Part shown: positions 1 through 64,000 of the stretch, piece by piece
Position numbering within the stretch: the stretch's first letter is position 1
Layout: each line of letters starts with the position of its first letter
Source of the DNA: an uncultured Rickettsiales bacterium
Lineage (GTDB): Bacteria; Pseudomonadota; Alphaproteobacteria; Rickettsiales; SXRF01
Direction of reading: 5' to 3'
Assembly (NCBI GenBank): GCA_964405685.1
Contig: CAYOOP010000001.1
Coordinates: 124,551 to 188,550 of the forward strand
DNA: 64,000 nt
The notes under the pieces: generated by a model
What the model was told of the DNA's origin: nothing
Seen by the model: only the letters and a program-made list of their open reading frames with translations
The model's database searches: none
Translations under genes and position numbers: made by a program

Positions 1-443
1 TTCATTGCATTCACCCGTTTAAAATCGACCATTTCATCAATAATCCCCTTGAGCGGATTCAAATCGAAGAGATTAAACTGCGAAGGTGAAAACAGCTTGG
101 TGAGATAATCAAGTGCAATGGTCTGCGGCGAAAAATCAATCCCCACATCGCCTAAAAATTTTCCTAGCGGATTGCGTGCAAACGGCAGCATTTGCATCGA
201 AAGACTAACCTTTTTCCAAAACGCATAGAGATGCTCCCGCGCCCCATCTTCCCCGCCACGTGCAAAGCCATCGGCCAGTACCACCGCCTGCACCGCGCCG
301 CCGGAGGTCGCCGAAATCGCCTCAATACCAACTTTCGGCGAAGCCAAAAGCGTCTCCAGCGCGCCCCACGCAAAGGCCGCATGCATCGCCCCGCCTTGCA
401 GCGCTAGCGTAATGGGATAAGGGTTGGATTTGGGTCTGGTCAT
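1..443 (-). CDS. Patatin-like phospholipase family protein, N-terminal part (runs off window start)
   Basis: Manual translation from ATG at 443: MTRPKSNPYPITLALQGGAMHAAFAWGALETLL...IEAISATSGGAVQAVVLADG; matches the patatin LALQGGG and GxSxG motifs in degenerate form. Not in the ORF track because it has no stop in the window. Confidence 0.8.
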   Translation of the reverse strand, partial: MTRPKSNPYPITLALQGGAMHAAFAWGALETLLASPKVGIEAISATSGGAVQAVVLADGFARGGEDGAREHLYAFWKKVSLSMQMLPFARNPLGKFLGDVGIDFSPQTIALDYLTKLFSPSQFNLFDLNPLKGIIDEMVDFKRVNAM

Positions 444-590
444 AGACCCATTCTACTGCAAATTGCTTGCCAAGTCACGGATAAGCACAGCGTAACTAAG
501 CATATGCCAGGTTCATAATTCACAAAAGTGTCACATTTTTTCACCCTCAGACATGCTATTTTGTAAGCCAAACCATAGGAGGGGAAACGT

Positions 591-1097
591 ATGTACCTAT
601 CGACCGAAGGCTATTACGAAGTAGGCAATTCCAAAAAACTGACTGAGTTTGAAAGTCAAGCGCAGTATCTCAAAGACATGGGGGCCAAACCTCTCACCTG
701 GTACGAATTCCAAAAAACCCATCCCGAGGTGGAACCCAAAAAATCAAGCTTGGCGGGCGCAAGCTACGGTGCATTGCTGGGTATGACTGCAGCGATAGGG
801 GGATTAATTGCGACCATCACAACAGGAGTATTCGCTCCGGCTGAACCACTGGTTTTCTACACCGTCGCCCTCTCAGGATTCGTAGGGGGTATGGTTATAG
901 GCAGCCAGTTTAATAATACATCTTATGATAAACGCGCCGCCAAGGTTGATGCCTACGGCGAATATTTAAAATCGCTAGAAACAACCGCGTTATCGCGCGC
1001 GCGCTCCAGACAACATGAAACAGAATACGGTAACGAACCTAGTAGGCATGCCGAACGTTACGCGTCAACAAGAACGCACGAAGGCTTTGCCCGATAA
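591..1097 (+). CDS. Hypothetical membrane protein (two Gly-rich hydrophobic segments)
   Basis: 168-aa ORF, strong RBS (taggagggg) upstream, two hydrophobic stretches; no family recognised. Confidence 0.7.
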   Translation: MYLSTEGYYEVGNSKKLTEFESQAQYLKDMGAKPLTWYEFQKTHPEVEPKKSSLAGASYGALLGMTAAIGGLIATITTGVFAPAEPLVFYTVALSGFVGGMVIGSQFNNTSYDKRAAKVDAYGEYLKSLETTALSRARSRQHETEYGNEPSRHAERYASTRTHEGFAR

Positions 1098-1838
1098 TCA
1101 CTGACCCGTAAATTTGGGTTTTCGTTTCTCAAGAAACGCTGAATTCCCCTCTACGCGATCTTTCGTGTTGATGAGGGTTTGGTAGATTGCAAGTTCATTC
1201 CCCTCGCGCACTGCTTTTTTGATGGCTTTAAGCGACAGTGGCGCATTTGCAGCGATTGCTGTTGCAAGCGCAAGTGCTTCCGCCTCCAGCGTTTCAGGCG
1301 AGTGCAATGCATTCACTAACCCCAGCTCATACGCTTTTTGTGCATCAATGGGCTTTGCCGTATAAAGCATTTCTTTCGCGGCGCGTTCACCAATCGCTTT
1401 CGGTAAATTCTGCGTGCCGCCGAGGCCAGGCATAATGCCGAGCGAAGCTTCGGTGAGTGCGAAGCGGGCGGTGGTGGATGCGATCATAAAATCGCAAACG
1501 AGTGCGAGTTCGAGTCCACCCGCATAAGCCGCGCCGTTTACCACAGCAATCACAGGCACAGGACATTTGGAAACAGCTTCCACCGCGCGTTCCATGGCAT
1601 CATGCTGGCGTTTCCACGCGGCTTCGTCCATGCCCTGACGTTCTTTTAAATCCGCACCCGCGCAAAAGGCGCGATCGCCTGCACCCGTGAGTAAAATAGC
1701 TCTATTATTATCAATATTTTCAAATGCTTGTGATAGTTGTTCACATAAATGCTGACTCAGCGCATTGGCCGTCTCGGGCCGATTTAGCGTGATGCGTGTA
1801 ATAAAAGGAGCGGGATTTTCTTTGATAATCACTTGCAT
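1098..1838 (-). CDS. Enoyl-CoA hydratase/isomerase family protein
   Basis: ITLNRPETANAL, AFCAGADLKE, VNGAAYAGGLELALVCD, LTEASLGIMPGLGGTQ crotonase motifs. Confidence 0.93.
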   Translation of the reverse strand: MQVIIKENPAPFITRITLNRPETANALSQHLCEQLSQAFENIDNNRAILLTGAGDRAFCAGADLKERQGMDEAAWKRQHDAMERAVEAVSKCPVPVIAVVNGAAYAGGLELALVCDFMIASTTARFALTEASLGIMPGLGGTQNLPKAIGERAAKEMLYTAKPIDAQKAYELGLVNALHSPETLEAEALALATAIAANAPLSLKAIKKAVREGNELAIYQTLINTKDRVEGNSAFLEKRKPKFTGQ

Positions 1839-1896
1839 ATTCGGGAAAAATACCTAGATTGCCGTTTCCTTCAACAAATACTCGGAAAATATATCT

Positions 1897-2442
1897 ATGG
1901 CAAACCCCTTAATGCCGAAAGCTACTGCTGTATGGCTCGTTGAAAACACCGCGCTTAGCTTCGAACAAATCGCTGAATTCTGCGGTATGCACGCACTCGA
2001 AGTGCAAGGCATTGCCGATGACGAAGTCGCAACCGGCATGCGCGGGGTAGACCCTGTGGCTGCAGGCGCTGTTACCTCTGAGGAAATCAAGCGCTGCGAG
2101 GCCGACCCGGATACAAGCCTGCAAATGGCCGCCACCGCCCGCCAATATATCTCCAATAAATCCAAAGGCGCACGCTACACGCCCGTCTCCCGCCGTCAGG
2201 ACAAACCGGATGCGATTGCCTATCTCATCAAATTCTTCCCGACGATGCCTGATTCGCAAATCATCAAACTGATCGGTACCACGAAAACGACGATCGCGGC
2301 TGTCCGCGACCGCTCGCACCGCAACCATGCGACCATCAAACCGCGGGATCCGGTATTGCTCGGCCTCTGCAGCCAGCTCGATCTGGATAAAATCGTTGCG
2401 CCCTATAAACCCACCAATAACGATCAGGCCGAAAGCGCTTAG
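1897..2442 (+). CDS. DUF1013 domain protein (conserved in Alphaproteobacteria)
   Basis: N-terminus PLMPKATAVWLVENTALSFEQIAEFCGMH and RRQDKPDAI...IKPRDPVLLGLC are characteristic of this family. Confidence 0.9.
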   Translation: MANPLMPKATAVWLVENTALSFEQIAEFCGMHALEVQGIADDEVATGMRGVDPVAAGAVTSEEIKRCEADPDTSLQMAATARQYISNKSKGARYTPVSRRQDKPDAIAYLIKFFPTMPDSQIIKLIGTTKTTIAAVRDRSHRNHATIKPRDPVLLGLCSQLDLDKIVAPYKPTNNDQAESA

Positions 2443-2488
2443 CTTCAATTGCTCCCGCAAAATCCTCCTGGATTTGAATAACGTGTCC

Positions 2489-3862
2489 TTATCTCACCGA
2501 AATATTATTCGTGATAAAGGCGTGATAGGCCAGGTTGCGCACATGCGCAAAGAGTACGGCAACAGCAAGCACGAACGAGACAATACTCGCCATAAAATAC
2601 CCAAATCCATAGGCGTAGTAGCCCAGCTTGAGCGTTAGCAGCGTCACTGCAGCGTTGATTAAGAAAAAGACCGCGTAAATCCACATACACTGGCGGCGAC
2701 AATCAAAGTAAGAGAGAATGATAGTCGCCGTAAGCATCAGCAAATGGAAAAACCCACCAATAATGCCGAAGCGGAACATGCCCGCCGCCTCCGGCCGCGC
2801 GTGCACAGCTGCAAGAATCGCGGTTGCAAGAATAAGCCCCGTGCAGGCAAACACACCCTGCGTCATCGTCAACTGCCGCGCGCCTTCATGCACGCTGCCA
2901 ATTAATTCGCCCTTGCGTCGCAGGATGCGGCTTAAAGGCTTGTGCTCCAAAATATCGTCGAAGAAACGCCGGTAGTGCTGGAAGAAATTGGTCTCGACCG
3001 CAAACACAAACACCACAAATGCCGGAAGCGTAAACAGAACGGCCATAAACATAGCCTGATCGTAATCCGGGAAAATATGCATGCCGCTGCCAAGCACCGT
3101 CGCATGCGGTGAAAACCACAGAATCCATTTATCCACCCAAATCGCCGCACTGTAACAAAACGCGCCAATGGCAAGCGGCAAATAGTTTTTGAAATACGGC
3201 AGCAATTGAAATTCCGGATCCGTTTTATAGGGATACTCAACCAAAATACGCGCAAGCAAAAGTGCTGCTACCGCCGCCAAACCTGCATTGAATGCCCCCA
3301 GCAAATAGGCCGTCTGGCTGCTCCCCACCGCCACTAACCCCACCGCAATTGCAAGCCCAGCCAGGAACGATTTGGAAACCGCCATGTAATCTTTCAAACC
3401 CATCAAAAACACCATCAACACCCAGATAATCGCGATTAAAAACAAATTGATGAATGCCATGATTTTAACGGGCAGCGGCAGGCTATAAAACCCGCTTACG
3501 TACCACAGCAGTGCCACCGGCACATGCACGGCCAGCACCAAGGCCAAGCTTTTGAACAATGCAGTCGGAATCGACGTTACATTGCGTGCATGGATCGCAT
3601 CAGACAATACGCGTGTAGCAATAATGAATATGGGAGAGGCGAGCACCAGCGACGCTGAAAAATTATACACGGTAATGGTGCGAAAATCGACAATCTGCGG
3701 CGTCGCTTGCCCACCGGCGATCAGCGTCATCGCCGCCAGCGCAACCACCGTAAATATCCACGGGCCCACCGCCGCGACCGCCGTATGCAAAAAGGCATGT
3801 GCGACATCAAGCAGCGTGTCGCGCTGTGTCAGTTTAACCAGTTCAAATCCAATCCCAGCCAT
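2489..3862 (-). CDS. pelG: Pel polysaccharide transporter PelG
   Basis: MAGIGFELVKL start, GPWIFTV, WVDKWILW, YD.AMF..ETNF motifs; about 12 TM helices; last gene of pel operon. Confidence 0.93.
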   Translation of the reverse strand: MAGIGFELVKLTQRDTLLDVAHAFLHTAVAAVGPWIFTVVALAAMTLIAGGQATPQIVDFRTITVYNFSASLVLASPIFIIATRVLSDAIHARNVTSIPTALFKSLALVLAVHVPVALLWYVSGFYSLPLPVKIMAFINLFLIAIIWVLMVFLMGLKDYMAVSKSFLAGLAIAVGLVAVGSSQTAYLLGAFNAGLAAVAALLLARILVEYPYKTDPEFQLLPYFKNYLPLAIGAFCYSAAIWVDKWILWFSPHATVLGSGMHIFPDYDQAMFMAVLFTLPAFVVFVFAVETNFFQHYRRFFDDILEHKPLSRILRRKGELIGSVHEGARQLTMTQGVFACTGLILATAILAAVHARPEAAGMFRFGIIGGFFHLLMLTATIILSYFDCRRQCMWIYAVFFLINAAVTLLTLKLGYYAYGFGYFMASIVSFVLAVAVLFAHVRNLAYHAFITNNISVR

Positions 3863-3864
3863 GG

Positions 3865-5361
3865 CTACCTCAAATACGATTGATAGAGGTTACGGTACGC
3901 GTCAAACTGCCCACGCTTTTGGTACAGCGCATGGATGCGCGTTTTAATCGCCCGGCTCGCCGCTTCATAGCGCTCGCGGTTAGTCAGCAACTCGATGATC
4001 GCCTCAGCCGTTGCCTGCGGATTGGCAAGCGGCGTAATCACCCCGCCATCACCAAACGCCGGCATTTCACCCTCGCACCCACACACCAACTCCCGGCACG
4101 CCCCCACGTCGGTGGCAATCAGCGGAATACCCGCCGCACCGGCTTCTAGCATCACCAGCGGCTGCACTTCGGAAATGCTGGTAAGAGCCACCACATCAAT
4201 CACCGGATAATACTGATCCACCGAGGCCATACCCATAAACTTGACCACGTGATCAAGCCCCATCGCTGTGGCTAAATGCTGGCAGGTTTCCGCATACGCA
4301 GGGTCTTCATCGGTCGGGCCAATAATCAGCGCCTGCAATTGCGGAATGGCTTGCACGGCAATCGCAACCGCGTGAATAAAGGTTTTAACGTCTTTCATCG
4401 GCACCACGCGCCCCACCAGCGCGACTGTGGGGTGAATATGCGGCTGGTGCGGCAGGGATGCGAAACGCTCTACATCAATGCCATTAGGCACCACACGGGT
4501 TTTACCAAGCGATGCGCCATCCGCATGTTGCGCCATCTGGCTGCCAGAAAAAAGTGAAGTAATCTGGTCGGATGCCTCATAGGCAATGTGCCCCATTTTC
4601 TCAAAATAACGCACCCACAACGCACGCAAATCCGCACCCACGCGGTCCACCGAAAGCACGCTCTCGCGGTGCTGCTGCAACCACTCTGCACCTAAAATCT
4701 CAATCCGCCGCTCGTTGGTATAAATACCGTGTTCGCTGATCAACAGCGGCGCGCCTGTCTCATGCTTAGCGCGCGCCCCGAGCAGACCTGCATAGCCGGT
4801 GGAGACGGCGTGATACATCCGCGCAACGGGTAACGGGAAGGTCAGTGTAGATGTCAGCGTCGAAAGCATGACGCGATACGACCAAAAGAAATCAAGAAAC
4901 GACACATGCGCATACCCTGATTCATACGTGGCCAGCAAGGTTTCCCAAGCCGCCTTGTCATTTAGCAAGCTAGCGCTGTTGATGTGCGCACGGTAGGTTG
5001 CAAACACACGTAGTAAGGTCGAAAAATCGTCGCGCTCAAAAGGCAAATCATCGATTAACCCCATCAAAAGCGGCCGCAAGCGTGCATGTATTTCTTCGGA
5101 TGCCGCCAGCGTATTGCGCCCATCAGGCAATGCTCCCAGCCGATACGCGTCATGTTTGATCACGTTGGAAGGAATGGCATAAAACGGTGTTAGATCCTGC
5201 ACAGGCGATACGAGCGATACCACATGAAAGCGGTATTCCTTCATCTCGCTCACCATGTCGTGAATCCAAGACGCGACACCGCCCTTAACGTAAGGGTAGC
5301 TACCTTCGGAAATAATGCAGATGTCGGCGATACCACTCATGCGGCAACCCCTTGCTGCCAA
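3865..5361 (-). CDS. pelF: GT4 glycosyltransferase PelF
   Basis: EGSYPYVKGGVASW, HAVSTGYAG, SEHGIYTNERRIE, LTSISEVQPLVMLEA motifs. Confidence 0.93.
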   Translation of the reverse strand: MAARGCRMSGIADICIISEGSYPYVKGGVASWIHDMVSEMKEYRFHVVSLVSPVQDLTPFYAIPSNVIKHDAYRLGALPDGRNTLAASEEIHARLRPLLMGLIDDLPFERDDFSTLLRVFATYRAHINSASLLNDKAAWETLLATYESGYAHVSFLDFFWSYRVMLSTLTSTLTFPLPVARMYHAVSTGYAGLLGARAKHETGAPLLISEHGIYTNERRIEILGAEWLQQHRESVLSVDRVGADLRALWVRYFEKMGHIAYEASDQITSLFSGSQMAQHADGASLGKTRVVPNGIDVERFASLPHQPHIHPTVALVGRVVPMKDVKTFIHAVAIAVQAIPQLQALIIGPTDEDPAYAETCQHLATAMGLDHVVKFMGMASVDQYYPVIDVVALTSISEVQPLVMLEAGAAGIPLIATDVGACRELVCGCEGEMPAFGDGGVITPLANPQATAEAIIELLTNRERYEAASRAIKTRIHALYQKRGQFDAYRNLYQSYLR

Positions 5362-6452
5362 AACTGAACCACATCGACAAGTGCGCCCTCACCCACCGCC
5401 TGCAACTCCTCGCCATGGCGTTGCATCAGATGGCGCAAATCATGAAAACGGCCCAGCGCATAAAGCGCCTCAGCATACCACCCAATAATCAGCGGATCCA
5501 AACGCCCACTATCAATGGCCTGCCTAAGCCACTCTGCCGCCCGCTCGTACTGCCCACTTCGGATCAACAAGCGTCCGATCCATGCAAATACCCGCGTATC
5601 TTCGTGTTCATGGCGCAAATATTTCTGATAATACTCGTAGGCCTGGGTCATGTAATCATCCTGCCGCTGCTTATCGAGCAGGCCACAAAACGCAAAATCA
5701 TCGTAAAATCGTGCGGCAGCAAGCAAGTACTCAGACCGGGTTTCGTGCCGCGTGACTGCTTTTTTAAGCTGCATCTCGAGCTGTAAAAAATGGCTTTGGA
5801 TTTTAACGACACTAATGGCCGCAAGGGTGCGTACCACTTGCGATGTATCCCGAAGCGCCAGTTGTAGCGCGGGAGTAAATTTGGGTTGAAACTGTAAGGT
5901 CATCTGATTAATCGCTTCACGCTTTTGCGCGTCGCTACCAAGGCGCATCACATCCATATACGGCACCACATCATACGCACGCGGCTGCTCATCCACCCCC
6001 AAAATAATGTCATCGTAAAGCGTCTCCCCCATGCTGGTGGCGGATGTCGGATAAATGGCATCAAACCATTGCTGAAAGGAGAATGCGTGGTGCCTCTGAT
6101 AGAGATGAGCGATCAATGTAACGATTCCTCCCAACGCACCAAAGGGCCCTGTAAGCGCCACGCTAAACACCATCACCTTGGCCATCAGCAGTTCAAATCC
6201 CATGCGTTCCTTAGCAGACACAAACATCCATGCGATGAGAACAGTCCCCGCGTGAACCCCCAATGCCACGCTTGCAGGAACAGCACCGATGACGGCAAGC
6301 CACACCAATGCGCTATCAAGCGCCAAGAAAAACAAACACATCGCCATAAGCAATATCCGCTCGGAAGCCGGAATACTCGCTTTAAGACGATCGTGCACAT
6401 CCGATTCGACAATATAGGCATTCACATAAGAAAGGTAGCGTGAGCGGATCAT
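5337..6452 (-). CDS. pelE: PelE-like membrane/TPR protein
   Basis: N-terminal TM helices followed by helical TPR-like region; lies between pelD and pelF with overlapping stops/starts. Confidence 0.75.
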   Translation of the reverse strand: MIRSRYLSYVNAYIVESDVHDRLKASIPASERILLMAMCLFFLALDSALVWLAVIGAVPASVALGVHAGTVLIAWMFVSAKERMGFELLMAKVMVFSVALTGPFGALGGIVTLIAHLYQRHHAFSFQQWFDAIYPTSATSMGETLYDDIILGVDEQPRAYDVVPYMDVMRLGSDAQKREAINQMTLQFQPKFTPALQLALRDTSQVVRTLAAISVVKIQSHFLQLEMQLKKAVTRHETRSEYLLAAARFYDDFAFCGLLDKQRQDDYMTQAYEYYQKYLRHEHEDTRVFAWIGRLLIRSGQYERAAEWLRQAIDSGRLDPLIIGWYAEALYALGRFHDLRHLMQRHGEELQAVGEGALVDVVQFWQQGVAA

Positions 6453-7813
6453 GCCGCAAGCGCCTGCACGCTCGTGGTGAAGGAATAACGCAAGCCCTGC
6501 GTGGCGAGCTTTTGGTTGAGTGTCGCAGAGATGCGTTCACGCACGACCTCGGCACCTTCTAAAGCCGTCGTCGGCAACACAATACTGTAGTCCGAACCTG
6601 TCTGCCGGTAATCAAATGCCAAATCCGCCGCACGCAAACTTTCGCGTACCGCATCTCGAACACTACGCGCCAAGCGCACCTGCATGTCCTCCGCGAGCGA
6701 CTCCGGAACATTAAGCGAGACGGTAAGCAGGCTTACCGGAAACTTGGCACGTTGGCCGAGCGATTTTAGGTATTGAGTATGGCGTTCGAAATACGAACGC
6801 GTCATCAACTGGTGGCGCGGATCAATCACCGCATCCGAAAGTGCTTGGTCGAAATGGCGTGTGTTGATCAGTGCCTGCGCCGCCCAATCCGCCACCGCAC
6901 GCACCGTCTCCACTGTTTGCATGCCTAAATCATGAAACTGCAATACTTCGATTTTAAGCATGCCGAGCACCTCGCCCGTACGCGCGATGATGGGTGTCGC
7001 AAGAACCCCTTCACCCGCCAGTGCTGCAGCGTGGGTTTCGTTTGCCACCGTGAGCAATTCACGCCGTCCGATGATCATTTCATAGAGCGCAGAGCTCGGC
7101 GGAATCCGGCGTAAGAAACCGCTTTGTGCGTCCCCCCAACCTGAGGCGATACTCACATTTAACCCCTGGCTATCGAGTAAGAATAGCGAAAATGATTTCG
7201 CGTCCGTCAGTTCACGCACAACCGTTTCAATCGCGCGCATCAATTGCGCAGGCGACATCGTCTCCATCGCCTTAGCGGCCTGATACACCGTCAGCGCCGA
7301 GCGCATATCACTCGCCACACGCTCTTCCAACCGCTGCTTGCGGCTGCGCACTTCCTGGTAGGCTTGTGCTGTTACCGATTCACGCGAGAGCGCGTCCATC
7401 AACTGTCCGTTTAAACGGTTGTTTTCACGGATATGACGCTGGCGAATTTCCCCTAGCACCAAGGCCGCGGCCAACCACAACACCGGCAATGTGAGTGCTT
7501 CTGAAGAAATAATGGTGTGCACTGGAAAGGCAGGGTTACCCACCACAAACACCAGCGTACTAAATGCCGCCGCGACCAACCCTGCAATCACGCCATATTG
7601 CACCGACAGCAGCAACACAATAATCCAAAACGGATGGGGTTGCACTCCCGCGTAGCGTGTACCTTCAAAAAACGCCATATCCACCACAAGCGCTATGGCG
7701 ATAAAGACCATCAACTCAATCCACGCATGCAACCGCACGCCTAGGATGTTGGAAGTGGTAGGATTCGTCTCCAAGCGTTCTTCAATGACCCGCTCGGCTG
7801 TTACCAAGTCCAT
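6449..7813 (-). CDS. pelD: PelD-like c-di-GMP receptor (TM + GAF + degenerate GGDEF)
   Basis: 4 TM, coiled coil, GAF-like region, C-terminal GGDEF-like fold with RxxD I-site (LRAADL) and no GGDEF motif. Confidence 0.85.
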   Translation of the reverse strand: MDLVTAERVIEERLETNPTTSNILGVRLHAWIELMVFIAIALVVDMAFFEGTRYAGVQPHPFWIIVLLLSVQYGVIAGLVAAAFSTLVFVVGNPAFPVHTIISSEALTLPVLWLAAALVLGEIRQRHIRENNRLNGQLMDALSRESVTAQAYQEVRSRKQRLEERVASDMRSALTVYQAAKAMETMSPAQLMRAIETVVRELTDAKSFSLFLLDSQGLNVSIASGWGDAQSGFLRRIPPSSALYEMIIGRRELLTVANETHAAALAGEGVLATPIIARTGEVLGMLKIEVLQFHDLGMQTVETVRAVADWAAQALINTRHFDQALSDAVIDPRHQLMTRSYFERHTQYLKSLGQRAKFPVSLLTVSLNVPESLAEDMQVRLARSVRDAVRESLRAADLAFDYRQTGSDYSIVLPTTALEGAEVVRERISATLNQKLATQGLRYSFTTSVQALAA

Positions 7814-10800
7814 CGCGCATAGCCCCCAAGCGAGGATGCGTTATGCTTGCTGGCGTTTTCTTCTTCGAAACCATAGCGGCCGCGCAGCTGAATATCGAAA
7901 TCATCGGCAAGGTTATGGGTTAAGCGGCCTTCCGCAATCGGCCCCTGGTCTCCCAGGCGATCAATTGCGTAACCAAGTTCCATTTCACCATTCGTCTGCA
8001 CGTCGAAATCATGAGAGACAACGGCGGTCAGCGAATGCACTTCGCGCGAGCGCAGCGGTAGATATTTAAAGGTCGAGCCCGCAAAGCTATTGCGCTTCAC
8101 ACGGCCGCGGAGATATTCGCCGTTAAAGTTATACGAAAGCGCCACATACGGTTGCAAATCTTGCAGCGTATACAGCACATTCGCGCGCGCCGACACCGAA
8201 TCCGCAATGTTTTCCTTCACATCAACGCTATAGCGGTTATACGCACCTTCCGCACGCACTGTGAAATCCGGATCCGGTTTCCACCAGTGGGAAGCCCCCA
8301 CGCGGTCACGCACCGTATCAGCCACCACCGCTTCAGGCAGATCCCAATACGGTTTATGGTATTCGCCGTAGACCTGCGTCGTGCCAAGCAGGTTAACAGA
8401 CTGGTACGAAAGCGCACCGCCGCCTGTATCTTGGTTGCCAAAAACACTCGCGGCAACCACGCTGCTATCATCCACCATCTTCGCCATTTCGAGTTCGGCG
8501 CGGAATTTATTGCCGCTGAACTCGCGCGCCGCGCCCTGCGTGCGACGAATCACGCCGGTTTTGATATGGTTGGTTTGGAGCTTGAGTGTTGCCTCCACAT
8601 CATCGGTATATTGCACGCGGGCTTCCAGCGTTGAGAGGTTTTGCTTGGCGCTGCCCAGTTTGTACCATTCGTGGTCAAGCTTGAGATGTTCGGCATGGAA
8701 CCGCTCGATATTGCGGCGCATGCGCGCAATGTCTTCGTTCTGAGGGTCGAGACGTTGTGCATCTTTTACCAGCTTCAGCGCGCGCTTAGGATTGGCGGCA
8801 TAAAACTCAGCATTGGCCTGATACGCTTTATATTCCGGCGCGTCCGCATAATCAGCACCGAGCGCGTTCAAGCGGTTAAGCGCCTGATCCACCTCGTTCG
8901 ATTCCAACTCCGTGCGTGCATACAGCAGTTGCAACCGCAAATATCCCTGACGGTTATCCGCGACCATGGGTGCTGCGGCATTGTCAGCAACGGCAGACAC
9001 CGTTGCGCCATCAGAACGCAAGCTATAGCCAGGCGCAGCAGCAATCACGATGCTGTCATAGCTCACCGTATAATACGAAAGCCAGGCCGGTTTCGGCGAT
9101 GCACCGCCCGGCACAAAATGCGCCGGCAGCGGACGATTAAATTGCAATTTCAATTCATGGCCACCAGACATCGGCTGGATGGTAGTCAGCGCATCGGCAG
9201 GCACTTGCAACACACCGCTCACATCCATCGCAACGGGCGCAACCGCGCGAACACCCGGCTTAATGCCACCACCATACGTCGCAGCAACCGCGCGCGCATC
9301 GCTATGACGTTTTTGCTCCAGCAATGCGGCAATGTAATCCGCAAGCAGGGTTTCATCCTGCGGGTTTTGTTTCATCAGACCTTCAAATCCGCGACGCGCA
9401 GGGTCGATCATCCCAAGCGCCATTTGCGAGGCGTAGATTTTTTCTTGCGTGCCGCGATCATCAAACTGCTGGCCTTCGCCTGCTTTGAGCGCCGCTTGAT
9501 AATAGGCTTGCGCCTGTGTGTCATCTCCATCGCGGTGCGCGAGCGTTGCTTGATAATAGTTGATAGCCACCGCTTCACGCGCGCTATCCACCGCATCACG
9601 GCCCGCCGAATTCGTACGGCCCGCGGTCGCAAGTGCCGAAGAAGCCTCAACGTAGCGCGCACGCTGTAAATTAAGTTCAGCAACGCTGATATGGGTGCGG
9701 CGTGTCGCATCTGGTGCCGAAGCGGCCGCATTCAGCAGACGTTCACCTTCGGCCGGATTACGGTTAGTAAATGCCACCGCTGCCTGGTTCACCATTGCAT
9801 CGGCCGAGGTCGCCTGTACGCCACGCACTTGTTTATATCTATCCAATTGATCGGCTTGCCCAAGCTGCTGCAAGGAGCTTGCATAGCGCTGAGAAAACGC
9901 CAACACATTCAACCAATCCGGATTCAATTCCGCCGCCGCAACAATCCCCTCGGCAGGTGCAGCACTGGCGATCACCTCAATCCAACCAGTACGGTTTTCA
10001 CCTTTGGATTGTTTCGCTGCTGAAGTCAGCCATGCCATTTCCTGCTGGCCCACGCGCGCGCCGAGCACATACATGAGTTGTTCCGCATCCGAACTCTTCG
10101 GCCCATTTTTTACCGCCAGCTGCGCAAACAGTTTCACCGCATCTTGCTTACGCCCAGCATTAAGCGCGTCAAACGCCGTTGCCCGCAGGAACGCATCGCT
10201 CATCCCAGGGCGGGTTGCAAGCGCAATGCGCTTATCGAGCGCCACCGACGGCGCAGGCATGGCCGCTTTTGCCGTTGCCGAATGCCCTATACGTTTACTA
10301 GAAGCCGCACGCGCTACAGGTTTAGCAGTTTCATCATCGCTTGAAGCCTTAGCCGTTTTAGCCGCTTTCGGCGCTTTGCCCGCCAGACGTTTGGCCGGTG
10401 CTGCCGTCAGACTATTATAAAGCTGCGACCATTTTTCTTTCGTATCATCGGCTGCCGTTTGCATGCCATGCTCAGCATACTCCATTGCCATCACCTTGTC
10501 GCCCGCATTAAGCAGCGCGTACACACGGTCCATTTTCTGCGCATCCGTCAGCTTGCCGGATTCGAATTGGTCTTTCACCAGCGTGCGCAGTTCGTCGCGC
10601 GCCGCATCATCCGTTTTAGCCACATTCGCAAGCGCGACAAAATACGATTCTTCGTATTCACCATCCACCGCAGAAGCGCGCAGCTCCTTAAACAACGGCA
10701 AGGCTTTTGCATACTCACCCTGGGCCGCGTAGGCTTCGGCAGAGATTTTCTTGAGGTCCGCAGGCATGGCCGCCGCATCTGCGGGTTTGACCACATCGAT

Positions 10801-11634
10801 AAACGCAATCGCCTGTATCGGTGCACCGTTATAAAGTAACGCACTCGCAAGCACCACGTTATTGCTGCCATCCGGCTGAACCTTTGCCCAGGCGGTCGCA
10901 TACGCAAGCGCATCATCCTGCCGTTTGGCAAGCGCCAACAAACGCACATATTGCACCGCATGCGCGCTATCCATCGTTGCATTCGGAAGCGCGAGATAAT
11001 CGGTAAACGCTTGCAGCGCCGCCGCATCATCCTTCGCAGCAACCGCAACATCAGCGATCGAAAGCATCACCTCCGGTTTTTGTTTCCCCGTCACTTCATT
11101 TAATTTTTGCAACACGGAAAGCTGCTCCGCATAGAACTGCTTGCTATTTAAATAACCCGAAAGCGCCGTCAAACGCGCTTCATTCGGCTCCAATTCCGCA
11201 AGCTTCACCAGCGCCACTTTATACTCATCCTCACGCCCAAGTGCCAACAACACTTGCGCGCGCGCATCAATCGCCGCCACATCGTCAGGCTTCGTTGCAA
11301 GATAGGTATCATACGTCTCAAGCGCCTTGTCGGGATTTTTCTCGGCCATATAAGCATTGGCAAGCGTTTGCGTAGTCGCAAAACCAAGCGTACCCGCAGC
11401 TTTTTCGGATTCAAAGGCAACCGATGCCTCTGCACTACTCACAACAGCAGACACCGGAGGTGTTACGAGAGGCGCTTCAGCAACGGGTGCGGGCATGGGC
11501 GGCGGGGGCGGCAGATCATTGCTCATCTGCGTGAGGTAATAGCCTGCACCTGCGCCGACGACAGCCAAAACAGTTGCTACTAAGAGTGCTTTTTTCGCAG
11601 GAATGCGCGGAATTTTGCTCACTGTAAGTCCCAA
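7801..11634 (-). CDS. pelB: PelB-like TPR/outer-membrane beta-barrel export protein
   Basis: 1277 aa; N-terminal hydrophobic helix, Pro-rich linker, long Ala-rich TPR-like helical region, roughly 290-aa C-terminal amphipathic-strand region ending in Trp; 13-nt overlap with pelD. Confidence 0.72.
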   Translation of the reverse strand: MGLTVSKIPRIPAKKALLVATVLAVVGAGAGYYLTQMSNDLPPPPPMPAPVAEAPLVTPPVSAVVSSAEASVAFESEKAAGTLGFATTQTLANAYMAEKNPDKALETYDTYLATKPDDVAAIDARAQVLLALGREDEYKVALVKLAELEPNEARLTALSGYLNSKQFYAEQLSVLQKLNEVTGKQKPEVMLSIADVAVAAKDDAAALQAFTDYLALPNATMDSAHAVQYVRLLALAKRQDDALAYATAWAKVQPDGSNNVVLASALLYNGAPIQAIAFIDVVKPADAAAMPADLKKISAEAYAAQGEYAKALPLFKELRASAVDGEYEESYFVALANVAKTDDAARDELRTLVKDQFESGKLTDAQKMDRVYALLNAGDKVMAMEYAEHGMQTAADDTKEKWSQLYNSLTAAPAKRLAGKAPKAAKTAKASSDDETAKPVARAASSKRIGHSATAKAAMPAPSVALDKRIALATRPGMSDAFLRATAFDALNAGRKQDAVKLFAQLAVKNGPKSSDAEQLMYVLGARVGQQEMAWLTSAAKQSKGENRTGWIEVIASAAPAEGIVAAAELNPDWLNVLAFSQRYASSLQQLGQADQLDRYKQVRGVQATSADAMVNQAAVAFTNRNPAEGERLLNAAASAPDATRRTHISVAELNLQRARYVEASSALATAGRTNSAGRDAVDSAREAVAINYYQATLAHRDGDDTQAQAYYQAALKAGEGQQFDDRGTQEKIYASQMALGMIDPARRGFEGLMKQNPQDETLLADYIAALLEQKRHSDARAVAATYGGGIKPGVRAVAPVAMDVSGVLQVPADALTTIQPMSGGHELKLQFNRPLPAHFVPGGASPKPAWLSYYTVSYDSIVIAAAPGYSLRSDGATVSAVADNAAAPMVADNRQGYLRLQLLYARTELESNEVDQALNRLNALGADYADAPEYKAYQANAEFYAANPKRALKLVKDAQRLDPQNEDIARMRRNIERFHAEHLKLDHEWYKLGSAKQNLSTLEARVQYTDDVEATLKLQTNHIKTGVIRRTQGAAREFSGNKFRAELEMAKMVDDSSVVAASVFGNQDTGGGALSYQSVNLLGTTQVYGEYHKPYWDLPEAVVADTVRDRVGASHWWKPDPDFTVRAEGAYNRYSVDVKENIADSVSARANVLYTLQDLQPYVALSYNFNGEYLRGRVKRNSFAGSTFKYLPLRSREVHSLTAVVSHDFDVQTNGEMELGYAIDRLGDQGPIAEGRLTHNLADDFDIQLRGRYGFEEENASKHNASSLGGYARWTW

Positions 11635-11669
11635 TGCCCGTTTGATTTATTATCTTGATTCTTTTGACG

Positions 11670-12512
11670 TCAACCGCCACCCGAACAGGCTTGCGAATCT
11701 ACTTCTTCCGCTTCGAAAATCGACTGAAGCCTAGGGTCAGCCACCGAGGGAGAAAATCCATTCGCACGTTGGGTACAGAGGACGTGTTTGATAAGTGTTT
11801 TATCGTTTAAATCGGGATAATCAAGCGTAAAGATTCGCAAGTTGACGTTGTGTTGTTTTAGTGCATGCAGTTGCTTAACAAGCGGCAGATAAATCGAGTT
11901 ATCCACAAGCGCGTCCGCATCACGTGCGCGATCCACCAAAATACTTTCGGCAAGCACAATATCAATATCGCTTGCAACCTGCGGCAGCACTTCGAAGGCG
12001 CGGTTGACCATAAGTAGATACGGCTTCGGTAAACGCTCACGCACCCTGTGGATAAGTTCCACAGCACGTGGATGCGTACCAGGCAATTGCATCGCCAGCG
12101 CGGTGTCAAACGTGTCAAGGTAAATGCCGTCAAAACCCTCCGCTTTCGCGCGCGCAATGAGATTGTCGGTGATAAACGCCTGCCACTTGGGATTGCGCAT
12201 ATCCACCACCCAGCTTCCCCATGCATTTTCGCGTATAAAAAACCCAGGCTCACGGGCAAAGAGCGAATAGTAATTCCGATATGGCGCAATTTCAGCTACC
12301 GCAATATAGGCGAGCACTTTCGCACCACCGTTTTTAATCGGCAACACATCCGGATGCTTGTCTAAATCAAGCATCACCACATCATAGCCGCGCCAAAGCT
12401 TCGGCTCTTCCGCCTGCGCAAAATACGCCACCCAGCGCTGCTCAGTCGGCAATTGCGCCTGAGCGCAACCCACAAGCATAAATAAAAGTGCAAGGCCAAC
12501 ACAACGCATCAT
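11670..12512 (-). CDS. pelA: PelA-like endo-alpha-1,4-polygalactosaminidase (hydrolase domain only), predicted lipoprotein
   Basis: KVLAYIAVAE, W.SWVVDMRNPKW, GFDGIYLDTFD, MVNRAFE, VLAES motifs of the GH114/GH166-type barrel; lipobox LVGC; only 280 aa. Confidence 0.8.
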   Translation of the reverse strand: MMRCVGLALLFMLVGCAQAQLPTEQRWVAYFAQAEEPKLWRGYDVVMLDLDKHPDVLPIKNGGAKVLAYIAVAEIAPYRNYYSLFAREPGFFIRENAWGSWVVDMRNPKWQAFITDNLIARAKAEGFDGIYLDTFDTALAMQLPGTHPRAVELIHRVRERLPKPYLLMVNRAFEVLPQVASDIDIVLAESILVDRARDADALVDNSIYLPLVKQLHALKQHNVNLRIFTLDYPDLNDKTLIKHVLCTQRANGFSPSVADPRLQSIFEAEEVDSQACSGGG

Positions 12513-12694
12513 TGATTTTCTTCAAAAAATCCAACCGTACGGCAACTATTCGAGAAAGGACTATCAAGGTCAATCGCGAAAACAAAAAACTTCCATTTCC
12601 GTGCGCGTTGTGGCATAATGAGGGAGATGAAGATCATCTTTACTCTCACGAGTTTCATATAAAAAGCAGCGCTAAAAACAGGACGTTACGTAAG

Positions 12695-13018
12695 GTGCCC
12701 CCCGTAAGCCAGTTGCTAGGCATCATCCGTGATGTGCTCTCGGACAACAAAGCTGAACACATCGAAACAATTGATCTTAAAGGAAAATCTGATTTCGCGG
12801 ATGCCATGGTGGTTGCCAGCGGCACCTCCGCACGCCACGTCACTGCGCTTGCTGATCACCTGACAAAAACTCTCAAGAAAAACGGTTTTGAAAATGTCCC
12901 CACCGAAGGCATGGAAGCTGGCGAATGGGTGCTAGTCGATGCCGGCGACATCATCGTCCACCTCTTCAAGCCTGATGCGCGCGAGCATTATAAGCTTGAG
13001 AAAATGTGGAGTGTGTGA
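12695..13018 (+). CDS. rsfS: Ribosome silencing factor RsfS (Iojap)
   Basis: DNKAEHIETIDL, VVASGTSARHV, EWVLVDAGDIIVHLF..REHYKLEKMW; start moved to GTG 12695 (track ORF starts at 12488 inside pelA). Confidence 0.92.
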   Translation: MPPVSQLLGIIRDVLSDNKAEHIETIDLKGKSDFADAMVVASGTSARHVTALADHLTKTLKKNGFENVPTEGMEAGEWVLVDAGDIIVHLFKPDAREHYKLEKMWSV

Positions 13019-13025
13019 GCCTGCA

Positions 13026-13541
13026 TCACCCTCCGCGACTCCTCGGGGGAAGGTTTTCGGTGATCATTTGCGTTACGACATGCGCTATTTCAGAAGCTTG
13101 TTTATTATCAATAAATTCAAGTTGTTCTTTTGAACGAAAGTATGAGACTTTTGTTTCTGGTTCGTCCAATACTTGGATACCCAATTGCTGCGCAGCGATG
13201 CGCGTGGGCTGAGAAATTGAATTTATCGTTCTATTATTCGTCATTACAATGTTGGGTATACACCCCTTTACTTGCCGAAGCCACTCACTCATCTGCGGGC
13301 AATTTTGAGACTGTTTATCATCCTCAACCCCCAACAGAGAGTCCGAAACATTCATTATTACAGCCGTAGCATAATCGTTTCTCTGTTCTGTCATTTTCTG
13401 CATTAGTATGTTTAGTTCTTGTATATTTGTGCAAGGAACAATTTCCGCACTATATCCCTGTTTTTCAAGGGTGGATTTAACATGGTCCACACGGCAACCA
13501 CCTTGGATAATCAGAATTTTTTTGTTATTCGTTTCGGACAT
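13026..13541 (-). CDS. Hypothetical protein, possible atypical receiver-like (REC) fold
   Basis: AT-rich 171-aa ORF; KKILII / AVIMNV / IPNIVMT spaced like REC beta1/beta3/beta4. Confidence 0.5.
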   Translation of the reverse strand: MSETNNKKILIIQGGCRVDHVKSTLEKQGYSAEIVPCTNIQELNILMQKMTEQRNDYATAVIMNVSDSLLGVEDDKQSQNCPQMSEWLRQVKGCIPNIVMTNNRTINSISQPTRIAAQQLGIQVLDEPETKVSYFRSKEQLEFIDNKQASEIAHVVTQMITENLPPRSRGG

Positions 13542-13710
13542 ATGATGCTCTCTGAATTAGTGGGGTAGAGTGTAATCAATGTGTTGACTAATATCAACTT
13601 TCGAGGAGTGCTGTAAATAGAAATTCGCTAGGCCGCAAACGAAAACAGCATTCCTCGAGAACCGCAGCGAAGCGCAGAAGAATGCTATTTGCAGCAAGAC
13701 TTAGTAGAAT

Positions 13711-14373
13711 TTACGACGCGTCAGCGTTGCCGGTTTTTTGAATCGCCGCAGTTTTGCGTGCGAGCTCGTCGGAAAGATAATCCAAGCCCTTGCTGCTAAT
13801 CACCGAGGTGAACTCGGAGCGCTGCGTGGTGATCATGCTGACACCTTCGATGTTCAGATCGAAGATTTTAAACCCACCGCCAGATTTGCGCACATGATAG
13901 TCCAGGTTCACCGGTTTTTCCGTGCCGACTTTCATGGAGACGGTATATTCATTGTCGCTATCTTCGCGTGCACCAGCAATGGTGAAACCACCACCGGTGT
14001 ACTCATTAAACCGCGCAGTGTAGTGCGAAATCAAGAAGCGGCGATACTCTTTTAAATAGCGCGATTTTTGCGCGTCGGTCGCTTGTTTCCAAAAACGCCC
14101 CGTCACAAACTTGCCCACCCAATCAATGTCCACATGTGAATTGAACAAGCCTTCAAGCTTGGCATTTTTCTGCGCTTGCGATTTTTTGGATTGAACGGTC
14201 GAGAGCACCTGATCGGCGAGCGATTGAATATACGCTTTCGCCTGATCTTCCCCTCCAGCGTGCGCGGGTGCAATTGCTACAAAACCAAGCACCATTGCTA
14301 AAGCAAGCGTGCAGCCGAAAGAAAAAAGACGTTTCACGTGAGTTCCCACTATCCCATTGTTAAGCGCCGACAC
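13711..14373 (-). CDS. mlaC: Phospholipid-binding protein MlaC/Ttg2D
   Basis: Signal peptide; GRFWKQATDAQKSRY; FKIFDLNIEGVSMITTQRSEF. Confidence 0.9.
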   Translation of the reverse strand: MSALNNGIVGTHVKRLFSFGCTLALAMVLGFVAIAPAHAGGEDQAKAYIQSLADQVLSTVQSKKSQAQKNAKLEGLFNSHVDIDWVGKFVTGRFWKQATDAQKSRYLKEYRRFLISHYTARFNEYTGGGFTIAGAREDSDNEYTVSMKVGTEKPVNLDYHVRKSGGGFKIFDLNIEGVSMITTQRSEFTSVISSKGLDYLSDELARKTAAIQKTGNADAS

Positions 14374-14397
14374 TTGAGAGTGTCAGTCGCACCTATT

Positions 14398-15180
14398 TTA
14401 CTGCTTTGCCTTCTTAGGCGCAACGGGTTTTGCAGCAGGAGTTTTTGGACCAAACGCCTCTCTCACTTCTTTCGCACGGCGTTGGAGATACGCACTACGG
14501 AAGGTCGCATACGGATCCACCGAGTTGTTATAGAGATCATCCAACATCTGCATATGGTTCGAACGGAAGTCGATCGCGTTCGCGCCCATTTGAGCATAGC
14601 TATATGCATCTTCTTCAGCCCAAGTGATCGGGTTGATGAGCAGGTCCACACCTTTACCAGTCGTATCACGCAGCGTGCCAGGTCCAATGATCGGCAACAC
14701 CAGATACGCGCCCGAAGGCATGCCATAACGCGCCATCGTCTGACCGAAATCCGCATTGCGCGCGGTCAAACCAGCGCTCGCAGCCACATCGTTAATACCG
14801 CCAAGACCAACGGTCGTGTTGATCACAAAGCGCCAGAAGGTCGCAAAGCTGTTTTTCACGTCACCTTGCAACACGGAGTTTGCAAGATTCACCGGAGCAT
14901 CCAAGTTGTCTAAGAAATGGGTCACGGCAGTACGGCCGACATCCGGAACAATCGTTTTATACACCCAAGAGATCGGGCGAAGAATCACTTGATCGAGCGT
15001 TTTATTACCTTGGAAGAACACGCGGTTCATCGGCTCGAGCGGATCTTCATCGACCGCAGCCTCGTCCGTATACTTTGCATGAGGGGTGCCCGGCGTGTTG
15101 GTATAGTCGGCACAAGCAGAAAGCGAGAACGCAGCTGCAAGGGCGAGGAAGAGAGGGCGAACCGAACGTGTATCCAACAT
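14398..15180 (-). CDS. mlaA: VacJ/MlaA family lipoprotein
   Basis: Lipobox LSAC; DPLEPMNR, RFVINTTVGLGG, DFGQTMARYG..GAYLVLPIIGP; start set at ATG 15180. Confidence 0.92.
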   Translation of the reverse strand: MLDTRSVRPLFLALAAAFSLSACADYTNTPGTPHAKYTDEAAVDEDPLEPMNRVFFQGNKTLDQVILRPISWVYKTIVPDVGRTAVTHFLDNLDAPVNLANSVLQGDVKNSFATFWRFVINTTVGLGGINDVAASAGLTARNADFGQTMARYGMPSGAYLVLPIIGPGTLRDTTGKGVDLLINPITWAEEDAYSYAQMGANAIDFRSNHMQMLDDLYNNSVDPYATFRSAYLQRRAKEVREAFGPKTPAAKPVAPKKAKQ

Positions 15181-15379
15181 AAAGAACTGCTCCAAATCGG
15201 GTTTAGTAGGCGGCCTAAGCATCGGATTATAAGATTGATTTCTTAAGACACCATGAAAAGAGAATGAACAAAGTGGAAATATAGTTCGACAATCAGGTTG
15301 AAAGATAGATCTTTTCGCATATGGTCGACGAAATCAATCTATTTGTTGCGTCCTTGCAACACGGTACACCACAAGTCCT

Positions 15380-16228
15380 ATGATTCCTCTGTCTTTCGAA
15401 TTTTTTCCTCCCAAAACCGCCGAACTGGAAGCGAAGCTGTGGCACGCCTTCGAACAGCTCGCCCCCTTCGCGCCGCAATTTGTTTCGGTTACCTATGGTG
15501 CCGGCGGCACTACCCGCGAACGCACCCATGCCATCGTCGGCCGTATCGCCAAAGACACCAACATCCCCCCGGCCGCCCATCTCACCTGCGTTGACGCCAC
15601 CCGCACGGAGGTGGATGAGGTCATCGCCAGCTATAAGACCATCGGCGTCAACCACATCGTCGCCCTCCGCGGGGACCCGCCGCAAGGCCAAACCCGCTAC
15701 ACTCCCCACCCGGAAGGCTACCCCTACGCGCTCGATCTCGTTAAAGGCATAACCGCTAAAGGTGGGTTTGAAATGAGCGTCGCCGCCTACCCCGAAAAAC
15801 ACCCAGAATCTATTTCGTTCGAACAAGACATCGCCATTTTAAAAGCCAAAGTCGATGCCGGGGCTACCCGCGCCATCACCCAATATTTCTTCGATGTGAC
15901 GCACTACGAACGCTTCGTCGAACGCGCCCACAAAGCGGGCGTCAACGTCCCCATCGTCCCCGGCATCCTGCCCATCAACCACTTCACCCAGACGATTAAA
16001 TTCAGCGAGCGCTGCGGTGCCACCGTGCCCGCAGCCGTTCACCAACGCTTCGCCGGCATCCTTGAGAACACCCCCGAACACGAACGTGTTGCCTTAGAGC
16101 TTGCAACCGATTTAAGCCGCGCGCTCATAAAGGCCGGTGCCCCTGCCCTCCACTTCTATACCTTAAATCGCGCGGAACTTACCAAAAGCGTGCTGGAGCA
16201 GCTTGACTTTCCAAAGCTGAGCCGATAA
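15380..16228 (+). CDS. metF: 5,10-methylenetetrahydrofolate reductase
   Basis: SFEFFPPKT, FVSVTYGAGG, AHLTCV, ALRGDPP, VAAYPEKHPE, AITQYFFD, HFYTLNRA. Confidence 0.96.
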   Translation: MIPLSFEFFPPKTAELEAKLWHAFEQLAPFAPQFVSVTYGAGGTTRERTHAIVGRIAKDTNIPPAAHLTCVDATRTEVDEVIASYKTIGVNHIVALRGDPPQGQTRYTPHPEGYPYALDLVKGITAKGGFEMSVAAYPEKHPESISFEQDIAILKAKVDAGATRAITQYFFDVTHYERFVERAHKAGVNVPIVPGILPINHFTQTIKFSERCGATVPAAVHQRFAGILENTPEHERVALELATDLSRALIKAGAPALHFYTLNRAELTKSVLEQLDFPKLSR

Positions 16229-16263
16229 AAGCGCCCCCTCAATATAACGTTCGACCGTTATAA

Positions 16264-16338
<75 letters not shown>

Positions 16339-16340
<2 letters not shown>

Positions 16341-16366
16341 CGCGTCGCCCTTACGGGCTATGCGTG
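16339..16366 (+). repeat. Palindromic (REP-like) hairpin directly after tRNA-Ile
   Basis: cacgc..gccc-ttac-gggc..gcgtg nested inverted repeat. Confidence 0.55.
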
Positions 16367-16429
16367 GCGCAGCCACCATCAGACCGTGTAGCTGAAGCGA
16401 AGCATAAGCGTAGACGGGCTGGAGCACAC

Positions 16430-16588
16430 ATGTGGTACGTCTACATCCTCAAAAGCATTGAACATCCAGATCAAGAATACACTGGCGCGTCAGAAGATTT
16501 GAAACAACGCTTGACGGATCATAATGCTGGTAAATCGATTCTATCGGTTCCTGCCAGGCAGGACGCTGGCAAACCTAACTTGACATGA
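16430..16588 (+). pseudogene. Truncated GIY-YIG nuclease
   Basis: MWYVYILKS...YTG.SEDLKQRLTDHNAGKS is the N-terminal half of small GIY-YIG nucleases; similarity ends after GKS and a stop follows. Confidence 0.8.
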
Positions 16589-16658
16589 GGTATGCTCACA
16601 GTTATTTAAGTTAGGACTCCTAACAATTAAGTTGGGAATTGCAACTAAGGAGTAAATT

Positions 16659-16907
16659 ATGTCTTCTAAAGCCATATTTTATCATGCTGGCTGCCCAGTA
16701 TGCGTTTCTGCTGAACAACAAGTGCTCGATATGGTCGATCGCAGCAAAGTGCAACTCGAGGTGGTGCATTTCGCTAATGCCAAGGATCGCATCGCCGAAG
16801 CCGAAAAAGCAGGGGTTAAATCCGTTCCCGCTTTGGTGATTGACGGCAATGTGTTGCACATCAATTATGGCGCAAGCATGGCAGATGTTAAAAAAGCCGT
16901 TGCATAA
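16659..16907 (+). CDS. Small thioredoxin/glutaredoxin-like protein
   Basis: 82 aa, CPVC motif, GVKSVPALVIDG cis-Pro motif, RBS aaggag. Confidence 0.85.
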   Translation: MSSKAIFYHAGCPVCVSAEQQVLDMVDRSKVQLEVVHFANAKDRIAEAEKAGVKSVPALVIDGNVLHINYGASMADVKKAVA

Positions 16908-16923
16908 TCTACTATAGAATTGC

Positions 16924-16962
16924 GGCGAGTGGGTTAGCATCGGCTGCTCACTCGCCCTTTTT
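16924..16962 (+). terminator. Putative Rho-independent terminator
   Basis: Stem ggcgagtg/cactcgcc followed by a T run, just downstream of the thioredoxin-like gene. Confidence 0.6.
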
Positions 16963-16975
16963 ATTGAGAGAACCA

Positions 16976-17539
16976 ATGAATGAAAACACTAAGATAGCTG
17001 TGGGGATTGAACGTCTGTCGACGGTGTTTCGGGCCGCCTTATGGGAGGAAACCAAACAGTATGGTCTAAGTCCTCTGCAAGCACAAATCCTGCTGTTCAT
17101 CGCTTCACATGCACCGATGCAAAGCAGTGTATCAATATTGGCCAAAGAATTTGCGGTCACGAAAGCAACGATAAGCGATGCTGTGCGTGTGTTGCTGGAG
17201 AAGGCGATGCTTAAGAAACAATCCGGCGATGACGCCAGATCATTTGCATTGCAACTCACGGCGAGCGGCAAAAAACAGGTGCAAAAACTTTCGGCACTCA
17301 CAGCGTATTTTGACGAAGCGCTCAGCTCCATCCCTGCAAATGAGCGCAAAAAAATATGGGAAGGATTACTGTTGCTGATGGGACATTTGCAAAAAACCGG
17401 CGCTATTCCGCTTCGCATGTGTTTTAGTTGTCAACATTATGGCAACCATAAAGGCACACCTTATTGCCATTTGTTGAAACAAACTTTGCAACTAGAAGAC
17501 ATCCGCATCGATTGCCCAGAGCATCTCTTAGCCGCATGA
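16976..17539 (+). CDS. MarR-family regulator with C-terminal Cys cluster
   Basis: LSPLQAQILL, VTKATISDAVRVL..K, D.RS..LQLT.SG wHTH pattern; C-terminal CFSC...C...CPEH. Confidence 0.85.
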   Translation: MNENTKIAVGIERLSTVFRAALWEETKQYGLSPLQAQILLFIASHAPMQSSVSILAKEFAVTKATISDAVRVLLEKAMLKKQSGDDARSFALQLTASGKKQVQKLSALTAYFDEALSSIPANERKKIWEGLLLLMGHLQKTGAIPLRMCFSCQHYGNHKGTPYCHLLKQTLQLEDIRIDCPEHLLAA

Positions 17540-18225
17540 ATATTTTAGCATTTCAGCATGTGCATTTTGAAACGGTGGGGTTGATTGCCGATTGGGCAGA
17601 GCTGCGTGGACACAGGCTTAGCGTATGCAAACTCTATGAGGGTGATCCGCTCCCACCCCATGACTCCTACGATATGCTGGTGGTGATGGGCGGCCCGATG
17701 AGCGTGGGGGATGAAAAAATATACCCATGGCTTGCCGGCGAAAAAGCCTTTATCAAAGCGGCTGCCCAAGCAGAAAAATATGTGCTAGGCGTGTGTTTGG
17801 GCGCACAGCTTATTGCCAGCACACTCGGCGCAAAAGTGTATCCCAATCTTGTCAAAGAAATCGGCTGGTTTCCCGTTGCCACTGTGGACGAAGCCCTCGG
17901 CGTGCCCGTTCTCCGCGGTTTAAACCCTGCGATGACAGCGTTTCATTGGCATGGCGATACGTTTGAGATACCAGATGGTGCGACGCTACTCATGTCGAGC
18001 GAAACCTGCGAACATCAAGCATTCCTCTACAAAGACACAGTGCTGGGGCTGCAATTTCACTTGGAAATGACGGAAGATGGCATAAAAAACCTCATCGCCA
18101 ACTGCCGTGCGGATATTATTCCATCACCCACCATACAGCCGGAAGAAAAACTCATCTCTGGTACAACGGCCATTCCCGCCTGTCAGCGCGTGCTTTATTC
18201 GATGTTGGATCGATTGGTTGCGTAA
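17536..18225 (+). CDS. Class I glutamine amidotransferase-like protein
   Basis: VVMGGPMSV, LGVCLGAQL (nucleophile Cys), WHGDTF, GLQFHLE; ATGA overlap with the MarR gene. Confidence 0.9.
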   Translation: MNILAFQHVHFETVGLIADWAELRGHRLSVCKLYEGDPLPPHDSYDMLVVMGGPMSVGDEKIYPWLAGEKAFIKAAAQAEKYVLGVCLGAQLIASTLGAKVYPNLVKEIGWFPVATVDEALGVPVLRGLNPAMTAFHWHGDTFEIPDGATLLMSSETCEHQAFLYKDTVLGLQFHLEMTEDGIKNLIANCRADIIPSPTIQPEEKLISGTTAIPACQRVLYSMLDRLVA

Positions 18226-18313
18226 TCGCTGTTTAAAATAAACTGCCGTACGGTTTCAGGGTACTTTACAGCGCAGAGATACGTCCTCGGTATCCTGTCA
18301 TCCAGTCTAAACC

Positions 18314-18378
18314 TAAGTTAGCACTTCAAAATGTTGGCTGTGGAAGAGCCTGTTTAGTGAATTCGCTCTCAGTATGCC
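18314..18378 (-). repeat. att-like repeat copy A (core plus conserved arm)
   Basis: taagttagcacttcaaaatgttggctg followed by tggaagagcctgtttagtgaattcgctctcagtatgcc; core identical to the sequence at the tRNA-Gln 3' end. Confidence 0.9.
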
Positions 18379-18744
18379 ACGATAAATTAGCGGAAAATAG
18401 GGATTTCCAGGGGTGCACATTCCGTGCATGAATTAGGGTAGGAAAATCTGGTGATAACGGGGCCCCAGTGTTCGATTCACCTCAACAGCACCATTCCCTC
18501 CTATTAATGTATTGATATATAATGGATTCACATTTGCCAGGATATCACCTTTGATTGTGGATGTAATGCTTGGCCCTTAAACCCACCGGCAACCACAAAT
18601 TGCGCTGGCAGATATCACGAAAATCTGTTAATTAGTTTCCCCAATTGCTGAGCATACAGCAAACGAAACATACGGGGAGTAGCATGATGAAATCACTGCG
18701 TATCTACGATACCAGAAACACTTTACACAATGCAAGAGTCGGCA

Positions 18745-18836
18745 AGATCAACAACGCAACCTCCATCTGGAATCAGGCGGGGTGTAATCTGTATAACGAT
18801 ACGGTGGGCAGTTTCGATGCCTTTGCTACCTCCGCG
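18745..18836 (+). repeat. 92-bp copy of an internal RTX gene segment (matches 20728-20819)
   Basis: Manual alignment gives 87/92 identical; both read INNATSIWNQAG.NLYNDTVGSFDAFATSA-like. Confidence 0.92.
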
Positions 18837-18889
18837 AATGATAATGATCAAATACAACAGATGACACTATGCAATCGGAGAGGTCTAGT

Positions 18890-19291
18890 ATGAGGCAGAA
18901 AATGACAATTATTTTCTTCGCGATATTAATGCTGTTACTGGGAACCTATGCTGTTGCAGCGTTGGTAGAACAGGTAAATTTAAGGAGCGAAGGAAAAGCA
19001 GCAGAAATAAGGAAAGAAGCAGGTGAGTTTCGATTTGAAGATTACAAGTCTGCTGAGGAAGCCCAAACTGCGCTTTTAAATTTGCATCCGATTGGAAGTG
19101 AAACCCAAAAACTAATAGAAAGATTTAAGCAGTACGGAAACATCACCAGGGAAGACCAAATCACGATAACCTATAATCCTAAAGTATCTGCGCACCTAAA
19201 CCTTGTATCCACCCAGTGGGTACTCATTATAAATAACAGTAATAACAATATTCGGTCTCTAGACGTCAAAAAATATCTAACGGGGCTTTGA
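18890..19291 (+). CDS. Exported/membrane-anchored hypothetical protein, candidate immunity protein
   Basis: RBS ggagagg, N-terminal hydrophobic helix, AT-rich; upstream of the RTX gene. Confidence 0.65.
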   Translation: MRQKMTIIFFAILMLLLGTYAVAALVEQVNLRSEGKAAEIRKEAGEFRFEDYKSAEEAQTALLNLHPIGSETQKLIERFKQYGNITREDQITITYNPKVSAHLNLVSTQWVLIINNSNNNIRSLDVKKYLTGL

Positions 19292-19308
19292 GGCCTTAAG
19301 GGGAGATT

Positions 19309-19719
19309 ATGCTGCGTAAGATTCTAAAACCTCTGCTGATTCTACCAATTCTAGTGGGCATTAGCCTTGGATATTTCTTTGCCAATGCCGCCACGCAAGA
19401 TAATCCAATGACGTATTGTGAAATCGTTGCCACCATATCTTTTAAGCCATCAGAAAAATTTAAAACATATATCAAAAATGGCACTGCACTTGAGCTTTAT
19501 GATCCAGCAAAGCATACAAATATCAAAGAGTTTTATATCCAAAATAACAAGTACGATATTGAGGAAGCCAATTGGTCTTCTAATGGTGATCCTTGCAAAC
19601 TTAATTTAGGAGCTGTTTTAAAAATCTTTGGGTTGATGTTCATATTAAGTTTTGGATTCACTGCCTACTTCTTGAAAGCAATAGTAATTGTTTTTCAAAT
19701 GGTTAAGGCCATATTTTAG
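19309..19719 (+). CDS. Two-TM hypothetical protein, candidate cognate immunity protein
   Basis: RBS aaggggag; N- and C-terminal hydrophobic helices around a polar loop; ends 8 nt before the RTX start; AT-rich like the RTX 5' end. Confidence 0.65.
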   Translation: MLRKILKPLLILPILVGISLGYFFANAATQDNPMTYCEIVATISFKPSEKFKTYIKNGTALELYDPAKHTNIKEFYIQNNKYDIEEANWSSNGDPCKLNLGAVLKIFGLMFILSFGFTAYFLKAIVIVFQMVKAIF

Positions 19720-19727
19720 GGGGATTT

Positions 19728-22700
19728 ATGACCGAAACATTAACAGATCAACGCATTGATAGCATTATAAACAATACGCCTGCAACGTTTGATGTCTCTG
19801 CAAACCCAAATGTTGATAGTCATTATGGAGAATGGAAAGCGCTTCATAGTGTAGGGGCTATACAGGTACAAAATTACACAGACATTATTACTCAAGAAGC
19901 TGCTGCGCAGGGTGTTAGTGGAGACCTTGTAAAGGCAATCATGTATGTAGAATTTGCTCAGGGAGCACTTTACGGCATTCCTGCGCAAGCTGCAGGAGTG
20001 GCTGATTCGCTTTACCCTATGAACATAAAAGGAAGTATATGGCAAGATCTTATACCCGGAGGGGATTTTTCTGACCCAGTAATAAATATCCGTGCAGGTG
20101 TTACATTAATTAAGCGTATTACAGATAGATTAGATAATCCAACAGTTGAAGAAATAGCTACTCTGTATAACAGCACCGGCAGAGAATTAGTTTCTGATTA
20201 TGGTGCTCGCGTTAAAATGGTGAAAGATAATCAATTGTGGCTTGATGCTCAAAACTATCCTAGTGGATACCATGCAGAAACCGCTAGTGAATATTTTGGA
20301 ATCACATCTACTATAGATAATGTTTGGGATTCTATTAAAGTTTTTGATAATCAACTTGCTAGCACAGGACAAACCTTTTTACAAACCATCGCTTTAAACA
20401 TTAGAGACAGTGGTGGATTAGGTGCGGCACTTAAAAATCTTTTTGGTGCTAATGTTAGTGCGAATCCAGAAGTAAACGCCCCCACCAGCTCCACCAACTT
20501 CTTCCAAATCTCGAACTCCGTCGGTCCCAATGCGGGGGAGCAACTCGATCTCAGCCTTACGACGGATTATCTCAACGGTCTCGCCGTCTCCGGCGGCAAT
20601 TGGCAGATTAATCTGCCGGGGAGTATTTTAAACACCAATGGGCTGTTTAATGTTGCGCCCTCCTCCTTCCTTACCGATGGCTGGCGGCCCGGTGCGGGGG
20701 AGATGGCTAACTATAATTTAAGCGGGCAGATCAACAACGCAACCTCCATCTGGAATCAGGCGGGGTATGATTTGTATAACGATACGGTGGGCAGTTTCGA
20801 TGCCTTTGCCACCTCGGCGCTGGGGCGGATTAATAACTATGTGATGGATGCCACCAATCTGCTCAACATTGATCCGCTGGTGCTGGATCTGAATGGCAAT
20901 GGCGTGGAGCTCAAGAGTTACCAGGATGCGAATGTGCTCTTTAATATGGATGCGGATGACTACAAAGAGCAGACGGGGTGGGTCGGTGCGAGTGATGGGT
21001 TTTTGGTGCTGGATAAAAATGGCGACGGCGTCATTAACGATGTCAGCGAGATGTTCTCGGAATATTTTACCTCGGGCGCGAAGAACGGGCTGGCGGCGCT
21101 GGCGACGATGGATAGCAACCACGACGGTGTGTTTAGCGCGGGCGACGCGGCCTATGGCCAGGTGCGCGTGTGGCAGGATGTGAATGGCAATGGGCAGACG
21201 GATGCGGGGGAACTGACGACGCTTGCATCACGCGGCATTACCAGCATTTCGCTTAACGGGACGCCGGGGAATGGCGCGCTGATTGCGGGCAACGAAGTGC
21301 AGGTGACGACGACGATGGTGATGAACGGCACCACGCGCGCGGTGGCGGCAATCAACCTGCTTGCCAACCCTAACGGGCATGAGTGGGATTTGGCGGCGCA
21401 GGGCATAATGCTGCATTCCGAGGCAGGCACTGCGAGCTTTAGCGTCAGCGATGTGAATGGGATGACAGTGAATGTAGCGGCGCTTGGGGTGAGCGGCGCC
21501 TATGGTAACGCCGGGAATGATACGCTGGTTGGCGATGGCACTGCCAACTGGCTGGGCGGCGGCGGCGGGAGCGATACGTTCTCGGGCGGTGCAGGGAATG
21601 ACGTGCTCATCATCGATGCGCAGGATGTGCAGGCCAATATCGATGGCGGCAATGGGTTTGATATTGTGCAGGTGGTCGGCGAGGACGGCGTCAATTTCAA
21701 CTTAAGCCAAGCGCATGTAGAGCTCGCGTATGGCGGTGTGGGCAATGATATTCTAGTTGGTGGTGGCACGACGAGCGTGTTTATCGCGGGCGGGGCTGGC
21801 GACGATATCATCATCGGCAGCGGCGCGAACGATGCACTCTCGGGTAATGATGGCAACGATATGGCCGACGGCGGATATGGCGATGATGTGATTCGTGGTG
21901 GTCGCGGCGACGACTTGCTGATTGGCGGGTTCGGCAACGATATTATGGATGGTGGCCTTGAAGACGATGTGCTGCAAGGCGGCGACGGCAACGATGTGTT
22001 CCTAAGCAGCGGCGGCTCCGACACGGTCGATGGCGGCGCGGGGGCCGACATTGTGCAATTTACAGGAAGCTTCTCGGAATATACGCGCACCACGCTGACG
22101 GATGGCCGCATTGTCATGACTGATCGCGTCGCATCGCGTGATGGTACGGTGACGATGAAAAACGTTGAGTTCTTCAATTTCAAAGACATCAATAATATTG
22201 GTGTGTCCTGGGATGCGCCGATGCCGGCGGACGACACGGTGACGATTAACCCTACCGGTACGCAAACCATTCTTGCATCGACCCTGCTTGCCAATGATGT
22301 CGATTATCAAAACCACACACTTCGCATCACCGGCCTTACCAATACTGTAGGAGGAACTGCAACACTAAATGGTGCTGGCAATGTCGTGTTCACGCCGACG
22401 GCTGGATTTAGCGGTGTCATGTCTTTCCAATATAAAATTGCGGATAGCCAGAATAATCCGGGGTTGACCGCTACTCAGCCGGGCACTGGGCTTTCGGCGG
22501 AAATGAAAGGCACGGTAACATTACAGACAGCGAGCCTTCCCACCGACCCGTTGTTTGGCGCCCAGTGGTATTTGGCCGAGGCCAATATTCTTCCGGTGTG
22601 GAAAAACTATACGGGCAAAGGTGTCACTATCGGTGTGTTTGAGACGGATATTTTCGATTATCAACATCCTGATTTAGCCCCCAACATCGCCACCAACCAT

Positions 22701-25700
22701 CCCAATAGCATCTACCGACCTGAAGATATTGGTTCCCATGCAACGCTGGTTGCCGGCGTGATCGGCGCGGCGCGCAATGGCCAAGGTGGTATTGGTGTTG
22801 CGTATGATGCGAAACTTGCCGCACAGAAATTTGACCTTACAACAAATAGCTATGGCCTACAGGATTTTGTGCATTACGATATTGTCAACAATAGCTGGAA
22901 TGCCACCCCGGCATTTTCGACCAATTTTGCGACCACGCCTCTTGCTCAAGACGTATTGAAAAACGCGGCTGTAAATGGGCGCGATGGGCTTGGTACGATT
23001 ATGGTATTTGCAGCAGGTAATGACCGTGCAGCGGGCGGTGACGCGAATGGTAGCGACCATAACAGCTCACGTTTTAGCATTGAAGTCGGTGCTATTAACC
23101 GGCCTGGGGATGTTGGCGCGCTTGTCACTGCCTCTACACCTTTTAGTAATCCCGGCGCTTCGATTTTAGTATCTGCACCCGGCTCTAACATCACCTCCAC
23201 CTCTCAGCTATTGCAAAATGCCGATGGTGCTAGTTTCGGCGGCGACTATGAAACCGTGCAGGGCACCTCGTTTGCTACACCGATTATTTCCGGTGTCGCT
23301 GCACTAATGCTAGAAGCCAACCCCAATCTCGGCTATCGCGATGTGCAAAAAATACTCGCGTATTCAGCCGTCTCGGTCAACGATCCCAACACCAGTTGGC
23401 AAACCAACGGCGCTGTGGACTGGAACGGCGGCGGCTTGCATGTGAGTCAGGATTACGGTTTCGGCAAAGTAGATGCGCTAGCGGCGGTGCGCCTGGCGGA
23501 AACCTGGAACACCACGCAAACAGCTGCCAATGAAGTAGCAAGTGTCAAGCAAAGCGGAACCGTGCATGCAGCAATTCCCGATGGCGGCAGTATTATGCAA
23601 ATGCTCAATGTGAGCAATTCACTGCAAGTAGAACACGTAGAAGTGCAGCTGACGCTCAATCACACGCAATTGGGTGATCTTATCATTACGCTGATTGCAC
23701 CGGATGGAACGCAAAGCGTATTATTAAATCGAATCGATAAAGCGCTCGGCAGCACCGATGCGGCAGATCGCGGCTATGGCATCATCAACGTGCCGATTTT
23801 GCTGAATAGCACGCATGATTTTGGCCAGAACAGCGTTGGCACGTGGCAATTAAAAATTACCGATGCCGCCGGCGGCCAAGCGGGCACGCTGGAAAGTTGG
23901 GAACTGCGTTTGTACGGACAAGCAACCACTCCCAATAATACTTATATTTACACCAAGGAGTTTGCAACTTCGACAGGATCTTCACGTCAAACGCTAAATG
24001 ATAGCGCAGGCATAGACACTATCAATGCAGCGGCAATTACTACCGCAACCACAATCAATCTCACTGCAGGAAGCAACAGCACCATCGCTGGCCGCACTCT
24101 AACCATTGGCAGCGCCACCACGATCGAAAATATATATACAGGCGATGGCAATGACACCATCACCGGCAACGGCACTGATAATATACTAAACGGCGGTCGC
24201 GGTAATGATATTATCAACGGTGGTGGCGGTAACGATACTATCACCGGTGGTATGGGCAACGATACCCTTACCGGTAGCACAGGTGCCGATATTTTTGTTA
24301 TCAACAAGGAAAGCGGTGCAAGCGATATCGTCACCGATTTCAGTGCCGCTTCGGGTGATATCATTAGCGTACAGGGGTTCGAGAGCACTTACGGTTTTGC
24401 AAACTTGGTGCGCACGCAATCAGGCAGCAATGCCCTCGTTACATTGCAAAACGGTCAAACCATTGCGCTGAATAATGTTACCGCCAGCGCGCTTACCGCT
24501 GCAAATTTTAATTTTGGAAATGTGCTGCTTGGAACCACAGGGACCGACACATTAAACGGTACGTCAGGTGACGATATTATCAAAGGCATTAGCGGCGCGG
24601 ACATTTTAAACGGTGCTGCCGGGAATGACACGATTGTTGCGGGTGCCAACGCCAGCACGATCAATGGCGGCGATGGTAATGACATTCTCAAAGGCGGTGC
24701 CGGCAATGATGTGATCCTCGGCAATAACCATAATGATACGATCTATGGCAATGCTGGCAATGACACCATTACAGGCGATGACGGTATCGATAAAATCTAT
24801 GGTGGCGATGGTAATGACACGATCGACGGCGGCATTGGCAACGATATTATTTACGGTGGTAATGGTGTTATCAGCGACTTTAATAGCACCTTAAATAATG
24901 AATCCACTGAAAGCGATACCATTCATGGCGGCGTGGGTGATGATATCATCCATGGCGCCGGCGGGAACGACTTGCTCTACGGTGACGACGGCAACGATAC
25001 GATCTATGCCGGTAATGGCGGCGATACGGCAGACGGCGGAAATGGGAACGACACCTTATACGGCGGTATCGGCGGCGACACGATCAATGGCGGCGCAGGG
25101 AACGATAGCATCCATGGCGAATACGCCGTTACAGATACGGTCGGCAGTGATGATGTCATCCACGGAGACGACGGTAATGACATTATTGCCGGTGGCGGCG
25201 GCAACGATGTCATCTATGGCGATGCGGGGGATGATGATATTACCGGGGGGCTAGGAAACGATACGATCTATGGCGGTACAGGTAATGAAAATTATATGTG
25301 GGGTGATACTGGTATTGCAGGAAACCCAACCGGCTCCGATCGTTTTGTTATTACGCCTCGCTACCAAGCCAATACCGACGTTATTTGGGACTTCGATAAC
25401 AGTGATCAAAATGAGCGTGTTGATCTTTCAGCGTTTAATCTCACGACCGGTGATTTCAATTCGCGCATCTGGGTAGTGTCGGGAGTCAATTATACGGTGC
25501 CTGATTCGAACGGCGTTGTTCAAACTTATACCGCGACTGATATTTTTATTCGTGACACCGCAGGTAGCATCAATTTCTCAACGGTCTTCAGCGATCCGCA
25601 TTTTCAGGTTGTCACATTAATCAACGTTTCAACGCTGTATGCGTACCAGTTGCTACTTACCACCCATGATGGTCCTTACTGGGGCACCACTGCTGTGAAT

Positions 25701-28700
25701 AGCATTACCGGCTCTGACGACAATGATATCATCTACGGAAGTGACGGTGATGATACGCTGCTCGGCCGCTATGGTCAGGATCGTCTGTACGGTGGTGCAG
25801 GTAATGATACGCTAGTAGGCAGCTATGGTGTGGATGTGCTTGACGGCGGTGCTGGCAATAACTGGGCGGACTTTTCCGATTCGTTTGCAGGTGTTGTAGT
25901 CAATCTGACTAGTGCTGTACAAAATGCCGGCACGTCCATTGCCAATGCTGCATATGGCGATACGCTCATCAACCTCCAAAACGTTTATGGTTCCCAAGCA
26001 AACGATAGCATCACCGGCGATGCAAACGATAATATATTAGATGGCTTAACCGGCGCTGATACATTAAACGGCGGCGCAGGAAAAGATACGGCGGAGTACA
26101 CCTATTCCGCTTCTGCCGTGACGGTGAATCTTACGACAAATGTAAATTCCGGTGGTGACGCGCAGGGCGATGTTCTTTCCAATATCGAAAACCTCATTGG
26201 CTCGAATTTCAACGATACGTTAACGGGTACATCAGCCAACAACACCATTGAAGGCGGCGCGGGCGCTGATACCATCAACGGTGGCGCAGGTATCGATACC
26301 GCATCTTACGCAGGTTCTACAGCTGGGATAACGGTCAATCTCACACTAACCACGATGCAGTCGGGAGGGGATGCACAAGGAGATATGCTCTCCGGGATCG
26401 AACATATCATTGGTTCTAGCTTTAACGACACGCTAACGGCGCTGGCTGCTGGAAGCACCTTAGATGGTGGTGTCGGAAGCGACACACTTAATGGCGGCGC
26501 AGGTAATGATACATTGATCGGCGGTGCTGGTGCCGACACTATGAACGGCAGTGGCAGCGTGGATACTATCTCTTATGCAAGCTCTAGCGCGGGGATTAAC
26601 GTGAACTTAGCGCTTACGACCGCCCAATCCGGTGGCGACGCCCAAGGTGATATTCTTTCCAGTATCGAAAACCTCATTGGCTCAGCGTTTGATGATGCCT
26701 TGGCTGGCAGTTCTGCTGCCAATACCATCAACGGCGGCGCGAGAAATGACACTATTTCTTACTCTAATTCAACGGCAGCAGTAAATGTCAACCTCGACCT
26801 TACAACCGCACAGTCAGGTGGATTTGCGGCAGGTGATATTCTCTCCAACATCGAAAATGTCATTGGCTCTAACTTTAATGATACTCTGACCGGAACCGCA
26901 GCTGCTAACAATATCAACGGTGGCACTGGAATTGATATTATCTCTTACGCCAATTCCGCTGCAGCGGTAAATGTAAATCTGACACTAACCACCGCACAAG
27001 CAAGTGGTTATGCTCAAGGCGATATTCTCTCTAATATTGAAAACCTCACCGGCTCTAATTTTAATGACATACTAACGGGTAGTGCTGTTGCTAACACCAT
27101 CAATGGCGGTGCAGGCAACGATACATTGGATGGTGGAAATGGGAATGATACGCTGACAGGGGGTACAGGTGCGGATGTATTCATCCTCCAGAAAGAAGCC
27201 AATGCGCGCGATGTGATTACCGATTTTAGCATCAGCACGTCCGGCGAAAAAATCAGTCTCTTAGGTTTCACAGCAGCGATTAACTTCACAAATTTAGCCA
27301 TCTCTCAACAGGGTGCTGATGCAGTTATCACCCTGGAGAATGGCCAAACGCTTACGCTAAGCAACGTCACCGCGAGTACGCTTACAGCGGCAAGCTTTGG
27401 GGAAAGCGGTGCCCTTATCGGCACGGCGGGAGATGATATTCTCACCGGCACTAGCGGTAATGATACAATGCAAGGGCTAGATGGAAATGATATTATAACC
27501 GGCCGTGCAGGCGCAGATACGCTGGATGGCGGTGCGGGCGTAGACACGCTGTCGTACTCCGATTCTGCCAGCGCGGTGAATGTGAACCTGGCAACGGGCG
27601 CAGCTTCCGGCGGGGATGCGCAAGGCGATGTTATCACCAATTTTGAAAACCTGACCGGTTCCGGCTACAACGATACACTAGTCGGCAGCATGGTTGCCAA
27701 CATGATCAATGGGGGTGCGGGTGTGGACCTTGTATCGTATCTCGATTCAACGGCCGGCGTAAGTGTCAACCTTGGGCTTGCCACGGTGCAGAGTGGCGGT
27801 TCTGCTGCGGGTGATATGCTTTCTAACATCGAAAATCTCACCGGTTCTAATTACAGCGACACGCTGACAGGAAATGCGGTCGATAACATCATCAATGGCG
27901 GTGCAGGCAACGATAACATCAACGGCGCGGCGGGGAACGATACCATCAACGGCGGCGATGGGGATGACATATTAAACGGCGGTACGGGTGCAGATAACCT
28001 TACTGGCGGCAATGGTATCGACACTGCGTCTTATTCGGCGTCAGCCGCAGCGGTGACAATCAACCTCACGACTAACGTAAACACTGGGGGCGATGCGCAA
28101 GGGGATTTACTTTATACGATCGAGAATCTGACTGGTTCTGCGTATAACGACATCATTACTGGCAGCGCTGCTAATAACGTGCTGCTGGGCGGCGCGGGTG
28201 CGGATACGCTGGATGGTGCTGGCGGCATGGATACCGTATCTTACACGGGTTCCAATGCGGCGGTTGTGATTGATCTTGGGCTTGCGACCGCGCAATCCGG
28301 CGGCCACGCGGCGGGTGATATTTTGAAGAACATCGAGAATATTCTCGGCTCGGCGTATAACGATACGCTGAATGGCACGTCTGCCGCCAACACGCTCGAC
28401 GGCGCGAGTGGTGTGGATGTGGTTTCATATGCAGGGTCGAACGCTGCGATAAATGTGAACCTGGCGCTAACCGGTGCACAAACCGGGGGGCATGCGCAAG
28501 GAGACATTCTTTCAAATGTCGAGGGTCTTATTGGCTCGAATTACAACGACACGCTGGGCGGAAGTTCTGCTGTCAACGTGCTGGATGGCGGTGTTGGCGT
28601 AGATACGGTTTCGTATGCTAATTCCAGTGCTGCTGTGACCGTGAACCTCACGCTGACCACCGCACAAACGGGCGGATTCGCGCAAGGGGATATTCTCAAG

Positions 28701-30035
28701 AACATCGAGAACATCCTGGGCTCAGCGTATAACGATACGCTGATTGGGACGAGTGCTGCAAATACGCTCGATGGTGCAGCGGGGATTGATACGGTATCTT
28801 ACGCATCATCTACTGCAGCTGTGAATGTAAACCTGAACCTTGCAACCGCACAAACCGGTGGGGATGCCCAGGGCGATATTCTGAAGAATATCGAAAATAT
28901 TCTAGGTTCGGCGTACAACGATACGCTGACGAGTAATACAGCAGCAAATACACTCGATGGTGGCGCAGGTGTGGATACGGTTTCTTATGTTGGTTCTGCT
29001 GCGGGCGTAAGCGTAAATCTGAACCTTACTACGGTACAAGCGGGTAGTAATGCCGCAGGAGATATTCTCAAGAACATCGAAAATGTACTTGGCTCTAGTT
29101 ACAACGACAGCTTTGTAAGCAATGCAATTGCCAATACGTTTGATGGCGCGGCGGGTGTAGACACCGTTTCGTATGCAGGTTCTGCAACGGCTGTGAATGT
29201 GAATCTCGCGCTGACCACCACGCAGGCGGGCGGGAATGCTGCCGGGGATATTCTGAAGAATATCGAAAACCTCACTGGCTCTGCGTATAACGATACGCTC
29301 GCGGGTACGAGTGCGGCGAATACGATTGATGGCGGCGTAGGTATCGACACCATCTCTTACGCCAACTCCACGGCGGCCGTGAATGTGAACCTCGCGCTCA
29401 CCACCGCACAAGCAGGCGGCTTCGCACAAGGCGATATTCTAAGCAACATCGAGAACATCTTGGGTTCGGCGTATAACGATACGTTGATTGGTACGAGTGC
29501 CGCCAACACGCTAGATGGTGCGGCAGGTATAGACACCCTGTCTTATGCTAACTCCATCGCAGGCATCACGGTTAACCTTGGTGTGACCAGCGCCCAAACG
29601 GGCGGGTTTGCGGCAGGCGATATATTGCGGAATATCGAAAACATTAACGGTTCCAACTATAACGATACCATCACCGGCACCACGGCAAGCAACGTGATAT
29701 ACGGCGGCAATGGTGTTGATCGTCTAACCGGCGGCACAGGTGCGGATGTGTTTAAATACGATGCCACCGCCAACTCCGGCATTGGAGCAGGCCTGCGCGA
29801 CATCATCACCGACTTTAACATCGCACAGCTGGATAAGATTGACTTGAGCGCCTTTGCCGGCACATTCGCGTTCAAAGGCACGGCCGCCTTCGGTGGTGGT
29901 GGCCCGCAAGTCAACCACGCTTCCACCTCCGGCATCACCACCATTGGTGTCGATGCCAACGGCGATAACCTACTCGACTTCCAAATCGAACTCACCGGCA
30001 CCCACGCTCTTACAGCGACGGATTTTGTGTTATAG
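19728..30035 (+). CDS. Giant RTX (T1SS-substrate) protein: SLT/lysozyme-like N-terminus, FrpC-type self-processing module, RTX repeats, Ig/cadherin-like domain, S8 peptidase + P-domain, long Ca-binding repeats, serralysin-like C-terminus
   Basis: VKAIMYVE..PMNI..DPVINIRAG..LYN (SLT-like); IDPLVLDLNGNG..GWVGASDGFLVLDKNGDG (SPM); GGxGxD repeats; HATLVAGVI, FAAGN, GTSFATP (S8); DFQIELTG..LTATDFVL C-terminus. Confidence 0.9.
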   Translation: MTETLTDQRIDSIINNTPATFDVSANPNVDSHYGEWKALHSVGAIQVQNYTDIITQEAAAQGVSGDLVKAIMYVEFAQGALYGIPAQAAGVADSLYPMNIKGSIWQDLIPGGDFSDPVINIRAGVTLIKRITDRLDNPTVEEIATLYNSTGRELVSDYGARVKMVKDNQLWLDAQNYPSGYHAETASEYFGITSTIDNVWDSIKVFDNQLASTGQTFLQTIALNIRDSGGLGAALKNLFGANVSANPEVNAPTSSTNFFQISNSVGPNAGEQLDLSLTTDYLNGLAVSGGNWQINLPGSILNTNGLFNVAPSSFLTDGWRPGAGEMANYNLSGQINNATSIWNQAGYDLYNDTVGSFDAFATSALGRINNYVMDATNLLNIDPLVLDLNGNGVELKSYQDANVLFNMDADDYKEQTGWVGASDGFLVLDKNGDGVINDVSEMFSEYFTSGAKNGLAALATMDSNHDGVFSAGDAAYGQVRVWQDVNGNGQTDAGELTTLASRGITSISLNGTPGNGALIAGNEVQVTTTMVMNGTTRAVAAINLLANPNGHEWDLAAQGIMLHSEAGTASFSVSDVNGMTVNVAALGVSGAYGNAGNDTLVGDGTANWLGGGGGSDTFSGGAGNDVLIIDAQDVQANIDGGNGFDIVQVVGEDGVNFNLSQAHVELAYGGVGNDILVGGGTTSVFIAGGAGDDIIIGSGANDALSGNDGNDMADGGYGDDVIRGGRGDDLLIGGFGNDIMDGGLEDDVLQGGDGNDVFLSSGGSDTVDGGAGADIVQFTGSFSEYTRTTLTDGRIVMTDRVASRDGTVTMKNVEFFNFKDINNIGVSWDAPMPADDTVTINPTGTQTILASTLLANDVDYQNHTLRITGLTNTVGGTATLNGAGNVVFTPTAGFSGVMSFQYKIADSQNNPGLTATQPGTGLSAEMKGTVTLQTASLPTDPLFGAQWYLAEANILPVWKNYTGKGVTIGVFETDIFDYQHPDLAPNIATNHPNSIYRPEDIGSHATLVAGVIGAARNGQGGIGVAYDAKLAAQKFDLTTNSYGLQDFVHYDIVNNSWNATPAFSTNFATTPLAQDVLKNAAVNGRDGLGTIMVFAAGNDRAAGGDANGSDHNSSRFSIEVGAINRPGDVGALVTASTPFSNPGASILVSAPGSNITSTSQLLQNADGASFGGDYETVQGTSFATPIISGVAALMLEANPNLGYRDVQKILAYSAVSVNDPNTSWQTNGAVDWNGGGLHVSQDYGFGKVDALAAVRLAETWNTTQTAANEVASVKQSGTVHAAIPDGGSIMQMLNVSNSLQVEHVEVQLTLNHTQLGDLIITLIAPDGTQSVLLNRIDKALGSTDAADRGYGIINVPILLNSTHDFGQNSVGTWQLKITDAAGGQAGTLESWELRLYGQATTPNNTYIYTKEFATSTGSSRQTLNDSAGIDTINAAAITTATTINLTAGSNSTIAGRTLTIGSATTIENIYTGDGNDTITGNGTDNILNGGRGNDIINGGGGNDTITGGMGNDTLTGSTGADIFVINKESGASDIVTDFSAASGDIISVQGFESTYGFANLVRTQSGSNALVTLQNGQTIALNNVTASALTAANFNFGNVLLGTTGTDTLNGTSGDDIIKGISGADILNGAAGNDTIVAGANASTINGGDGNDILKGGAGNDVILGNNHNDTIYGNAGNDTITGDDGIDKIYGGDGNDTIDGGIGNDIIYGGNGVISDFNSTLNNESTESDTIHGGVGDDIIHGAGGNDLLYGDDGNDTIYAGNGGDTADGGNGNDTLYGGIGGDTINGGAGNDSIHGEYAVTDTVGSDDVIHGDDGNDIIAGGGGNDVIYGDAGDDDITGGLGNDTIYGGTGNENYMWGDTGIAGNPTGSDRFVITPRYQANTDVIWDFDNSDQNERVDLSAFNLTTGDFNSRIWVVSGVNYTVPDSNGVVQTYTATDIFIRDTAGSINFSTVFSDPHFQVVTLINVSTLYAYQLLLTTHDGPYWGTTAVNSITGSDDNDIIYGSDGDDTLLGRYGQDRLYGGAGNDTLVGSYGVDVLDGGAGNNWADFSDSFAGVVVNLTSAVQNAGTSIANAAYGDTLINLQNVYGSQANDSITGDANDNILDGLTGADTLNGGAGKDTAEYTYSASAVTVNLTTNVNSGGDAQGDVLSNIENLIGSNFNDTLTGTSANNTIEGGAGADTINGGAGIDTASYAGSTAGITVNLTLTTMQSGGDAQGDMLSGIEHIIGSSFNDTLTALAAGSTLDGGVGSDTLNGGAGNDTLIGGAGADTMNGSGSVDTISYASSSAGINVNLALTTAQSGGDAQGDILSSIENLIGSAFDDALAGSSAANTINGGARNDTISYSNSTAAVNVNLDLTTAQSGGFAAGDILSNIENVIGSNFNDTLTGTAAANNINGGTGIDIISYANSAAAVNVNLTLTTAQASGYAQGDILSNIENLTGSNFNDILTGSAVANTINGGAGNDTLDGGNGNDTLTGGTGADVFILQKEANARDVITDFSISTSGEKISLLGFTAAINFTNLAISQQGADAVITLENGQTLTLSNVTASTLTAASFGESGALIGTAGDDILTGTSGNDTMQGLDGNDIITGRAGADTLDGGAGVDTLSYSDSASAVNVNLATGAASGGDAQGDVITNFENLTGSGYNDTLVGSMVANMINGGAGVDLVSYLDSTAGVSVNLGLATVQSGGSAAGDMLSNIENLTGSNYSDTLTGNAVDNIINGGAGNDNINGAAGNDTINGGDGDDILNGGTGADNLTGGNGIDTASYSASAAAVTINLTTNVNTGGDAQGDLLYTIENLTGSAYNDIITGSAANNVLLGGAGADTLDGAGGMDTVSYTGSNAAVVIDLGLATAQSGGHAAGDILKNIENILGSAYNDTLNGTSAANTLDGASGVDVVSYAGSNAAINVNLALTGAQTGGHAQGDILSNVEGLIGSNYNDTLGGSSAVNVLDGGVGVDTVSYANSSAAVTVNLTLTTAQTGGFAQGDILKNIENILGSAYNDTLIGTSAANTLDGAAGIDTVSYASSTAAVNVNLNLATAQTGGDAQGDILKNIENILGSAYNDTLTSNTAANTLDGGAGVDTVSYVGSAAGVSVNLNLTTVQAGSNAAGDILKNIENVLGSSYNDSFVSNAIANTFDGAAGVDTVSYAGSATAVNVNLALTTTQAGGNAAGDILKNIENLTGSAYNDTLAGTSAANTIDGGVGIDTISYANSTAAVNVNLALTTAQAGGFAQGDILSNIENILGSAYNDTLIGTSAANTLDGAAGIDTLSYANSIAGITVNLGVTSAQTGGFAAGDILRNIENINGSNYNDTITGTTASNVIYGGNGVDRLTGGTGADVFKYDATANSGIGAGLRDIITDFNIAQLDKIDLSAFAGTFAFKGTAAFGGGGPQVNHASTSGITTIGVDANGDNLLDFQIELTGTHALTATDFVL
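28131..29700 (+). repeat. Tandem 186-bp (62-aa) intragenic repeats
   Basis: Unit-start GAT codons at 28689, 28875 and 29061 are 186 bp apart; unit DILKNIENILGSAYNDTL..DGAAGIDTVSY..VNVNL..AQ.GG.AQG; array ends approximate. Confidence 0.85.
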
Positions 30036-30141
30036 GGTTCTGTGCGGGAAGAATAATATCCAGCGTGCCTATGGCTGTAAGCAGGCGGTAAGCGCCCAGG
30101 ATTTGGCGGGATTCGGCGCGGATGAGATTGACGCGGGCGGT

Positions 30142-31023
30142 GTACATCTCGTCACGCAGCGCCAGGCACAGCTCGGAAAACTCAAAACACTCAAACAACG
30201 CGTGGAGCAATTGCGCGAGGAAATTATCGGGCTGGAAGCGCAAGTGCGCAGTGCTGAGGGGCAGCTTGCACTGACCGATGAAGAAATAGCCTCTGTGCAA
30301 GCATTGCTGCAAGAAGGGCTGGCGACCAAGCCACGCCTACTCGCACTCCAGCGCCAATCGGAAGAATTGCGCGGTCAGCACGGACAAACACTCGCCTCTA
30401 TCGCCAAAGCAAAGCAGGCAATTACCGAATCGGAATTGCAAGTGATCAATCAGGAAAATGATTTTGCGACTTCTATTGCTGCCGAGCTGCGCGAGATTCG
30501 CACCAAAATCGCTGACTATGAAGAGAAATTGCGCGTGGCTTCGGATGTGATGGCACGCACCACCGTGCTTGCGCCAACCGAAGGCATCGTCACAGGCCTG
30601 AAATTTCATACCATTGGTGGGGTGGTGCCGCCGGGCGCTACAATTATGGACATTGTGCCACAGAGCGATATGCTTGTACTCGATGTACGCATTCAACCAA
30701 CCGATATTGATGTGGTGAAACCCGGTCTTGAAGCGAAGGTAGTATTTTCAGCCTACAAAGCTCGCCGCATGCCGCTGGTTATGGGAAAAGTCACGCAAGT
30801 GTCGCCGGATGCATTTATCGAGCAGCAAGGCATTCAACCCGTTTCCTACTACACCGCGCGTGTAGAAGTGGATGGTGAACAAACCCGCGCGCTCGGAAGC
30901 GCTGTTACGCTTACCCCCGGCATACCTGCGGATGTCTTCATCCGCACCGGCAGCCGATCCTTCCTCGGCTATCTCCTCGCCCCACTGACCGAAAGCATGG
31001 ACCGCGCATTTAAGGAAGAATAG
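30142..31023 (+). pseudogene. 5'-truncated HlyD-family T1SS periplasmic adaptor
   Basis: Coiled coil plus VLAPTEGIVTGLKFHTIGGVVPPG, IQPTDID.V.PG, LTPGIPADVFIRTGSRSFLGYLLAP; no N-terminal TM segment and no plausible start codon; start coordinate approximate. Confidence 0.82.
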
Positions 31024-31127
31024 CCCGGAGCACCGCTCGCTCTTGAACTCCACCACACACCATTTTTTGCGGATATAGATTAGCGTGCCGCTCTTCGAAA
31101 GGGGCTAGTCTAGATAAGCACAACGAA

Positions 31128-31187
31128 TTAGCACTTCAAAATGTTGACTGGGGAAGAGCCTGTTTAGTGAATTCGCTCTCAGCATGC
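31128..31187 (-). repeat. att-like repeat copy B
   Basis: ttagcacttcaaaatgttgactg-ggaagagcctgtttagtgaattcgctctcagcatgcc; near-identical to copy A. Confidence 0.9.
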
Positions 31188-31252
31188 CAAGAAAAATGGG
31201 CAGAAATACATTTCTGCGACATTCGGGGCAGTGTGAGCCTCAAGTGGGCTAA

Positions 31253-31804
31253 TTAAGAGCCACTTTTTAGTTTTTTTGCGATACATTTTTTCATGCATTG
31301 CTTGTGTGCTTCTTCCTTTTTCTTTTTTGCTTCTTCAGCTTGTTGCTGTTTCTGTTCCTCGGTTGGTTTGTCTTTGTCAGATGCAGAAAATGGATTGGGA
31401 GGTGTTAACGGCTGTTTGCCACCACTATCTGACTTAGGTAGGTTCGAGGAACCGAAACAGACAAAGGTAGCACAATATGATTGTGCGCTTTCGTAGTTTT
31501 CCTTATCTTTTTTTTGCTGGCCGAAATTTTTTGCCAGCGGGTCCTTCGGTTTGTCTGATCCGTGATTTTTCAGCGCATCTTTATTCTCTTTGGCAAAATC
31601 GGTGATCTCAGCGTTACGTTTTTGCTCTTTTGCGTCTTGCAAGTCTTTCTTAAAGCCTGCTTCGCCCGTGTTGGGATTGATAGATTTGTTGGCTACGGCA
31701 GGGCGCTGGCTATCTGCATCAGCCGTACGAGGTGCTCCGAGTTGGGCGTGGGCAGCGGTAGCAAGTGCTACAGATAGAATGATTGATGAAACAGGACGTA
31801 TCAT
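31253..31804 (-). CDS. Secreted Lys/Gln-rich protein with paired-Cys motifs (paralog 4)
   Basis: Signal peptide ending AHA-QLG; NPNTGEAGFKKDLQDAK; CATFVC...CMKKC. Confidence 0.8.
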   Translation of the reverse strand: MIRPVSSIILSVALATAAHAQLGAPRTADADSQRPAVANKSINPNTGEAGFKKDLQDAKEQKRNAEITDFAKENKDALKNHGSDKPKDPLAKNFGQQKKDKENYESAQSYCATFVCFGSSNLPKSDSGGKQPLTPPNPFSASDKDKPTEEQKQQQAEEAKKKKEEAHKQCMKKCIAKKLKSGS

Positions 31805-31819
31805 AAAGTTGCTCCTGTC

Positions 31820-32419
31820 TTATGGTTTATCAGTGCTCGAAGATTTATCTGAATCTTGCTGCAATTCTTCCGAGGTTTTTTCAATGCCAGCACCCACGCC
31901 TTGTGCGCCGCCCTTTGCAATGCATTCATCCACGCACTGCTTGATTTCTTCAGGGGTTTTCGTTTTCTGGCTGCCGACCGAAGGGTGATAGGTTCCTCCT
32001 CCGACTGAACCACCAAACGGTGTCTTCACAGGATCTTGGTGAATGCCACCAGCGGGGGGCATTCCAGAAGGATTGCAAAAATTGGTGCAAAACTTCTTAG
32101 TGCTCGCCTGTTTCTTTGCTGCTAATTGTCCGCCATCATCAACACCTGATTTCGGTTTTTGGTCGTCCGATCCAGGCAAGGCTTTTTTGCCCAGTTGCTT
32201 GGCCTCTCCAGAACCTTCAGCAATGTCAGCCGCGCGTTTTTGATCTTTTGCATCTTGCAAATTTTTTTTGAAACCTGCTTCACCTGTGTTTGGATTCATG
32301 GATTTGCCGTTTACCGCGCGGGCGGTGTCCTCTGCGCTTCGGCCGATTTGTGCAGTGGCAGGAAGCGCCAGCAGCGATGCCGCGACGGTAGCAAGTAAAA
32401 TAATATGCAAACGTGACAT
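31820..32419 (-). CDS. Secreted protein with twin CX3C motifs (paralog 3)
   Basis: Signal peptide ending ATA-QIG; NPNTGEAGFKKNLQDAK; CTNFC...CVDEC. Confidence 0.8.
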   Translation of the reverse strand: MSRLHIILLATVAASLLALPATAQIGRSAEDTARAVNGKSMNPNTGEAGFKKNLQDAKDQKRAADIAEGSGEAKQLGKKALPGSDDQKPKSGVDDGGQLAAKKQASTKKFCTNFCNPSGMPPAGGIHQDPVKTPFGGSVGGGTYHPSVGSQKTKTPEEIKQCVDECIAKGGAQGVGAGIEKTSEELQQDSDKSSSTDKP

Positions 32420-32438
32420 GAGGTGGTTCCTTTCCTTG

Positions 32439-33059
32439 TTATTTAGGACATTTGGTGAGGCAGGCTTCGTATTGCTGTTTTTTCATTTCCGCATCTGGGT
32501 CAGATTTGGAGGGTTCAAGCGGCGATTTTAGGCTGTTATCTATTGCCGATTTCAAAGGATTCTTCGGATAGTATTTATTCTTGCACTTGGCCTCGCACTT
32601 GGCTTTGGATAGCTCCAAACCGCCTTCGCTTATACCCGCTTGCGTGTTTTGCTCTGCCGCAAGGTTACCAGACTTCGCTGCTTCTGAAGGAGGTAGTTTC
32701 GTTGTGGATTTGCCAGTTCTTTTTGCGTCCACAGGCCTTACGTCATCCAATTTGAGGCTGCCATCTTTCACCTCAATCGTAGAGCCGCCGTCTTGTTTAA
32801 ACTTGCTGCCACCTTCTACCTTGAAGCCGCTTCCTTCCTGCTTGAACTCACTGCCATTATGGAACGTAGGGCCTTTATCAGTTTTGAGTTCGCTACCGCC
32901 AACCACTTTTGGGCCTTCATCGGTTTTGAACTCGCTTGATTCAAAGGTAACCTTTGGCGAGTTATTGTTACGATTCTGCGAAGCGCCAATTTGCGCGTCG
33001 GCACTGAAAGTCATAAGTGCAAGAGCAGCACTAGTAAGAAGTGTGGAGTGAAGGGTCAT
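32439..33059 (-). CDS. Secreted protein with GSEFK-like repeats and twin CX3C motifs (paralog 2)
   Basis: Signal peptide ending ADA-QIG; repeated (S/G)SE(F/L)K(T/Q)(D/E); CEAKC...CLTKC. Confidence 0.8.
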   Translation of the reverse strand: MTLHSTLLTSAALALMTFSADAQIGASQNRNNNSPKVTFESSEFKTDEGPKVVGGSELKTDKGPTFHNGSEFKQEGSGFKVEGGSKFKQDGGSTIEVKDGSLKLDDVRPVDAKRTGKSTTKLPPSEAAKSGNLAAEQNTQAGISEGGLELSKAKCEAKCKNKYYPKNPLKSAIDNSLKSPLEPSKSDPDAEMKKQQYEACLTKCPK

Positions 33060-33075
33060 GGTATTCTCCTAAACA

Positions 33076-33612
33076 TTATTTCTCGCAGCCTTGTTTGCAG
33101 GCTTCGTATTTTTCTTTGACCTTTTTGTACTGCTCATAAATTTCTGGCTTGCAGATGGCATTGGGGCCTGAATTACACATGCCACTAAATTTAGCCACGC
33201 TTACTTTGAAAGTCGTAGTGCAAGAAGACAAGCAGGATTTCTTTTTCTTCTCTTTTTCCTCTGCCGCTTTTTTGGCTGCAGCGGCATCTTTTTTATCCTG
33301 CGTATATTTAGCGCCTTGCTTTTGCAGATTGTCATCCTGCTTTGGGGCCTCTAACCCCGGCGCAGATTTCTCTGCCTGCTCTTTTGCTTTATTCGCTGCA
33401 TCTATGGTACGCGCATCCTGCACTTCTTTTTTGAGTTGGTCATTGCCCTGCGGGCCTTTGGAGGCGTTCGGTTTGACAATTTCAATCTGCGCCGGGGATA
33501 TACCCATTTTGCTGACACCATCATTTGTATGCTGTATGCCGATCTGAGCATGAGCACCACTTGCCAGAAAAGCGGCCGCAAAAAACACTAAACAGTAGAA
33601 TGATTTTAACAT
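33076..33612 (-). CDS. Secreted protein with twin CX3C motifs (paralog 1)
   Basis: Signal peptide ending AHA-QIG; CLSSC...C..C...CKQGC. Confidence 0.8.
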   Translation of the reverse strand: MLKSFYCLVFFAAAFLASGAHAQIGIQHTNDGVSKMGISPAQIEIVKPNASKGPQGNDQLKKEVQDARTIDAANKAKEQAEKSAPGLEAPKQDDNLQKQGAKYTQDKKDAAAAKKAAEEKEKKKKSCLSSCTTTFKVSVAKFSGMCNSGPNAICKPEIYEQYKKVKEKYEACKQGCEK

Positions 33613-33644
33613 AAAGGTTCCTTTGCATATCGAAGCAAGTACGA

Positions 33645-33911
33645 TTACTGCCCCTGGGTTTGGAAAATAATTGCTTTATCTGTTTTCTTAGAAGTTTGGC
33701 TTCCACCAGAAATTTCTTCTTCACCCTTATTCTGGAAAATAATGGCCTTATCCGTTTTTTTATTTGCTGGATTTTTTGCCTTTTCAGCATGCACAGATTT
33801 TGGCGCGGGAATCTTTGCCGATTCAGAATCGATTGTTTTTGCAAGCGATACTTGCGCGGAAAAAGCCAGCGCAGATATCACAGTACATAGAATTAGCTGA
33901 TAATGCTTCAT
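33645..33911 (-). CDS. Small secreted protein with duplicated KKTDKAIIFQ motif
   Basis: RBS gggagg, signal peptide, exact 10-aa duplication. Confidence 0.72.
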   Translation of the reverse strand: MKHYQLILCTVISALAFSAQVSLAKTIDSESAKIPAPKSVHAEKAKNPANKKTDKAIIFQNKGEEEISGGSQTSKKTDKAIIFQTQGQ

Positions 33912-34008
33912 AAAACCTCCCGTTTTATGATTTACTCTCCGTGACCCTACTCCCGTGCAGATAGCGACTCAAATTAAATTTTCATTACAGTTTTGTAATA
34001 TAGGACAA

Positions 34009-34857
34009 TTACTTAAGTCCACCACCTTTTTTTGCAGAAATCTTGGGTTCAAAGGGCTTTTCGTACGCACCATCGCCGGTTTCGGTAACAAAATAATCAA
34101 TGGTGGGTAGTGTCTCATCGGTCGCAGGGGCAAGCATGCGCAGGCGCACGCGGTAGCGACCAAGAGTACCAGTTGGTAACTCTGGGCTTACCAATGTAAG
34201 CTGGTTATTTGCGCCGACAGGACGGGTGACATTTTTCAGTGGACGATAGAGCGGCTGATCCAACCCGCCAAAATTATCCGCTACTTCCCATACGGCACGC
34301 AGCACACCGGAGCCTGATACATTGACTTCTGCGCGCGCGCGAAGCGCTTCTTTTTGTGCTATGGCGCGGTAATCCGTACCGTCCTCAAAAGTCAGCGTTT
34401 GGCTGGCAAGGCCAGGCTGCCCAGCGGTTCCGCCGGTAATGGTAATGGTGACTTCATCACTATTGGCAAACACCCCGTCATCGGCAAAGAAGCGTTCATA
34501 CTCAAGCACTGCCCCTTGACGCTGTGCCGCTAACACTACATGGCGTGGTACGGTCACATTTTCTACAATATTGACTACTCCAACCAATCCATTGGGAATA
34601 GAGCGTGTAATGGTACGGGTAGTAGCGGTGGTAGGCGCGCCAGCAATCTTGAACGTACCTGCTTGTCCAATCATCGTACCCGTACCCGCGAAAGGGGTAT
34701 GAGTCACCTGCCATGTGACTACAAATGTCGAATTACCAGAAACGCTCGCCTCACGCGTGGTAGGATTGACTGATACACCAGTTACTGTTGCAAAAGCGGC
34801 ATAAGGCAGGAAGAGAGCTATGAGCAAAGGAAGCGTTTTCATAATATTACCATCCAA
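34009..34857 (-). CDS. Exported beta-rich (Ig-like) hypothetical protein
   Basis: Signal peptide (LPLLIALFLPYAAFA); Thr/Val-rich alternating strands; overlaps stop of upstream gene; true start may be the second Met. Confidence 0.7.
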   Translation of the reverse strand: MDGNIMKTLPLLIALFLPYAAFATVTGVSVNPTTREASVSGNSTFVVTWQVTHTPFAGTGTMIGQAGTFKIAGAPTTATTRTITRSIPNGLVGVVNIVENVTVPRHVVLAAQRQGAVLEYERFFADDGVFANSDEVTITITGGTAGQPGLASQTLTFEDGTDYRAIAQKEALRARAEVNVSGSGVLRAVWEVADNFGGLDQPLYRPLKNVTRPVGANNQLTLVSPELPTGTLGRYRVRLRMLAPATDETLPTIDYFVTETGDGAYEKPFEPKISAKKGGGLK

Positions 34858-36880
34858 ATGGTGCGTTAATCTTTATGTTAGCATAGATTTTATATTGGCT
34901 GCCGATATCACTGCGCACATTCGCATGATCTGCTACATTTTGATATTGTGCGTTGAGTCCAATACCATAACCAGGTGCGTTGCGCTCCGCTTCAGCAAAC
35001 CTCCAAAACAGTTCGCCTGAAACGTTATATTGTTTATCATCATGGCCGGAATCATTAAGCTGGATAGAGCCATAGGTGTGGCTGGTGAGCACGTCTTCCA
35101 GAATAATGTAATTGACATCAATCCCAGCAAAATAATTGCTCTGTTCTTTGGCGGAAACATAGCGCAGGCGTTCATGTTGCAGCGAGGGTGAAACGGTGAA
35201 ACTCTCGGTAGGAAAATAGGAAAACGAAAGCTCGGTGAGATGCGAATCTTGGTTATCTGAGAGTAGAATCTTATCACGATACTCGGTGTAAGTATGCGTA
35301 AGCGACAAACTCGATTGCTCAAAATTTGTGTTCCAGCCAATGTTACCGCCGGAATTGTGATAACGTAGGTTATCACCCAAAAACCCCGCCGGCGTTTTAT
35401 CGCGGAACGTATTATGCAAATATGCACCCGTCGTGAAAGTACTGTTATTAAACCAGTCCAAGCCCTCCACTTCCAACCCTAGATACGAGGGCGTAAAGCT
35501 TGCCTGAACCGACCCGCCTTGTGTTTTATCCGTAGGCACATCAACCAGCTGATTCACGTTGTTTTTCATCACATATCCATCCGCCACTAGCGTAAACGTG
35601 TCATGCACAAAATCTGACGTGAGGCTTACGCGTTTTTGATCGCTGGGGAGGTTGTTGTTAGTAATGGCGTGGAAATAAGTGCCTACGCGCTTAGCGTCCA
35701 ACGTCAGATTCCAATTCACCTCATTATAGGTAGCAGGGTTTAAATCACCCCACAAAGCAACACTTGCCAGTCCGCGTGCTGCCTCATCATTCAGCGGACC
35801 AATCATCGTACCATCACCGTCATAGTCATAATGCGTGTGCGCAAATTCGCCCTTAAGACGCGTGCGATCTTTGAGACCACGCCATTCAGTGCCGAGATTC
35901 CAACCCTTGCCAGATTTACTGATATCGTCAATCAGCGCATCGCCCCGACCACGTTCGCGTCCATCACCGCTTACATAGCCACCTTCTACCCAAAAATGTT
36001 CGTCGAATCCGAGCGGATAAAACTGCATCTGTGTGCCGCTAACACGTTCATTTGGTTCGCGTACACCGCTGATATTCACACTGCCGATAGCACGCGCCGG
36101 GTCCTGCGAAAAACCGATCACACGCACATGTTCCAGCGCCTCCAGTTGCAACGAGGCACCACGGCGATAAAATTTGTCCATCAATAGGTTAGAAACACCG
36201 ACATCATGGTTGCCAAACCGCAGCATGGCATTGCCATGTTCTGAAAATCCACGGCCGGTGAGCAAATATTCACCGTATTGCCATGGGCGATCATCATAGT
36301 TGTTGGCGGGTATCGAGTCGTAATTTCCGTTGAATTTTGCACGAAAATCCCAATGTGTGCCACCCGCCACAGCATTCGTATCAAGGAATGCATTCGCTGT
36401 GTGCGTATCGGGGTGGTTGCGGCCACGTAAATTCTTGTCAGCAAGTAGGGTGTTATATTGCCCGGTAGCCTCACCCCACACTTGTTGGTCGTCACCGGTT
36501 TGCCCACCCACGCGAACGACCCAACGCTCCAATTCTGTGTATTTCTCGTTACCCACATGCTCATACAGTTTCACCACATGGTCGCCAACGCTTAAGCGGT
36601 TACTTGGCTGGTATGTCACTCGGCGGCCGGAAAGTTGCACGGATGGTGTAACATCTTCTCCATCAAACTGCAGAAATAGATTGCCTTTACGCTCGTCGGA
36701 AATTGCGTCAGTCAGGTCAAATACGATGGCATCGGTAGGGCTGATGGCGCTTTGGCGGGCAGCAGGTTGCACAAGAGCAATCGCATCGGCGGTGTGCGCA
36801 GCAAACGGCAAACCGAGGCTAATCCCGCCAGCAATAGCGCTGCACAAAAGCAACTCCGATATTTTGAAGCCAACCCTCAT
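34847..36880 (-). CDS. Putative outer-membrane beta-barrel protein with N-terminal Ig-like domain
   Basis: 677 aa; signal peptide; amphipathic strands with Gly/aromatic periodicity; terminal aromatic residue (APFGW). Confidence 0.65.
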   Translation of the reverse strand: MRVGFKISELLLCSAIAGGISLGLPFAAHTADAIALVQPAARQSAISPTDAIVFDLTDAISDERKGNLFLQFDGEDVTPSVQLSGRRVTYQPSNRLSVGDHVVKLYEHVGNEKYTELERWVVRVGGQTGDDQQVWGEATGQYNTLLADKNLRGRNHPDTHTANAFLDTNAVAGGTHWDFRAKFNGNYDSIPANNYDDRPWQYGEYLLTGRGFSEHGNAMLRFGNHDVGVSNLLMDKFYRRGASLQLEALEHVRVIGFSQDPARAIGSVNISGVREPNERVSGTQMQFYPLGFDEHFWVEGGYVSGDGRERGRGDALIDDISKSGKGWNLGTEWRGLKDRTRLKGEFAHTHYDYDGDGTMIGPLNDEAARGLASVALWGDLNPATYNEVNWNLTLDAKRVGTYFHAITNNNLPSDQKRVSLTSDFVHDTFTLVADGYVMKNNVNQLVDVPTDKTQGGSVQASFTPSYLGLEVEGLDWFNNSTFTTGAYLHNTFRDKTPAGFLGDNLRYHNSGGNIGWNTNFEQSSLSLTHTYTEYRDKILLSDNQDSHLTELSFSYFPTESFTVSPSLQHERLRYVSAKEQSNYFAGIDVNYIILEDVLTSHTYGSIQLNDSGHDDKQYNVSGELFWRFAEAERNAPGYGIGLNAQYQNVADHANVRSDIGSQYKIYANIKINAPFGW

Positions 36881-37044
36881 GGGGAGAAATATTTACCAAA
36901 TCGGTATTTTTTGTCTATGATGAAATGGTTCACTATGGGCACACGAGATACCAAACATCCCTATAGAATGCTGGCGGAGTATGATTGCTAATGTGATGGT
37001 GGAATGGTGGTAAGCCCGATACAGGCGCGGAGTTGCGATTCTCA

Positions 37045-37120
37045 CAGGCCAGACTTAAGTTAGCACTTCAAAATGTTGGCTGTGGAATGGCGAATTTAGT
37101 GAAAATGCTCTCAGCATGCC
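37045..37120 (-). repeat. att-like repeat copy C
   Basis: 37045-37082 is identical over 38 bp to 47652-47689; followed by a diverged arm (tttagtgaaaatgctctcagcatgcc) shared with copies A and B. Confidence 0.92.
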
Positions 37121-37239
37121 AGAGAAAATAAGCAGAAAAAAACCTCTAATGGATCGTGTCTGATTTATTGATAGTGCGCACACAGGTAGCGGGTTGTTTA
37201 ACATATTGCCAACTATAGCACGCATTCTATAGTGCACGG

Positions 37240-37971
37240 ATGATAAAATCACAGCTACACGCGTCCAATCCTACGATTTCGCATCCACTGTTTGAGGCGA
37301 GCCCTGAATTGTGGAGAGAGGCTGCCAGCACGCTACGGAAGAAAACCTACGAGAATGATGATCGTATCATCTCGCATGGCGATGCGGCGGGGAGCCTGTG
37401 GTTGGTGCTTTTTGGCTGGGTAAAGCTCACGCGCCAAACACCGGATGGCAAAGAAAGTATTATCGGCTTGTGTACGGAAGGGGATGTCTTTGGCGAAGCG
37501 GCGTTGTTTCCCCACGCCAACTATCCCTACACTGCGGAAGTGGTGGGGTGCAGCGCGGAATTGGCAGCGATTCCGGCAACAACGATTCGTGCGCTAGTGG
37601 CCAAAGAACCTTCGCTTTCTGCGCGCGTGATGGCACTACTCAATGAACGCACATCGCAGGCGCAACTGAAATTAGAACAGTTGACGACGATGTCTGCTGC
37701 GCAGCGTTTGGGCTGTTTTTTGCTCAGGCTCTGCCATACGCAGGTGGGCGGTGCGAAGACTCTGCAAATACCCGTTGAGAAGCATATTTTAGCGGCGTAT
37801 CTCGGCATGAAGCCCGAGACTCTATCCCGCAGTCAGCAACAGTTGAAGCCACTGGGTATTTTGGTTTCCGGTCATGCTATCACCATCAATCAGGTGGAGA
37901 AGCTACGAGAGTTTGTGTGCAATAGTTGCTCGGAATCTGGCAATTGCGAGGCGGAAGAGGTTCTGAATTAA
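37240..37971 (+). CDS. Crp/Fnr-family transcriptional regulator (FixK/Dnr-like) with C-terminal Cys cluster
   Basis: cNMP-binding barrel (GWVKLTRQTPDGKE...GDVFGEAA), HTH AYLGMKPETLSR; tail CNSCSESGNC. Confidence 0.9.
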   Translation: MIKSQLHASNPTISHPLFEASPELWREAASTLRKKTYENDDRIISHGDAAGSLWLVLFGWVKLTRQTPDGKESIIGLCTEGDVFGEAALFPHANYPYTAEVVGCSAELAAIPATTIRALVAKEPSLSARVMALLNERTSQAQLKLEQLTTMSAAQRLGCFLLRLCHTQVGGAKTLQIPVEKHILAAYLGMKPETLSRSQQQLKPLGILVSGHAITINQVEKLREFVCNSCSESGNCEAEEVLN

Positions 37972-38390
37972 ACTGCAAACACACCTTCCAGCGCATGGGT
38001 GAGGTTCGGCAGTGGCGGCGGTTGCTTAAACCATGCCGCCAAAAGTGGGTATTCGATTTCCGCCACAATATGCCGCGTGGCCGATTGCGGTAGAGACGCA
38101 TGTACCCACGCAATATCGTTGCTGCCACCTACCAATACCAGTTGATCAAACGCATGGGTACGATCTGCTTCAACGATAGATTCTTGAAATTGTTCCAGCG
38201 ATGCAAACACCGCGTGGTTATGTTGCACTACGGGCAAGAGCGTTCCTCGCACATCTTTTTCAAACAGCGAAATCATCCCCTCGCACGCAGCAACTACCCA
38301 TACGCGCGGCGCACCACCACACCCACTGCCCTTGCATTTGCCAGAGCAGGCTTTGTTTGTAGTGATGGGTGTGACGGTGCAGCCAGACAT
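37968..38390 (-). CDS. Host-attachment-protein (AtsE/baeRF)-like protein, short
   Basis: RVWVVAA..FEK..FDQLVLVG...IVAEI pattern; Cys-rich N-terminus. Confidence 0.55.
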   Translation of the reverse strand: MSGCTVTPITTNKACSGKCKGSGCGGAPRVWVVAACEGMISLFEKDVRGTLLPVVQHNHAVFASLEQFQESIVEADRTHAFDQLVLVGGSNDIAWVHASLPQSATRHIVAEIEYPLLAAWFKQPPPLPNLTHALEGVFAV

Positions 38391-38392
38391 GG

Positions 38393-39001
38393 CTAAAACT
38401 TATAGCCAACGCCCACGCCAATCAACCACGGATCAATATCTACATCCGCGCGGACACCACTTGGACTAAACTTGGCTGTCGTGCTGATAAATACCTTTTT
38501 CACATCAATGTTGGCATACCAATTATCTTGAATGGGAATATCAACACCCGCTTGCAGCGCGCCACCGAAGCTATCGTCGTATGTAACGGCATTCAGTGCA
38601 CCCGCATCTTCATTGAAGAAATGCGTATAGTTCACGCCAGCGCCGACATAGGGCTTAATTCCATCAAATTGCGTAAAATGATATTGTAACGTGAGTGTAG
38701 GCGGTAATAACCACGAACTTCCCGCGTCAATTCCACTGCTGGTTTTGACATCATGCGGCGTAACAGCAGCGATCAGTTCTGCCGCTATATTCGGTGTAAA
38801 GAAATAGGTGAAATCTAGCTCTGGAACCACGCTGTTATCGACACTCACGCTATCGCCATTGGAAACGCGACCATCTTCATCAGGCACCACGCCTAGCGCG
38901 CGTGCGCGGATCATAAAATCGCCAGCTTTGAAATCGGATGCTGCAAACGCAGGGCTGACGAGCGTAAGAGCAATCGCGACCGTCAGAAAAAGTTTTTTCA
39001 T
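38393..39001 (-). CDS. ompW: OmpW-family outer membrane protein
   Basis: PELDFTYFFTPNIAAELI, LPPTLTLQYHF, PYVGAGVNYT, DPWLIGVGVGYKF; start at ATG 39001 after GGAG. Confidence 0.93.
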   Translation of the reverse strand: MKKLFLTVAIALTLVSPAFAASDFKAGDFMIRARALGVVPDEDGRVSNGDSVSVDNSVVPELDFTYFFTPNIAAELIAAVTPHDVKTSSGIDAGSSWLLPPTLTLQYHFTQFDGIKPYVGAGVNYTHFFNEDAGALNAVTYDDSFGGALQAGVDIPIQDNWYANIDVKKVFISTTAKFSPSGVRADVDIDPWLIGVGVGYKF

Positions 39002-39056
39002 AGGGCTCTCCATCGTTATGATGGCACTGAAGATAGACGGATAAACCGAGCAATCC

Positions 39057-39070
39057 TTGATTTGGGTCAA
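39057..39070. promoter_or_regulatory. FNR/FixK box between divergent ompW and DUF465 genes
   Basis: TTGAT-TTGG-GTCAA versus consensus TTGAT-N4-ATCAA (1 mismatch). Confidence 0.8.
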
Positions 39071-39125
39071 GCGCCAAAGCCTTCTCTGTGTTTATGTTGA
39101 GGAGGAACAACAGAAGGAGTCTCTC

Positions 39126-39368
39126 ATGCCACTTGAAAACCATAGCTTGATCAACGAATTTCCTGAAATGCGCGAGCGTATTCACCGGTTAAAAGCGGCC
39201 GATGGCCACTTTGCTCGGCTCTTTAATGAATACGATGCGGTGGAACATAGTGTACATCGCATTGAATCCGGGGCCGAAGCGGCCAGCGATGAACGGTTGG
39301 AGCAACTCAAGAAAGAGCGGCTTGCACTGAAAGATGAGCTGTACAATATGCTGCGGAAAGCGGCTTAA
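39126..39368 (+). CDS. DUF465/YdcH-family small coiled-coil protein
   Basis: EFPE...HFARLFNEY...LKKERLALKDELY; RBS aaggag. Confidence 0.85.
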   Translation: MPLENHSLINEFPEMRERIHRLKAADGHFARLFNEYDAVEHSVHRIESGAEAASDERLEQLKKERLALKDELYNMLRKAA

Positions 39369-39511
39369 ACCTCTTCATCCTCCCGCAAGATCCGGTGCGG
39401 TGCGCCGTCTAGGTCTTCGAACTGGTTGTTTTTCATTGCCCACATGAAGGCGACAAGCCCAAGAACACCGAGCGTAAGCGCGATGGGTATGAGGTAGAGT
39501 AGGATGTTCAT
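39365..39511 (-). CDS. ccoS: cbb3 oxidase maturation protein CcoS/FixS
   Basis: Manual translation MNILLYLIPIALTLGVLGLVAFMWAMKNNQFEDLDGAPHRILREDEEV (below ORF-track size cutoff). Confidence 0.92.
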   Translation of the reverse strand: MNILLYLIPIALTLGVLGLVAFMWAMKNNQFEDLDGAPHRILREDEEV

Positions 39512-41655
39512 GCGCGCTCCTTCAACATGCGAAGCCTAAACGCATTACCAATGACCAGCAGTGATGAACTGGACATGGCGATTGCTGCAATGAGTGGCGT
39601 AACATAGCCAGCGACCGCCAGCGGAATCGCAATCACGTTATAACCAATCGCCAACCAGAAGTTTTGCCGCACCAACGTTTGCGAAAATTGCGCGGTTTTC
39701 CAAGCAGTAATCACAGGTACCAGTTTATCGCCCTGAAATACAATGTCAGCTGCGTTTTGCGTAATATCCATCGCGCTGGCGGGTGACATAGAAATGCTCG
39801 CGGAAGAAAGCGACGGTGCATCATTCAACCCATCGCCCACCATCAGCACATGTGCGCCGTCCGCTTTGAGCACAGAGATCTTTTCGGTTTTTTGCAGTGG
39901 TGATAATGCGCCTTCAAATGCCTTGATGCCCAACTTCTGAGCAATATCTTTAGCCACCTCTTGCCGATCACCAGAGAGCAATAACGTCTTGATGCCACTT
40001 GATTGCAGCGCGGCGATCACCTCTTTCGCATCTTCGCGCAATTGATCGGCAAAGGTAAAGCGAATAGGTTGTTTTCCATCCTCTGCTAACCACAACTCCA
40101 GTGTGTTTTCACCATCATCAGGCAACTGCGTTGCCCAGCTTCTTTTACCCAGCTTGACCCCTTCCGATTCAAGCCCACAGCCTTGAATTTCATGCACATG
40201 CACCATCGGCAACACATTTGGATACGCACGCACCAATGCTTGCGATAGCGGATGTTTGCTGTTTGCTGCAATTGCGGCCGCTTTCTCTAAATCCTGAATC
40301 CTGAATCCTGAATCCTGCAATACTGGTTTTCCCAGCGTCAACGTGCCGGTTTTATCAAACACGGCGTGGGTGATGGTAGCAAGTCGCTCTAGCGCGCTGC
40401 CGCTTTTAAGTAGAATGCCAGCGCGCATCAGCTTGCCGCTGGCCAGCACCTGTACTACCGGCACCGCTAACCCTAAAGCACACGGGCAGGTGATGATGAG
40501 CACGGTGGCCGCATAAAGCAATGCAAGCTGCCACTCGATATCTCCAAACAACATCCAACCCGCAAATGTTGCGGCGGCAAGCGCATGCACCGCAGGTGTA
40601 TACCAACCAGAAATGCGGTCAGCCAATGTCACATATTTCGCTTGCGATTGCTCGGCGGTTTCCATGAGTCTTACAATTTCCGAAAGCAAGGAACGTTCGC
40701 CTGCTTTAGTGATCCGAATGGTGAGTGGCGCGGCAATATTCATCGTACCCGCAAATACTTTCGTGCCGACACGCACTTGCTGTGGCAGGGTTTCTCCCGT
40801 AATCAAGCTGGTGTCGAGTTCCGATTCGCCCGAGATAATCTCCCCATCGGCACCGATTTTCTCACCCGCCGCTACCAGTAAAATCATACCTTCTTTGAGA
40901 TCAGAAAGAGGCAGCATTTCTTGCACGCCGTCTTTGAGAATGGTGGCAAAACCCGTCATCATTTGCAACAAATCATGCGCGGCGCTGCGTGCGCGGCCTT
41001 TCGCGCGCGCTTCCAGATAGCGCCCGATAAGCAGAAAAAACAGCAACATCACACCCGAATCAAAATAGGAATGTCTGCCGAACGTCGCGGTTTCGTAGAA
41101 GCTCATGAGCGTGGCTAGAATCACTGCCACGGAAATCGGCACATCCATATTCGTTTTGCGCTGCGCGAGTGCTTTCCACGCCGATTTATAAAATGGCAAG
41201 CCTGAGTAAGCGATGGCGGGAATGGCAATCACCGCTTGTATCCAATGGAAAAATGTCCGTGTAGCTTCACCCATCTGCATGGGGTCACTGCTCCACAGCG
41301 GCACCGAAAACAGCATAAGGTTACCGCTGGCGAACCCGGCCACGGCAAGGCAGCGCAGCAAGAACTTTTCTTCTTTTCTCTCTGCAGTTTCCGAAGTTGC
41401 AGGGTCAAAAGGCACGGCGCGATAGCCCATGCCGTTGATCAGTTCAACCCACTTATCACCAAGCTCCACCGCCCCTTGCCACACCACACACAATCGCTTA
41501 GTAGAAAGATTAAGCCGCGCAGTGTGCACCGCCTCTTGCTTTTTAAGCGCGCCCTCGATAATCGCCACGCAACTTGGGCAATGCATCCCATCCACCAACA
41601 GGTTCACGCTGTGGAGGCCATCGGCTTCAGAGGTGATGAAAGGGCGTGTGGTCAT
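39508..41655 (-). CDS. ccoI: Copper-translocating P1B-ATPase CcoI/FixI
   Basis: GMHCPSC HMA domain, TGE, CPCALGL, DKTGTLT, MVGDGLNDAP; start set downstream of a REP-like element (track start 41730). Confidence 0.93.
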   Translation of the reverse strand: MTTRPFITSEADGLHSVNLLVDGMHCPSCVAIIEGALKKQEAVHTARLNLSTKRLCVVWQGAVELGDKWVELINGMGYRAVPFDPATSETAERKEEKFLLRCLAVAGFASGNLMLFSVPLWSSDPMQMGEATRTFFHWIQAVIAIPAIAYSGLPFYKSAWKALAQRKTNMDVPISVAVILATLMSFYETATFGRHSYFDSGVMLLFFLLIGRYLEARAKGRARSAAHDLLQMMTGFATILKDGVQEMLPLSDLKEGMILLVAAGEKIGADGEIISGESELDTSLITGETLPQQVRVGTKVFAGTMNIAAPLTIRITKAGERSLLSEIVRLMETAEQSQAKYVTLADRISGWYTPAVHALAAATFAGWMLFGDIEWQLALLYAATVLIITCPCALGLAVPVVQVLASGKLMRAGILLKSGSALERLATITHAVFDKTGTLTLGKPVLQDSGFRIQDLEKAAAIAANSKHPLSQALVRAYPNVLPMVHVHEIQGCGLESEGVKLGKRSWATQLPDDGENTLELWLAEDGKQPIRFTFADQLREDAKEVIAALQSSGIKTLLLSGDRQEVAKDIAQKLGIKAFEGALSPLQKTEKISVLKADGAHVLMVGDGLNDAPSLSSASISMSPASAMDITQNAADIVFQGDKLVPVITAWKTAQFSQTLVRQNFWLAIGYNVIAIPLAVAGYVTPLIAAIAMSSSSLLVIGNAFRLRMLKERA

Positions 41656-41661
41656 ACATTC

Positions 41662-41760
41662 CGTCATCCTGCGAGGCGCGAAGCGACTGCGCAGGATCTC
41701 GTTATTATTGTAAAAAGATCCTGTGCTCATGTCTTCGCTTTCAGCTTCGACGATGCCACA
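41662..41760. repeat. Palindromic REP-like elements in ccoH-ccoI spacer
   Basis: gtcatcctgcgaggcgcgaagcgactgcgcaggatctc and gatcctgtg...cacaggat inverted repeats. Confidence 0.55.
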
Positions 41761-41769
41761 GGATTTGAG

Positions 41770-42207
41770 CTACTCTACCACAATCCTCTTATTAACCTGA
41801 AAATTTTTATCGCCAACCTGTGCATCCACCCGTACATCCCACACGCCCTTAGCGGGGAAAGGGATAGGTGTGTTTTTGTCTTTTAATTCCACCGTGAAAT
41901 CCATCCCTTTTTCGGCAGGGCGGGTGATGGTGGCGGTGACACTATCTGGCGTGAGTAGCTTTCCTTGCTTATCTTTCAGCGTGAAGTGGAGCGTACCATT
42001 GGCATAGCTTATCTCTCCCTTCCATCCCAATTTCTCCTGCGCTGCTTCTGCTTTGACCACTTCGTTATACGCAAGTCCCCTTTCATAGGCATGATCCGTC
42101 ACCACGCCGCTATGGGTGCGGATGGCCAGCGTCATCATGACTGCATTCACAGCGGCAATTAATCCAAAAAATGCAGTGAAATACCAGAATACGCGTTTGC
42201 CTGTCAT
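41770..42207 (-). CDS. ccoH: FixH/CcoH family protein
   Basis: AFFGLIAAVNAVMMTLA..T.SGVVTD.AYERGL.YN. Confidence 0.9.
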   Translation of the reverse strand: MTGKRVFWYFTAFFGLIAAVNAVMMTLAIRTHSGVVTDHAYERGLAYNEVVKAEAAQEKLGWKGEISYANGTLHFTLKDKQGKLLTPDSVTATITRPAEKGMDFTVELKDKNTPIPFPAKGVWDVRVDAQVGDKNFQVNKRIVVE

Positions 42208-43583
42208 CTGCCTTCGCTCACAAAAATAGATTCTGTACTGGTGGTCACTGTAGCGTTTTTATCACGAACATGGAACACGATCTCTTGCCGATGTTCCGCT
42301 TGCTTGCTCGCCGTCAAGAATACCCGGAAATGCGCCACTGAACCAGCAAAAACGGGCAAGTTTTCTGCCGTCATTTCTTCCGCTGCCTGCACGCGCAGCA
42401 CAACGTTCTCAAGGCCTTCAACCGCCAGTGTGTAATGAGCATCGTCATGGGATTTGTTGATAATATTGATATTATAGCCGTTACGAATAGAGCCGTCGGA
42501 GAGCTTGACGAATAAGGGGTTGCGATCATGCACCACATTTAGTTCAAGCGGCGCGCGAGTGAGTAGGCTGTAGAGCATCAAACACCCAACCAGCGCAATG
42601 ATACCACCATACCAATAGGTGCGTGGGCGTAGCGGATTAAATTTCTTTTTGCTCTCGGTGTCGTAGCGGATCAGCCCCTTCGGCAGGCCGATCTTTTCCA
42701 TCACATTGTCGCACGCATCGACACATAAGCCGCACGCGATGCATTCCATCTGTAACCCGTTACGAATATCAATCCCCATGGGGCAGACGACGACGCAAGA
42801 GTCGCAATCGATACAGTGGCCTTTGCCCTCCCAGCTATCGCCCGTTTTGTGTTTTCCGCGTGGTTCACCGCGAATTTCATCATAGGCAATAATCAGCGTG
42901 TCTTTATCAAACATCGCTGATTGGAACCGCGCATAGGGGCACATATAGGTGCATACCTGCTCACGCGCAAAACCCGCCATGAGATAGGTGGAGAAAGTGA
43001 GCCCCAGAATCCACCCGCCTACGCTCCACGGCACATCGAAATGCACAATCTGATCCATTAATGTCGGCGCATCGTTAAAATAAAACACCCATGCACCGCC
43101 GGTGCATAGACCAATGAGTAGCCAGATAAGATGTGTCAGGCCTTTTTTGCGTATCTTCTCGAAGGTCCATTTCGATTCATCGAGTTTTTTGCGGGCGTTG
43201 CGATCACCTTGAACGATGCGCTCTACCCACACGAATAAATCCGTCCACACCGTTTGCGGGCAGGCATAACCGCACCAGACTCGGCCAAACAGCGAGGTGA
43301 CGAAGAACAGACCAACTGCCGCAAGAATCAGAATTCCGGTGATATAATAGACTTCCTGCGGCCAGATTTCGATGCCGAAGAAATAGGCGCGGGTATGATT
43401 GAGGTCGATGAGGATGGCTTGGTCTGGCGCATTTTCACCACGATCCCACCGCAGCCATGGCGCACCATAATAAATGGCGAGCAACGTGACCATCGCCATC
43501 CATTTCAGCTTACGAAATTTGCCCCATACGCGCCGTGGATAGATTTTTTCTTGTTTTTTAAAAAGTTGTATGGGGGCTGCCAT
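42204..43583 (-). CDS. ccoG: cbb3 oxidase accessory 4Fe-4S protein CcoG/FixG
   Basis: GRVWCGYACPQTVWT, CTYMCPYARFQ, CIDCDSCVVVCPMGIDIR, CIACGLCVDAC. Confidence 0.95.
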   Translation of the reverse strand: MAAPIQLFKKQEKIYPRRVWGKFRKLKWMAMVTLLAIYYGAPWLRWDRGENAPDQAILIDLNHTRAYFFGIEIWPQEVYYITGILILAAVGLFFVTSLFGRVWCGYACPQTVWTDLFVWVERIVQGDRNARKKLDESKWTFEKIRKKGLTHLIWLLIGLCTGGAWVFYFNDAPTLMDQIVHFDVPWSVGGWILGLTFSTYLMAGFAREQVCTYMCPYARFQSAMFDKDTLIIAYDEIRGEPRGKHKTGDSWEGKGHCIDCDSCVVVCPMGIDIRNGLQMECIACGLCVDACDNVMEKIGLPKGLIRYDTESKKKFNPLRPRTYWYGGIIALVGCLMLYSLLTRAPLELNVVHDRNPLFVKLSDGSIRNGYNINIINKSHDDAHYTLAVEGLENVVLRVQAAEEMTAENLPVFAGSVAHFRVFLTASKQAEHRQEIVFHVRDKNATVTTSTESIFVSEGR

Positions 43584-43586
43584 TGG

Positions 43587-44480
43587 CTATTCCTTAGGCT
43601 TGGCGGCTTCGCCTCCACCGAGTGAATGCACATAGATCGCGAGTGCTTTAATGGTTTCATCCGGCAGACGCGATTCCCATGTCGGCATCACCCCATGTTT
43701 TGGATTCGCGATTTGTGCCATAATATCTTGCTTGGTGTTGCCATATAACCAAATCGCATCCACAAGGTTCGGTGCGCCAAACTCGCGGCCACCTTTGCCT
43801 GTATCGCCATGACAAGAGGCACAGTTTTGTTTGAATAGTGCTGCACCCGCCGTATGGTCGCCTTTGCCGCTTTCGAGGCTCAAAGCATACTCTGTCACGC
43901 TTGCAATTTCTTCCTTTTTCAGCATGTCACCGAACGCCGGCATTTGCGAACTTCGCGTATCCTTATGCCCTGCACGAACGCCGACTTTCAATGTCTGATA
44001 AATAGATTGCAAATCCCCGCCCCAGACCCAATCGTCGTCATTGAGGTTTGGGTATCCCTTGCGTCCTTCTGCGCCCGTGCCATGGCATGCCGAGCAGTTT
44101 TCCTTAAACAGCGTTTTCCCACCTGCTACCGCGAAGGCATAAAGCTCAGGATCTTTTTGAATTTCTTCGAGCGAATGAGCTTTTATTTTTGCTGCAAACT
44201 CTCCGCGCCGCTCAAGCATCTCCTCCTGTTCTTCGCCGAGTTTTTTATATTGCGTCCAGCCCGCCGTGCCTTTTGTACCACCGCGTTCGCCCTCACCAGA
44301 AAGCGTTGGCCACGCCGGATACACCACCCAATAACCCACCGCCCAAATGCAGGTAATGGCAAATACAACCAGCCACCAGCGCGGCGCAGGAAGGTTTAGT
44401 TCCTTGATACCATCCCATTCATGACCCGTCGTTTCAACACCAGAGTGCTGGTCGATTTCTTTTTTATCTTTATCAGTCAT
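43587..44480 (-). CDS. ccoP: cbb3 oxidase subunit III CcoP
   Basis: TTGHEWDGIKELNLPAPRWW; two CxxCH haem motifs (CSACH, CASCH). Confidence 0.96.
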   Translation of the reverse strand: MTDKDKKEIDQHSGVETTGHEWDGIKELNLPAPRWWLVVFAITCIWAVGYWVVYPAWPTLSGEGERGGTKGTAGWTQYKKLGEEQEEMLERRGEFAAKIKAHSLEEIQKDPELYAFAVAGGKTLFKENCSACHGTGAEGRKGYPNLNDDDWVWGGDLQSIYQTLKVGVRAGHKDTRSSQMPAFGDMLKKEEIASVTEYALSLESGKGDHTAGAALFKQNCASCHGDTGKGGREFGAPNLVDAIWLYGNTKQDIMAQIANPKHGVMPTWESRLPDETIKALAIYVHSLGGGEAAKPKE

Positions 44481-44625
44481 GATTCCCCTCTTTCAGCGGA
44501 ATGCGCGCATGATCTTGCATGGTTTGTTTGGCGCTTGGGCGATAGGTGCGATACGCCACCCATACGAAAAATGTGAAAAAGAAAATCAGAGCCGTAGTGG
44601 GCGCAAGTTCATAGATGAGGTTCAT
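44473..44625 (-). CDS. ccoQ: cbb3 oxidase subunit IV CcoQ
   Basis: Manual translation [50 protein letters not shown]; lies between ccoO and ccoP. Confidence 0.88.
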
Positions 44626-45353
44626 TTTGTGCCCTCCTGCTGGAGCTGGTAATCCTTGATATCCGCCAGCGTGCCGAGCGTCTGTAAATAAGCCACCAAC
44701 GCATCCATTTCTGACACAAAATGCTTCTGCCCATCGAAATCACGGATATTCACTTTGTTGCCATAGCGCGTGTTTAGACCAGATGGATCGCTATCTGCAT
44801 GCGCCTGCGCCATCGCGTCGTTATAGGCGCTTTCAATCATCACATCGGTGTAGGGAACACCCACCGTGCGATACGTTTTCATGAGCTTTTCAATTTTACC
44901 AATGTCGGCCGCGTGATTCATCATGAAGCTATAAGACGGCATGATGGATTCCGGCACGACATCGCGCGGTCGAATCATATGCGCCGTGTGCCACTCGTCG
45001 GAATATTTACCACCGACGCGTGCCAAGTCCGGTCCGATGCGCTTGCTCCCCCATAGGAATGGGTGATCATACATACTTTCCGCCGCCAGTGAATAATGGC
45101 CGTAACGCTCCACCTCATCACGCAACGGGCGAATCTGCTGGCTATGGCACGACGAGCAGTTTTCACGAATATAAATTTGTTGACCCGCCAATTCCAGCGG
45201 CGTGAGTGGGCGCATGCCACTCACTTTCTCAATCGTCGTTTCAACGCGAAATAACGGCACAATCTCCACCAACCCGCCAATTGAAATCGCCACCAGCGAA
45301 AATACCAGCAAGAGAATCGAGTTTTTCTCCAGCTTTTTGTGTTTCTCAAGCAT
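44622..45353 (-). CDS. ccoO: cbb3 oxidase subunit II CcoO
   Basis: [40 protein letters not shown]. Confidence 0.96.
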
Positions 45354-46764
45354 ACGCGGCCTCCTTCACGACGAGCTTCGGAGGATTCACCGTGCGCCAG
45401 CAATTATAAATCATGATGAGCATGCCAGCGAGGTAGAGCAGCCCGCCCAGTGCGCGGATAATGTAATACGGGTGCATGGCCTCCACAGTTTCTACGAAGG
45501 AATATTCGAGAAAGCCCATGCTGTCATAGGCGCGCCACATCAAGCCCTGCATAATGCCCGACACCCACATGGCGGTGATATAAAAAACGATGCCGATGGT
45601 GGCCACCCACAGATGAATATTGATGAGGCGCATCGAATACATTTCCTGCTTCTTCCACAGAACAGGCACGAGGTGATAAATCGCACCGAAACTGATGAAT
45701 GCGACCCAACCGAGCGCGCCAGAATGCACATGGCCAATGCCCCAATCGGTGTAATGCGAAAGTGAGTTCACCGCTTTAATCGACATCAGCGGCCCTTCAA
45801 ATGTGCTCATGCCGTAAAATGCGAGTGCGACGATCATGAAGCGCAACACTGGGTCATCGCGCAGTTTATTCCATGCGCCAGAAAGCGTCATCACTCCGTT
45901 GATCATACCGCCCCAGCTTGGCATCCACAGCATGATAGAAAATGTCATGCCGAGCGTTTGCGCCCAATCGGGCAGCGCGGTGTAATGCAAATGGTGCGGC
46001 CCCGCCCAGATATAGATAAAAATCAGCGACCAGAAATGCAGAATCGAAAGGCGGTATGAATAGACGGGGCGATTCGCACGCTTCGGAATGAAATAATACA
46101 TGATGCCGAGGAAGCCTGCGGTCAAGAAAAACCCAACCGCATTATGGCCGTACCACCACTGGATAAGTGCCGCCTGCACACCCGCCCATACGGGCACCGA
46201 TTTCGCACCTAAGCCTGACACAGGAATGCTCATACCATTCACCAAATGCAGCACGGCGACGGTGGCGATAAAGGCAAGAAAGAACCAATTTGCCACATAA
46301 ATATGCGGCTCTTCGCGCTTGGCGAGTGTCATCAGAAAAATGAGCAGATACGCCACCCATACAACGGTCAGCCACAAATCCGCATACCACTCCGGCTCGG
46401 CATATTCCTTGCCTTGTGTGACGCCGAGCACATAGCCAAGTGCGGCCATCACGATAAACGCCTGATAGCCCCAGAAGGTGAAATTGGCGAGTTTGTCGTT
46501 CCAGAGTCGCGTGCGGCAGGTACGCTGTACGACGAAATAGGATGTCGCAAACAACACACTACCACCAAAGGCAAAAATAACGCCAGATGTGTGCACAGGG
46601 CGCAAACGACCAAAGGTGAGATAGGGATCAAAATTCAAATCCGGAAATGCCATTTGCAGAGCAATGATAAGCCCTACCAACATCCCCACCACACCCCAGA
46701 ACAGTGCGGCGATGGTGAACTTCTTGACGATCTCGTCATTGTAGATGGGAGTAGTTCTTTGCAT
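45346..46764 (-). CDS. ccoN: cbb3 oxidase subunit I CcoN
   Basis: [41 protein letters not shown]. Confidence 0.97.
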
Positions 46765-46765
46765 A

Positions 46766-47416
46766 TTATCTTACACTCCTTGCCGCCAACGCCAGAAGCG
46801 TCAGCCCGTTAAACGCCATGCCAAAGCGGCCAATACCGCGCATCATTTCTTGCCATTTTACGGCGAGCATTGCAGCGCTACCACTCGCCACCAGCAACGC
46901 CGGAATCGTGCCCAGCACAAACAACCACATGGCAAACATCCCCGCGAGCGGGCTCGCAAGTGTCGCCGCCATCATGAGTGCGGCATAAATCAATCCGCAG
47001 GGCATAAAGCTCATCAGCACGCCGCGCAAAAAACCATTCTTGGGTGCGTAAGAAAACAAGGCATGTTGATTCGGCAAAATCGCACTGAGCAGAAATAATC
47101 CGCCTGCTGTCACCATCATTGCTGTCGAAATCGTTGGCCAGTAGCTTGCCGCCGCTAATTGTTTTGAAAAAAGCGCCGCAAAAAATCCAAGCGCGCCATA
47201 GGTGATTAATCGCCCCAGATGATACTGCCACTGCGAAGCCGCATTCATGCGCTTACCGCAATTACCGCCACACGCCGATTGGCACGCCACCACAGGCCCA
47301 CACATGACAAGGCAATGGGTAAGGCTGCCCATCAGCCCGCCTAGAAAAAACACAGCAAACAGGCTCCCGCTTTGCGAGAAAATCGCCGAACAATGTGCAA
47401 GTAGTGCTTCCATCAA
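46766..47416 (-). CDS. DsbD_2/TauE-SafE-like membrane protein associated with cco clusters
   Basis: [43 protein letters not shown]. Confidence 0.85.
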
Positions 47417-47458
47417 TAATCCTTTGGAAGCACTCTATAATTAAGCCACTTCAGTGCC

Positions 47459-47472
47459 TTGATTTGGGTCAA
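47459..47472. promoter_or_regulatory. FNR/FixK box upstream of the cco operon
   Basis: TTGATTTGGGTCAA, identical to the box at 39057 (ccttgatttgggtcaagc shared); 42 bp upstream of the first gene. Confidence 0.82.
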
Positions 47473-47651
47473 GCAGCATCAAATGCTAACTTTTGTTCTA
47501 AGCCTGTCCGGAATACAGAGACAATCTCGTTGATATCCTACCATCCAGGTGAGGTTTGGAGTGAAAAACCGCTATTTTGGCAGAAATGGGCTTTTGGTAT
47601 GTGGCGGTGAATACGCAAATGGTGCCGGAAACAGCCACAATCACGGAGTCT

Positions 47652-47689
47652 CAGGCCAGACTTAAGTTAGCACTTCAAAATGTTGGCTG
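47652..47689 (-). repeat. att-like repeat copy D overlapping tRNA-Gln 3' end
   Basis: caggccagacttaagttagcacttcaaaatgttggctg; the last 6 nt are the tRNA 3' terminal CAGCCA. Confidence 0.92.
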
Positions 47690-47758
47690 GGGCGCCAGGA
47701 TTCGAACCTGGGAATGCCGGTACCAAAAACCGGTGCCTTACCGCTTGGCGACGCCCCA
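47684..47758 (-). tRNA. tRNA-Gln (TTG)
   Basis: TGGGGCG/CGCCCCA acceptor stem, anticodon arm CCGGT-TTTTGGT-ACCGG, T-loop GTTCGAATC, encoded CCA; 75 nt. Confidence 0.97.
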
Positions 47759-48016
47759 ATAGCCTGTGACGGGAGGAGACTTGCCCTGGAAACGAGGCAA
47801 ATCATGGGCTGGCAATTGAATCTAGCGCGCCTGTTTTGTCAATAGGTTTATCGGACAGCGAATCGGGAGCGTGTGGTGGTGCGTGATCGCCGAAACCATC
47901 GCAAAATGACCCTCACAAATTTCCACATACGCAACAATTTTGGACACATCTCTTAATTGAATTTGAATTATTTATTGCAACTTTTAATTGTATTGACCAA
48001 TTGGGGGAAAACACAA

Positions 48017-48163
48017 ATGACTCTTAAGATTCTGGCGGTTGACGATTCGAAAACCATGCGCGACATAGTCGCTTTTACCTTGCGCAATGCTGGATTTGAA
48101 GTGGTGTAGGCAGAAAACGGTAGTGACGCGCTGCGGGTGGTCGAAGACAGCAGCCTCTTTTAA
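48017..48163 (+). pseudogene. CheY-like receiver pseudogene
   Basis: MTLKILAVDDSKTMRDIVAFTLRNAGFEVV*AENGSDALRVVEDSSLF*: internal TAG and truncation before the phospho-acceptor Asp. Confidence 0.85.
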
Positions 48164-48172
48164 GGTATTCTT

Positions 48173-48559
48173 ATGGCCGTAAACAAAGACATGCGCATCT
48201 CGATCGTCGATGATTTTAAGAGCATGATCAAAATCATCCAGAACATGCTGAAGCAATTCGGATTTACCAATGTCACCGAAGCAGCGGACGGGCAAAAAGC
48301 CCTCGAATGCTTGAAACAGGAAAAAATCGATTTGATTTTATCAGACTGGAACATGACACCGATGTCGGGCCTTGATCTGCTCCGTGCCGTACGCAGCGAC
48401 GCCGCCACCAAACACATCCCCATGATTTTAATCACCGCCGAGAACAAGCCTGAAAACATCATCGCCTCGAAGCAGGCGGGGGTGAACAACTACATCGTCA
48501 AACCCGTCAACGCCAACACGCTCAAAGAGAAACTCACCGCCGTACTCGGACCGTTTTAG
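48173..48559 (+). CDS. cheY: Single-domain response regulator CheY
   Basis: IVDDFKSM, DLILSDWNMTPMSG, MILITAE, GVNNYIVKP. Confidence 0.9.
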   Translation: MAVNKDMRISIVDDFKSMIKIIQNMLKQFGFTNVTEAADGQKALECLKQEKIDLILSDWNMTPMSGLDLLRAVRSDAATKHIPMILITAENKPENIIASKQAGVNNYIVKPVNANTLKEKLTAVLGPF

Positions 48560-48635
48560 GTATCAATAGGCCAGCACCCTAAGGTGCCCACCACTCCCAA
48601 CTTGATCGGACGGGGGTTTTTCGCTACCAAAGTGC

Positions 48636-50486
48636 ATGACCTCTCAACTCCACTACCGCGCCGACATCGATGGACTGCGTGCACTCGCCGTGCTCGGCGT
48701 CGTCGGTTATCATGCATTCCCTCAGTGGTTCCAAGGCGGATTTGTGGGGGTAGATGTCTTCTTTGTCATCTCCGGATATTTGATCACCAGTATTATTCTG
48801 CGCAATCTCGGCCAAAGCAATTTTAGTTTCACGGATTTCTACGCCCGCCGCATCCGCCGCATTTTCCCAGCGCTCATCCCTGTGATGCTCGCCGTGCTCG
48901 TCTTTGGTTGGTACATCCCACCCCCAACTGATTTCAAAATCATCGGCGAACACACAACCGCCGCCGCCGGATTTTTCTCCAATATCGTTTACTGGCGCGA
49001 GAGCAACTATTTCGACCGCATGGCCTTCACCAAACTCCTGCTCCACACCTGGTCGCTCGCCGTCGAAGAACAATTCTACATCGCCTGGCCGCTCGTCATG
49101 TGGTGCTTGTGGAAGAAAAAAATAAGCGGTCCTGCGGCCTGCGGCGTGCTTATTTTCCTCTCCTTCCTCTTCAATCTTTATTCTATCACCACTCACCATC
49201 ACGCGACTGCCTTCTACAACACCGCGGCGCGTTTCTGGGAACTCACCCTCGGCAGCCTGCTCGCCTACACCGGGCTTCAAACATCCAGATCCAATACCAA
49301 ATCCATCCTCGGCCTCGCGCTCATCGCCCTCAGCATCGCCGCACCCATTCCCACACTCAGCTTCCCCGGCTGGTTCGTGCTCGCCCCCACATTTGGTGCT
49401 TACTTTCTCATTGCTGCCGGGCCAAATGCCTGGGTCAACCGCCATATTCTGAGCCACCGTCTATTCGTTAGCATTGGCCTCATCTCCTACCCGCTCTATC
49501 TCTGGCACTGGCCGCTCCTGTCGTTTTACCGCATCTACGGCCACGCTGTTCCCTATGGGTACGCGATCATTATTTTTCTCAGCATCGTACTCGCCTCACT
49601 CACTTACATCCTCATCGAAAAACCCATCCGCTTTGGCGGTCATGCGAAAGCAAAAACCCTCATCCTTTGCGCAGTTATGATCGTACTCGGCTGCGTCGGC
49701 CACAGCATTTATAACCGCGATGGCTTGCCCGAGCGCTTCCCCGAATCCATCCGCAGATTATTGAACTTCAACTTCGACTACGACACCGCCTGGCGCGTAA
49801 AAGGGGGTTGTTTCCTCGACACACAAGGTCCCGAATTCTTTAAACCCTGCACCGACGGCTCCACCACCGCCCCCTCCCTATTGCTTTGGGGCGACTCCCT
49901 TGCCGCCAGCATCTACCCCGGCGTCAAAAAAGTCTTCGGCCCCACCCACCGCGTTACCGAGCTGGTCGCCAGAGCCTGCCCACCTATCATAGGGCATGAC
50001 TACCCCGACAATCCCAAGTGCCCAGCCATTAACCGCTATGTTCTAGAACGTATCCGATCGGAGAAAATTGAACGCGTGGTGTTGGTTGGATCCTGGGAAC
50101 GTTACGATGACTGGAAGAACATCGACATCACTATCCAAACGCTCAGAAAACTAGGCGTCAAACGCATCGACATGGTGGGCGGCGTGCCGGAGTGGAAAGC
50201 CACCCCTGTGGATATTCTCTACCGCTACTATCGCCTCCATCCAAACGCACCCCTACCCTTCCGCCTAGGTTCCCCTTACGTCAACCGCCATACCGATAGC
50301 GATGCTGCCGTAGCAGCCTACGCCAAACAGGTCAGTGTGCACTACATCTCCGCCGCCAGCATTTTATGCAACGCCGAAGGCTGCCTTGCCCGTTTAAGCG
50401 ATGAACCGGACTCGATCACTGCCTGGACCAGCCACCACCTCACCGCCAAAGCCGCGGAATATCTCGTCGAACACTTCCCTAAATAA
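48636..50486 (+). CDS. Acyltransferase_3 + SGNH fusion (OafA-like O-acyltransferase)
   Basis: YRADIDGLRALAV, GFVGVDVFFVISGYLIT, HTWSLAVEEQFY, GLISYPLYLWHWP, LWGDS, HHLT. Confidence 0.92.
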   Translation: MTSQLHYRADIDGLRALAVLGVVGYHAFPQWFQGGFVGVDVFFVISGYLITSIILRNLGQSNFSFTDFYARRIRRIFPALIPVMLAVLVFGWYIPPPTDFKIIGEHTTAAAGFFSNIVYWRESNYFDRMAFTKLLLHTWSLAVEEQFYIAWPLVMWCLWKKKISGPAACGVLIFLSFLFNLYSITTHHHATAFYNTAARFWELTLGSLLAYTGLQTSRSNTKSILGLALIALSIAAPIPTLSFPGWFVLAPTFGAYFLIAAGPNAWVNRHILSHRLFVSIGLISYPLYLWHWPLLSFYRIYGHAVPYGYAIIIFLSIVLASLTYILIEKPIRFGGHAKAKTLILCAVMIVLGCVGHSIYNRDGLPERFPESIRRLLNFNFDYDTAWRVKGGCFLDTQGPEFFKPCTDGSTTAPSLLLWGDSLAASIYPGVKKVFGPTHRVTELVARACPPIIGHDYPDNPKCPAINRYVLERIRSEKIERVVLVGSWERYDDWKNIDITIQTLRKLGVKRIDMVGGVPEWKATPVDILYRYYRLHPNAPLPFRLGSPYVNRHTDSDAAVAAYAKQVSVHYISAASILCNAEGCLARLSDEPDSITAWTSHHLTAKAAEYLVEHFPK

Positions 50487-50545
50487 CCCCGCCCACACGC
50501 TTAATTCTTGCTTTTTCCGTGAAAAAGCTTCAAAAAAGCTCCCCT

Positions 50546-51103
50546 ATGAGTAAGGACACCATCTCTTCCGTGGATATCGTCTACGACATCGTGCAAACGA
50601 AGTCCGATGAAGCGCGTCATATTTTGGCCGTGCTGGTAGACAACGAATACGGCGTACTCGCGCGCGTCATCGGCCTGTTTTCCGCGCGCGGTTACAACAT
50701 CGAAAGCCTAACGGTGGCGGAAGTCGATTACGAAAAAAACCTCTCGCGCATCACGGTGGTCACCTCCGGCACCGAAGCGGTGCTTGAACAAATCACCAAG
50801 CAACTCGAGCGTATCATCCCCGTGCACAAAGTGCACGACATCACCGCCGAAGGCGCACATGTCGAACGCGAACTCGCCTTGATCAAAGTCGTCTGTGAAG
50901 GCGACACTCGCATCGAAGTGCTCAGGATTGCCGATATGTTCCATACCAAAGCGGTCGACTCCACCAATGCTTCCTTCGTTTTCGAAATGACCGGCACGGT
51001 CGAAAAAATCGATGCCTTCATTGATCTGATGCGCCCCCTCGGCCTCGCCGAAATCTGCCGCACGGGCGTGGCTGCGATGAGCAGAGGCCAAGAGAAATTT
51101 TAG
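50546..51103 (+). CDS. ilvH: Acetolactate synthase small (regulatory) subunit
   Basis: LVDNEYGVLARVIGLFSARGYNIESL, ERELALIKV, EICRTGVAAMSRG. Confidence 0.93.
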   Translation: MSKDTISSVDIVYDIVQTKSDEARHILAVLVDNEYGVLARVIGLFSARGYNIESLTVAEVDYEKNLSRITVVTSGTEAVLEQITKQLERIIPVHKVHDITAEGAHVERELALIKVVCEGDTRIEVLRIADMFHTKAVDSTNASFVFEMTGTVEKIDAFIDLMRPLGLAEICRTGVAAMSRGQEKF

Positions 51104-51274
51104 TTGTACCCTGTTCTAAAATGAGATCTTGCCTCATGCCCGAGACACCTTATTTGCCAAAAAATCTTTATATATCAATAGGAGAGCGTTGCGCTGAGGG
51201 GGGATTATAAACCGATAATTAATGATAATCCTGTACCATAACAACAGTAAAACACTGTTTCGGTATCGTACAAC

Positions 51275-51952
51275 ATGCCCGGATATTCATCCAAACGCGC
51301 ACTTGATATTGTACTCGGCCTTCTCCTATTAGCCGCAACGTCGCCGTTGTTTATCGTCGCATTCTTTCTTGTTCTGTTTGATGGCAATACGCCCTTCTTC
51401 ACCCAACGCCGATTGGGATTGAACTGCAAAGAATTCACTATCTACAAGTTTAAAACGATGAAATCGCCGCCGCGTTCATCGGCTGCTCCCCTTCACATAC
51501 AACCCGATGCGCCACAACTCACATCCATCGGACGTTTCTTACGCAATACCAGCATGGATGAGTTGCCACAGCTGTTTAACGTGCTCAAAGGCGATATGTC
51601 ACTCATCGGCCCACGCCCGCATGCCATCGAATACGCAAAGCATTACGCCTCGTTTGATCCTCGTTACTACGAGCGCTACCAAGCGTTGCCGGGCATCGTA
51701 TGCCTGGTGCAGATTACATCGCTACGCTATCTGACCGAAACCCCCGATCACATTCGCACACGCATCAGTGCAGATTTATATTATATCAAACACGCCTCAC
51801 TCTGGCTTGATATCAAGATACTTTATAAAACGTTCTTCTGCGTGATACTGCCTCGTTTCTCCTATAAAAAATCTGAAGATCTTCTGGATTACGATATCGC
51901 TCCTTCCTCCCACGTCCCTTCTCAAACACCACGCGAGGCCATTTCGTCTTAA
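51275..51952 (+). CDS. Priming sugar-phosphate transferase (Bac_transf family)
   Basis: KRALDI, F.IYKFKTM, GRFLRNTSMDELPQLFNVLKGDMSLIGPRP, D.YYI...SLWLDIKIL. Confidence 0.93.
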   Translation: MPGYSSKRALDIVLGLLLLAATSPLFIVAFFLVLFDGNTPFFTQRRLGLNCKEFTIYKFKTMKSPPRSSAAPLHIQPDAPQLTSIGRFLRNTSMDELPQLFNVLKGDMSLIGPRPHAIEYAKHYASFDPRYYERYQALPGIVCLVQITSLRYLTETPDHIRTRISADLYYIKHASLWLDIKILYKTFFCVILPRFSYKKSEDLLDYDIAPSSHVPSQTPREAISS

Positions 51953-52116
51953 TGCTTCTCGCATATTTTATAGGAGCCCTGACGTTATAGATTTGGTAAC
52001 CTCTATAAACTAACTTCTTTCGTGAGACGTTTAAGTGCTTAAGAGGAATAGGGTTTATATGTGTGGATTACGGGAATTAAACACCACCAGAAACGAACAA
52101 CAATCACACGGCACGA

Positions 52117-52306
52117 TTGAGGCGCGGTCTTTTACGCGACTGGGTAGTAGAACCTCTCATAGACCCAAGCCAGCTCGCAGAAGGCGGCATCCTTGATAGC
52201 GCACGCATCCAGCAAACCTGGGTTTAAGCACTTGGCCGGGCAAGACCATGCCATTACGCTATGGAGCGTACTCATGTTTCAGGCATGGAGAGAATATGAT
52301 ACCTAA
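52117..52306 (+). pseudogene. C-terminal remnant of asparagine synthase/amidotransferase (AsnB-like)
   Basis: LRRGLLRDWVVEPLIDPSQLAEGGILDSARIQQTW, frameshift, then KHLAGQDHAITLWSVLMFQAW: typical AsnB C-terminus. Confidence 0.75.
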
Positions 52307-53261
52307 AAATATCCGAAGTAAGTTAGGAAGAGGTTTCTTGAAATTTGATATTGGCTCTTTTGAGCAATTATTATCTTACCTATCCCAGCACCATTCCATA
52401 CCTAACCACAAACGCATCTCAATTACTTTATTGGATAAAATTGATGCATTGGAAAATGCAGATTACTATAGAGAAATTATTCTTCTCAATTTTAGTGATG
52501 ATAGGCGTACGTTCAAACGCACATACAAAGATAGGTTTGAAATATTTGACAAAAAGGTTTTAGACGTCATCGCGGCGCAATCGATCTCCTCTTTGAGGGT
52601 GCATGATATAGCCGTAAGTGATGGGAGAACCACGTGTGATTTTTATGAAAAATTGCAGCGGTCATTTCCAGTCGAAGAATATTTTGCCTCAGATTACTCT
52701 CCCGACATAATCGTCATAAACGATAAAATTACTACGAACCCTGATGGAAAGATATTAGAGGTTATTTTTTATCCTTTTGTGTTTGGCAACCAACGGGAGG
52801 GGCTTAGATACCCTATCAATAACGCAATTAGATCCATTGTGTTTTATGGGTACGCGCCGTACTTGCTTAAGCGATACCTTAAAAATCCCTCTATCGAAAA
52901 AAAGACAATCCAGATGTTCTGTTCCACAGCGCAAAGATTAGCATCCAGTGATAATCGTTTTCATTTAATGAAATATAATGTCTTGAATCCTTCTCCCATA
53001 GCGCGCCCTCTAAACATCATAAGAGCAATGAACATCTTCAACCCCGCCTACTTCAGCGACGCGCAAATAACGCTAGCACTTAAAAACATTTATGGTGCAT
53101 TAGAAAACGGCGGACTATTTATTACCGGTTCCAATCAAGATGCAGATTCTCTCGTACACGGTGGTGTTTATCAAAAAACAAACACTGGCTTTAAAGAACT
53201 ATGGCGCTCCGGTGAGGGTTCACCGTGTGGTACTCACATCCATAATTTCCGCGTGGCGTAA
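52296..53261 (+). CDS. Hypothetical protein with SAM-dependent methyltransferase-like C-terminus
   Basis: VHDIAVSDG, SDYSP, NIIRAMNIF..YF....GALENGGLFITG resemble the class I MTase/CheR-like C-terminus; AT-rich. Confidence 0.55.
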   Translation: MIPKNIRSKLGRGFLKFDIGSFEQLLSYLSQHHSIPNHKRISITLLDKIDALENADYYREIILLNFSDDRRTFKRTYKDRFEIFDKKVLDVIAAQSISSLRVHDIAVSDGRTTCDFYEKLQRSFPVEEYFASDYSPDIIVINDKITTNPDGKILEVIFYPFVFGNQREGLRYPINNAIRSIVFYGYAPYLLKRYLKNPSIEKKTIQMFCSTAQRLASSDNRFHLMKYNVLNPSPIARPLNIIRAMNIFNPAYFSDAQITLALKNIYGALENGGLFITGSNQDADSLVHGGVYQKTNTGFKELWRSGEGSPCGTHIHNFRVA

Positions 53262-53262
53262 C

Positions 53263-54399
53263 CTAATACACGTCCACCAACGCCATGTATTGCTTCTCCA
53301 CATTCTCTACAGAAAATTCTTGCATTTTATGTGCTTGGAAATCCAACGTGCGCTGTCTGGCTACATCGGGATGGTCTAAAACATCTGTAATCGCCGCTTT
53401 CAATGCCTCCATATTGCCAACCGATACCAGTGCACCATAACGGCCTTTGCCTAGAATTTCGGCAGTGCCGCCAGGGCAGTTGGTCGAAACAACCGGACAT
53501 CCACAGGCAAGTGCCTCCACTAGCACGGTAGGAAGCCCTTCATAGTTCGAACTCAGCACAAGCATGTTAGCCTTGCTCATAAAGGCATAAGGATTAGCGC
53601 AAAACCCAGGCATGCTCACCACATCGGCGATCCCTAGTTGACTGGCCAGTGTTTCGAGCTCATTGCGCTGCGCTCCCTCTCCTAAAATAATGAGCCGTGC
53701 ATCAGGATGATCTCTACTCACAATAGAAAAACTGCGCAGTAATAATGCAAAATTCTTTTCGCTTGCCAATCGGCCAATGGCCAAAATAACGGGGTTTGTT
53801 TTCCTGCTAAGCCAGGGATGATTGACTGCCTCTTGAGACATTACCACCATCTCTGCATTCACAATAGGGTTATAAATACGTTTGATTCGTTGTGGTGCAA
53901 TATGAGTAAGCTGACTCAAATCAGAAATTAAGAAATCCGACACTACTACCACCTGATTTGCAAAACGATATAGAACACCGATCAACATTTTCAGCAGCCA
54001 TTTGAGAAGCGGATGGTTTTTTCTGTTTTTAAGCCACATCAAGGTGGGGCCGTGGTCAGAAACAATCACTTTTGTGCGTGTGCATGAAAGCAACTTGGCG
54101 AGAATGACTGTAATATTCGCCGCCGGCAGTCCCGTAATCATCACGTCCGGTCGCTGACGGCGCATATAACACGCAAGCATCAACACGCACTTCGCATGGT
54201 CTATCAAACGAAAGGGTTGCAGCTTAAAATCAGCCAGTGTGATGTTGGGAGCCATATGGCTTACAAAATGTCCCTTTAAGTCCATCAGCACAAAGCTCGT
54301 CTGATAGCGCCCCGAATGAGCAAAACGATTGGCGAGGTGCGTCAGGTTTTTCTCCACACCCCCATCTCTTAGAAAGAAATAGAAAAATGCAACGTGCAT
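53263..54399 (-). CDS. GT4 glycosyltransferase
   Basis: GGVEK, IYNPI, IGRL..EKNF, GF..NPY, SSNYEGLPTVLVEALACG. Confidence 0.92.
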   Translation of the reverse strand: MHVAFFYFFLRDGGVEKNLTHLANRFAHSGRYQTSFVLMDLKGHFVSHMAPNITLADFKLQPFRLIDHAKCVLMLACYMRRQRPDVMITGLPAANITVILAKLLSCTRTKVIVSDHGPTLMWLKNRKNHPLLKWLLKMLIGVLYRFANQVVVVSDFLISDLSQLTHIAPQRIKRIYNPIVNAEMVVMSQEAVNHPWLSRKTNPVILAIGRLASEKNFALLLRSFSIVSRDHPDARLIILGEGAQRNELETLASQLGIADVVSMPGFCANPYAFMSKANMLVLSSNYEGLPTVLVEALACGCPVVSTNCPGGTAEILGKGRYGALVSVGNMEALKAAITDVLDHPDVARQRTLDFQAHKMQEFSVENVEKQYMALVDVY

Positions 54400-55323
54400 T
54401 TATGCACGCTCCATTCTTTTCTTATCCCGCCAATAACAGGCACACCCAACAGGCCACATCAACGCTACTAGTAGATGGGGCACAATTCCGTGTAGCGGCC
54501 AACGCTTTCCTGGCTGAGAGTCTTGTAAATGTTTATGAAAGCGTGTGTAGTTAGCGGCTGTTTTAAGGATATCTTTCGGATCAAAACATATCCATGGCCA
54601 ATCGTATTTTAGAACTTCACGTGTCCACAGGCTCGTTCCATCGGCGACTCTCTTGTAATTGGTAGACTTGCCAAGTGAGTCGTTCTCGGTATGAACGATG
54701 CGAAATGTTTCATTCACAAAGCGCGTTTTATAATGTCTTGCGATGGCCCACCAAGCAAGGCCGTCGGGTACAAATCCAACGATATTTTCTGGATACGGAA
54801 ATTGTCTAATAACATCAATATGCTGAAATCCAGCCTTATCGCCACGAATGTGATAACGATAATAGGCTTCACGTGAATCACTATCAAAAATATCAGATGG
54901 AAAGCGGTTGCCGACAATAGCTCCCTCGGTAGTCCTGCAAAGTCCGGTGATGCCTACAAATTTAGAACGGATGTTTTCAGGCATAGCTTTCCAGTGAAAA
55001 TCAAGCCGCTCCATCGCCTCGGGTGTAAATTCATCGTCACTGTCGCCGAATAGCAAAAGCTCTCCTTGAGCTTCAGCAATACCCCTATTATTCGCTACCT
55101 TGTTCTGTTGATTTTCTTGCCAGATATAGCGTATGGGAAACGCCGCAATTTTTTGCCAGGCCTCTACCATTTCGTGGGTGTTGTCTGTTGACCCATCATC
55201 GACAATCAACCACTCAAAGTCCTTAAAGGTTTGCCGTACAAGGCTGTCATACACCCTGTGCAACGTATGCGCACGGTTATAGGTGCGAGTAAAAACAGTG
55301 AAGCGGTATAGATAATTACTCAA
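54400..55323 (-). CDS. GT2 glycosyltransferase
   Basis: FTRTYNRA, EWLIVDDGSTD, DSDD; start set at TTG overlapping the upstream stop. Confidence 0.9.
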   Translation of the reverse strand: MSNYLYRFTVFTRTYNRAHTLHRVYDSLVRQTFKDFEWLIVDDGSTDNTHEMVEAWQKIAAFPIRYIWQENQQNKVANNRGIAEAQGELLLFGDSDDEFTPEAMERLDFHWKAMPENIRSKFVGITGLCRTTEGAIVGNRFPSDIFDSDSREAYYRYHIRGDKAGFQHIDVIRQFPYPENIVGFVPDGLAWWAIARHYKTRFVNETFRIVHTENDSLGKSTNYKRVADGTSLWTREVLKYDWPWICFDPKDILKTAANYTRFHKHLQDSQPGKRWPLHGIVPHLLVALMWPVGCACYWRDKKRMERA

Positions 55324-56179
55324 TAGTCCACCCCGTTCTTTCGCGCAGCAAATTGGCATCTTTATACGCTAGAAAATTAGTGCAAAGGGGGATGACAGCA
55401 TCCCGAGAGATTGGCGTTAGGTGAGTTCCCCTAAGCTTAGCAATTTTAAAATTCTTGGAAGCCAGAAAATCTGCCATATCAGCGAAACTATAACCATACG
55501 TAGCGAAATTCTTATCCCATACTTCAAAGTAAACAAAATCAACGTTGTTGAGAAAATTCTCCGCGCCTTTCAATACGTAATACTCGAACCCCTCGACATC
55601 AATTTTTAGCACGCGAGCCGATTCGTTACCTATCAAACTATCAAGACTAATCACGGGAACCGTAACATTACCCTCGGCTGAAACTTTATTCTGATCATCC
55701 GTGTTAATATCAGTGAATGTCACCCAGCCATTTTCCTGCCCTACGGCAAGTTGCGCTGTTCGAACGTTGTGAAGATTATTACGTTTAATATTTTCTCTTA
55801 AGAAGGTAACCGTACGTGGATGCGCCTCAAAAGCAGTCACCACACCTGAGGGACCCACTTTTCGCGCTGCTAAAACAGTAAGAAGACCGACATTGGCCCC
55901 CACATCTATGAAACGCTCACCGCTGCGTAGCAAGGACCTGAGCACATAACAATCGTCACACGATATGTCAGGGTACACCCAAAGTGACAATGAATGTGAC
56001 GCAGGGTGCAGACGTAATTTATAATCTTCCCCCACAACATTAAAGAAACGCCATAATCCTGAGTGCCGCAGTACACGTGAAATAAGAAAACGAATCGGAC
56101 GGGGCTGCGAGACGATTATTCGAATATATTTTTGCATTTTCTGCGTAAAATTCTTACGTTTTATGTCTGTCATTCTCAA
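55316..56179 (-). CDS. FkbM-family methyltransferase
   Basis: FIDVGANVG, AFEAHP, LKIDVEGFE. Confidence 0.9.
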   Translation of the reverse strand: MRMTDIKRKNFTQKMQKYIRIIVSQPRPIRFLISRVLRHSGLWRFFNVVGEDYKLRLHPASHSLSLWVYPDISCDDCYVLRSLLRSGERFIDVGANVGLLTVLAARKVGPSGVVTAFEAHPRTVTFLRENIKRNNLHNVRTAQLAVGQENGWVTFTDINTDDQNKVSAEGNVTVPVISLDSLIGNESARVLKIDVEGFEYYVLKGAENFLNNVDFVYFEVWDKNFATYGYSFADMADFLASKNFKIAKLRGTHLTPISRDAVIPLCTNFLAYKDANLLRERTGWTIE

Positions 56180-56598
56180 TCCCTTTAAATAATCACCACC
56201 CTACTTGACGAGTGTGTGTTATGTCAAAACAACCCTGGCATTGTAGTTCTATAAGCTTAATTATTTATAAATCATTAGCCTCTAATGCACCTGGTCAAGA
56301 AATTCTGTAGATGGTTTTGGATAGGTTTGGATTCAACTACAGGTCGCGAAAAGATATCGAAACGCAACATCAAGAATATTTTCCAACTACGGTATATTAA
56401 GGATGAATGGCTACGCGCACGGCTGGAAAATAAAGCCTGGTAACGCGCCTGTTGCCGAAATATATAAATCAATCGGTTGTTAGGAAGCTAGCTGGCCTGA
56501 TATTCGTGTACCGGAAACGTTAAACATGGGCGTAATGTAATGAATTATTAAGGGTTTATACCCTATGATCCGTCGACGGTTCATCACAAAAAGCGCCT

Positions 56599-57900
56599 AT
56601 GCCCACCTCATCCTCAAACTCTTCTAGTGTCATCTCCGTCATCGGACTGGGCTATGTAGGGCTGCCGGTTGCGGTTGCCTTTGCCAATACATTTCCGGTG
56701 ATTGGGTTTGATGTAAACCAACGACGCATTCACGAACTTGCCAATGGAACGGATGCGAATGAACAAATACAGCCTAGCGGGCTAAAAAACAGCAACCTCA
56801 GCTTTACCGCCAACGCTCACGATTTGCGTAACGCCAATTTCCACATCATCACCGTACCCACACCGGTCGATAAAGGCCAACAACCCGATTTGTCCTGCCT
56901 TATTGCCGCTTCGCAAACCGTCGGCAAAGCGCTCAAGAAAGGCGACATCGTCATTTATGAATCAACCGTCTACCCCGGTGCGACCGAAGAAGAATGCGTT
57001 CCGGTCTTAGAGAAAAATTCCGGCCTCACCTACAACACTGATTTCTTCGTCGGCTACAGCCCCGAGCGTATCAATCCCGGCGATACGGAACATACGTTTG
57101 AAACCATCCGCAAAGTCGTTTCCGGCTCCACGCCAGAAGCATTGGAAAAAATCGCAGCAATGTATGGCACCGTCGTCAAAGCAGGCATCCACAAAGCACC
57201 GACGATCAAAGTAGCCGAAGCAGCCAAAGTCATCGAAAACACACAGCGCGATCTCAATATTGCGCTCATGAATGAATGCGCGGTGCTGTTTGAAAAACTT
57301 GATATCGACACGTGCGATGTGCTGGCGGCAGCGCGCACCAAGTGGAATTTTCTTCCGTTTGTTCCCGGCCTCGTCGGCGGCCATTGCATTGGGGTAGACC
57401 CTTATTACCTCACCCATAAAGCCATCACAGTCGGGTATCACCCGCAAGTCATCTTGGCCGGCCGGCGCATCAACGACGGCATGGGTGCTTTCATCGCCGA
57501 ACGCACCATCAAAGAACTAATCCGCGCGGGGCAAAGCATTCTCGGTGCCCAAGCCACCGTGCTTGGTATTACGTTTAAAGAAAACTGCAAAGACATCCGC
57601 AATAGCAAGGTGATCGACGTCATCCATGCCCTGCAAGGCTACGGCATGGACGTGCAGATTCATGATCCGATTGCTGATCCTGAAGAAGTGAAACACGAAT
57701 ACGGGCTCACCCTCACCCCGTGGGACAAGCTCAAACCAGCTAAAGCCATCATCTCTGTCGTCGCGCATGATGAGTATAAAAAACTTTCCGTAGACAACAT
57801 GTCTGACCTCATGACCCCCAACCCGATATTGATTGACGTCAAAGCGCTATTCGATGGCAATGCGTTTACCAAGCGCGGTGTGCGCTATTGGCGGTTATAG
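56599..57900 (+). CDS. UDP-N-acetylhexosamine 6-dehydrogenase (TviB/WbpO-like)
   Basis: GLGYVG, IYESTVYPG, GYSPERINPGD, AEAAKVIENTQRD, GGHCIGVDPYY. Confidence 0.93.
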   Translation: MPTSSSNSSSVISVIGLGYVGLPVAVAFANTFPVIGFDVNQRRIHELANGTDANEQIQPSGLKNSNLSFTANAHDLRNANFHIITVPTPVDKGQQPDLSCLIAASQTVGKALKKGDIVIYESTVYPGATEEECVPVLEKNSGLTYNTDFFVGYSPERINPGDTEHTFETIRKVVSGSTPEALEKIAAMYGTVVKAGIHKAPTIKVAEAAKVIENTQRDLNIALMNECAVLFEKLDIDTCDVLAAARTKWNFLPFVPGLVGGHCIGVDPYYLTHKAITVGYHPQVILAGRRINDGMGAFIAERTIKELIRAGQSILGAQATVLGITFKENCKDIRNSKVIDVIHALQGYGMDVQIHDPIADPEEVKHEYGLTLTPWDKLKPAKAIISVVAHDEYKKLSVDNMSDLMTPNPILIDVKALFDGNAFTKRGVRYWRL

Positions 57901-57902
57901 CT

Positions 57903-58928
57903 ATGGCTACTTATTCTCAAATTCAGCAAGAGCTACGGCAACATCCACGCAAGTGGCTCGTCACCGGTGCTGCCGGATTCATAGGCTCGCACTTGGTAGA
58001 AACCCTGCTATCGCTTTCTCAGCACGTAGTGGGGTTAGATAGCTTCATCACCGGCTCACCTGCTAACCTCAAAGCGGCCACTGCCACTGGAGCTGGCACC
58101 TTTGACTTTATTGAAGGCGACATCTGCGATCCCAATACTTGCGCGAAGGCCGTAAAAGGAGTGGATATTATTCTCCATCAAGCAGCACTCGGCAGCGTAC
58201 CGCGTTCCATCGCCGAACCGCGTATCGTGCATGAAATTAATGTCGATGGTTTTATGAACATGCTCCTTGCCGCCAAAGATGCCGGCATCAATCGCTTCGT
58301 CTATGCCAGTTCCTCGGCATGCTACGGCGATAGCGAAACCCTACCCAAACGTGAAGGCGAAGAAGGCAAACAACTCTCCCCCTATGCCGCTACCAAAACC
58401 ATCAACGATGTGTATGCGCAAGTGTTTGCACATTCCTATGGCATGAAAACCATCGGCCTGCGCTACTTCAACGTCTTCGGCCCACGGCAAGACCCGAACG
58501 GTCCTTATGCCGCGGTGGTTCCCTTATGGATGAATAATCTCACCCAAGGTATCGATTGCTATATCAACGGCGACGGCAAAACCAGCCGCGATTTTTGTTA
58601 TATTGCCAACGTGGTGCAAGCGAATATCATCGCGGGTCTGGCACCTGAGACTGTAGCTGGTGAGGTGATCAACGTCGCCGTAGGCGACACCACCACCCTC
58701 ACTCAATTATTCGACGCGATTCGTGATGCTATAAGTAAGCACCATCCCCAAGCTGCACGCCTGAAACCGCACTACCGCGCTTTTCGTGAAGGTGATATTC
58801 GCCACTCGTTAGCGGATATCAGCAAAGCTAAAAACTTACTTGGCTACGCCCCAACACACAGTCTAGCTCAGGGCCTTCAGGAAACGGCTGCTTGGTACGT
58901 CTTTCAACAACTGCCGAATCATGGATGA
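57903..58928 (+). CDS. UDP-GlcNAc 4-epimerase (TviC/WbpP-like SDR)
   Basis: WLVTGAAGFIGS, HQAALGSVPRS, SPYAATK, LRYFNVFGPRQDPNGPYAAV. Confidence 0.92.
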   Translation: MATYSQIQQELRQHPRKWLVTGAAGFIGSHLVETLLSLSQHVVGLDSFITGSPANLKAATATGAGTFDFIEGDICDPNTCAKAVKGVDIILHQAALGSVPRSIAEPRIVHEINVDGFMNMLLAAKDAGINRFVYASSSACYGDSETLPKREGEEGKQLSPYAATKTINDVYAQVFAHSYGMKTIGLRYFNVFGPRQDPNGPYAAVVPLWMNNLTQGIDCYINGDGKTSRDFCYIANVVQANIIAGLAPETVAGEVINVAVGDTTTLTQLFDAIRDAISKHHPQAARLKPHYRAFREGDIRHSLADISKAKNLLGYAPTHSLAQGLQETAAWYVFQQLPNHG

Positions 58929-60040
58929 GGGCGCGGCCTGACATCACAGTTTTTATCCATTCCCTTGGTGGGGGCGGTGCCGAACGCGTGGCGGTAACAC
59001 TATGTAACGCCTTCATAGAAAGAAATAAACGGGTACACCTCATTGTCATGACCAAGGACGGCGTATATTGGAACCTGCTCTCTCCCAAGGTAGAAGTCTT
59101 CAATCTACGCTGTAACAAGATGTGGAGGGCACTGTTACCTTTGACCTATTATTTGCTCAACCAACGCCCTAAAAAATTATTGTCCATAATTACTGAATTA
59201 AACGCTGCTGCAATCATTGCAAATTTGCTCGCTTTTAAACCCTCTCAAGTCTTTCCGTGTGAGCATTCTACCTTTAGTTATATCGCTCATCTCCAAACGG
59301 GCAGGAGAAAATACATTTATGCTCGCCTTCCCTTACTTTATCATCTCGCTTCGAAAGTAATCTGTGTATCTAAGGGTGTCGCAGAAGATCTACGTTCTTT
59401 CGTATCGCTCCCAGCATCAAAAATAGCAGTGGTATACAACCCCATCATGCACAAAGAGTTGCTGCAGTGGAAGAGCGAGCCCCTTGATCACCCATGGGTT
59501 AATTCGCAAGAAAAAATAGTGTTGAGTGTAGGTAGGTTGGATGCAGCAAAGAATTATAGCTTACTGATAGAAGCGTTTGCAGAAGTCCGTAAGCGATATA
59601 ACATTAAATTGATCATTCTCGGAGAAGGCACGGAAAGACAAACTCTCCAGCGCCTTATTGATACGCTGAAACTCTCCGAAGACGTGGATATGCCGGGGTT
59701 TAAAGAGAACCCCTATAACTATATGGCATCCGCCACGCTTTTTGTGTTGTCCTCGAACCTTGAGGGCTTACCCACAGTGCTACTCGAAGCGTTGGCCTGT
59801 GGCACCCCTGTGATATCCACCGACTGCAAAAGCGGCCCTCAAGAAATTCTTGAAGATAACACCTACGGCATTCTTGTGCCCGTAGGTGATAAAAGCAAGT
59901 TGGTTGATGCCATTACAAAGGGGTTAACCCACATTGAAACGCATAGGGAGATGGCAACCGCTTTTCAGCAAAAGAAACTCTGTGAGTTTATGCCGGAGGC
60001 AGTCATTACAAAATACTTAGAAGCATTGGAATTGCAATGA
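58925..60040 (+). CDS. GT4 glycosyltransferase (tandem paralog 1)
   Basis: HSLGGGGAERVAVTLCNA, SSNLEGLPTVLLEALACG. Confidence 0.92.
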   Translation: MRARPDITVFIHSLGGGGAERVAVTLCNAFIERNKRVHLIVMTKDGVYWNLLSPKVEVFNLRCNKMWRALLPLTYYLLNQRPKKLLSIITELNAAAIIANLLAFKPSQVFPCEHSTFSYIAHLQTGRRKYIYARLPLLYHLASKVICVSKGVAEDLRSFVSLPASKIAVVYNPIMHKELLQWKSEPLDHPWVNSQEKIVLSVGRLDAAKNYSLLIEAFAEVRKRYNIKLIILGEGTERQTLQRLIDTLKLSEDVDMPGFKENPYNYMASATLFVLSSNLEGLPTVLLEALACGTPVISTDCKSGPQEILEDNTYGILVPVGDKSKLVDAITKGLTHIETHREMATAFQQKKLCEFMPEAVITKYLEALELQ

Positions 60041-61173
60041 GCGCGATCTCTTCTCATGTCATCGTAGAGCCTCCGGATATCGCTATTTTTATCCATTCTC
60101 TCGGCGGTGGTGGTGCTGAACGTGTAGCGGTGACATTGTGCAATGCTCTCGCAGAGAATAACAAACGGGTGCATTTGGTTATCTTGGATAGAAAAGGTGT
60201 GTACTGGAACATGCTTTCCCCCAAGGTAGAAATATTTGATCTTAATCGCCCCAGGATGAGAAACGCACTGTTTCCTTTGATGCGCTATTTACGCACCCAT
60301 CGTCCTGCTACATTATTATGCTTTCTATCTATGGCGAATGTAACGGGTATTATCGCCAATCTATTGGCATTAAAGCCATCAAGAGTCATCGTCAACGAAC
60401 GCGCGGTCTATAGTTCTTACGAAAACACGCACAAAGGTCCTTTTAAATTACTCTACCGCTTGCTACCCTTACTTTATCATTTTGCTAATCACATGATTTG
60501 TGTATCGCAAGGTGTGGCGAATGATCTTCAACCATTGGTATCTCTGCCACCTCATAAAGTATCTGTGATTTATAACCCCACGATACGTGATGAATTACAC
60601 ACCTTAAAAACAGCCCCCGTAGAGCACTCCTGGTTTAATTCAGACCATCCAGTAATACTAAGCGCGGGGAGATTGGAGTCAGAAAAAAACTACTCTTTGC
60701 TTATCGAAGCTTTTGCGGAAGTACGTAAAACACACAAAGCCAAGTTAGTTATTCTTGGAGATGGCCCCGAAAGAGAACAGCTTCAGCGTCTTATAGATAA
60801 TCTTGGAATAACCCAAGATGTAGACATGCCGGGGTTCCAAAACAATCCGTATGCCTATATGGCAAAAGCGACCGCATTTATCATGTGCTCTGATTCGGAA
60901 GGTCTTCCCAATGCCCTCATTGAAGCGCTGGCTTGTGGCTGCCCTGTGGTTGCGACCGACTGTCCAGGAGGTATGCGGGAGATCATAGCGGATCAACGCT
61001 ATGGCTTGTTGGTCCCCAAAGGTAATCCAGCACAATTAGCGAAGGCTATCAACACGATCCTAAAAGATCCGATCCACGCACGCGCGCAAGTATCGGCTTT
61101 CCACAATGAGCAACTGTATCGATTTACCCCCGAAACGGTTATCCCCCAATACAAAGAGGTGTTAGGGCTATGA
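60037..61173 (+). CDS. GT4 glycosyltransferase (tandem paralog 2)
   Basis: HSLGGGGAERVAVTLCNA, SDSEGLPNALIEALACG. Confidence 0.92.
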   Translation: MSAISSHVIVEPPDIAIFIHSLGGGGAERVAVTLCNALAENNKRVHLVILDRKGVYWNMLSPKVEIFDLNRPRMRNALFPLMRYLRTHRPATLLCFLSMANVTGIIANLLALKPSRVIVNERAVYSSYENTHKGPFKLLYRLLPLLYHFANHMICVSQGVANDLQPLVSLPPHKVSVIYNPTIRDELHTLKTAPVEHSWFNSDHPVILSAGRLESEKNYSLLIEAFAEVRKTHKAKLVILGDGPEREQLQRLIDNLGITQDVDMPGFQNNPYAYMAKATAFIMCSDSEGLPNALIEALACGCPVVATDCPGGMREIIADQRYGLLVPKGNPAQLAKAINTILKDPIHARAQVSAFHNEQLYRFTPETVIPQYKEVLGL

Positions 61174-62306
61174 TTTCAAAACCTTCACAACTCATCAACT
61201 CTCGCTCCGACATTGCGGTATTCATTCATTCATTGGCCGGTGGCGGTGCCGAACGTGTAGCAGTAACGTTATGCAACGCCTTCGCTGATGAAGGCAAAAA
61301 AGTGCATCTCGTGGTAGTCAATAAAGAAGGTGCCTATTGGGAGAATCTATCTCCCAAGGTGGAAGTCGTAAACTTACAACGGCGCTCTATGATACAAGCG
61401 CTGCTCCCATTGACGCGGTATCTCTACACGCATCGCCCGCCTATACTACTGTGCTTTATGACCAAAGCGAATGCAGTAGGAGTTTTAGCTAATATGTTTG
61501 CACTCAAGCCTTCCCGTGTGGTGGTCAATGAACGCGTCACCTATAGCTTTGTTACGGGTACTAAACGAGGCATGAGTAGACTCATCGCTCTCGGATTGCC
61601 TCAAATCTACCATTTTGCTGACAGATTAATCTGTGTCTCTCAAAGCGTAGGGGCTGACTTACGCCAATTTGTTTCGCTGCCGGCTAACAAAGTCACGGTT
61701 ATTTATAATCCGACGGTACGGAAAGATTTGTATCTTCTAAAAGAAACCGCAGTGGACCATCCATGGGTTGCACCAGACCAGCCACCCGTATTGCTGGCCG
61801 TGGGTAGACTAGAGCCGCAAAAAAATTATGATTTACTGCTGCATAGCTTTGCCAATATAGATAAAAGTCTACGCGCACGACTGCTTATTTTGGGTGAAGG
61901 GGGGGAGCGGAAAAAACTCGAGCAACTCATGCATCACTTAGAGATAGAGGACTGCGTGGACATGCCTGGATTTCGCAATAACCCGTATGCATATATGGCA
62001 AAGGCAACTGCCTTTATTACGTGTTCTGATGCAGAAGGGTTATCTAATGTACTCATTGAGGCATTAGCGTGCGGGTGCCCCGTTATTGCAACCGATTGTG
62101 CAGGAAACGACGAAATACTAGATGATGGACAGTATGGATTATTAATACGCAAGGGCAGCCAGGAACTCTTGACAGCAGCCATAAACACCACCTTAAGGGA
62201 TATAGCAGCAGCAAAAGAGCGCGTAACGGCATTCCACAAAAACCAGATACACCTATTTACTCCTGAAACCGTAATTCCCCAATACATGGAGGCATTAGGA
62301 CTATGA
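61170..62306 (+). CDS. GT4 glycosyltransferase (tandem paralog 3)
   Basis: HSLAGGGAERVAVTLCNA, SDAEGLSNVLIEALACG. Confidence 0.92.
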   Translation: MISKPSQLINSRSDIAVFIHSLAGGGAERVAVTLCNAFADEGKKVHLVVVNKEGAYWENLSPKVEVVNLQRRSMIQALLPLTRYLYTHRPPILLCFMTKANAVGVLANMFALKPSRVVVNERVTYSFVTGTKRGMSRLIALGLPQIYHFADRLICVSQSVGADLRQFVSLPANKVTVIYNPTVRKDLYLLKETAVDHPWVAPDQPPVLLAVGRLEPQKNYDLLLHSFANIDKSLRARLLILGEGGERKKLEQLMHHLEIEDCVDMPGFRNNPYAYMAKATAFITCSDAEGLSNVLIEALACGCPVIATDCAGNDEILDDGQYGLLIRKGSQELLTAAINTTLRDIAAAKERVTAFHKNQIHLFTPETVIPQYMEALGL

Positions 62307-63520
62307 CTCCAACCGCAACACACAGCATATCCCTGTTGACCAGGCTACTGCTTTTCCTGATACCGTTTATTTCACTCATCTTCTACGTTCCTTTTTTCTC
62401 AGGGTTCATTCCAGTTTTATTCTTTCTGCTGGTGACCCGCCAACTGCGACTTTCTTCTATAGGCGGCCCCGCGTGGGTAGCGCTTGCTGTATTAGTGGTA
62501 GGGTTTTCTCTCGGATTTACAAACGCAACCGATATGACTGCTGCAATTGATATATGTAAATATGTTATCTATTCGTTTCTTATCATGTTTTTTGTTTCCA
62601 GCATGATCGATAGGTATGGCCATGAAGCGTTGGAAATCATCTTCAAAGGCCTAACCGCTTTGTGTCTCATTGCTAGCGTCTACTCCTTGCTGGTATTCTG
62701 TGACATCTTTCCCGGCTTCGGAGAAGCGTTTATTGACATACACCGAATACAAGGATTTTCAGGCAACCCTAATGCCTTCGGACTCGAGCTCGCTGTAGCC
62801 GTGATGTATTTATATCATAAAATGGGTTTAGCGGCCAAGCCTATGAGAAAAATAGTCATCCTCATGGGAATTGCTTTAATGGTTGTTTGTACCCTGCTAA
62901 CATATTCACGTGCCGCCTGGGGCATGTTGTTCCTTGCTACATGTTGTTATTCGTTATTTCTAGCCTTCAATAAAAGAACAACCTATGCCATCGGCAGATT
63001 AGTCCTAAACTGCATTGGTTTTATTATTATCCTGTTATCGATCTGGCTGGTTGCAGAATCCCTTGATAGCAGCCACCTCCATAGAGAACGTTTGCAATTG
63101 CAGGAGTACGACTCTGAAAGATTCATGATAAATCGCGTTATGTTCGAAGAAAGTCTTGACCACCCACTCGGTATGGGGCCAGGCCAATCCTATGTCTTTC
63201 TCAAAGAAAATTATAGCCATTTGGAGAGCATTGGTGCCATTCACAATGCTTTTTTGCGAATATTATATGAAGCCGGATTTCTAGGAGAGATTGCTTATAT
63301 ATTTTTCTTGATATACCTGACATACGTCGGATGCAAATTGTCGTTATCCTCATGGTACCTTTCCAGGGTTACGGCGGTGGTCACCGCGTTGTTTTTAGGT
63401 TGTTTATTAGAAGGTATGGTGGTTGATCTATTATTCGTCCGCCCCTTCTGGATGATCAATGGAATGATCGTCGGTTTAAATATTCTATACGTACGAAGCA
63501 AAAAAGGAGTGCGTGTGTGA
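62303..63520 (+). CDS. O-antigen ligase/Wzy polymerase family membrane protein
   Basis: Multi-TM; RIQGFSGNPN, LTYSRAAW, HPLGMGPG, HNAFLRILYEAG. Confidence 0.85.
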   Translation: MTPTATHSISLLTRLLLFLIPFISLIFYVPFFSGFIPVLFFLLVTRQLRLSSIGGPAWVALAVLVVGFSLGFTNATDMTAAIDICKYVIYSFLIMFFVSSMIDRYGHEALEIIFKGLTALCLIASVYSLLVFCDIFPGFGEAFIDIHRIQGFSGNPNAFGLELAVAVMYLYHKMGLAAKPMRKIVILMGIALMVVCTLLTYSRAAWGMLFLATCCYSLFLAFNKRTTYAIGRLVLNCIGFIIILLSIWLVAESLDSSHLHRERLQLQEYDSERFMINRVMFEESLDHPLGMGPGQSYVFLKENYSHLESIGAIHNAFLRILYEAGFLGEIAYIFFLIYLTYVGCKLSLSSWYLSRVTAVVTALFLGCLLEGMVVDLLFVRPFWMINGMIVGLNILYVRSKKGVRV

Positions 63521-64000
63521 CCCATTCTTCCCACACCATTCGCTACTATCCTTTGCTTGCAGTCATCTATGCAGGAGCGTTTCAAAACGGCGGTGCCAGT
63601 AAATTCTATATCGCTTTTACTGCCCTAACCGTAGGCGTTTTGGTGTGCTGGATAGCTCTTGTTTCGAAAAATCTGCCGTGTATTCAAAAGAATTCTCGTC
63701 TGCGCCTCAGCACAATAGCCTTCGCCCTATGTATTCTTATCGGTATAGTTCAATGTCTTCCTTTTTCATTCGGAAATTCCGCCGTACTTTATGCTCAAGC
63801 AAGTGATGTTCTGCACTTACCGTTGCATTCGTTTATCAGTATCGCTCCCCAAGAGACATACATAGGCTTACTACGGCTGCTAACCTATGCCGCTGTCTTC
63901 TGGTTAGGGTTGAGCGCGGGTATAAACAGGTTAAGAGCCATACGGCTGCTAACCACCATGGCATGTTTGGGTGGTATTTGTGGTATTGCTAGTCTCTATG
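63517..64000 (+). CDS. Second O-antigen-ligase-like membrane protein, N-terminal part (runs off window end)
   Basis: Open frame from GTG overlapping the upstream stop; hydrophobic, with VQCLP...ISIAPQET...LLRLLTYAAVFWL. Confidence 0.6.
   Translation, partial: MTHSSHTIRYYPLLAVIYAGAFQNGGASKFYIAFTALTVGVLVCWIALVSKNLPCIQKNSRLRLSTIAFALCILIGIVQCLPFSFGNSAVLYAQASDVLHLPLHSFISIAPQETYIGLLRLLTYAAVFWLGLSAGINRLRAIRLLTTMACLGGICGIASLY

Follow-up and report, generated by a model that had tools for sequence, protein, structure and literature searches.

Attachment-site repeats and tandem accessory segments behind tRNA-Gln in an uncultured Rickettsiales bacterium

Three blocks of accessory genes lie one behind another at the 3' end of a tRNA-Gln gene in a 64,000-nucleotide stretch (the window) from an uncultured Rickettsiales bacterium, and the same short repeat stands at their borders. 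How did whole operons come to be stacked at one site that has no recombinase gene beside it? The first-pass annotation of this DNA proposed an integron-like collection platform, in which minimal cassettes are moved by a recombinase acting in trans. The comparisons presented here indicate that the three blocks are most likely the leftovers of stacked serine-recombinase islands.

The core, the arm, and the tRNA-Gln target

The core of the repeat, TTAGCACTTCAAAATGTTGRCTG, is 23 nt long. A motif count located four copies, all on the + strand as first reported, at 18318-18340 (copy A), 31128-31150 (copy B, with one G>A change), 37060-37082 (copy C), and 47667-47689 (copy D), where shuffled sequences lead to an expectation of zero. 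Scatter of the repeat over the genome had been named beforehand as grounds for refutation. It was excluded, as no fifth copy was found in the 1.89-Mb genome with up to three mismatches allowed, and the candidate explanation of a genome-wide repeat was rejected because just four copies exist, all in this stretch. Copy D is attB-like and overlaps the tRNA-Gln(ttg) gene (47684-47758, − strand; ARAGORN and Rfam), the sole tRNA-Gln gene of the genome. The tRNA contributes only the last 6 nt of its sequence (CAGCCA) and the remaining 17 nt are 3' trailer. The B side of the attachment site is supplied by tRNA-Gln(ttg). The trailer-side flanks of copies C and D are identical at 16 of 17 nt.

The three copies away from the tRNA share a further arm on the high-coordinate side of the core. 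Pairwise identities of the arms are 49/56, 41/56, and 42/56, versus 6 to 8/56 with the tRNA body. The sharing had been recognized earlier, with a length of about 40 bp that proved too short; we found 56 to 100 nt. Core identity, at 22 to 23 of 23 nt, exceeds the 41 to 49 of 56 nt in the arm, a difference that points to the crossover region being constrained or renewed. Copy A forms the distal end of the array (18318-18445, + strand), with its arm at about 18341-18445 and homology of that arm to a metagenome copy over about 100 nt. Abutting the inner end of arm A is a 3'-end fragment of tRNA-Thr(ggt) (18449-18493, + strand), 84 to 85% identical to the genome's own tRNA-Thr(ggt) and to that of the relative G022. 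Copy B (31128-31206, + strand), with its G>A change at core position 20, shares 90% identity with copy A over 79 nt. Copy C (37060-37140, + strand; arm at 37083-37140) is an attP-like junction. Taken together, the core and arm support the earlier proposal that these copies are attachment-site junctions of related elements stacked behind tRNA-Gln.

Other identities for the arm were considered. Both a decayed copy of tRNA-Gln and a structured RNA were rejected: neither Rfam nor ARAGORN gave a match, the alignment z was about 0, and no fold signal appeared. No attC-like fold was present in the three units, whose folding z values lay between −0.45 and +0.08. Exact-protein look-ups yielded nothing but Logan contigs of the same strain, from two samples (SRR7369924 and SRR7369912), and these contigs end at the repeats.

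Gene content of the three segments

Pfam and open reading frame content confirmed that the copies fall at the borders of functionally coherent blocks, a cbb3 respiration block, a secreted-protein operon, and an RTX block. The units measure 10.6, 5.9, and 12.8 kb, respectively, with 4 to 13 genes each, and are whole operons with their own regulators, among them one of the FNR type. Segment 1 (37141-47559; Pfam), nearest the tRNA, begins with that FNR-type regulator (37240-37971, + strand), followed by a 140-amino-acid open reading frame, OmpW, a DUF465 protein (39126-39368), CcoS (39365-39511), CcoI, CcoH, CcoG, CcoP, CcoO, CcoN (45346-46764), and a DsbD_2 protein (46766-47416). The same 10 cbb3-block genes recur in identical order in eight relatives, where they are not located at tRNA-Gln and are not enclosed by repeats; in the six relatives searched for such repeats, none flanked the block. 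A second haem-copper oxidase is encoded elsewhere in the genome. When identity ranks were used to look for transfer of the cbb3 block, all relatives were about equally distant (MetF, 53 to 61%).

Segment 2 (31207-37059, − strand; open reading frames and Pfam) encodes seven co-oriented exported proteins between 31253 and 36880, with lengths of 677, 282, and 88 amino acids and four paralogues of 178 to 206 amino acids. None of the seven has a Pfam match. A homologous block adjoins tRNA-Thr(ggt) in G022 and homologues of Trx and MarR in G203, and in G203 no arm/core unit above the null was detected between this block and the MarR-like gene. Segment 3 (18494-31127, + strand) was characterized by Pfam and by its paralogy to another RTX/T1SS locus in the same genome. 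It contains open reading frames of 140 and 136 amino acids, a 3435-amino-acid RTX protein (19728-30035) with cadherin-like, subtilase S8, and P-domain regions and about 30 RTX repeat matches, and an HlyD paralogue (about 30155-31023).

The blocks had been described as having no recognisable integrase, and Pfam and tblastn searches upheld this, relics included. A Pfam scan of the open reading frames gave no integration or transfer genes inside the segments, PF00589, PF00239, and PF07508 had no match in the window, and no tyrosine or serine recombinase gene or relic lies within 16 to 49 kb. In that interval, where noncoding gaps are 643 nt at most, tblastn (E below 0.01) detected no recombinase relics outside coding genes. 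The genome as a whole encodes six tyrosine recombinases, all on other contigs, and no serine recombinase. Four of the tyrosine enzymes are phage-type integrases located elsewhere, and neither core nor arm copies lie near them.

Serine recombinases beside the homologous site in relatives

Relatives from the same order have this trailer between tRNA-Gln and a gene for a large serine recombinase (LSR) of one clade. Among 401 genomes of the order, 10 contain the trailer box, eight of them at 140 to 170 nt after tRNA-Gln, and it is found beside LSR1-clade coding sequence in G021, G379, G249, G223, G265, G211, G177, and G034. The recombinase gene forms a decay series: two genomes have it at full length, and in six others only C-terminal relics remain, from 171 down to 39 codons long. 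In G021, G379, and G085, the homologous site adjoins a gene for a protein of the Resolvase plus Recombinase (plus zinc-ribbon) type. The LSR1 homologues (100, 64, and 52% identity) lie 0.4 to 2.7 kb downstream of tRNA-Gln and are convergent with it; other clades of the LSR family are found by tRNA-Ala, tRNA-Tyr, or tRNA-Ser. Between families in which MetF identity is only about 55 to 60%, the noncoding trailer is 75 to 79% identical, and thus the trailer travels horizontally.

The array retains part of such a trailer. The relic T1 (47560-47666, + strand), a trailer homologue in which the distal box and the recombinase are missing, matches the trailers of G029, G034, and G021 with z = 6 to 8 and that of G379 with 68% identity over 108 nt. 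The corresponding flanks T2 to T4 gave no significant match and retain 17 to 20 nt of trailer at most, the outermost, T4, resembling neither the native nor the element trailer. That T1 is a vertically inherited native trailer, a reading that would have spoken against insertion at the tRNA, was rejected, since the trailer is patchy in distribution, horizontally conserved, and tied to LSR genes.

Arms were also found with these recombinases. In G021, an arm closes an 11.4-kb segment that begins with trailer, HEPN, and LSR; this is the only continuous element with both an arm and a full LSR, and the trailer portion of the core is missing from its arm-side junction. Contig C41 of G223 contains, contiguously, an LSR relic, trailer, core, and a diverged arm-like sequence, the order expected at an internal junction of a tandem array. 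The metagenome contig L090 reads tRNA-Gln, core, trailer, toxin/antitoxin pair, arm, core, trailer, and its toxin-antitoxin cassette of 1.65 kb is without a recombinase. An arm is present in a soil MAG as well. Exact matches to the strict arm motif in public collections were limited to two species genomes and one metagenome contig. Viral contigs yielded no arm match and no trailer match, and for the elements of G085 and G223 the DNA examined contained no far end. These arrangements make the arm the far end of the same LSR elements.

Probable accretion and decay, and the alternatives

We believe that the array probably arose by tandem accretion of LSR-driven elements, each later stripped of its recombinase module by deletion. 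In the circular element, the site consists of arm, core, and trailer in that order, and the LSR gene follows immediately after the trailer. Elements of one family, carrying an LSR clade that targets the tRNA-Gln 3' end, would integrate successively. Since element and chromosome share the core and the near trailer, each integration would regenerate an attB-like site (tRNA plus core) at the tRNA and leave an attP-like site (arm plus core) at the far end. The next element would therefore re-enter at the tRNA and push older ones outward, presumably making the RTX block the oldest and the cbb3 block the newest. Subsequent deletion of the recombinase modules would leave cargo bounded by attachment sites, as in CIMEs and pseudo-SCC elements. 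Several observations count against this history. The three segments contain no LSR relic and their gaps are too small to hide one, so the deletions would have to have been unusually clean three times. The flanks T2 to T4 preserve very little trailer, T4 is unlike either kind of trailer, and G021 alone joins an arm to a full LSR in one element, with an incomplete core at the arm side. The earlier annotation had allowed that decayed integrases inside each block would make these ordinary degraded islands. None occur inside the blocks themselves, and decaying LSR genes do occur at the same junction in relatives; in spirit the decay series counts as that refutation, though no relic is present here.

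The platform first proposed, with minimal att-plus-cargo circles that never carried a recombinase and an enzyme supplied in trans, would explain why three segments and the L090 cassette are all free of recombinase relics, why the cores are perfectly kept, and why every segment is functionally coherent. We nevertheless regard it as improbable, since recombinase genes are seen decaying in place at the same junction in relatives and the attC-like structure of an integron is absent. The arm motif, moreover, is exact in so few sources and already diverged in G223. Nor is an enzyme for trans action at hand, the genome lacking any serine recombinase and its phage-type tyrosine integrases lying away from core and arm; the relatives point to a serine recombinase rather than the tyrosine recombinase that was to be sought. 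Without a serine recombinase in the genome, the array would be silent or inert unless an incoming element supplies one.

Quite improbable, too, are classical P4-type islands, driven by tyrosine integrases whose genes were later deleted. G013 does have a 407-amino-acid tyrosine integrase directly after tRNA-Gln, and several relatives have 30-nt copies of the tRNA-Gln 3' end elsewhere. However, P4-type islands carry an integrase gene by the tRNA and a direct repeat of its 3' part, the last 30 nt in those of the relatives, while here there is no integrase, only 6 tRNA nucleotides are repeated, and the rest is a trailer tied to LSR genes, not to tyrosine integrases; the G013 enzyme is only 45 to 50% identical to any integrase of this genome. 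We consider it very unlikely that the blocks are native and that the tRNA-Gln trailer gave rise to the repeats through local duplication or homologous recombination, with no site-specific integration. In favour of this reading, G021 has a plain tandem duplicate, 278 nt long, of the 3' portion of the tRNA with its trailer, and the cbb3 unit of eight relatives is conserved and free of repeats. Against this, the tRNA is not the source of the arm, unrelated organisms have the arm joined to a core as well, and the secreted block occupies other tRNA and gene contexts in G022 and G203.

Accretion followed by decay is a known process, and the array reveals neither a new integron-like system nor a new class of gene-capture machinery at tRNA-Gln. 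What it provides is a concrete att site and a named recombinase clade, both for a hitherto undescribed integrative-element family of uncultured Alphaproteobacteria with small genomes. At one hotspot, an entire cluster for a high-affinity oxidase, an operon of secreted proteins, and the gene for a giant RTX protein form att-bounded accessory DNA. The natural series from full element to bare cargo is useful for understanding how islands become fixed. Copy D could receive a further element of the family, which could probably also excise nested sets from the tRNA end, by D × C, D × B, or D × A recombination. It is a tentative and rather unlikely extension that the array is still a working SCC-type collection site, at which incoming LSR1-clade elements would add at the tRNA end and excise nested resident segments without a directionality factor, moving whole operons such as the complete cbb3 cluster between uncultured alphaproteobacterial genera.

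In staphylococci, SCC and pseudo-SCC elements lie in tandem between short direct repeats at one chromosomal site, rlmH (orfX). Their recombinases are large serine recombinases, some elements have none, and the junctions still resemble substrate sites. The present array differs in its target, the tRNA-Gln 3' end plus trailer, and in a recombinase clade unrelated in context; Ccr integration at the rlmH 3' end does not apply, there being no serine recombinase in the genome. Nor does a recombinase lie next to the att site in the window or the genome, as it does in an LSR element. Another likeness is to CIMEs, whose formation and accretion have been described for the ICESt1/ICESt3 family of Streptococcus thermophilus (review, PMC5704250). 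As in CIMEs, segments without integration or transfer genes keep flanking att sites in direct repeat (four same-strand cores, three with an arm) in tandem at the 3' end of a target gene, and the proposed origin is integration, decay, and arrival of the next element at the regenerated site. As to the proposed deletion step, eight relatives show an LSR decay series beside the same trailer, with no relic in the genome itself. Unlike the tyrosine integrase of ICESt1/ICESt3, the implied enzyme is an LSR, the host is an uncultured alphaproteobacterium, and no conjugation genes or relics are visible. The array resembles integrons in being one-directional, with promoter-distal units that each end in a related recombination site, but IntI, attI, and a folded attC are lacking and a tRNA gene serves as the anchor of the site. 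Integron cassettes are mostly single promoterless open reading frames, whereas the units here are 6- to 13-kb operons.

Four attachment-site cores next to tRNA-Gln

The 23-nt core occurs four times on the + strand of the window, starting at 18318 (copy A), 31128 (copy B), 37060 (copy C) and 47667 (copy D), and not at all in shuffled sequence. The copies are identical at 22 to 23 of 23 positions, and a search of the whole genome (1.89 Mb, 16 contigs) that allowed up to 3 mismatches found only these four. Copy D consists of the terminal CAGCCA of a tRNA-Gln(ttg) gene (47684-47758, - strand), the single gene of this kind in the genome, plus 17 nt of its 3' trailer; copies C and D also agree at 16 of the 17 trailer positions that follow. 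Copies A, B and C have a common arm on their high-coordinate side, with pairwise identities of 49/56, 41/56 and 42/56, giving a site anatomy of arm, core and trailer. A decayed tRNA was ruled out as the source of the arm, which has just 6 to 8 of 56 identities to the tRNA body (alignment z about 0). It matched no Rfam family, and its folding did not exceed that of shuffled sequence. In two samples, the Logan contigs match the window exactly and are interrupted at the repeats.

Segment 1 (37.1-47.6 kb) encodes an FNR-type regulator, OmpW, a DUF465 protein, CcoS, CcoI, CcoH, CcoG, CcoP, CcoO, CcoN and a DsbD_2 protein, and segment 2 (31.2-37.0 kb) encodes seven co-oriented proteins without Pfam matches. 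Segment 3 (18.5-31.1 kb) carries two small open reading frames, an HlyD paralogue and a 3,435-residue RTX protein that includes cadherin-like, subtilase and P-domain regions. Searches of 16-49 kb by tblastn with nine recombinase queries gave no credible match, and the largest non-coding gap there is 643 nt. All six tyrosine recombinases of the genome lie outside the window's contig, and the entire genome lacks serine recombinases, with zero matches to Resolvase or Recombinase domains. The first-pass annotation had described four cores in one orientation, a shared arm and coherent blocks without a recombinase; repeat counts, alignments, Pfam and tblastn all bear this out.

A large serine recombinase clade at tRNA-Gln

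The outer flank of copy D (T1, about 47560-47666) is similar to the tRNA-Gln trailers of the relatives G029 and G034 and to a second trailer copy in G021 (z 6-8), while the corresponding flanks of copies A, B and C have no significant likeness to these trailers. We initially regarded T1 as native intergenic DNA, a view dropped on finding the trailer patchy and more conserved between families than expected from MetF. Only 10 of the 401 genomes in the order contain its 32-nt box, across families f1, f9, f11, f13 and f24; between families the trailer DNA is 75-79% identical, and their MetF proteins reach just 53-61% identity with that of this genome.

In eight of the ten box-bearing genomes, the box lies 140-170 nt past a tRNA-Gln(ttg) and is directly followed by coding sequence from a single clade of large serine recombinases (LSRs). 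The gene is full length in G021 and G379 and decays elsewhere to C-terminal relics of 171 (G249), 138 (G223), 122 (G265), 99 (G211), 69 (G177) and 39 (G034) codons. LSR homologues in G021, G379 and G085 (100, 64 and 52% identity) are all convergent with tRNA-Gln, at 0.4-2.7 kb downstream. Because of the LSR sequence beside the box and these homologues near tRNA-Gln, the trailer is, as judged from sequence, the recombinase-proximal arm of an LSR element family that integrates at the tRNA-Gln 3' end. Other, more distant clades of this recombinase family adjoin tRNA-Ala(ggc), tRNA-Tyr or tRNA-Ser (contigs L099, L100, L102, L107 and L108 of relatives), and the family overall seems to target tRNA 3' ends with a clade-specific choice.

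A strict arm motif had matches in only two of 185,579 species genomes, G021 and one soil alphaproteobacterial metagenome-assembled genome, and in a single metagenome contig. In G021, the arm ends an 11.4-kb segment that opens with trailer, HEPN and LSR and carries mixed cargo. In the soil genome, a phosphoketolase gene neighbours a short trailer, which the core links to the arm. The metagenome contig (L090) reads tRNA-Gln, core, trailer, TumE-type toxin with its HTH partner, arm, core and second trailer, a 1.65-kb unit without a recombinase; its two trailers agree at about 70% of positions, and nearly perfectly over the 29 nt closest to the core. Contig C41 of G223 contiguously carries an LSR relic, trailer, core and diverged arm, the internal junction expected of two tandem elements. 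We identify the arm, from these arrangements, as the opposite end of the same LSR elements as the trailer.

These sites show some further features. G379 (L096 1380-1500) and G223 (L135 1330-1400) have 4-5 copies of CCTGTT/AACAGG in the gap from the recombinase stop codon to the trailer box; these may form a protein-binding array. In G021 (L065 567-1110), the last 37 nt of tRNA-Gln and the trailer are duplicated in tandem as a 278-nt unit, an att-to-att unit with no cargo. In G013 (L070 787-2250), a classical 407-residue tyrosine integrase lies right behind tRNA-Gln, and therefore two unrelated recombinase types use tRNA-Gln in this family.

Probable accretion of decayed elements

Since element and chromosome have the core and near trailer in common, integration would leave the tRNA with an attB-like site and the arm with an attP-like one. 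The tRNA end would stay open to repeated entry, so that elements stack with the newest closest to the tRNA, and the recombinase should also be able to excise nested sets starting at the tRNA end. Deletion of the recombinase module would then leave cargo bounded by att sites. Pseudo-SCC composite islands resemble this scheme. Several findings count against accretion: it needs three clean losses that left no relic, at most 17-20 nt of trailer are kept in T2-T4, the outermost flank (T4) is not trailer-like, and the trailer part of the core is missing at the G021 arm junction. The first-pass annotation had instead proposed an integron-like platform of integrase-less cassettes with a recombinase supplied in trans. 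That proposal found no support. The array is a real attachment-site array, most likely explained by a known process, the accretion of decayed LSR elements, and its proposed course follows the CIME/accretion scheme known from streptococcal elements (PMC5704250). The recombinase family probably behind it is newly identified. The array is no new type of system.

Genomic setting of the cargo

In eight relatives, the cbb3 genes form a conserved ten-gene block that is never beside tRNA-Gln and has no flanking repeats; the relatives compared are distant, at family level. The cluster is accessory, because CcoN was found in 6 of 15 family genomes and this genome has a second, aa3-type oxidase.

The RTX segment opens with a 3' fragment of tRNA-Thr(ggt) (18449-18493) adjoining the arm of copy A and is paralogous to an RTX/type I secretion locus that lies downstream of the real tRNA-Thr(ggt) of this genome. 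A homologue of the secreted block in G022 (L084 8066-12907) lies directly behind tRNA-Thr(ggt). This tRNA looks like a second hotspot that swaps cargo with the tRNA-Gln site. Within 16 kb after the real tRNA-Thr(ggt) (C1:89601-106000) are RTX genes and an HlyD gene whose product is 84% identical to that of the window; the DNA of the two HlyD-type genes (30155-31022 and C1:104945-105812) is 77% identical. The RTX segment has no ABC transporter or TolC gene, and the giant RTX protein therefore probably relies on the other locus for export. Upstream of the small open reading frames, 92 nt (18745-18836) repeat a piece of the RTX gene (20728-20819) at 94.6% identity, and a 188-nt piece of that gene (21929-22116) shares 98.9% identity with the other RTX locus (C1:100947-101134); we read both repeats as signs of recent recombination among RTX genes.

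In G203, a secreted-block homologue adjoins 80-89% identical homologues of the window's Trx-like and MarR-like genes (16659-17539), which suggests that these genes and the block travel together and that the RTX segment entered between them. Those two genes (products of 82 and 191 residues) lie just outside the array, and their counterparts in G203, a member of another family, are at L086 13128-14298 by a homologue of s677, the 677-residue exported protein of the secreted block; the DNA from tRNA-Ile (16264-16340) up to copy A may also have been acquired by transfer. In G036 (L085 8228-12890), the pair of s677 and the 282-residue s282 is followed by a 417-residue RTX-repeat protein, and the two secreted proteins may work with RTX proteins.

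What the first reader, a model, noticed from the sequence alone, without database searches (positions are those of the whole stretch)
18745..20819. 92-bp relic of the RTX linker upstream of the candidate immunity genes: footprint of N-terminal cassette swapping
18745-18836 matches 20728-20819 at 87/92 nt. The matched segment lies between the variable N-terminal domain and the Asp-Pro cleavage site. A detached copy of this conserved segment upstream of the gene is what an N-terminal polymorphic-toxin locus would leave: immunity-toxin'-homology modules that recombine onto the constant body. Recombination between the two direct repeats would also delete the present toxin head and both small genes.
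Basis: partly seen in the sequence, partly recalled or inferred. Interest (0 to 1): 0.62.

Follow-up and report, generated by a model that had tools for sequence, protein, structure and literature searches.

The report
Gene stub left by toxin-head swapping
A 97-base stub copied from the constant part of a giant secreted RTX protein sits just upstream of a foreign-looking cassette (two small genes plus a cell-wall-cutting toxin head), and related bacteria carry whole arrays of such displaced heads, so this is most likely a scar of toxin-head exchange by recombination.

Summary
The repeat is real: 87/92 identical (97 nt at 93%), with sharp edges, only two copies in the genome, and both in the same reading frame.

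The RTX gene encodes an exchangeable head (codons 1-250, lytic-transglycosylase fold), a constant linker, an FrpC-type Asp-Pro self-cleaving module and an RTX body. A 1.64-kb block of 38% GC (genome 52%) lies exactly between the stub's right end and codon 251. It holds two small membrane-protein genes and the head.

Homologues carry at least five different heads and unrelated upstream genes on the same scaffold. Relatives G032 and G055 hold tandem "head + truncated scaffold" modules separated by small exported-protein genes. Two other loci have headless stubs in the same position. This supports the cassette-swap reading.

- The repeated segment is the least conserved part of the scaffold, not a conserved one.
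- The stub has no head, so recombination here can only delete the present head.

New observation: the stub and at least 12 other truncated fragments run in frame into an "(A)ANDN…" tail that resembles the alphaproteobacterial SsrA (tmRNA) degradation tag. The scan had already noted such caps in two other genomes.

The parts
18318..18396 (+). att-like ~80-nt repeat, copy A; with copy B it brackets the whole RTX locus
   Evidence: (D10), 22, 27: four same-strand copies at 18318, 31128, about 37045 and 47652. The last abuts tRNA-Gln at 47684-47758.
18684..18893 (+). Stub ORF of 69 codons: a 20-codon leader, 33 scaffold codons and a 19-codon ANDN tail. Its stop overlaps the ATG at 18890 of the next gene (ATGA).
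   Evidence: GGGGAG lies 4 nt before the ATG.
18740..18836 (+). Upstream (relic) copy of the direct repeat, equivalent to scaffold codons 332-364
   Evidence: GC 0.536.
18834..18893 (+). SsrA-tag-like tail (A-N-D-N-D ... G-L-V-stop) that starts exactly where the homology ends
   Evidence: the same junction signature occurs in relatives.
18837..20477 (+). Low-GC cassette: tail, gene A, gene B and head codons 1-250
   Evidence: GC 0.381 against 0.52 for the genome and 0.54 on either side.
18890..19291 (+). Small gene A (P0002; N-terminal membrane anchor or signal; likely start 18890 with GGAGAGG 6 nt upstream; a longer frame opens at 18869). Candidate immunity or accessory gene.
   Evidence: no Pfam or NCBIfam family.
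19309..19719 (+). Small gene B (P0003; signal peptide plus C-terminal membrane helix). Candidate immunity gene.
   Evidence: A weak relative (36% over 42 aa, pairwise E 3e-8) lies two genes downstream of a homologous head in G077.
19728..20477 (+). Exchangeable head: lytic-transglycosylase / goose-lysozyme-like domain (codons ~5-175, invariant Glu75) plus a head-specific spacer
   Evidence: the same domain ends many other toxins, e.g. an Rhs protein. AF2 model pLDDT 91.6. Foldseek top hits MltE/MltC/MltF/g-type lysozyme, prob 1.00, TM ~0.5.
20478..20870 (+). Constant linker, codons 251-381, where similarity to homologues with other heads begins
20723..20819 (+). In-gene copy of the direct repeat (codons 332-364)
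20871..21380 (+). Asp382-Pro383 site and FrpC-type self-processing module
   Evidence: E 9e-28 to the FrpC SPM (PDB 6SJW); the alignment starts at Pro383.
19728..30035 (+). Whole RTX carrier gene, 3435 codons: RTX repeats, Ig/cadherin-like domain, subtilase-like region with P-domain, serralysin-type C-terminal domain
30154..31023 (+). Truncated hlyD', a C-terminal fragment only
   Evidence: 84% identical to the last 289 residues of the intact HlyD at G000:C1:104542-105810.
31128..31206 (+). att-like repeat, copy B

Best explanation
The upstream copy is a decayed remnant of the constant scaffold of an earlier gene version, or of a displaced module.

The RTX protein is a type I secretion carrier. 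Its first 250 codons are an exchangeable peptidoglycan-cutting head. After them come a constant linker, a calcium-triggered Asp-Pro self-cleaving module that would release the head outside the cell, and the RTX body.

A cassette made of tail, two small envelope-protein genes and head entered by homologous recombination within the scaffold, either as a single crossover of a circular module or as an unequal exchange. That duplicates the piece of scaffold used as homology. One copy stays fused to the body, and the other is stranded upstream of the cassette. Later deletion trimmed the stranded copy to 33 codons behind a short leader.

The stranded fragment reads in frame into an ANDN tail like the cell's own SsrA tag. 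That tail probably marks such non-exportable leftovers for ClpXP degradation. Because the stub's stop overlaps the start of gene A, the stub may now also serve as a translationally coupled leader.

Shown: the repeat, its frame, the GC edges, the variety of heads, and the arrays and stubs in relatives.
Inferred: the order of events, the recombination route, the immunity roles, and the degron function.
For: - Repeat, frame and copy number.
- Foreign block: 38.1% GC against 52-54%, with edges exactly at 18836/18837 and 20477/20478.
- Scaffold starts at codon 251: P0009 is 63% identical from there on but unrelated before.
- Head types found on this scaffold: SLT-like (window, P0007, P0025); the unknown head of P0009; a Cys-motif head (P0120, G048); GH24 lysozyme with or without LysM (L030, L058); weak Pfam matches below the curated cut-offs to lipase class 3 (L058), DUF6973 (L056) and metallopeptidase (L056). 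Each has a different upstream exported or membrane-protein gene.
- The head domain is a mobile toxin module that ends Rhs and other effectors elsewhere.
- Tandem arrays occur in G032:C42 and G055:C27, laid out as head-scaffold'-tail, small gene, head-scaffold'-tail, small gene, main gene.
- Headless stubs lie directly upstream of a cassette in L030 (72/89 nt, with an in-frame stop) and L052.
- The scaffold is an FrpC-type SPM, and an intact T1SS lies about 40 kb away.
- Tail signature.
- Host tag and SspB.
Against: - The stub has no head and covers only codons 332-364, not 251-364, so at least one further deletion must be assumed.
- The repeat lies 245 nt inside the scaffold, not at the variable/constant boundary.
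- No close strain or read data show the locus before or after an exchange.
- The nearest relatives are metagenome fragments, and L030/L028 may be two copies rather than one gene.
- The whole locus lies between att-like repeats, so the swap may have happened in a donor.
- The window's tail has a single Ala and ends in GLV, not AA.
- About half of the truncated fragments in relatives lack the ANDN tail.
Confidence: 0.7

Rival explanations
1. The exchange did not happen in this genome. The whole locus (stub, cassette, RTX gene, hlyD') arrived as one island by site-specific integration between the att-like repeats, with the stub already in place.
For: Same-strand ~80-nt repeats at 18318 and 31128, with further copies up to tRNA-Gln. 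The hlyD' fragment is a diverged (84%) paralogue of the resident hlyD. There is no other scaffold copy in the genome.
Against: No integrase lies between the repeats. The RTX body and the stub have host-like GC (0.52-0.54), and only the cassette is deviant. This reading changes where the swap occurred, not what the stub is.
Confidence: 0.4
2. The stub is kept for a present function. It would be a short leader ORF, with its own ribosome-binding site, whose translation is coupled to the first small gene. The scaffold-derived codons would be incidental.
For: GGGGAG lies 4 nt before ATG 18684. The stop TGA overlaps ATG 18890 (ATGA), and that ATG has its own GGAGAGG. Tail stops abut or overlap the next gene in L058 and L060 too.
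Against: There is no evidence of expression, and the promoter scan was uninformative. It does not explain the origin of the 97 nt or the GC break. It is compatible with the main explanation rather than opposed to it.
Confidence: 0.25
3. An ordinary local duplication of a piece of the gene (slippage or unequal crossing-over) with no cassette exchange; the low GC simply reflects the head's own composition.
For: Direct repeats 1983 nt apart can arise from tandem duplication followed by decay.
Against: Nothing else of the gene is duplicated, and the flanks are random. The interval is a sharply bounded 38% GC block. Homologues prove head and upstream-gene turnover on this scaffold, and relatives show complete displaced modules.
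Confidence: 0.07
4. The ANDN junction is a DNA recombination site or operator at the cassette's left end (e.g. a Fur-box-like AATGATAAT), not a peptide signal.
For: The window reads GCGAATGATAATGATCAAAT, 13/19 to the classical Fur box by hand count. FrpC-type proteins are iron-regulated in Neisseria (PMC5233953). The junctions are precise on the cassette side and variable on the scaffold side.
Against: Five different codon combinations encode the same A-N-D-N at the junctions, always in frame with the fragment. Variants such as AAC GAT AAT and AAT GAC AAT break the Fur-like word. A gamma/beta-type tail, AANDEIWRVAA, occurs in P0272. Caveat: part of the set was found with a pattern that only allows synonymous changes.
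Confidence: 0.15

Closest known systems
Orphan toxin-immunity modules of CDI (cdiA-CT/cdiI) and Rhs loci (Poole et al. 2011, PMC3150448; Zhang et al. 2012, PMC3482391)
   Same: A variable toxin domain sits on a constant delivery protein with a neighbouring small protective gene. Displaced modules keep a fragment of the constant region, and that fragment can recombine with the main gene.
   Different: The layout is a mirror image. The toxin is N-terminal, the small genes and displaced modules lie upstream, export is by type I secretion, and release is by an Asp-Pro self-cleaving module. Fragments are capped by an SsrA-like tail. In this window the displaced module has lost its head.
FrpC / ApxIVA 'clip-and-link' RTX proteins and the FrpD-FrpC pair of Neisseria (PMC7078468, PMC5233953)
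   Same: Asp-Pro site plus SPM (E 9e-28 to PDB 6SJW), followed by RTX repeats and T1SS export. An upstream gene (frpD) encodes an envelope lipoprotein that binds the FrpC N-terminal domain with Kd ~0.2 nM.
   Different: FrpC's N-terminal part is not known as an enzyme or as exchangeable. Those papers discuss host adhesion, not antibacterial heads, immunity or displaced modules.
MARTX toxins with effector-domain mosaics generated by recombination
   Same: An RTX carrier exported by T1SS, with swappable internal effector domains released by autoprocessing.
   Different: MARTX effectors are internal, target eukaryotic cells, are released by a cysteine protease domain, and have no immunity genes or upstream stubs.
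SsrA (tmRNA) tag with SspB and ClpXP: Caulobacter AANDNFAEEFAVAA (PMC9393093), E. coli AANDENYALAA (PMC8138137)
   Same: The tails begin (A)ANDN and mostly end in V or A. The host's own tag begins ANDN and contains VAANDN. sspB lies next to ssrA in this genome.
   Different: Here the tail is encoded in the gene, not added by trans-translation. The middle and end of the tails are not conserved, and the window's tail ends in GLV. Degradation is untested.
Integron gene cassettes
   Same: Promoter-distal arrays of exchangeable units; a circular intermediate is plausible.
   Different: No integrase or attC is seen. The repeats are pieces of the coding scaffold, which implies homologous rather than site-specific recombination.

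Membership tests
Polymorphic toxin system | Different toxin domains on one conserved delivery scaffold | tested here: met
   At least five head types join the scaffold at the codon-251 equivalent.
Polymorphic toxin system | Toxin domain also used by other delivery systems | tested here: met
   606 hits. In most of the listed matches the domain lies at the C-terminal end of the protein, e.g. the RHS-repeat protein P0046 at residues 1511-1683.
Polymorphic toxin system | Adjacent cognate immunity gene that covaries with the toxin | tested here: inconclusive
   The upstream small exported or membrane-protein genes differ with each head. A weak P0003 relative lies near a homologous head in G077.
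Polymorphic toxin system | Displaced (orphan) modules that keep a piece of the constant region | tested here: met
   Complete modules in G032:C42 and G055:C27. Headless stubs in the window, L030 and L052.
FrpC-type self-processing RTX protein | Asp-Pro bond followed by an SPM homologous to FrpC 415-591 | tested here: met
   E 9.4e-28 to PDB 6SJW, starting at Pro383.
FrpC-type self-processing RTX protein | RTX nonapeptide repeats and a C-terminal T1SS-type domain, with a T1SS in the genome | tested here: met
   HemolysinCabind in 31 stretches and Peptidase_M10_C at 3205-3434. PrtD- and HlyD-type genes above cut-off at C1:102734-105810.
FrpC-type self-processing RTX protein | Calcium-dependent cleavage and cross-linking | not testable with these tools
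   Biochemical.
Family-1 lytic transglycosylase / goose-type lysozyme fold (head) | Lysozyme-like helical fold with a catalytic Glu | tested here: met
   pLDDT 91.6. Foldseek hits MltE, MltC, MltF, Slt and g-type lysozymes, prob 0.9-1.0, TM 0.4-0.53, E 6e-3 at best. Glu75 is invariant in 25 homologues. SLT Pfam hit on the homologue P0057.
Family-1 lytic transglycosylase / goose-type lysozyme fold (head) | Sequence membership in Pfam SLT for this protein | tested here: not met
   No Pfam or NCBIfam hit for residues 1-250 and no PDB sequence hit.
SsrA-type degron | N-terminal (A)ANDN part as in alphaproteobacterial tags | tested here: met
   The window reads S-A-N-D-N. The host tag is ANDNVAFVAANDNNVAAVAVAA. 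Relatives' tails read AANDN.
SsrA-type degron | C-terminal AA (ClpX determinant) | tested here: not met
   The window's tail ends in G-L-V. Among relatives only some end in AA or VA.
SsrA-type degron | Adaptor present, and degradation of tagged protein | tested here: inconclusive
   SspB is present at C1:333214-333588. Degradation is not testable here.

The most novel reading that the evidence does not exclude
FrpC-type self-cleaving RTX carriers form a mirror-image polymorphic toxin system that has not been described. N-terminal antibacterial heads and their upstream immunity genes would move as cassettes by homologous recombination between pieces of the coding scaffold (excision as circles, re-insertion into any scaffold). 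Every displaced, non-exportable fragment would be capped in frame by a genome-encoded copy of the cell's SsrA 'destroy me' tag. The window's two 97-nt repeats would be the arms of one such inserted cassette.
Probability: 0.4. Interest if true: 0.8.

Novelty: new variant of a known kind. Interest (0 to 1): 0.66.

Why it matters
Polymorphic toxin systems are known for C-terminal toxins with downstream spare modules. Type I secreted RTX proteins need their C-terminus for export and have not been described as polymorphic antibacterial toxins.

If the reading holds:
- FrpC-type 'clip-and-link' proteins, whose biology is still unclear, become carriers that release exchangeable heads.
- The tight FrpD-FrpC pair may be reinterpreted as an immunity-like pair.
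- The stubs give a simple genomic marker for past exchanges.
- The SsrA-like caps would be a new way for cells to dispose of leftover toxin fragments. This can be tested directly with reporter fusions in Caulobacter.

Tried and rejected
- The five-sequence alignment A3 was too diverse for a locus scan.
- The genome-contig scan gave only one distant locus. Close relatives exist only in metagenomes.
- No linker match was found in 60 relatives; only the SPM matched.
- Pfam and NCBIfam gave nothing for the two small genes, the stub or the head. The PDB sequence search gave nothing for the head.
- ARAGORN missed the two-piece tmRNA; Rfam found it.
- The promoter/terminator scan of 18150-19800 was no better than shuffles.
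- blastn found no similarity between the window's stub surroundings and L030.
- I considered whether the stub's 20-codon leader is the start of a lost head. It loosely resembles the first strand of the G048/P0120 heads, but it is too short to test, so I dropped the idea.
- I considered a Fur-box reading of AATGATAAT and rated it unlikely (see rivals).
- My first argument was that two alanines prove a protein-level origin of the tail. This is weakened because the ssrA genes of this order contain VAANDN internally.
- Eight literature searches found no report of N-terminal polymorphic heads on SPM-RTX carriers or of natural SsrA-like caps on spare toxin genes. Only open-access papers were searched.
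Full report
**Observation.** The two segments align at 87/92. The repeat finder extends them to 97 nt, 18740-18836 against 20723-20819, at 93%. In the same register the 145-150 nt on either side are 25-27% identical, i.e. random, so the repeat has sharp edges. The chance expectation over the window is about 7e-34. The 1.89-Mb genome holds exactly these two copies. The seven differences leave perfect blocks of 39 and 37 nt. Within the 92 nt, two changes alter the protein and three are silent. Compared with homologues, each copy carries one derived residue, so the copies have diverged independently since duplication.

**Anatomy.**
- The upstream copy is in frame inside a 69-codon ORF: ATG 18684 with GGGGAG 4 nt upstream, 20 unrelated codons, 33 codons matching RTX codons 332-364 (31/33), then A-N-D-N-D and 14 more codons. 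Its TGA overlaps ATG 18890 of the next gene.
- Two small genes follow. Gene A (18890-19291) has an N-terminal anchor. Gene B (19309-19719) has a signal peptide and a C-terminal helix. Neither has a family hit.
- Then comes the 3435-codon RTX gene, 19728-30035. Its first ~175 residues fold with pLDDT 91.6 into a lysozyme-like domain. The best structural matches are MltE, MltC, MltF, Slt and goose-type lysozymes. Glu75 is invariant in 25 homologues.
- Codons 251-381 form a linker. Asp382-Pro383 and the next ~170 residues match the FrpC self-processing module (PDB 6SJW, E 9e-28).
- RTX blocks, an Ig/cadherin-like domain, a subtilase-like region with a P-domain, and a serralysin-type C-terminal domain follow.
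- An intact PrtD/HlyD pair lies about 40 kb upstream in the genome.

**The interval is foreign.** GC is 0.381 for 18837-20477. It is 0.536 for the stub, 0.539 for the linker, 0.525 for the rest of the gene and 0.52 for the genome. The edges of the low-GC block coincide with the right end of the stub and with codon 250/251.

**Homologues.**
- An exhaustive search with codons 1-381 gave 606 hits. The head domain is a mobile toxin module. In most of the listed matches it lies at the C-terminal end of the protein, for example the RHS-repeat protein P0046.
- The scaffold is shared by proteins with other heads. P0009 is 63% identical from codon 251 onward and unrelated before it. P0120 and the G048 protein carry a Cys-motif head.
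- The metagenome locus L030 carries a phage-lysozyme-like head (weak match, below the Pfam cut-off) plus LysM. G032 has a phage-lysozyme head (above the cut-off) and a weak lipase-class-3-like head. G055 has weak DUF6973-like and metallopeptidase-like heads.
- The genes just upstream differ each time and encode exported or membrane proteins.

Segment-wise identity to the window's protein is 40-80% for codons 251-331, 72-86% for the SPM, and only 16-45% for codons 332-364. The repeat is therefore the least conserved part of the scaffold, and its 95% identity marks a duplication within one gene lineage. The variable/constant boundary is 245 nt upstream of it. The stub carries no alternative head.

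**Relatives show the full pattern.**
- In G032:C42 (same family) the minus strand reads: head, 5 SPM residues, tail; small exported-protein gene; lipase-like head, 45 SPM residues, tail; small gene; lysozyme head with complete SPM. The two SPM pieces are near-identical direct repeats, like the window's pair.
- G055:C27 has two head-SPM' modules cut at the same point, with lipoprotein-like genes between them.
- Headless stubs directly upstream of a cassette occur in L030 (72/89 nt to the SPM of L028, with an in-frame stop) and in G012:C6.
- L030 ends and L028 begins with a 97-nt overlap (96/97) at the equivalent of codons ~339-370. This is an assembly break in the same region. It fits either a repeat or strain-level head variation, and the two contigs may be separate copies.

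**Mechanism.** Recombination between a scaffold piece on a cassette and the scaffold of a resident gene (Campbell-type insertion of a circle, or unequal exchange) yields exactly this layout: scaffold piece, then cassette, then scaffold and body. Recombination between the repeats is the reverse reaction. Here it would fuse the 20-codon leader in frame to codon 332 and remove both small genes and the head. The stub's short length requires one more deletion. Because the locus lies between att-like repeats, the exchange may have happened before the island arrived.

**The tail.**
- By eye, and then by pattern, truncated scaffold fragments end in frame with (A)A-N-D-N, 8-15 variable residues and a stop. 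Examples are the window, G032:C12, G012:C6, two in G032:C42, G032:C53, G032:C58 and G055:C50 (N-D-N), and the proteins P0022, P0120, P0162, P0207 and P0217. P0272 ends AANDEIWRVAA.
- The cut points range from codon ~316 to beyond the first RTX block.
- Five codon combinations encode the motif. Part of the set was found with a pattern that allows only synonymous change.
- In an unbiased list, about half of the truncated fragments carry the motif.
- The host's two-piece tmRNA encodes ANDNVAFVAANDNNVAAVAVAA, with sspB next to it. Relatives have similar tags. The Caulobacter tag is AANDNFAEEFAVAA (PMC9393093).
- I infer a built-in degradation signal for non-exportable leftovers, but this is untested, and the window's own tail is a weak example.
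- The scan had noted such caps in two other genomes. I reached the observation before that look-up.

**Literature.** Eight full-text searches and five papers that could be opened (PMC3482391, PMC7078468, PMC12538545, PMC9393093, PMC8138137) gave no description of N-terminal polymorphic heads on SPM-RTX carriers. The abstract of PMC5233953, seen in the search listing, adds that FrpD, encoded upstream of frpC, binds FrpC's N-terminal domain at about 0.2 nM. That resembles an immunity pair.

**Verdict.** The cassette-swap reading is largely right, with the corrections above. This is a new variant of the polymorphic-toxin theme.

Noticed in passing
window 18318-18396, 31128-31206, ~37045-37140, 47652-47692: Four same-strand copies of an ~80-nt element; the last abuts tRNA-Gln (47684-47758). 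They divide the region into att-bounded blocks: the RTX locus, a barrel operon and a cco cassette. No integrase was seen in the RTX block.
   Followed up: partly
window 30154-31023: A hlyD fragment directly after the RTX gene. It lacks about 135 N-terminal residues and is 84% identical to the end of the intact HlyD at G000:C1:104542-105810. It looks like a remnant of a second T1SS operon.
   Followed up: partly
G000:C1:332616-332976 (L064), outside the window: The two-piece tmRNA has an unusually long tag with two ANDN motifs (ANDNVAFVA-ANDNNVAAVAVAA). The same doubled form occurs in G012, G032, G048 and G055. sspB lies immediately downstream.
   Followed up: partly
window ~22570-23900 (RTX codons ~950-1400): A subtilase-like region with a proprotein-convertase P-domain lies inside the RTX body. 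Pfam Peptidase_S8 is reported for the homologue P0009 but not for the window's protein, although the Asp/His/Ser motifs look present.
   Followed up: no
L052 (G012:C6:150000-166000), minus strand 5300-11100: An island with a tyrosine-recombinase-like gene, a headless SPM stub with an AANDN tail, two paralogous exported-protein genes, and a 135-residue protein ending in VAA.
   Followed up: no
L006/L050 (G048) and L058 (G032:C42): Some family members have Ser-Pro or Cys-Pro instead of Asp-Pro at the SPM start (SPLVLDL, CPIVLDL). If self-cleavage needs Asp, these carriers may not release their heads.
   Followed up: no
L059 (G032:C12) ~8150-8287: An SPM stub with an AANDN tail is followed at the contig end by an ORF that starts like a transposase (M-R-K-S-R-I-S-K-E-K-Q...).
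   Followed up: no

Follow-up and report, generated by a model that had tools for sequence, protein, structure and literature searches.

Tandem secreted paralogs with twin cysteine pairs as candidate substrates or subunits of an orphan outer-membrane barrel module in an uncultured Rickettsiales bacterium

Four tandem secreted paralogs encoded in a 64,000-nucleotide stretch of DNA from an uncultured Rickettsiales bacterium (hereafter the window) appear from their sequences to form an orphan, fast-evolving family, and lie beside genes for a barrel-like outer-membrane protein, an Ig-like partner and a small repeat protein (Table 1). We tentatively favor reading the paralogs as rapidly diverging cargo, or surface subunits, of a new export module of the outer membrane, for which their mature N-terminus would serve as a recognition tag. 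At the level of sequence comparison, both the paralog family and the barrel are novel, having no relatives among characterised families.

Table 1. Positions and properties of the cassette genes, of two paralog modules and of the elements bounding the block
Feature	Position in window	Strand	Properties
Outer-membrane barrel-like protein	34847-36880	minus	677 aa; signal peptide, N-terminal beta-sandwich, ~24 strands, C-terminal ...APFGW
Ig-like/beta-sandwich partner	34009-34842	minus	ATG at 34842, MKTLPLL..., ~277 aa, signal peptide
88-aa secreted protein	33645-33911	minus	two KKTDKAIIFQNxG repeats, no Cys; between partner and paralogs
Paralog p178	33076-33612	minus	178 aa; signal peptide ...GAHA/QIG; Lys-rich disordered body; six Cys
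p178 C-terminal Cys module	~33079-33270	minus	
Paralog p206, type I	32439-33059	minus	206 aa; ...SADA/QIGASQN; GSEFKQEGG-type repeats; CEAKC...CLTKC
p206 C-terminal helical module	~32442-32627	minus	AF2
Paralog p199, type II	31820-32419	minus	199 aa; ...PATA/QIG; KSMNPNTGEAGFKKNLQDAK; CTNFC...CVDEC
Paralog p183, type II	31253-31804	minus	183 aa; ...AAHA/QLG; KSINPNTGEAGFKKDLQDAK; CATFVC...CMKKC
Terminator-like hairpin and T-run	31200-31217	minus	36 nt after p183 stop; consensus scan only
Repeated intergenic element copy	31128-31215	plus	bounds seven-gene block on 3' side; 23-nt exact core TTAGCACTTCAAAATGTTGRCTG
Repeated intergenic element copy	37042-37147	plus	bounds seven-gene block upstream of barrel promoter region

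The initial annotation described four tandem open reading frames with Sec signals leading into QIG or QLG, and translation of the minus strand bears this out. Each frame runs from an ATG start to a TAA stop and is preceded by a Shine-Dalgarno-like GGAG/AGGA 5-9 nt 5' of the start (aaagga for p178). Gaps among the four paralogs are 15-19 nt and spacers among the five small genes 15-32 nt, with 97 nt between these and the partner gene; p183 is the operon's final gene. The signal peptides of the paralogs end in AHA, ADA, ATA and AHA, followed by QIG, QIG, QIG and QLG, and signal peptides are predicted on all seven products of the cassette. Among 152 crude AxA signal-peptide candidates in this genome (G000), only four carry the strict AxA-Q[IL][GN] motif, and all four are the paralogs. 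As this motif is confined to the paralogs and the Cys quartet is kept across lineages, we consider that these features are not due to chance. Judged by their frames and layout, the paralogs are genuine genes in one operon with the barrel, the partner and the 88-aa gene.

We found the family to be very rare. Searches of word-indexed sequences (5.8 billion clusters) together with a full HMMER scan returned only eight members, and the full scan of 1.84 billion representatives yielded only the four paralogs and four others. Counting two partial genes on short contigs, the family comprises ten members in four lineages, those outside the window including two proteins of genome G022, P0004, P0010 and the two partial genes. 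A scan of JGI metagenomes with the type-II alignment recovered no relative. All four window proteins share the features by which we provisionally define the family, namely a signal peptide, Q-I/L-G, a hydrophilic low-complexity body, a C-terminal CX3(4)C...CX3C and, where the contig is long enough, barrel/Ig-like neighbours. The two G022 proteins, P0004, P0010 and the two partial genes also fit this definition, except that one type-II paralog, on contig L042, begins with QMR. Between genera the paralogs are 38-42% identical, compared with 71% for the barrel and 76% for the partner. Copy number varies from 2 to 4, and G022 carries a chimeric gene. The proposal that the paralogs match no characterised family was upheld in Pfam, NCBIfam, PDB sequences and PDB folds. 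For none of the seven cassette proteins did Pfam or NCBIfam return a match above noise, and PDB sequence searches with paralog, barrel and partner profiles gave nothing significant. All ten members come from uncultured lineages, and such extreme rarity limits the general importance of the family.

The two Cys pairs near each C-terminus are as first listed (CLSSC...CKQGC, CEAKC...CLTKC, CTNFC...CVDEC and CATFVC...CMKKC), but the pattern is not a uniform CX3C, the first pair of p183 being CX4C. In addition, p178 has a third Cys pair within its loop (CNSGPNAIC), making six Cys in total, which was overlooked in the initial annotation. Across three lineages, 8/8 full-length members keep the quartet, and each of the two partial genes encodes the first pair. 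In the window the pairs stand 40, 40, 46 and 53 residues apart, in agreement with the earlier estimate; in homologues the distance is 42-57 residues (40-57 for the whole family). The remainder of the chain is, as had been suggested, low in complexity and rich in lysine, the mature parts being 12-19% Lys with a GRAVY of -0.96 to -1.39 and a pI of 8.3-9.2. Across the family mature length is 153-218 aa and net charge is +2 to +9, with many acidic residues; the paralogs contain four to six Cys and hardly any His or Met, and Lys-rich segments precede the last Cys pair. An acidic tail of 33 residues is found on p199.

Sequence comparison divides the paralogs into subtypes. p199 and p183, which do share NPNTGEAGFKK(D/N)LQDAK, match each other with a BLAST E of 2e-19, and p199 matches a 175-aa protein of G022 at 5e-19. 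The C-terminal half of p178 matches the C-terminal half of a 241-aa G022 protein. p206 is a distinct subtype with no direct BLAST match to the other three, and is tied to them by the common N-terminus, the Cys quartet and the chimeric gene in a relative. Among the type-I homologues P0004, P0010 and P0012, AQIGASQ and the Cys quartet are invariant while the proteins are otherwise 35-52% identical, which argues that the N-terminus is under selection. The loop between the pairs had been called hypervariable; this is true between paralogs only, as p206 and its closest homologue P0004 conserve part of the loop (PLKSAIDNSLKSP / PLNSAIENSTKSP), and this part is predicted to form a short third helix.

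A stapled helical hairpin was also proposed, and the AlphaFold model of one paralog, p206, supports its helical half. Mature residues 1-122 are modeled as disordered (pLDDT ~43), followed by helices at 123-141, 146-154 and 166-180 with pLDDT up to 87-89. Both CX3C motifs are helical at pLDDT 87-89, with Cys133/137 and Cys178 inside helices and Cys182 two residues past the last one. The disulfides and closure of the hairpin are our inference: two disulfide bonds (C1-C4, C2-C3), made by the periplasmic Dsb system, probably join the CX3(4)C motifs, and the genome does encode a DsbA-family protein. In the mature proteins of the family the module takes up the C-terminal ~60 residues, with about 90-165 disordered residues before it. 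When the p206 model was compared with the PDB by Foldseek, the only matches were alpha-hairpins below significance, among them the MexA/AcrA hairpin and complex III hinge proteins.

The barrel and its partner are as isolated in sequence space as the paralogs. AlphaFold predicts an all-beta structure for the barrel protein at low confidence (pLDDT 52.6), so that a channel is putative; Foldseek with this model retrieved only generic outer-membrane barrels at TM ~0.2, and none of 13 barrel homologues matched Pfam at E<=10. Homologues are rare, occurring in 5/401 genomes of the order and in 6/400 others of the class, and a scan of genome contigs with the single barrel as query found none. The partner gene always lies directly 3' of the barrel gene, and we aligned its product with eight homologues from eight other loci; it belongs to no Pfam family, and weak fn3-like signals appear only in longer homologues. 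The 88-aa protein, judging from its position and sequence, is part of the small-gene array of the paralogs. A homologue with a KKTDKAIIFQNxG-type repeat occupies the equivalent position in G022 (62% identity), another lies upstream of P0010 on Logan contig L043, and the AIIFQN repeats are a possible strand motif.

The initial annotation proposed a search for co-occurrence with the barrel gene, and the family does adjoin the barrel/Ig pair in 3/3 testable loci (the window, G022 and ENA contig L020), each with its own arrangement and genomic setting. A fourth family contig of 1 kb, too short to reach the barrel, keeps the same small-gene order. Most barrel-bearing genomes are without the twin-Cys-pair family. 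At the other type-A barrel loci, 4/4 have an unrelated low-complexity secreted protein adjoining the barrel, and in 3/4 this neighbour starts with QIN, QLG or QIN; the G187 neighbour has no Q-I/L-G start. Their compositions range from Met-rich (L016, G187) and His/Met-rich (L017) to Gly/Ser-rich without metal ligands (G036). To see whether the paralogs and the G036 neighbour have an N-terminal module in common, we searched that genome with a profile of the first 50 residues of the paralogs; it detected nothing at E<=10, and the similarity is therefore restricted to the tripeptide. At more distant barrel loci a signal-peptide-bearing S8 protease and an ECF sigma/anti-sigma pair replace the small proteins, as would fit a module with changing cargo. 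Across Pseudomonadota the barrel/partner module is thinly scattered and usually paired with ECF sigma/anti-sigma and subtilase genes. When Pfam was run on homologous partners, neighbours and barrels, the only proteins identified were the ECF sigma, zf-HC2 and S8 proteins of these distant loci.

On our preferred model, the four paralogs would be co-transcribed with the barrel, the Ig-like periplasmic partner and the 88-aa repeat protein, exported by Sec and cleaved by signal peptidase to give mature chains starting with Q-I/L-G. Most of each chain would be an intrinsically disordered Lys-rich polyampholyte whose sole folded element is the C-terminal helix-loop-helix of ~60 residues. The paralogs would act as variable cargo, or as surface or matrix subunits, of the barrel/partner module; the conserved mature N-terminus would be a tag engaging the partner or the barrel, the disordered chain the part threaded out, and the disulfide-clamped hairpin a stopper or anchor, or else a functional head. 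That the paralogs are substrates or subunits of the barrel we infer from gene linkage, and their passage through the outer membrane and the role of Q-I/L-G as a tag are likewise conjectural. Secreted or surface-exposed cargo typically shows such a rate of divergence and chimeric genes like that of G022, which favors this assignment. Against the cargo model, a narrow channel for unfolded proteins would be ill suited to a hairpin clamped by disulfides; the low-confidence barrel model, the G187 neighbour, the QMR start on L042 and the failure of the N-terminal profile at G036 weigh on the same side. A bolder version, which we regard as unlikely, holds that the barrel and Ig-like partner are an undescribed alphaproteobacterial export route for disordered low-complexity proteins tagged by Q-I/L-G/N. 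The Ig-like partner, or the N-terminal sandwich of the barrel, would bind the start of the cargo, perhaps by beta-strand augmentation, and the threaded paralogs would be stopped by their C-terminal hairpins, so that a brush of lysine-rich polymer stays anchored to the surface of the cell.

Gene linkage fits periplasmic accessory factors equally well, and the strongest alternative, to which we give a modest minority of our belief, is that the paralogs are periplasmic residents: disordered holdase- or chaperone-like proteins, or envelope-protective hydrophilins, in the service of the envelope or of the barrel/partner complex. Such a role would parallel in function that of the twin-CX3C small Tims, which escort barrel precursors through the intermembrane space of mitochondria. 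Consistent with a resident role, the paralogs have only Sec signals and no recognisable outer-membrane targeting domain, place a twin Cys-pair helical module in an oxidising compartment with DsbA, and are always co-encoded with a beta-barrel protein, and the relatives of the host are labelled alphaproteobacteria. However, they show no similarity to Tim10/DDP or to any chaperone family at E<=1, their spacing of 40-57 residues compares with ~11-16 in small Tims, and they are 2-3 times larger and mostly disordered. Fast divergence, a copy number of 2-4 and a chimeric gene are unusual for a housekeeping chaperone, and most barrel-bearing genomes manage without the family. A further possibility, which strikes us as very improbable, is that the paralogs bind or buffer Cu(I) or Zn in the periplasm through their four Cys, much as do disordered metal sponges such as PcoE/SilE or the CX3C-rich copper storage proteins. 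Helix-borne CX3C pairs can bind Cu(I), as in Csp1-type proteins; the Met-rich and His/Met-rich neighbours of other barrels and the copper-related genes beside the block point the same way. Yet potential ligands are few in the paralogs (4-6 Cys, with His and Met nearly absent), the cco genes are not constant neighbours (G022 has different flanks), the G036 neighbour lacks metal ligands, and exported Cys pairs in an organism with DsbA are more simply explained as disulfides.

It is also improbable, by analogy with plant hairpin peptides, that the paralogs are precursors of antibacterial or otherwise bioactive peptides whose cationic, disulfide-stapled C-terminal hairpin is released, possibly by a protease, to hit competitor or prey bacteria. 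Two Cys pairs in predicted helices, basic proteins that are Lys-rich ahead of the last Cys pair, fast evolution in tandem paralogs, an S8 protease at distant barrel loci and host relatives labelled with the predatory genus Micavibrio would all suit this role. The family's spacing of 40-57 residues nevertheless lies outside the 4-20 of the curated alpha-hairpinin motif, a net charge of just +2 to +9 is spread over 153-218 residues with many acidic ones, the cassette has no immunity-like gene and signal peptides on all seven products, and Pfam and NCBIfam gave nothing. Finally, the orphan status, low complexity and a GC content somewhat below that of neighbouring genes could be taken to indicate non-functional or spurious frames in a decaying island. 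This idea is already disfavored by frames that are intact and carry Shine-Dalgarno sites across four lineages, by conservation of gene order, and by a Cys quartet and N-terminus that stay invariant at 35-50% overall identity, and we find it scarcely credible.

Comparison with known systems places the module near several of them and within none. The likeness to alpha-hairpinins and small Tims drawn in the initial annotation fails as a statement of membership, as the spacing is 40-57 residues and the hairpin makes up only the C-terminal 60 of 153-218 aa. Twin CX3C motifs in small Tims are ~11-16 residues apart in a protein of 80-100 aa. The paralogs resemble Tim9/Tim10 in carrying twin CX3C motifs on a helical hairpin (here putative) with antiparallel helices, in residing in an oxidising compartment, that of the Tims being homologous to the periplasm, and in being associated with beta-barrels. 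They differ in a far longer loop that includes an additional short helix and in a large N-terminal region of disorder, and nothing about them suggests a hexamer. None of the four matched PF02953 (zf-Tim10_DDP) at E<=1, the PDB profile search gave nothing relevant, and restriction to four lineages means that the family is not a candidate ancestor of the small Tims. Alpha-hairpinins adopt a helix-loop-helix fold held by two interhelical disulfides. With them the paralogs share two CX3C-type motifs in or at the end of predicted helices, a signal peptide and six-Cys variants, but the plant peptides are ~30-50 aa, whereas here the proteins are bacterial, the module is the C-terminal third and there is no sequence similarity. 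The curated alpha-hairpinin motif is CX3C-X4-20-CX3C, or CX3CX3C-X4-20-CX3CX3C in the 6C form (PMC11591084, Table 1). The CX4C of p183, and the extra Cys of p178 lying in the loop rather than in a CX3CX3C array, depart from it, and at 153-218 aa the paralogs are not short hairpin-only mature peptides.

Among outer-membrane systems, curli (CsgA/B, CsgG, CsgE, CsgF, CsgC) target their substrate by an N-terminal segment of the mature chain and include a periplasmic protein of Ig-like fold, CsgC; FapC has a conserved C-terminal Cys motif. Curli and Fap (FapB/C/E, FapF) loci resemble the cassette in co-encoding an outer-membrane component and periplasmic accessories with small Sec-exported paralogous substrates. 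They differ in having no homologous component, and the paralogs are Lys-rich and charged rather than built of Gln/Asn/Gly amyloid repeats, a composition on which we rejected a curli-like amyloid reading. The barrel is a single large protein of ~24 strands with an N-terminal beta-sandwich, in contrast to the CsgG nonamer and FapF trimer, and the paralogs, 88-aa protein, partner and barrel had no curli or Fap match in Pfam or NCBIfam. Chaperone-usher operons likewise combine a large barrel bearing an N-terminal periplasmic domain with an Ig-like periplasmic partner and tandem secreted paralogs of 150-200 aa, and their subunits have one disulfide-bearing region, as the paralogs putatively do. However, the paralogs are predicted to be disordered and helical rather than Ig-fold pilins, and the barrel lacks the usher C-terminal domains; Usher (PF00577), PapD and Fimbrial/SCPU gave no match at E<=1, nor did any of the 13 barrels at E<=10. 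The YjbH/GfcD capsule barrel operon, with its small low-complexity YjbE/GfcA, was rejected as no PF06082 match was found genome-wide at E<=10, while control genomes matched. In Myxococcus, a Sec-exported subtilase, PopC, is secreted through the outer-membrane barrel Oar. Distant members of our barrel family are similarly co-encoded with a signal-peptide-bearing S8 protease, which by this analogy suggests barrel-dependent export of co-encoded cargo; unlike Oar, the barrel here is not TonB-dependent (no plug/TBDT Pfam match), and the window locus has no protease.

If linkage reflects function, the paralogs provide a handle on an unrecognised outer-membrane module made of an orphan barrel and an Ig-like partner. 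As small, tractable candidate substrates with two mutable features, the N-terminal tripeptide and the Cys quartet, they make a secretion or assembly hypothesis directly testable in a laboratory host. They would also be, to our knowledge, the first bacterial family with a conserved CX3C pair on a predicted helical hairpin; this twin-CX3C hairpin is of interest for oxidative folding, and for hairpin origins in mitochondria and plants as an analogy only.

At the boundaries of the block, the terminator-like hairpin is likely the end of the operon; across the region as a whole, such sites show no enrichment. We saw no integrase at either end of the array, and the repeated intergenic element is absent from other barrel-bearing genomes, leaving a mobile-cassette reading unproven despite the flanking repeats. 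Next to the seven-gene block lies a cbb3 oxidase and Cu-ATPase cassette, and the flanks in G022 differ.

Seven co-oriented minus-strand genes span 31253-36880 of the window and encode a barrel-like protein, its beta-rich, Ig-like partner, an 88-aa protein and four secreted paralogs (p178, p206, p199 and p183, named by length). The initial annotation had described the paralogs as secreted proteins with an AxA-Q(I/L)G start, and the open reading frames, signal peptides and mature N-termini bear this out: the signal peptides end in AHA (p178), ADA (p206), ATA (p199) and AHA (p183), followed by QIG in the first three and QLG in p183. The mature parts are strongly hydrophilic (GRAVY -0.96 to -1.39, Lys 12-19%, pI 8.3-9.2). 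All five small genes of the block have an ATG start, a TAA stop and a GGAG/AGGA-type ribosome-binding site, with 15-32 nt spacers between them. A crude whole-genome scan of G000, the genome containing the window, found 152 signal-peptide-like ORFs with AxA cleavage, 19 with Gln at +1 and only four with a strict Q[IL][GN] start, all four being the paralogs. The Cys pairs are present as listed earlier, with 40, 40, 46 and 53 residues between pairs across the four proteins, but it had been overlooked that the first pair of p183 is CX4C and that the p178 loop holds a third pair, giving six Cys in all.

Features of the seven-gene block and a chimeric relative (window positions unless a contig is named)
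Feature	Position	Strand
677-aa barrel-like protein	34847-36880	minus
Beta-rich partner, ~277 aa	34009-34842	minus
88-aa protein	33645-33911	minus
p178, 178 aa	33076-33612	minus
p206, 206 aa	32439-33059	minus
p199, 199 aa	31820-32419	minus
p183, 183 aa	31253-31804	minus
Terminator-like hairpin after last paralog gene (p183)	31217-31200	minus
241-aa chimeric gene of G022: type-I N-half, type-II motif, six-Cys C-half	L013 7623-8348	

By BLAST, p183 and p199 (type II) match directly (E 2e-19) and p178 matches this group weakly (E 4e-4). p206 is a separate subtype (type I) with GSEFKQEGG-like repeats and no direct BLAST match to the other three. It is tied to them by a chimeric gene in a relative genome, G022, with a type I N-half and a C-half that matches p178, including the six Cys; this gene is evidence of recombination among paralogs.

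None of the seven block proteins matched Pfam or NCBIfam. A profile of the mature paralogs, scored with HMMER against 1.84 billion representatives (~15 billion proteins), returned eight proteins: the four paralogs, two from G022 and two from metagenome assemblies (P0004 and P0010). Word-indexed searches were consistent with this result, a PDB sequence search and a scan of JGI metagenome contigs gave no match, and two more partial members adjoin P0004 and P0010, bringing the family to ten members in four lineages. The Cys quartet is kept in every full-length member and the first pair in both partial genes. It falls outside every family tested, as first supposed, and is very narrow and uncharacterised. 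Type I members share an invariant AQIGASQ despite 35-52% overall identity, and KS(I/M)NPN(T/A)GE(A/V)GFKK(D/N)L is nearly invariant in four aligned type II proteins, a partial type II gene on contig L042 being more divergent. Comparison of the window with G022 gives 71% identity for the barrel and 76% for the partner but only 38-42% for the paralogs, and paralog number differs (four versus two, one chimeric). Together with the chimera, this indicates that the paralogs evolve fast and modularly.

Pfam scans of 13 barrel homologues gave no family, and the barrel has no sequence relative in the PDB. AlphaFold2 models it as all-beta, with a sandwich at the N-terminus and ~24 strands, but at such low confidence (pLDDT 52.6) that a fold search says only "outer-membrane barrel". 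It is rare: 5 of 401 genomes in the order and 6 of another 400 in the class have it, as do a few elsewhere in the phylum. Named relatives are MAGs that bear the labels "uncultured Rickettsiales bacterium" and "Micavibrio sp." The partner gene directly follows in all nine loci read. At type A loci (the window, G022, L020, G036, L016, L017, G187) barrels are 28-71% identical to the window's and at least one secreted low-complexity protein adjoins each; at type B loci (G009, L023, G444, G615, G617, G719) barrels are 17-25% identical and each locus has barrel, partner, ECF sigma, zf-HC2 anti-sigma and S8 protease. Only the closest type A loci have the twin-Cys-pair family, which lies beside the barrel in three of three testable loci, a fourth lineage being known from 1-kb contigs alone, too short to show a barrel. 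Paralogs and barrel share one operon in the window and G022, the twin-Cys-pair genes of L020 are transcribed divergently from the barrel, and the fourth-lineage contigs retain the gene order of 88-aa-like gene, then type I, then type II.

Low-complexity neighbours at four other type A loci are unrelated to the paralogs: Gly/Ser-rich in G036, Gly/Met/Asn-rich in L016 and G187, and His/Met/Gly-rich in L017. Three of the four start after AxA with QIN, QLG and QIN, against a Q[IL][GN] background of 0/148 in G000, making chance unlikely and suggesting that the mature N-terminus is under selection. The G036 protein was not detected by a profile built on the N-terminal 50 residues, which limits the similarity to the tripeptide.

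We ran AlphaFold2 on mature p206, the only paralog folded, with a six-row alignment. Residues 1-122 are unstructured (pLDDT ~43), followed by helices at 123-141, 146-154 and 166-180 (block pLDDT up to 87-89). The first helix holds Cys133 and Cys137 and the last holds Cys178, with Cys182 just beyond it. The model supports a pair of helical CX3C motifs that face each other over a long loop with a short helix of its own. Foldseek on the p206 model gave alpha-hairpin matches only, all non-significant. The hairpin proposed earlier is thus upheld in that both motifs are predicted helical, whereas we infer its closure and disulfide geometry; a DsbA-family gene in G000 makes periplasmic oxidation plausible. 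The loop, once called hypervariable, varies between paralogs but not uniformly between homologues, as the segment with the short helix is conserved in P0004.

Resemblance to alpha-hairpinins and small Tims did not extend to membership. The curated alpha-hairpinin motif has 4-20 residues between Cys pairs (PMC11591084), whereas here 40-57 separate them, in long disordered proteins instead of short peptides; small Tims are ruled out by spacing, size and the lack of a Pfam match. Curli/Fap, chaperone-usher and YjbH/GfcD systems have operon logic in common with the block but no homologous component. Likeness therefore stays at the level of "works like": by analogy, the C-terminal module resembles a helical hairpin stapled by disulfides, and the system resembles a set of outer-membrane components dedicated to exporting unfolded substrates.

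Our preferred reading, held tentatively and at slightly under even confidence, is that the paralogs would pass Sec, be oxidised by Dsb and serve the barrel/partner module as mostly disordered, variable cargo or surface subunits, with the conserved mature N-terminus as recognition element and the clamped hairpin as stopper/anchor or functional head. Cargo exchange between loci, fast divergence and the type B S8 protease are in keeping with a module whose co-encoded cargo is interchangeable. A role as periplasmic accessory or holdase proteins is unlikely while still carrying some weight, we consider precursors of bioactive hairpin peptides improbable, thiol-based metal binding has a slim chance, and junk ORFs are very improbable. 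The initial interpretation is partly supported: it stands for orphan status, for Cys motifs predicted to be helical and for linkage to the barrel, whereas for disulfides, hypervariable loop and function we infer.

Low-complexity secreted genes lie divergent from type A barrels on the minus strand of L016 (3960-5249), L029 (4279-5736), L017 (1-393) and L014 (5650-6264). Two are Gly/Met/Asn-rich with DNKPGGQFG-type (FG-like) repeats and a common C-terminal ...NPGR...GPRINMGNGTV(V/I)NPG; of the others, one carries His/Met repeats (APHMN/TPHMN) and one is rich in Gly, Ser and Asp. Judged by composition, these proteins could be hydrogel-like or metal-binding material. Distant barrel/partner pairs (L015 of G009, L023, L037-L040) are followed by ECF sigma, zf-HC2 anti-sigma and an S8 subtilase with a signal peptide and a Cys at or within two residues of the C-terminus, and upstream of several lies a gene for a secreted protein of 430-480 aa. 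This set looks like a conserved uncharacterised envelope module of Alphaproteobacteria and beyond.

The 88-aa protein is secreted and has two copies of K(K)TDKAIIFQN(K/Q/E)G, the best-conserved small-protein piece of the cassette (three lineages), with homologues at L013 7275-7565 and L043 1-240. Low-complexity neighbours at other loci have similar short strands close to their N-termini (GIIVQGG, NIKIQGG, GIIIHKNG), and the repeat could be a strand-donating or nucleating motif.

A 23-nt core, TTAGCACTTCAAAATGTTGRCTG, has four exact co-oriented copies in the window (18318-18340, 31128-31150, 37060-37082, 47667-47689), each inside a longer similar element of 44-106 nt, the last abutting the 3' end of tRNA-Gln (47684-47758, minus strand). 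The copies split the region into RTX, seven-gene cassette and Fnr/cco blocks. Neither 16.3-19.7 kb nor 47.6-52 kb of the window showed an integrase. G000 has no further copies of the element and four other barrel-bearing genomes have none; it may be an att site or just an intergenic repeat that bears a terminator. Glutaredoxin-like and MarR-like genes beside the array (16659-17539; counterparts at L029 10129-11299) share 89% and 80% identity with genes that lie 1-2 kb from the G187 barrel locus. G187 is a genome of a different family, with a barrel just ~28% identical to the window's, and the two genes may mark a shared hot spot or mobile module. An ORF with HlyD-like membrane-fusion sequence (29854-31023) has its start within the 3' end of the RTX gene (3435 aa), ends ~100 nt short of the repeat at 31128 and seems to have no membrane segment at its N-terminus; a truncated type I secretion component at a cassette boundary is one possibility.

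Follow-up and report, generated by a model that had tools for sequence, protein, structure and literature searches.

A predicted 26-strand outer-membrane barrel and its tandem Ig-like partner in an uncultured Rickettsiales bacterium: a candidate route for disordered proteins to the bacterial surface

What does a large outer-membrane barrel do when its gene stands at the head of a row of genes whose products all appear to be exported? This question is raised by the window, the whole stretch of 64,000 nucleotides from an uncultured Rickettsiales bacterium that was analyzed here, in which ORF calls place seven co-oriented genes on the minus strand between positions 31253 and 36880. The first-pass annotation had read these genes as a pore, a periplasmic adaptor, and several variable small substrates, with curli, Fap, and chaperone-usher systems as parallels. 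The segment comprises the following features:

34847-36880, minus strand: barrel gene, an ORF of 677 aa encoding a signal peptide, an N-terminal Ig-like domain, and a predicted 26-strand beta-barrel
36509-36781, minus strand: N-terminal Ig-like (CopC/Big_5-like) domain of the barrel protein, residues ~34-124, from the AF2 secondary structure
34853-36484, minus strand: predicted 26-strand beta-barrel of the same protein, residues 133-676, from the AF2 strand list
34009-34842, minus strand: partner gene, 277 aa from an ATG; 282 aa (34009-34857) from a TTG at 34857
33645-33911, minus strand: exported protein of 88 aa in which the repeat KKTDKAIIFQ occurs twice; RBS GGGAGG
33076-33612, minus strand: exported Lys-rich protein of 178 aa, mostly of low complexity, with mature N-terminus QIG and Cys pairs in its C-terminal part; candidate cargo
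32439-33059, minus strand: Lys-rich paralogue of 206 aa, mature N-terminus QIG, twin CX3C near the C-terminus; candidate cargo
31820-32419, minus strand: Lys-rich paralogue of 199 aa, mature N-terminus QIG, twin CX3C; candidate cargo
31253-31804, minus strand: Lys-rich paralogue of 183 aa, mature N-terminus QLG, C-terminal Cys pairs CX4C and CX3C; candidate cargo
31200-31217, minus strand: terminator-like hairpin directly 3' of the last gene
31110-31215, plus strand: att-like direct repeat, a sequence repeat at the low-coordinate bound of the cassette
37042-37147, plus strand: att-like direct repeat, a sequence repeat at the high-coordinate bound of the cassette

In all seven products a signal peptide was recognized by eye from a basic residue, a hydrophobic segment, and a site of the AxA type, in agreement with the earlier description of the set as entirely exported. 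The same description had credited most of the small genes with a clear RBS; such a site precedes all five (GGGAGG, AAGGAA, AGGAGA, GGAAAGGAA, and AGGAGC), and inspection of the sequence upstream of the barrel gene revealed no obvious one there. The intergenic gaps from the barrel gene to the last gene measure 4, 97, 32, 16, 19, and 15 nt, and the layout of the seven genes, judged at the sequence level, looks like that of a single operon. The overlap previously noted between the barrel and partner genes (11 nt) is found only if partner translation starts at the TTG; the ATG at 34842, which is the start used in the database copy (277 aa) and in the closest homolog, lies 4 nt past the barrel stop. 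Whichever start applies, the two genes are tightly coupled.

Copies of the att-like repeat, at 31110-31215 and 37042-37147, flank the genes on both sides, so that the seven genes fill one repeat-bounded segment exactly, as had been proposed. The latter repeat matches a further copy, at 47649-47692, with 95% identity over 44 nt. The 19-mer core of the repeat, TTAGCACTTCAAAATGTTG, is present in exactly four copies across the 1.89-Mb genome, always on one strand (window positions 18318, 31128, 37060, and 47667), and the copy at 47667 abuts tRNA-Gln. A dispersed REP-like element was considered and rejected, since there are just four copies, all within the array by tRNA-Gln. We propose that the cassette is horizontally mobile and forms part of a tandem array of repeat-bounded segments beside this tRNA gene. 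In the closest relative, neither a copy of the att-like repeat nor a tRNA-Thr-derived repeat was found to flank the homologous operon.

The AF2 model of the barrel protein (pLDDT 90.7, pTM 0.82) supports the first-pass reading of the 677-aa product as a barrel preceded by an Ig-like domain. A signal helix (residues 6-22) is followed by an Ig-like sandwich (~34-124) and by 26 strands (133-676), with short periplasmic turns, loops that are only short, no inserted plug, and no C-terminal domains, and the chain terminates in ...APFGW; the database copy of the protein has 666 aa and starts 11 codons later than the 677-aa ORF. The linker between the Ig-like domain and strand 1 spans only ~8 residues, and the domain should therefore be located at the periplasmic mouth. 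Conserved columns define the family motifs LELDxxDVT and PLxxGxHxLRL...W in the Ig-like domain, as well as GHH...FxRRGxS, DxDG, SxxN...D, and NV...P in predicted external loops of the barrel. A profile of the family aligns its Ig-like domain with CopC (6nfr) from end to end, but weakly (E 0.039); a CopC-type copper site was rejected, because the copper ligands are not conserved and, where CopC has its N-terminal His ligand, the family carries Trp.

No match was obtained for any of the seven cassette proteins in Pfam (E<0.1) and NCBIfam scans, the barrel protein alone, compared with PDB sequences, yielded nothing meaningful, and sequence searches placed neither the barrel nor the partner in any Pfam, NCBIfam, or PDB sequence family. 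Foldseek against PDB returned only generic large barrels (TM ~0.3) for the barrel protein. With these sequence searches empty and the Foldseek matches generic, the earlier view that no known transporter or secretion family is involved has held. The top solved fold was MtrB (Z 16.9, 6% identity; VIA alignment to 6r2q_B of 440 residues over 133-675), with the pilus ushers FimD (Z 15.1) and PapC (Z 14.8) second, and among the predicted structural neighbors are barrels that carry a fused SLH or CarboxypepD_reg domain. The barrel family comprises 305 sequence clusters from several phyla, and every named member is annotated as "hypothetical". Based on the model, we regard the protein as an uncharacterized, very wide outer-membrane barrel that belongs to no known transporter or secretion family.

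The partner, described at first as a 282-aa beta-sandwich protein, is modeled by AF2 (pLDDT 77.6) as two beta-sandwiches (residues 20-136 and 144-253) followed by a disordered Lys/Gly tail. It possesses an AFA-type signal peptidase I site, contains neither cysteines nor haem motifs nor a lipobox, and is not a lipoprotein. Its fold matches (Ig, CARDB, Fn3) are generic, the best being CBM, CARDB, and Fn3 domains, and the match to FimC is of the same generic kind (Z 8.4, rmsd 14.4).

Neighborhood analysis of homologs, suggested at the outset, separates what is constant from what is local. The barrel-partner pair is present in 18 of the 18 loci examined, at 24-76% identity and with a 4-nt or overlapping junction, and the homologous partner lies directly downstream of the barrel in each of them (1:1 pairing, but 1:2 in L023). 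In the family, as in the window pair, a protein of ~650-700 aa joins an Ig-like domain (LELDxxDVT, GxHxLRL) to a large barrel (RRG, DxDG), and its gene is directly followed by that for a homologous tandem beta-sandwich protein; in the literature we found no description of such a system. The proposal that all seven genes probably move and work as a unit was not supported by this comparison: the conserved core consists of the barrel and partner only, the seven-gene set is lineage-specific, and, of all the loci, only that of the closest relative (L001; barrel 71% identity) again has the Lys-rich small proteins and the 88-aa gene, being the only locus to keep the 88-aa gene in position (62% identity over 47 aa).

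The clade that includes the window (clade A, tree support 100/100) has adjacent genes for exported low-complexity proteins in 10 of its 12 loci. These neighbors are Gly-rich in the other loci, where they have a common conserved C-terminal NPG motif, and Lys-rich with twin CX3C in the window; in L031 no candidate cargo was obvious in the neighborhood. Otherwise dissimilar neighbors share the mature N-terminus Q-(I/L)-(G/N/S), found four times in the window, twice in L001, and in L010, L002, L003, L043, and L027. Within this genome, the credible cases are only those of the four paralogs of this operon, and with cleavage sites assigned by eye the motif is absent from some Gly-rich homologs (L032, L041, and L021).

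Given this gene context, the reading that we favor, at slightly short of an even chance, is that barrel and partner together constitute an outer-membrane machine of two components that exports or surface-anchors exported disordered proteins. The contrast between an acidic barrel (net charge -27) and basic small proteins (pI 8.3-9.5) fits export and is weak evidence, because outer-membrane proteins are mostly acidic. The variation of the candidate cargo between lineages counts against export.

Wide variation among the neighbors other than the partner, together with the invariant pairing and coupling, the plugless 26-strand barrel with MtrB as its nearest fold, and structural neighbors that include SLH or CarboxypepD_reg fusions, is what would be expected if the pair were instead a stable sheath-and-insert complex of the envelope, similar to MtrAB or LptDE. 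The pair would then serve for surface display of the Ig-like partner, as a channel, or in envelope tethering, and the small disordered proteins, carried along in transfer as passengers, would have a role of their own, such as that of periplasmic or surface-active cationic proteins. We consider this explanation rather unlikely, at about one chance in four, in view of the exported low-complexity neighbors of clade A, the conserved exported protein found upstream of the barrel in clade B, the N-terminal motifs common to unrelated neighbors, and a partner devoid of cysteines, haem motifs, and a lipobox.

The second clade sets the layout of pore, adaptor, and variable substrates in another light: the part that stands is the association with exported low-complexity proteins in clade A, whereas the sister clade B has genes for an ECF sigma factor, a zf-HC2 anti-sigma factor, and an S8 subtilase beside the pair instead, as seen in five loci (L011, L023, L025, L028, and L029). 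The genes of this module are mutually homologous, with sigma factors up to 57% identical, and the context hints at signaling or protease handling rather than bulk export. The main text of an ECF classification paper (PMC7826278) makes no mention of a subtilase-linked group. From these five loci one could read the pair as the outer-membrane arm of an ECF sigma/anti-sigma/subtilase system for cell-surface signaling, with the window as a reduced remnant that has lost the regulator and protease. Such a history seems improbable to us: no such genes occur nearby in the whole clade of the window (11 tree rows), a search of the complete genome of the window with a single clade-B S8 protease as a query found no S8 homolog, the barrel lacks a plug, a TonB box, and a signaling domain, and the pair is intact and conserved, with no sign of decay.

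Finally, a divergent chaperone-usher-type fiber assembly, with an usher-like barrel, a chaperone of two Ig-like domains and matching size, and small exported subunits encoded next in the operon, draws on FimD and PapC as the second-best folds, but this parallel fails and the idea is largely refuted and very improbable, as Pfam gives a match to neither Usher nor PapD, the model has 26 strands, not 24, without plug, NTD, or CTD, FimC resembles the partner only generically (rmsd about 14), and the small proteins, missing from most family loci, appear to be disordered, low-complexity chains with Cys hairpins rather than Ig-fold pilins.

Under the export reading, Sec would take all seven products over the inner membrane, for which signal peptides are visible in the sequence. 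The barrel, as indicated by its model and C-terminal aromatic residue, would insert with 26 strands and, given the 8-residue linker, hold its Ig-like domain at the periplasmic mouth, and translational coupling would ensure that the partner is made in step with it. The invariant pairing suggests that the partner sits on the lumen or within it, in the way that MtrA occupies MtrB and LptE occupies LptD, and there acts as a gate or adaptor for an opening that is very wide and has no other plug. Judging from the gene neighborhood only, neighboring disordered proteins could be threaded through unfolded and without ATP, in the manner of curli and Fap subunits. The cargo would here be the four basic Lys-rich twin-CX3C paralogs and the 88-aa protein, and in relatives Gly-rich repeat proteins; the mature N-terminus Q-(I/L)-(G/N/S) may aid its recognition, and once exported it would coat the cell or be released.

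The pair is thus a credible candidate for a new route of unfolded proteins to the bacterial surface. A fuller and distinctly more doubtful version, to which we give a little under one chance in three, is that the 26-strand barrel and the tandem-Ig partner are the core of an unrecognized outer-membrane pathway for the secretion or display of intrinsically disordered proteins, which knows its cargo by the mature Q-(I/L)-(G/N/S), is spread by mobile cassettes, and here, in a small genome that is probably Micavibrio-like (an epibiotic predator), puts cationic twin-CX3C proteins on or beyond the surface. To our knowledge, only LptD and MtrB are understood among 26-strand barrels, and each ensheathes a partner; a family unrelated to these two, with ~300 clusters and an obligatory Ig-like partner, would be the third and a new type of outer-membrane machine. 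How unfolded non-amyloid proteins cross the outer membrane of Gram-negative bacteria without ATP becomes a testable question through the recurring link to exported disordered proteins, and the ECF sigma/subtilase link of the sister clade suggests that in other bacteria the same machine is controlled by envelope signals.

Several known systems share part of this architecture. Chaperone-usher pili likewise combine a large barrel (Z about 15), a two-Ig-domain partner, and small exported proteins encoded downstream; ushers, however, are 24-stranded and carry plug, NTD, and CTDs, whereas the predicted 26-strand barrel has none of these domains, family matches are absent, the partner is not specifically PapD-like, and the small proteins, which are Lys-rich, of low complexity, and apparently disordered and have Cys pairs toward the C-terminus, do not accompany the pair as a conserved feature. 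The likeness to curli (CsgG, CsgE, and CsgF with CsgA/B) and Fap (FapF) is a functional analogy only: a pore and a periplasmic accessory stand by unfolded exported substrates with N-terminal targeting segments, and no energy source is encoded. CsgG is a 36-strand nonameric lipoprotein and FapF a 12-strand trimer, whereas our barrel is modeled as a 26-strand monomer with no CsgG or FapF family match, and its candidate substrates are not amyloid-repeat proteins.

TonB-dependent transporters and cell-surface signaling transducers, TBDT folds matching at TM ~0.3, have a plug domain, a TonB box, and a 22-strand barrel, in contrast to 26 strands after an Ig-like domain, and no Plug or TonB_dep_Rec match was found. 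The ECF sigma/anti-sigma/S8 module of clade B contains homologs of both the barrel (24-26% identity) and the partner, arranged and coupled in the same way, as well as an exported protein upstream; the clade of the window carries low-complexity secreted proteins instead of sigma factor, anti-sigma factor, and protease, and its partner lacks the third Fn3/Ig domain of the clade B partner. LptD-LptE resembles the pair in that LptD is a barrel of 26 strands with a periplasmic beta domain at its N-terminus and has the small partner LptE seated in its lumen, but there is no LptD/OstA match here and the partner is not a lipoprotein; the barrel was rejected as the LptD of this genome, which encodes a canonical LptD on contig 9.

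MtrB forms a 26-strand sheath around MtrA. The MtrB-MtrA pair of Shewanella MtrCAB (PDB 6R2Q) differs from ours in sequence, with no match to the MtrB_PioB family (Pfam, NCBIfam), in gene order, and in lacking the additional N-terminal Ig-like domain; no cytochromes are encoded near our pair, and the partner, having no cysteines, has no haem sites, unlike the multihaem (CXXCH) partners of the MtrA type. MtrB is nonetheless the best structural match to the barrel, and the two have in common a wide lumen that lacks an intrinsic plug and an exported partner that is obligatory and encoded alongside.

Structure prediction and gene context identify the barrel gene and its partner gene as an uncharacterised, predicted outer-membrane module of two genes, whose candidate substrates differ from lineage to lineage; our literature search found no published description of the barrel-partner system. 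In the window, seven minus-strand ORFs follow one another head to tail in an operon-like layout (31253-36880), separated by gaps of 4, 97, 32, 16, 19, and 15 nt, within a tandem array of att-like repeats:

18303-18397, att-like repeat
31110-31215, att-like repeat, same strand
31217-31200, terminator-like hairpin after the last gene
31253-33612, minus strand, four Lys-rich paralogues (178, 206, 199, and 183 aa in gene order)
33645-33911, minus strand, 88-aa exported protein
34009-34842, minus strand, partner, a tandem beta-sandwich protein (277 aa from the ATG at 34842; 282 aa from an upstream TTG)
34847-36880, minus strand, barrel protein (677 aa)
37042-37147, att-like repeat, same strand
47649-47692, att-like repeat, same strand
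47684-47758, tRNA-Gln

Assessed by eye, all seven products begin with a signal sequence of the basic, hydrophobic, AxA type. Clear Shine-Dalgarno sites precede all five small genes. The first-pass annotation, which had described a co-oriented, fully exported gene set filling one repeat-bounded cassette, is confirmed in its observation; the 11-nt overlap it placed between barrel and partner holds with an upstream TTG start only, and is absent with the ATG at 34842, 4 nt past the barrel stop. None of the seven proteins matched Pfam or NCBIfam at E<0.1, save for two noise-level hits. The 88-aa protein contains two copies of KKTDKAIIFQ, a motif retained in its homologue from L001, the closest related locus.

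The genome contains exactly four copies of the 19-nt repeat core, all on one strand (window positions 18318, 31128, 37060, and 47667), the last copy overlapping the 3' end of tRNA-Gln and the three distal ones having in common an additional arm of about 60 nt. The repeats split 18.4-47.7 kb into an RTX toxin locus, the seven-gene cassette, and a cco/Fnr/OmpW block, an arrangement that looks like tandem accretion at a single site linked to a tRNA, with the seven genes filling the middle one of the three segments. No integrase family matched among the nine flanking ORFs scanned; in genome G009, an integrase gene lies nearby. In L001, the homologous five-gene operon (L001:10001-14634) lies 134 nt downstream (3') of tRNA-Thr (L001:9793-9867) and its flanks hold no copy of the repeat; the cassette has therefore landed beside two different tRNA genes. 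The barrel family has a sparse and patchy distribution, being present in 4 of the 61 genomes sampled from the order and in 7 of the 401 from the phylum. The closest relatives with a name are MAGs labelled uncultured Micavibrio or Alphaproteobacteria, and we infer that the genome of the window is Micavibrio-like.

A full HMMER scan covering 1.84 billion representatives recovered 305 barrel-family clusters at E<=1e-3 and 219 at the stricter E<=1e-10, nearly all members being 650-700 aa long and every named one annotated as "hypothetical protein"; a few match generic barrel families weakly. The AlphaFold2 model is confident (73-sequence alignment, pLDDT 90.7, pTM 0.82): a signal helix is followed by an Ig-like sandwich at about 34-124 and, after a linker of 8 residues, by 26 beta-strands (133-676) with short loops and no inserted plug domain. 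The C-terminal residue of the protein is aromatic (...FGW), as is typical of BAM substrates. Conserved motifs lie in the Ig-like domain (LELDxxDVT, GxHxLRL, W) and in predicted external loops (FxRRGxS, DxDG, SxxN...D, NV...P). Over its full length, the N-terminal domain aligns with CopC (E 0.039), a match reflecting fold similarity only, because Trp replaces the N-terminal His ligand of CopC in the barrel family. Foldseek against the PDB returned only generic large barrels (TM about 0.3), and in the exhaustive VIA search the top hit was MtrB from the Shewanella Mtr complex (Z 16.9, with 440 residues aligned at 6% identity). Among predicted structures, further unnamed clusters from Pseudomonadota and Thermodesulfobacteriota lie closest, followed more remotely by barrels fused to CarboxypepD_reg, SdrD_B, or SLH domains. 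A canonical LptD is encoded separately in the window's genome.

The pairing is invariant: the partner gene lies directly 3' of the barrel gene in all 18 loci compared, window included, at identities of 24-71% (barrel) and about 22-76% (partner), and L023 carries the partner in duplicate. The partner may bind or occupy the wide, plugless lumen, by analogy with MtrAB and LptDE. A maximum-likelihood tree of 17 barrels resolves two clades with 100/100 support each, clade A (11 rows, window included) and clade B (6 rows), which correspond to two recurrent genomic contexts; L045, outside the tree, shares clade-A synteny.

Genes for exported low-complexity proteins adjoin the pair in 10 of these 12 clade-A loci. 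Gly-rich repeat proteins occur in seven (L002, L003, L021, L032, L041, L043, and L045) and a Gly/Ser-rich protein in L010; the Lys-rich twin-CX3C paralogues and the 88-aa protein are confined to the window and L001. The Gly-rich family has 30-50% glycine (e.g., GGLGDKGG units) and often a common C-terminal motif, ...GTV(V/I)NPGE...NPG...PG(R/A)P; in Micavibrio-like MAGs its genes lie upstream of the barrel gene in divergent orientation:

L002:3960-5249, minus strand, Gly-rich protein
L021:3419-~5050, minus strand, Gly-rich protein
L032:2199-3872, minus strand, Gly-rich protein
L043:5185-~6770, minus strand, Gly-rich protein
L041 and L045, Gly-rich genes cut by contig ends

Four clade-A loci also carry, after the partner gene, a GDSL/SGNH hydrolase of about 210 aa that begins at the GDS motif and has no obvious signal peptide:

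L002:8535-9185, GDSL/SGNH hydrolase
L032:7342-7995, GDSL/SGNH hydrolase
L041:4149-4784, GDSL/SGNH hydrolase
L045:3642-4268, GDSL/SGNH hydrolase

Many otherwise dissimilar neighbour proteins have Q-(I/L)-(G/N/S) after the predicted cleavage site, a motif that is not universal (absent from L032, L041, and L021) and that, in the window's genome, follows a credible signal peptide only in the four paralogues. The disordered neighbours could be cargo or anchored clients passing unfolded, on the pattern of curli and Fap, and barrel plus partner would then export or anchor them, a reading to which we give slightly less than an even chance. The charge contrast between the barrel (net -27) and the small proteins (pI 8.3-9.5) is weakly compatible with it. 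The first-pass reading, a candidate new secretion or surface-assembly system, is borne out in part, in its barrel and conserved partner, with the role of the small proteins tentative. That barrel and partner form a self-contained complex of sheath and insert, the small proteins being unrelated passengers, is favoured by the MtrB match and disfavoured by the exported low-complexity neighbours in 10 of 12 clade-A loci; it seems unlikely, if worth keeping in mind.

In all five clade-B loci with readable flanking DNA (L011, L023, L025, L028, and L029), homologous genes for an ECF sigma factor, a zf-HC2 anti-sigma factor, and an S8 subtilase (about 570 aa) stand beside the pair; none does in the 11 clade-A tree rows, and the window locus is a sigma-less, protease-less form of the family. 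That the cassette is a remnant of such a signalling module is rather improbable. Upstream of the barrel, three clade-B loci share a conserved exported protein of about 450-480 aa (L011:10200-11603, minus; L028:696-2039, minus; L029:6773-8221, plus), with a basic Pro/Lys-rich tail and, in one case, a weak DUF4402 match (E 0.0024). In clade A, the L031 barrel adjoins an apparent general stress response cluster (L031:1121-6564: ECF sigma with a faint PhyR_sigma2 hit, OmpA-like, DUF1328, DUF3309, and LTXXQ).

The partner model (13 sequences, pLDDT 77.6) shows beta-sandwiches at 20-136 and 144-253 and a disordered Lys/Gly tail, with no cysteine and no lipobox; remoter homologues have a third, Fn3/Ig-like domain. 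Since FimC is a poor match (Z 8.4, rmsd 14.4) and the others are generic (Ig, CARDB, Fn3, RbmA-type), the partner is not specifically a PapD-like chaperone; a divergent chaperone-usher system is very improbable. In the VIA search with the barrel, the ushers FimD and PapC ranked directly after MtrB (Z about 15). The predicted barrel-partner module, for which export or anchoring of disordered proteins is our preferred reading, merits experimental follow-up and fits the theme of partner-filled or substrate-threading barrels.
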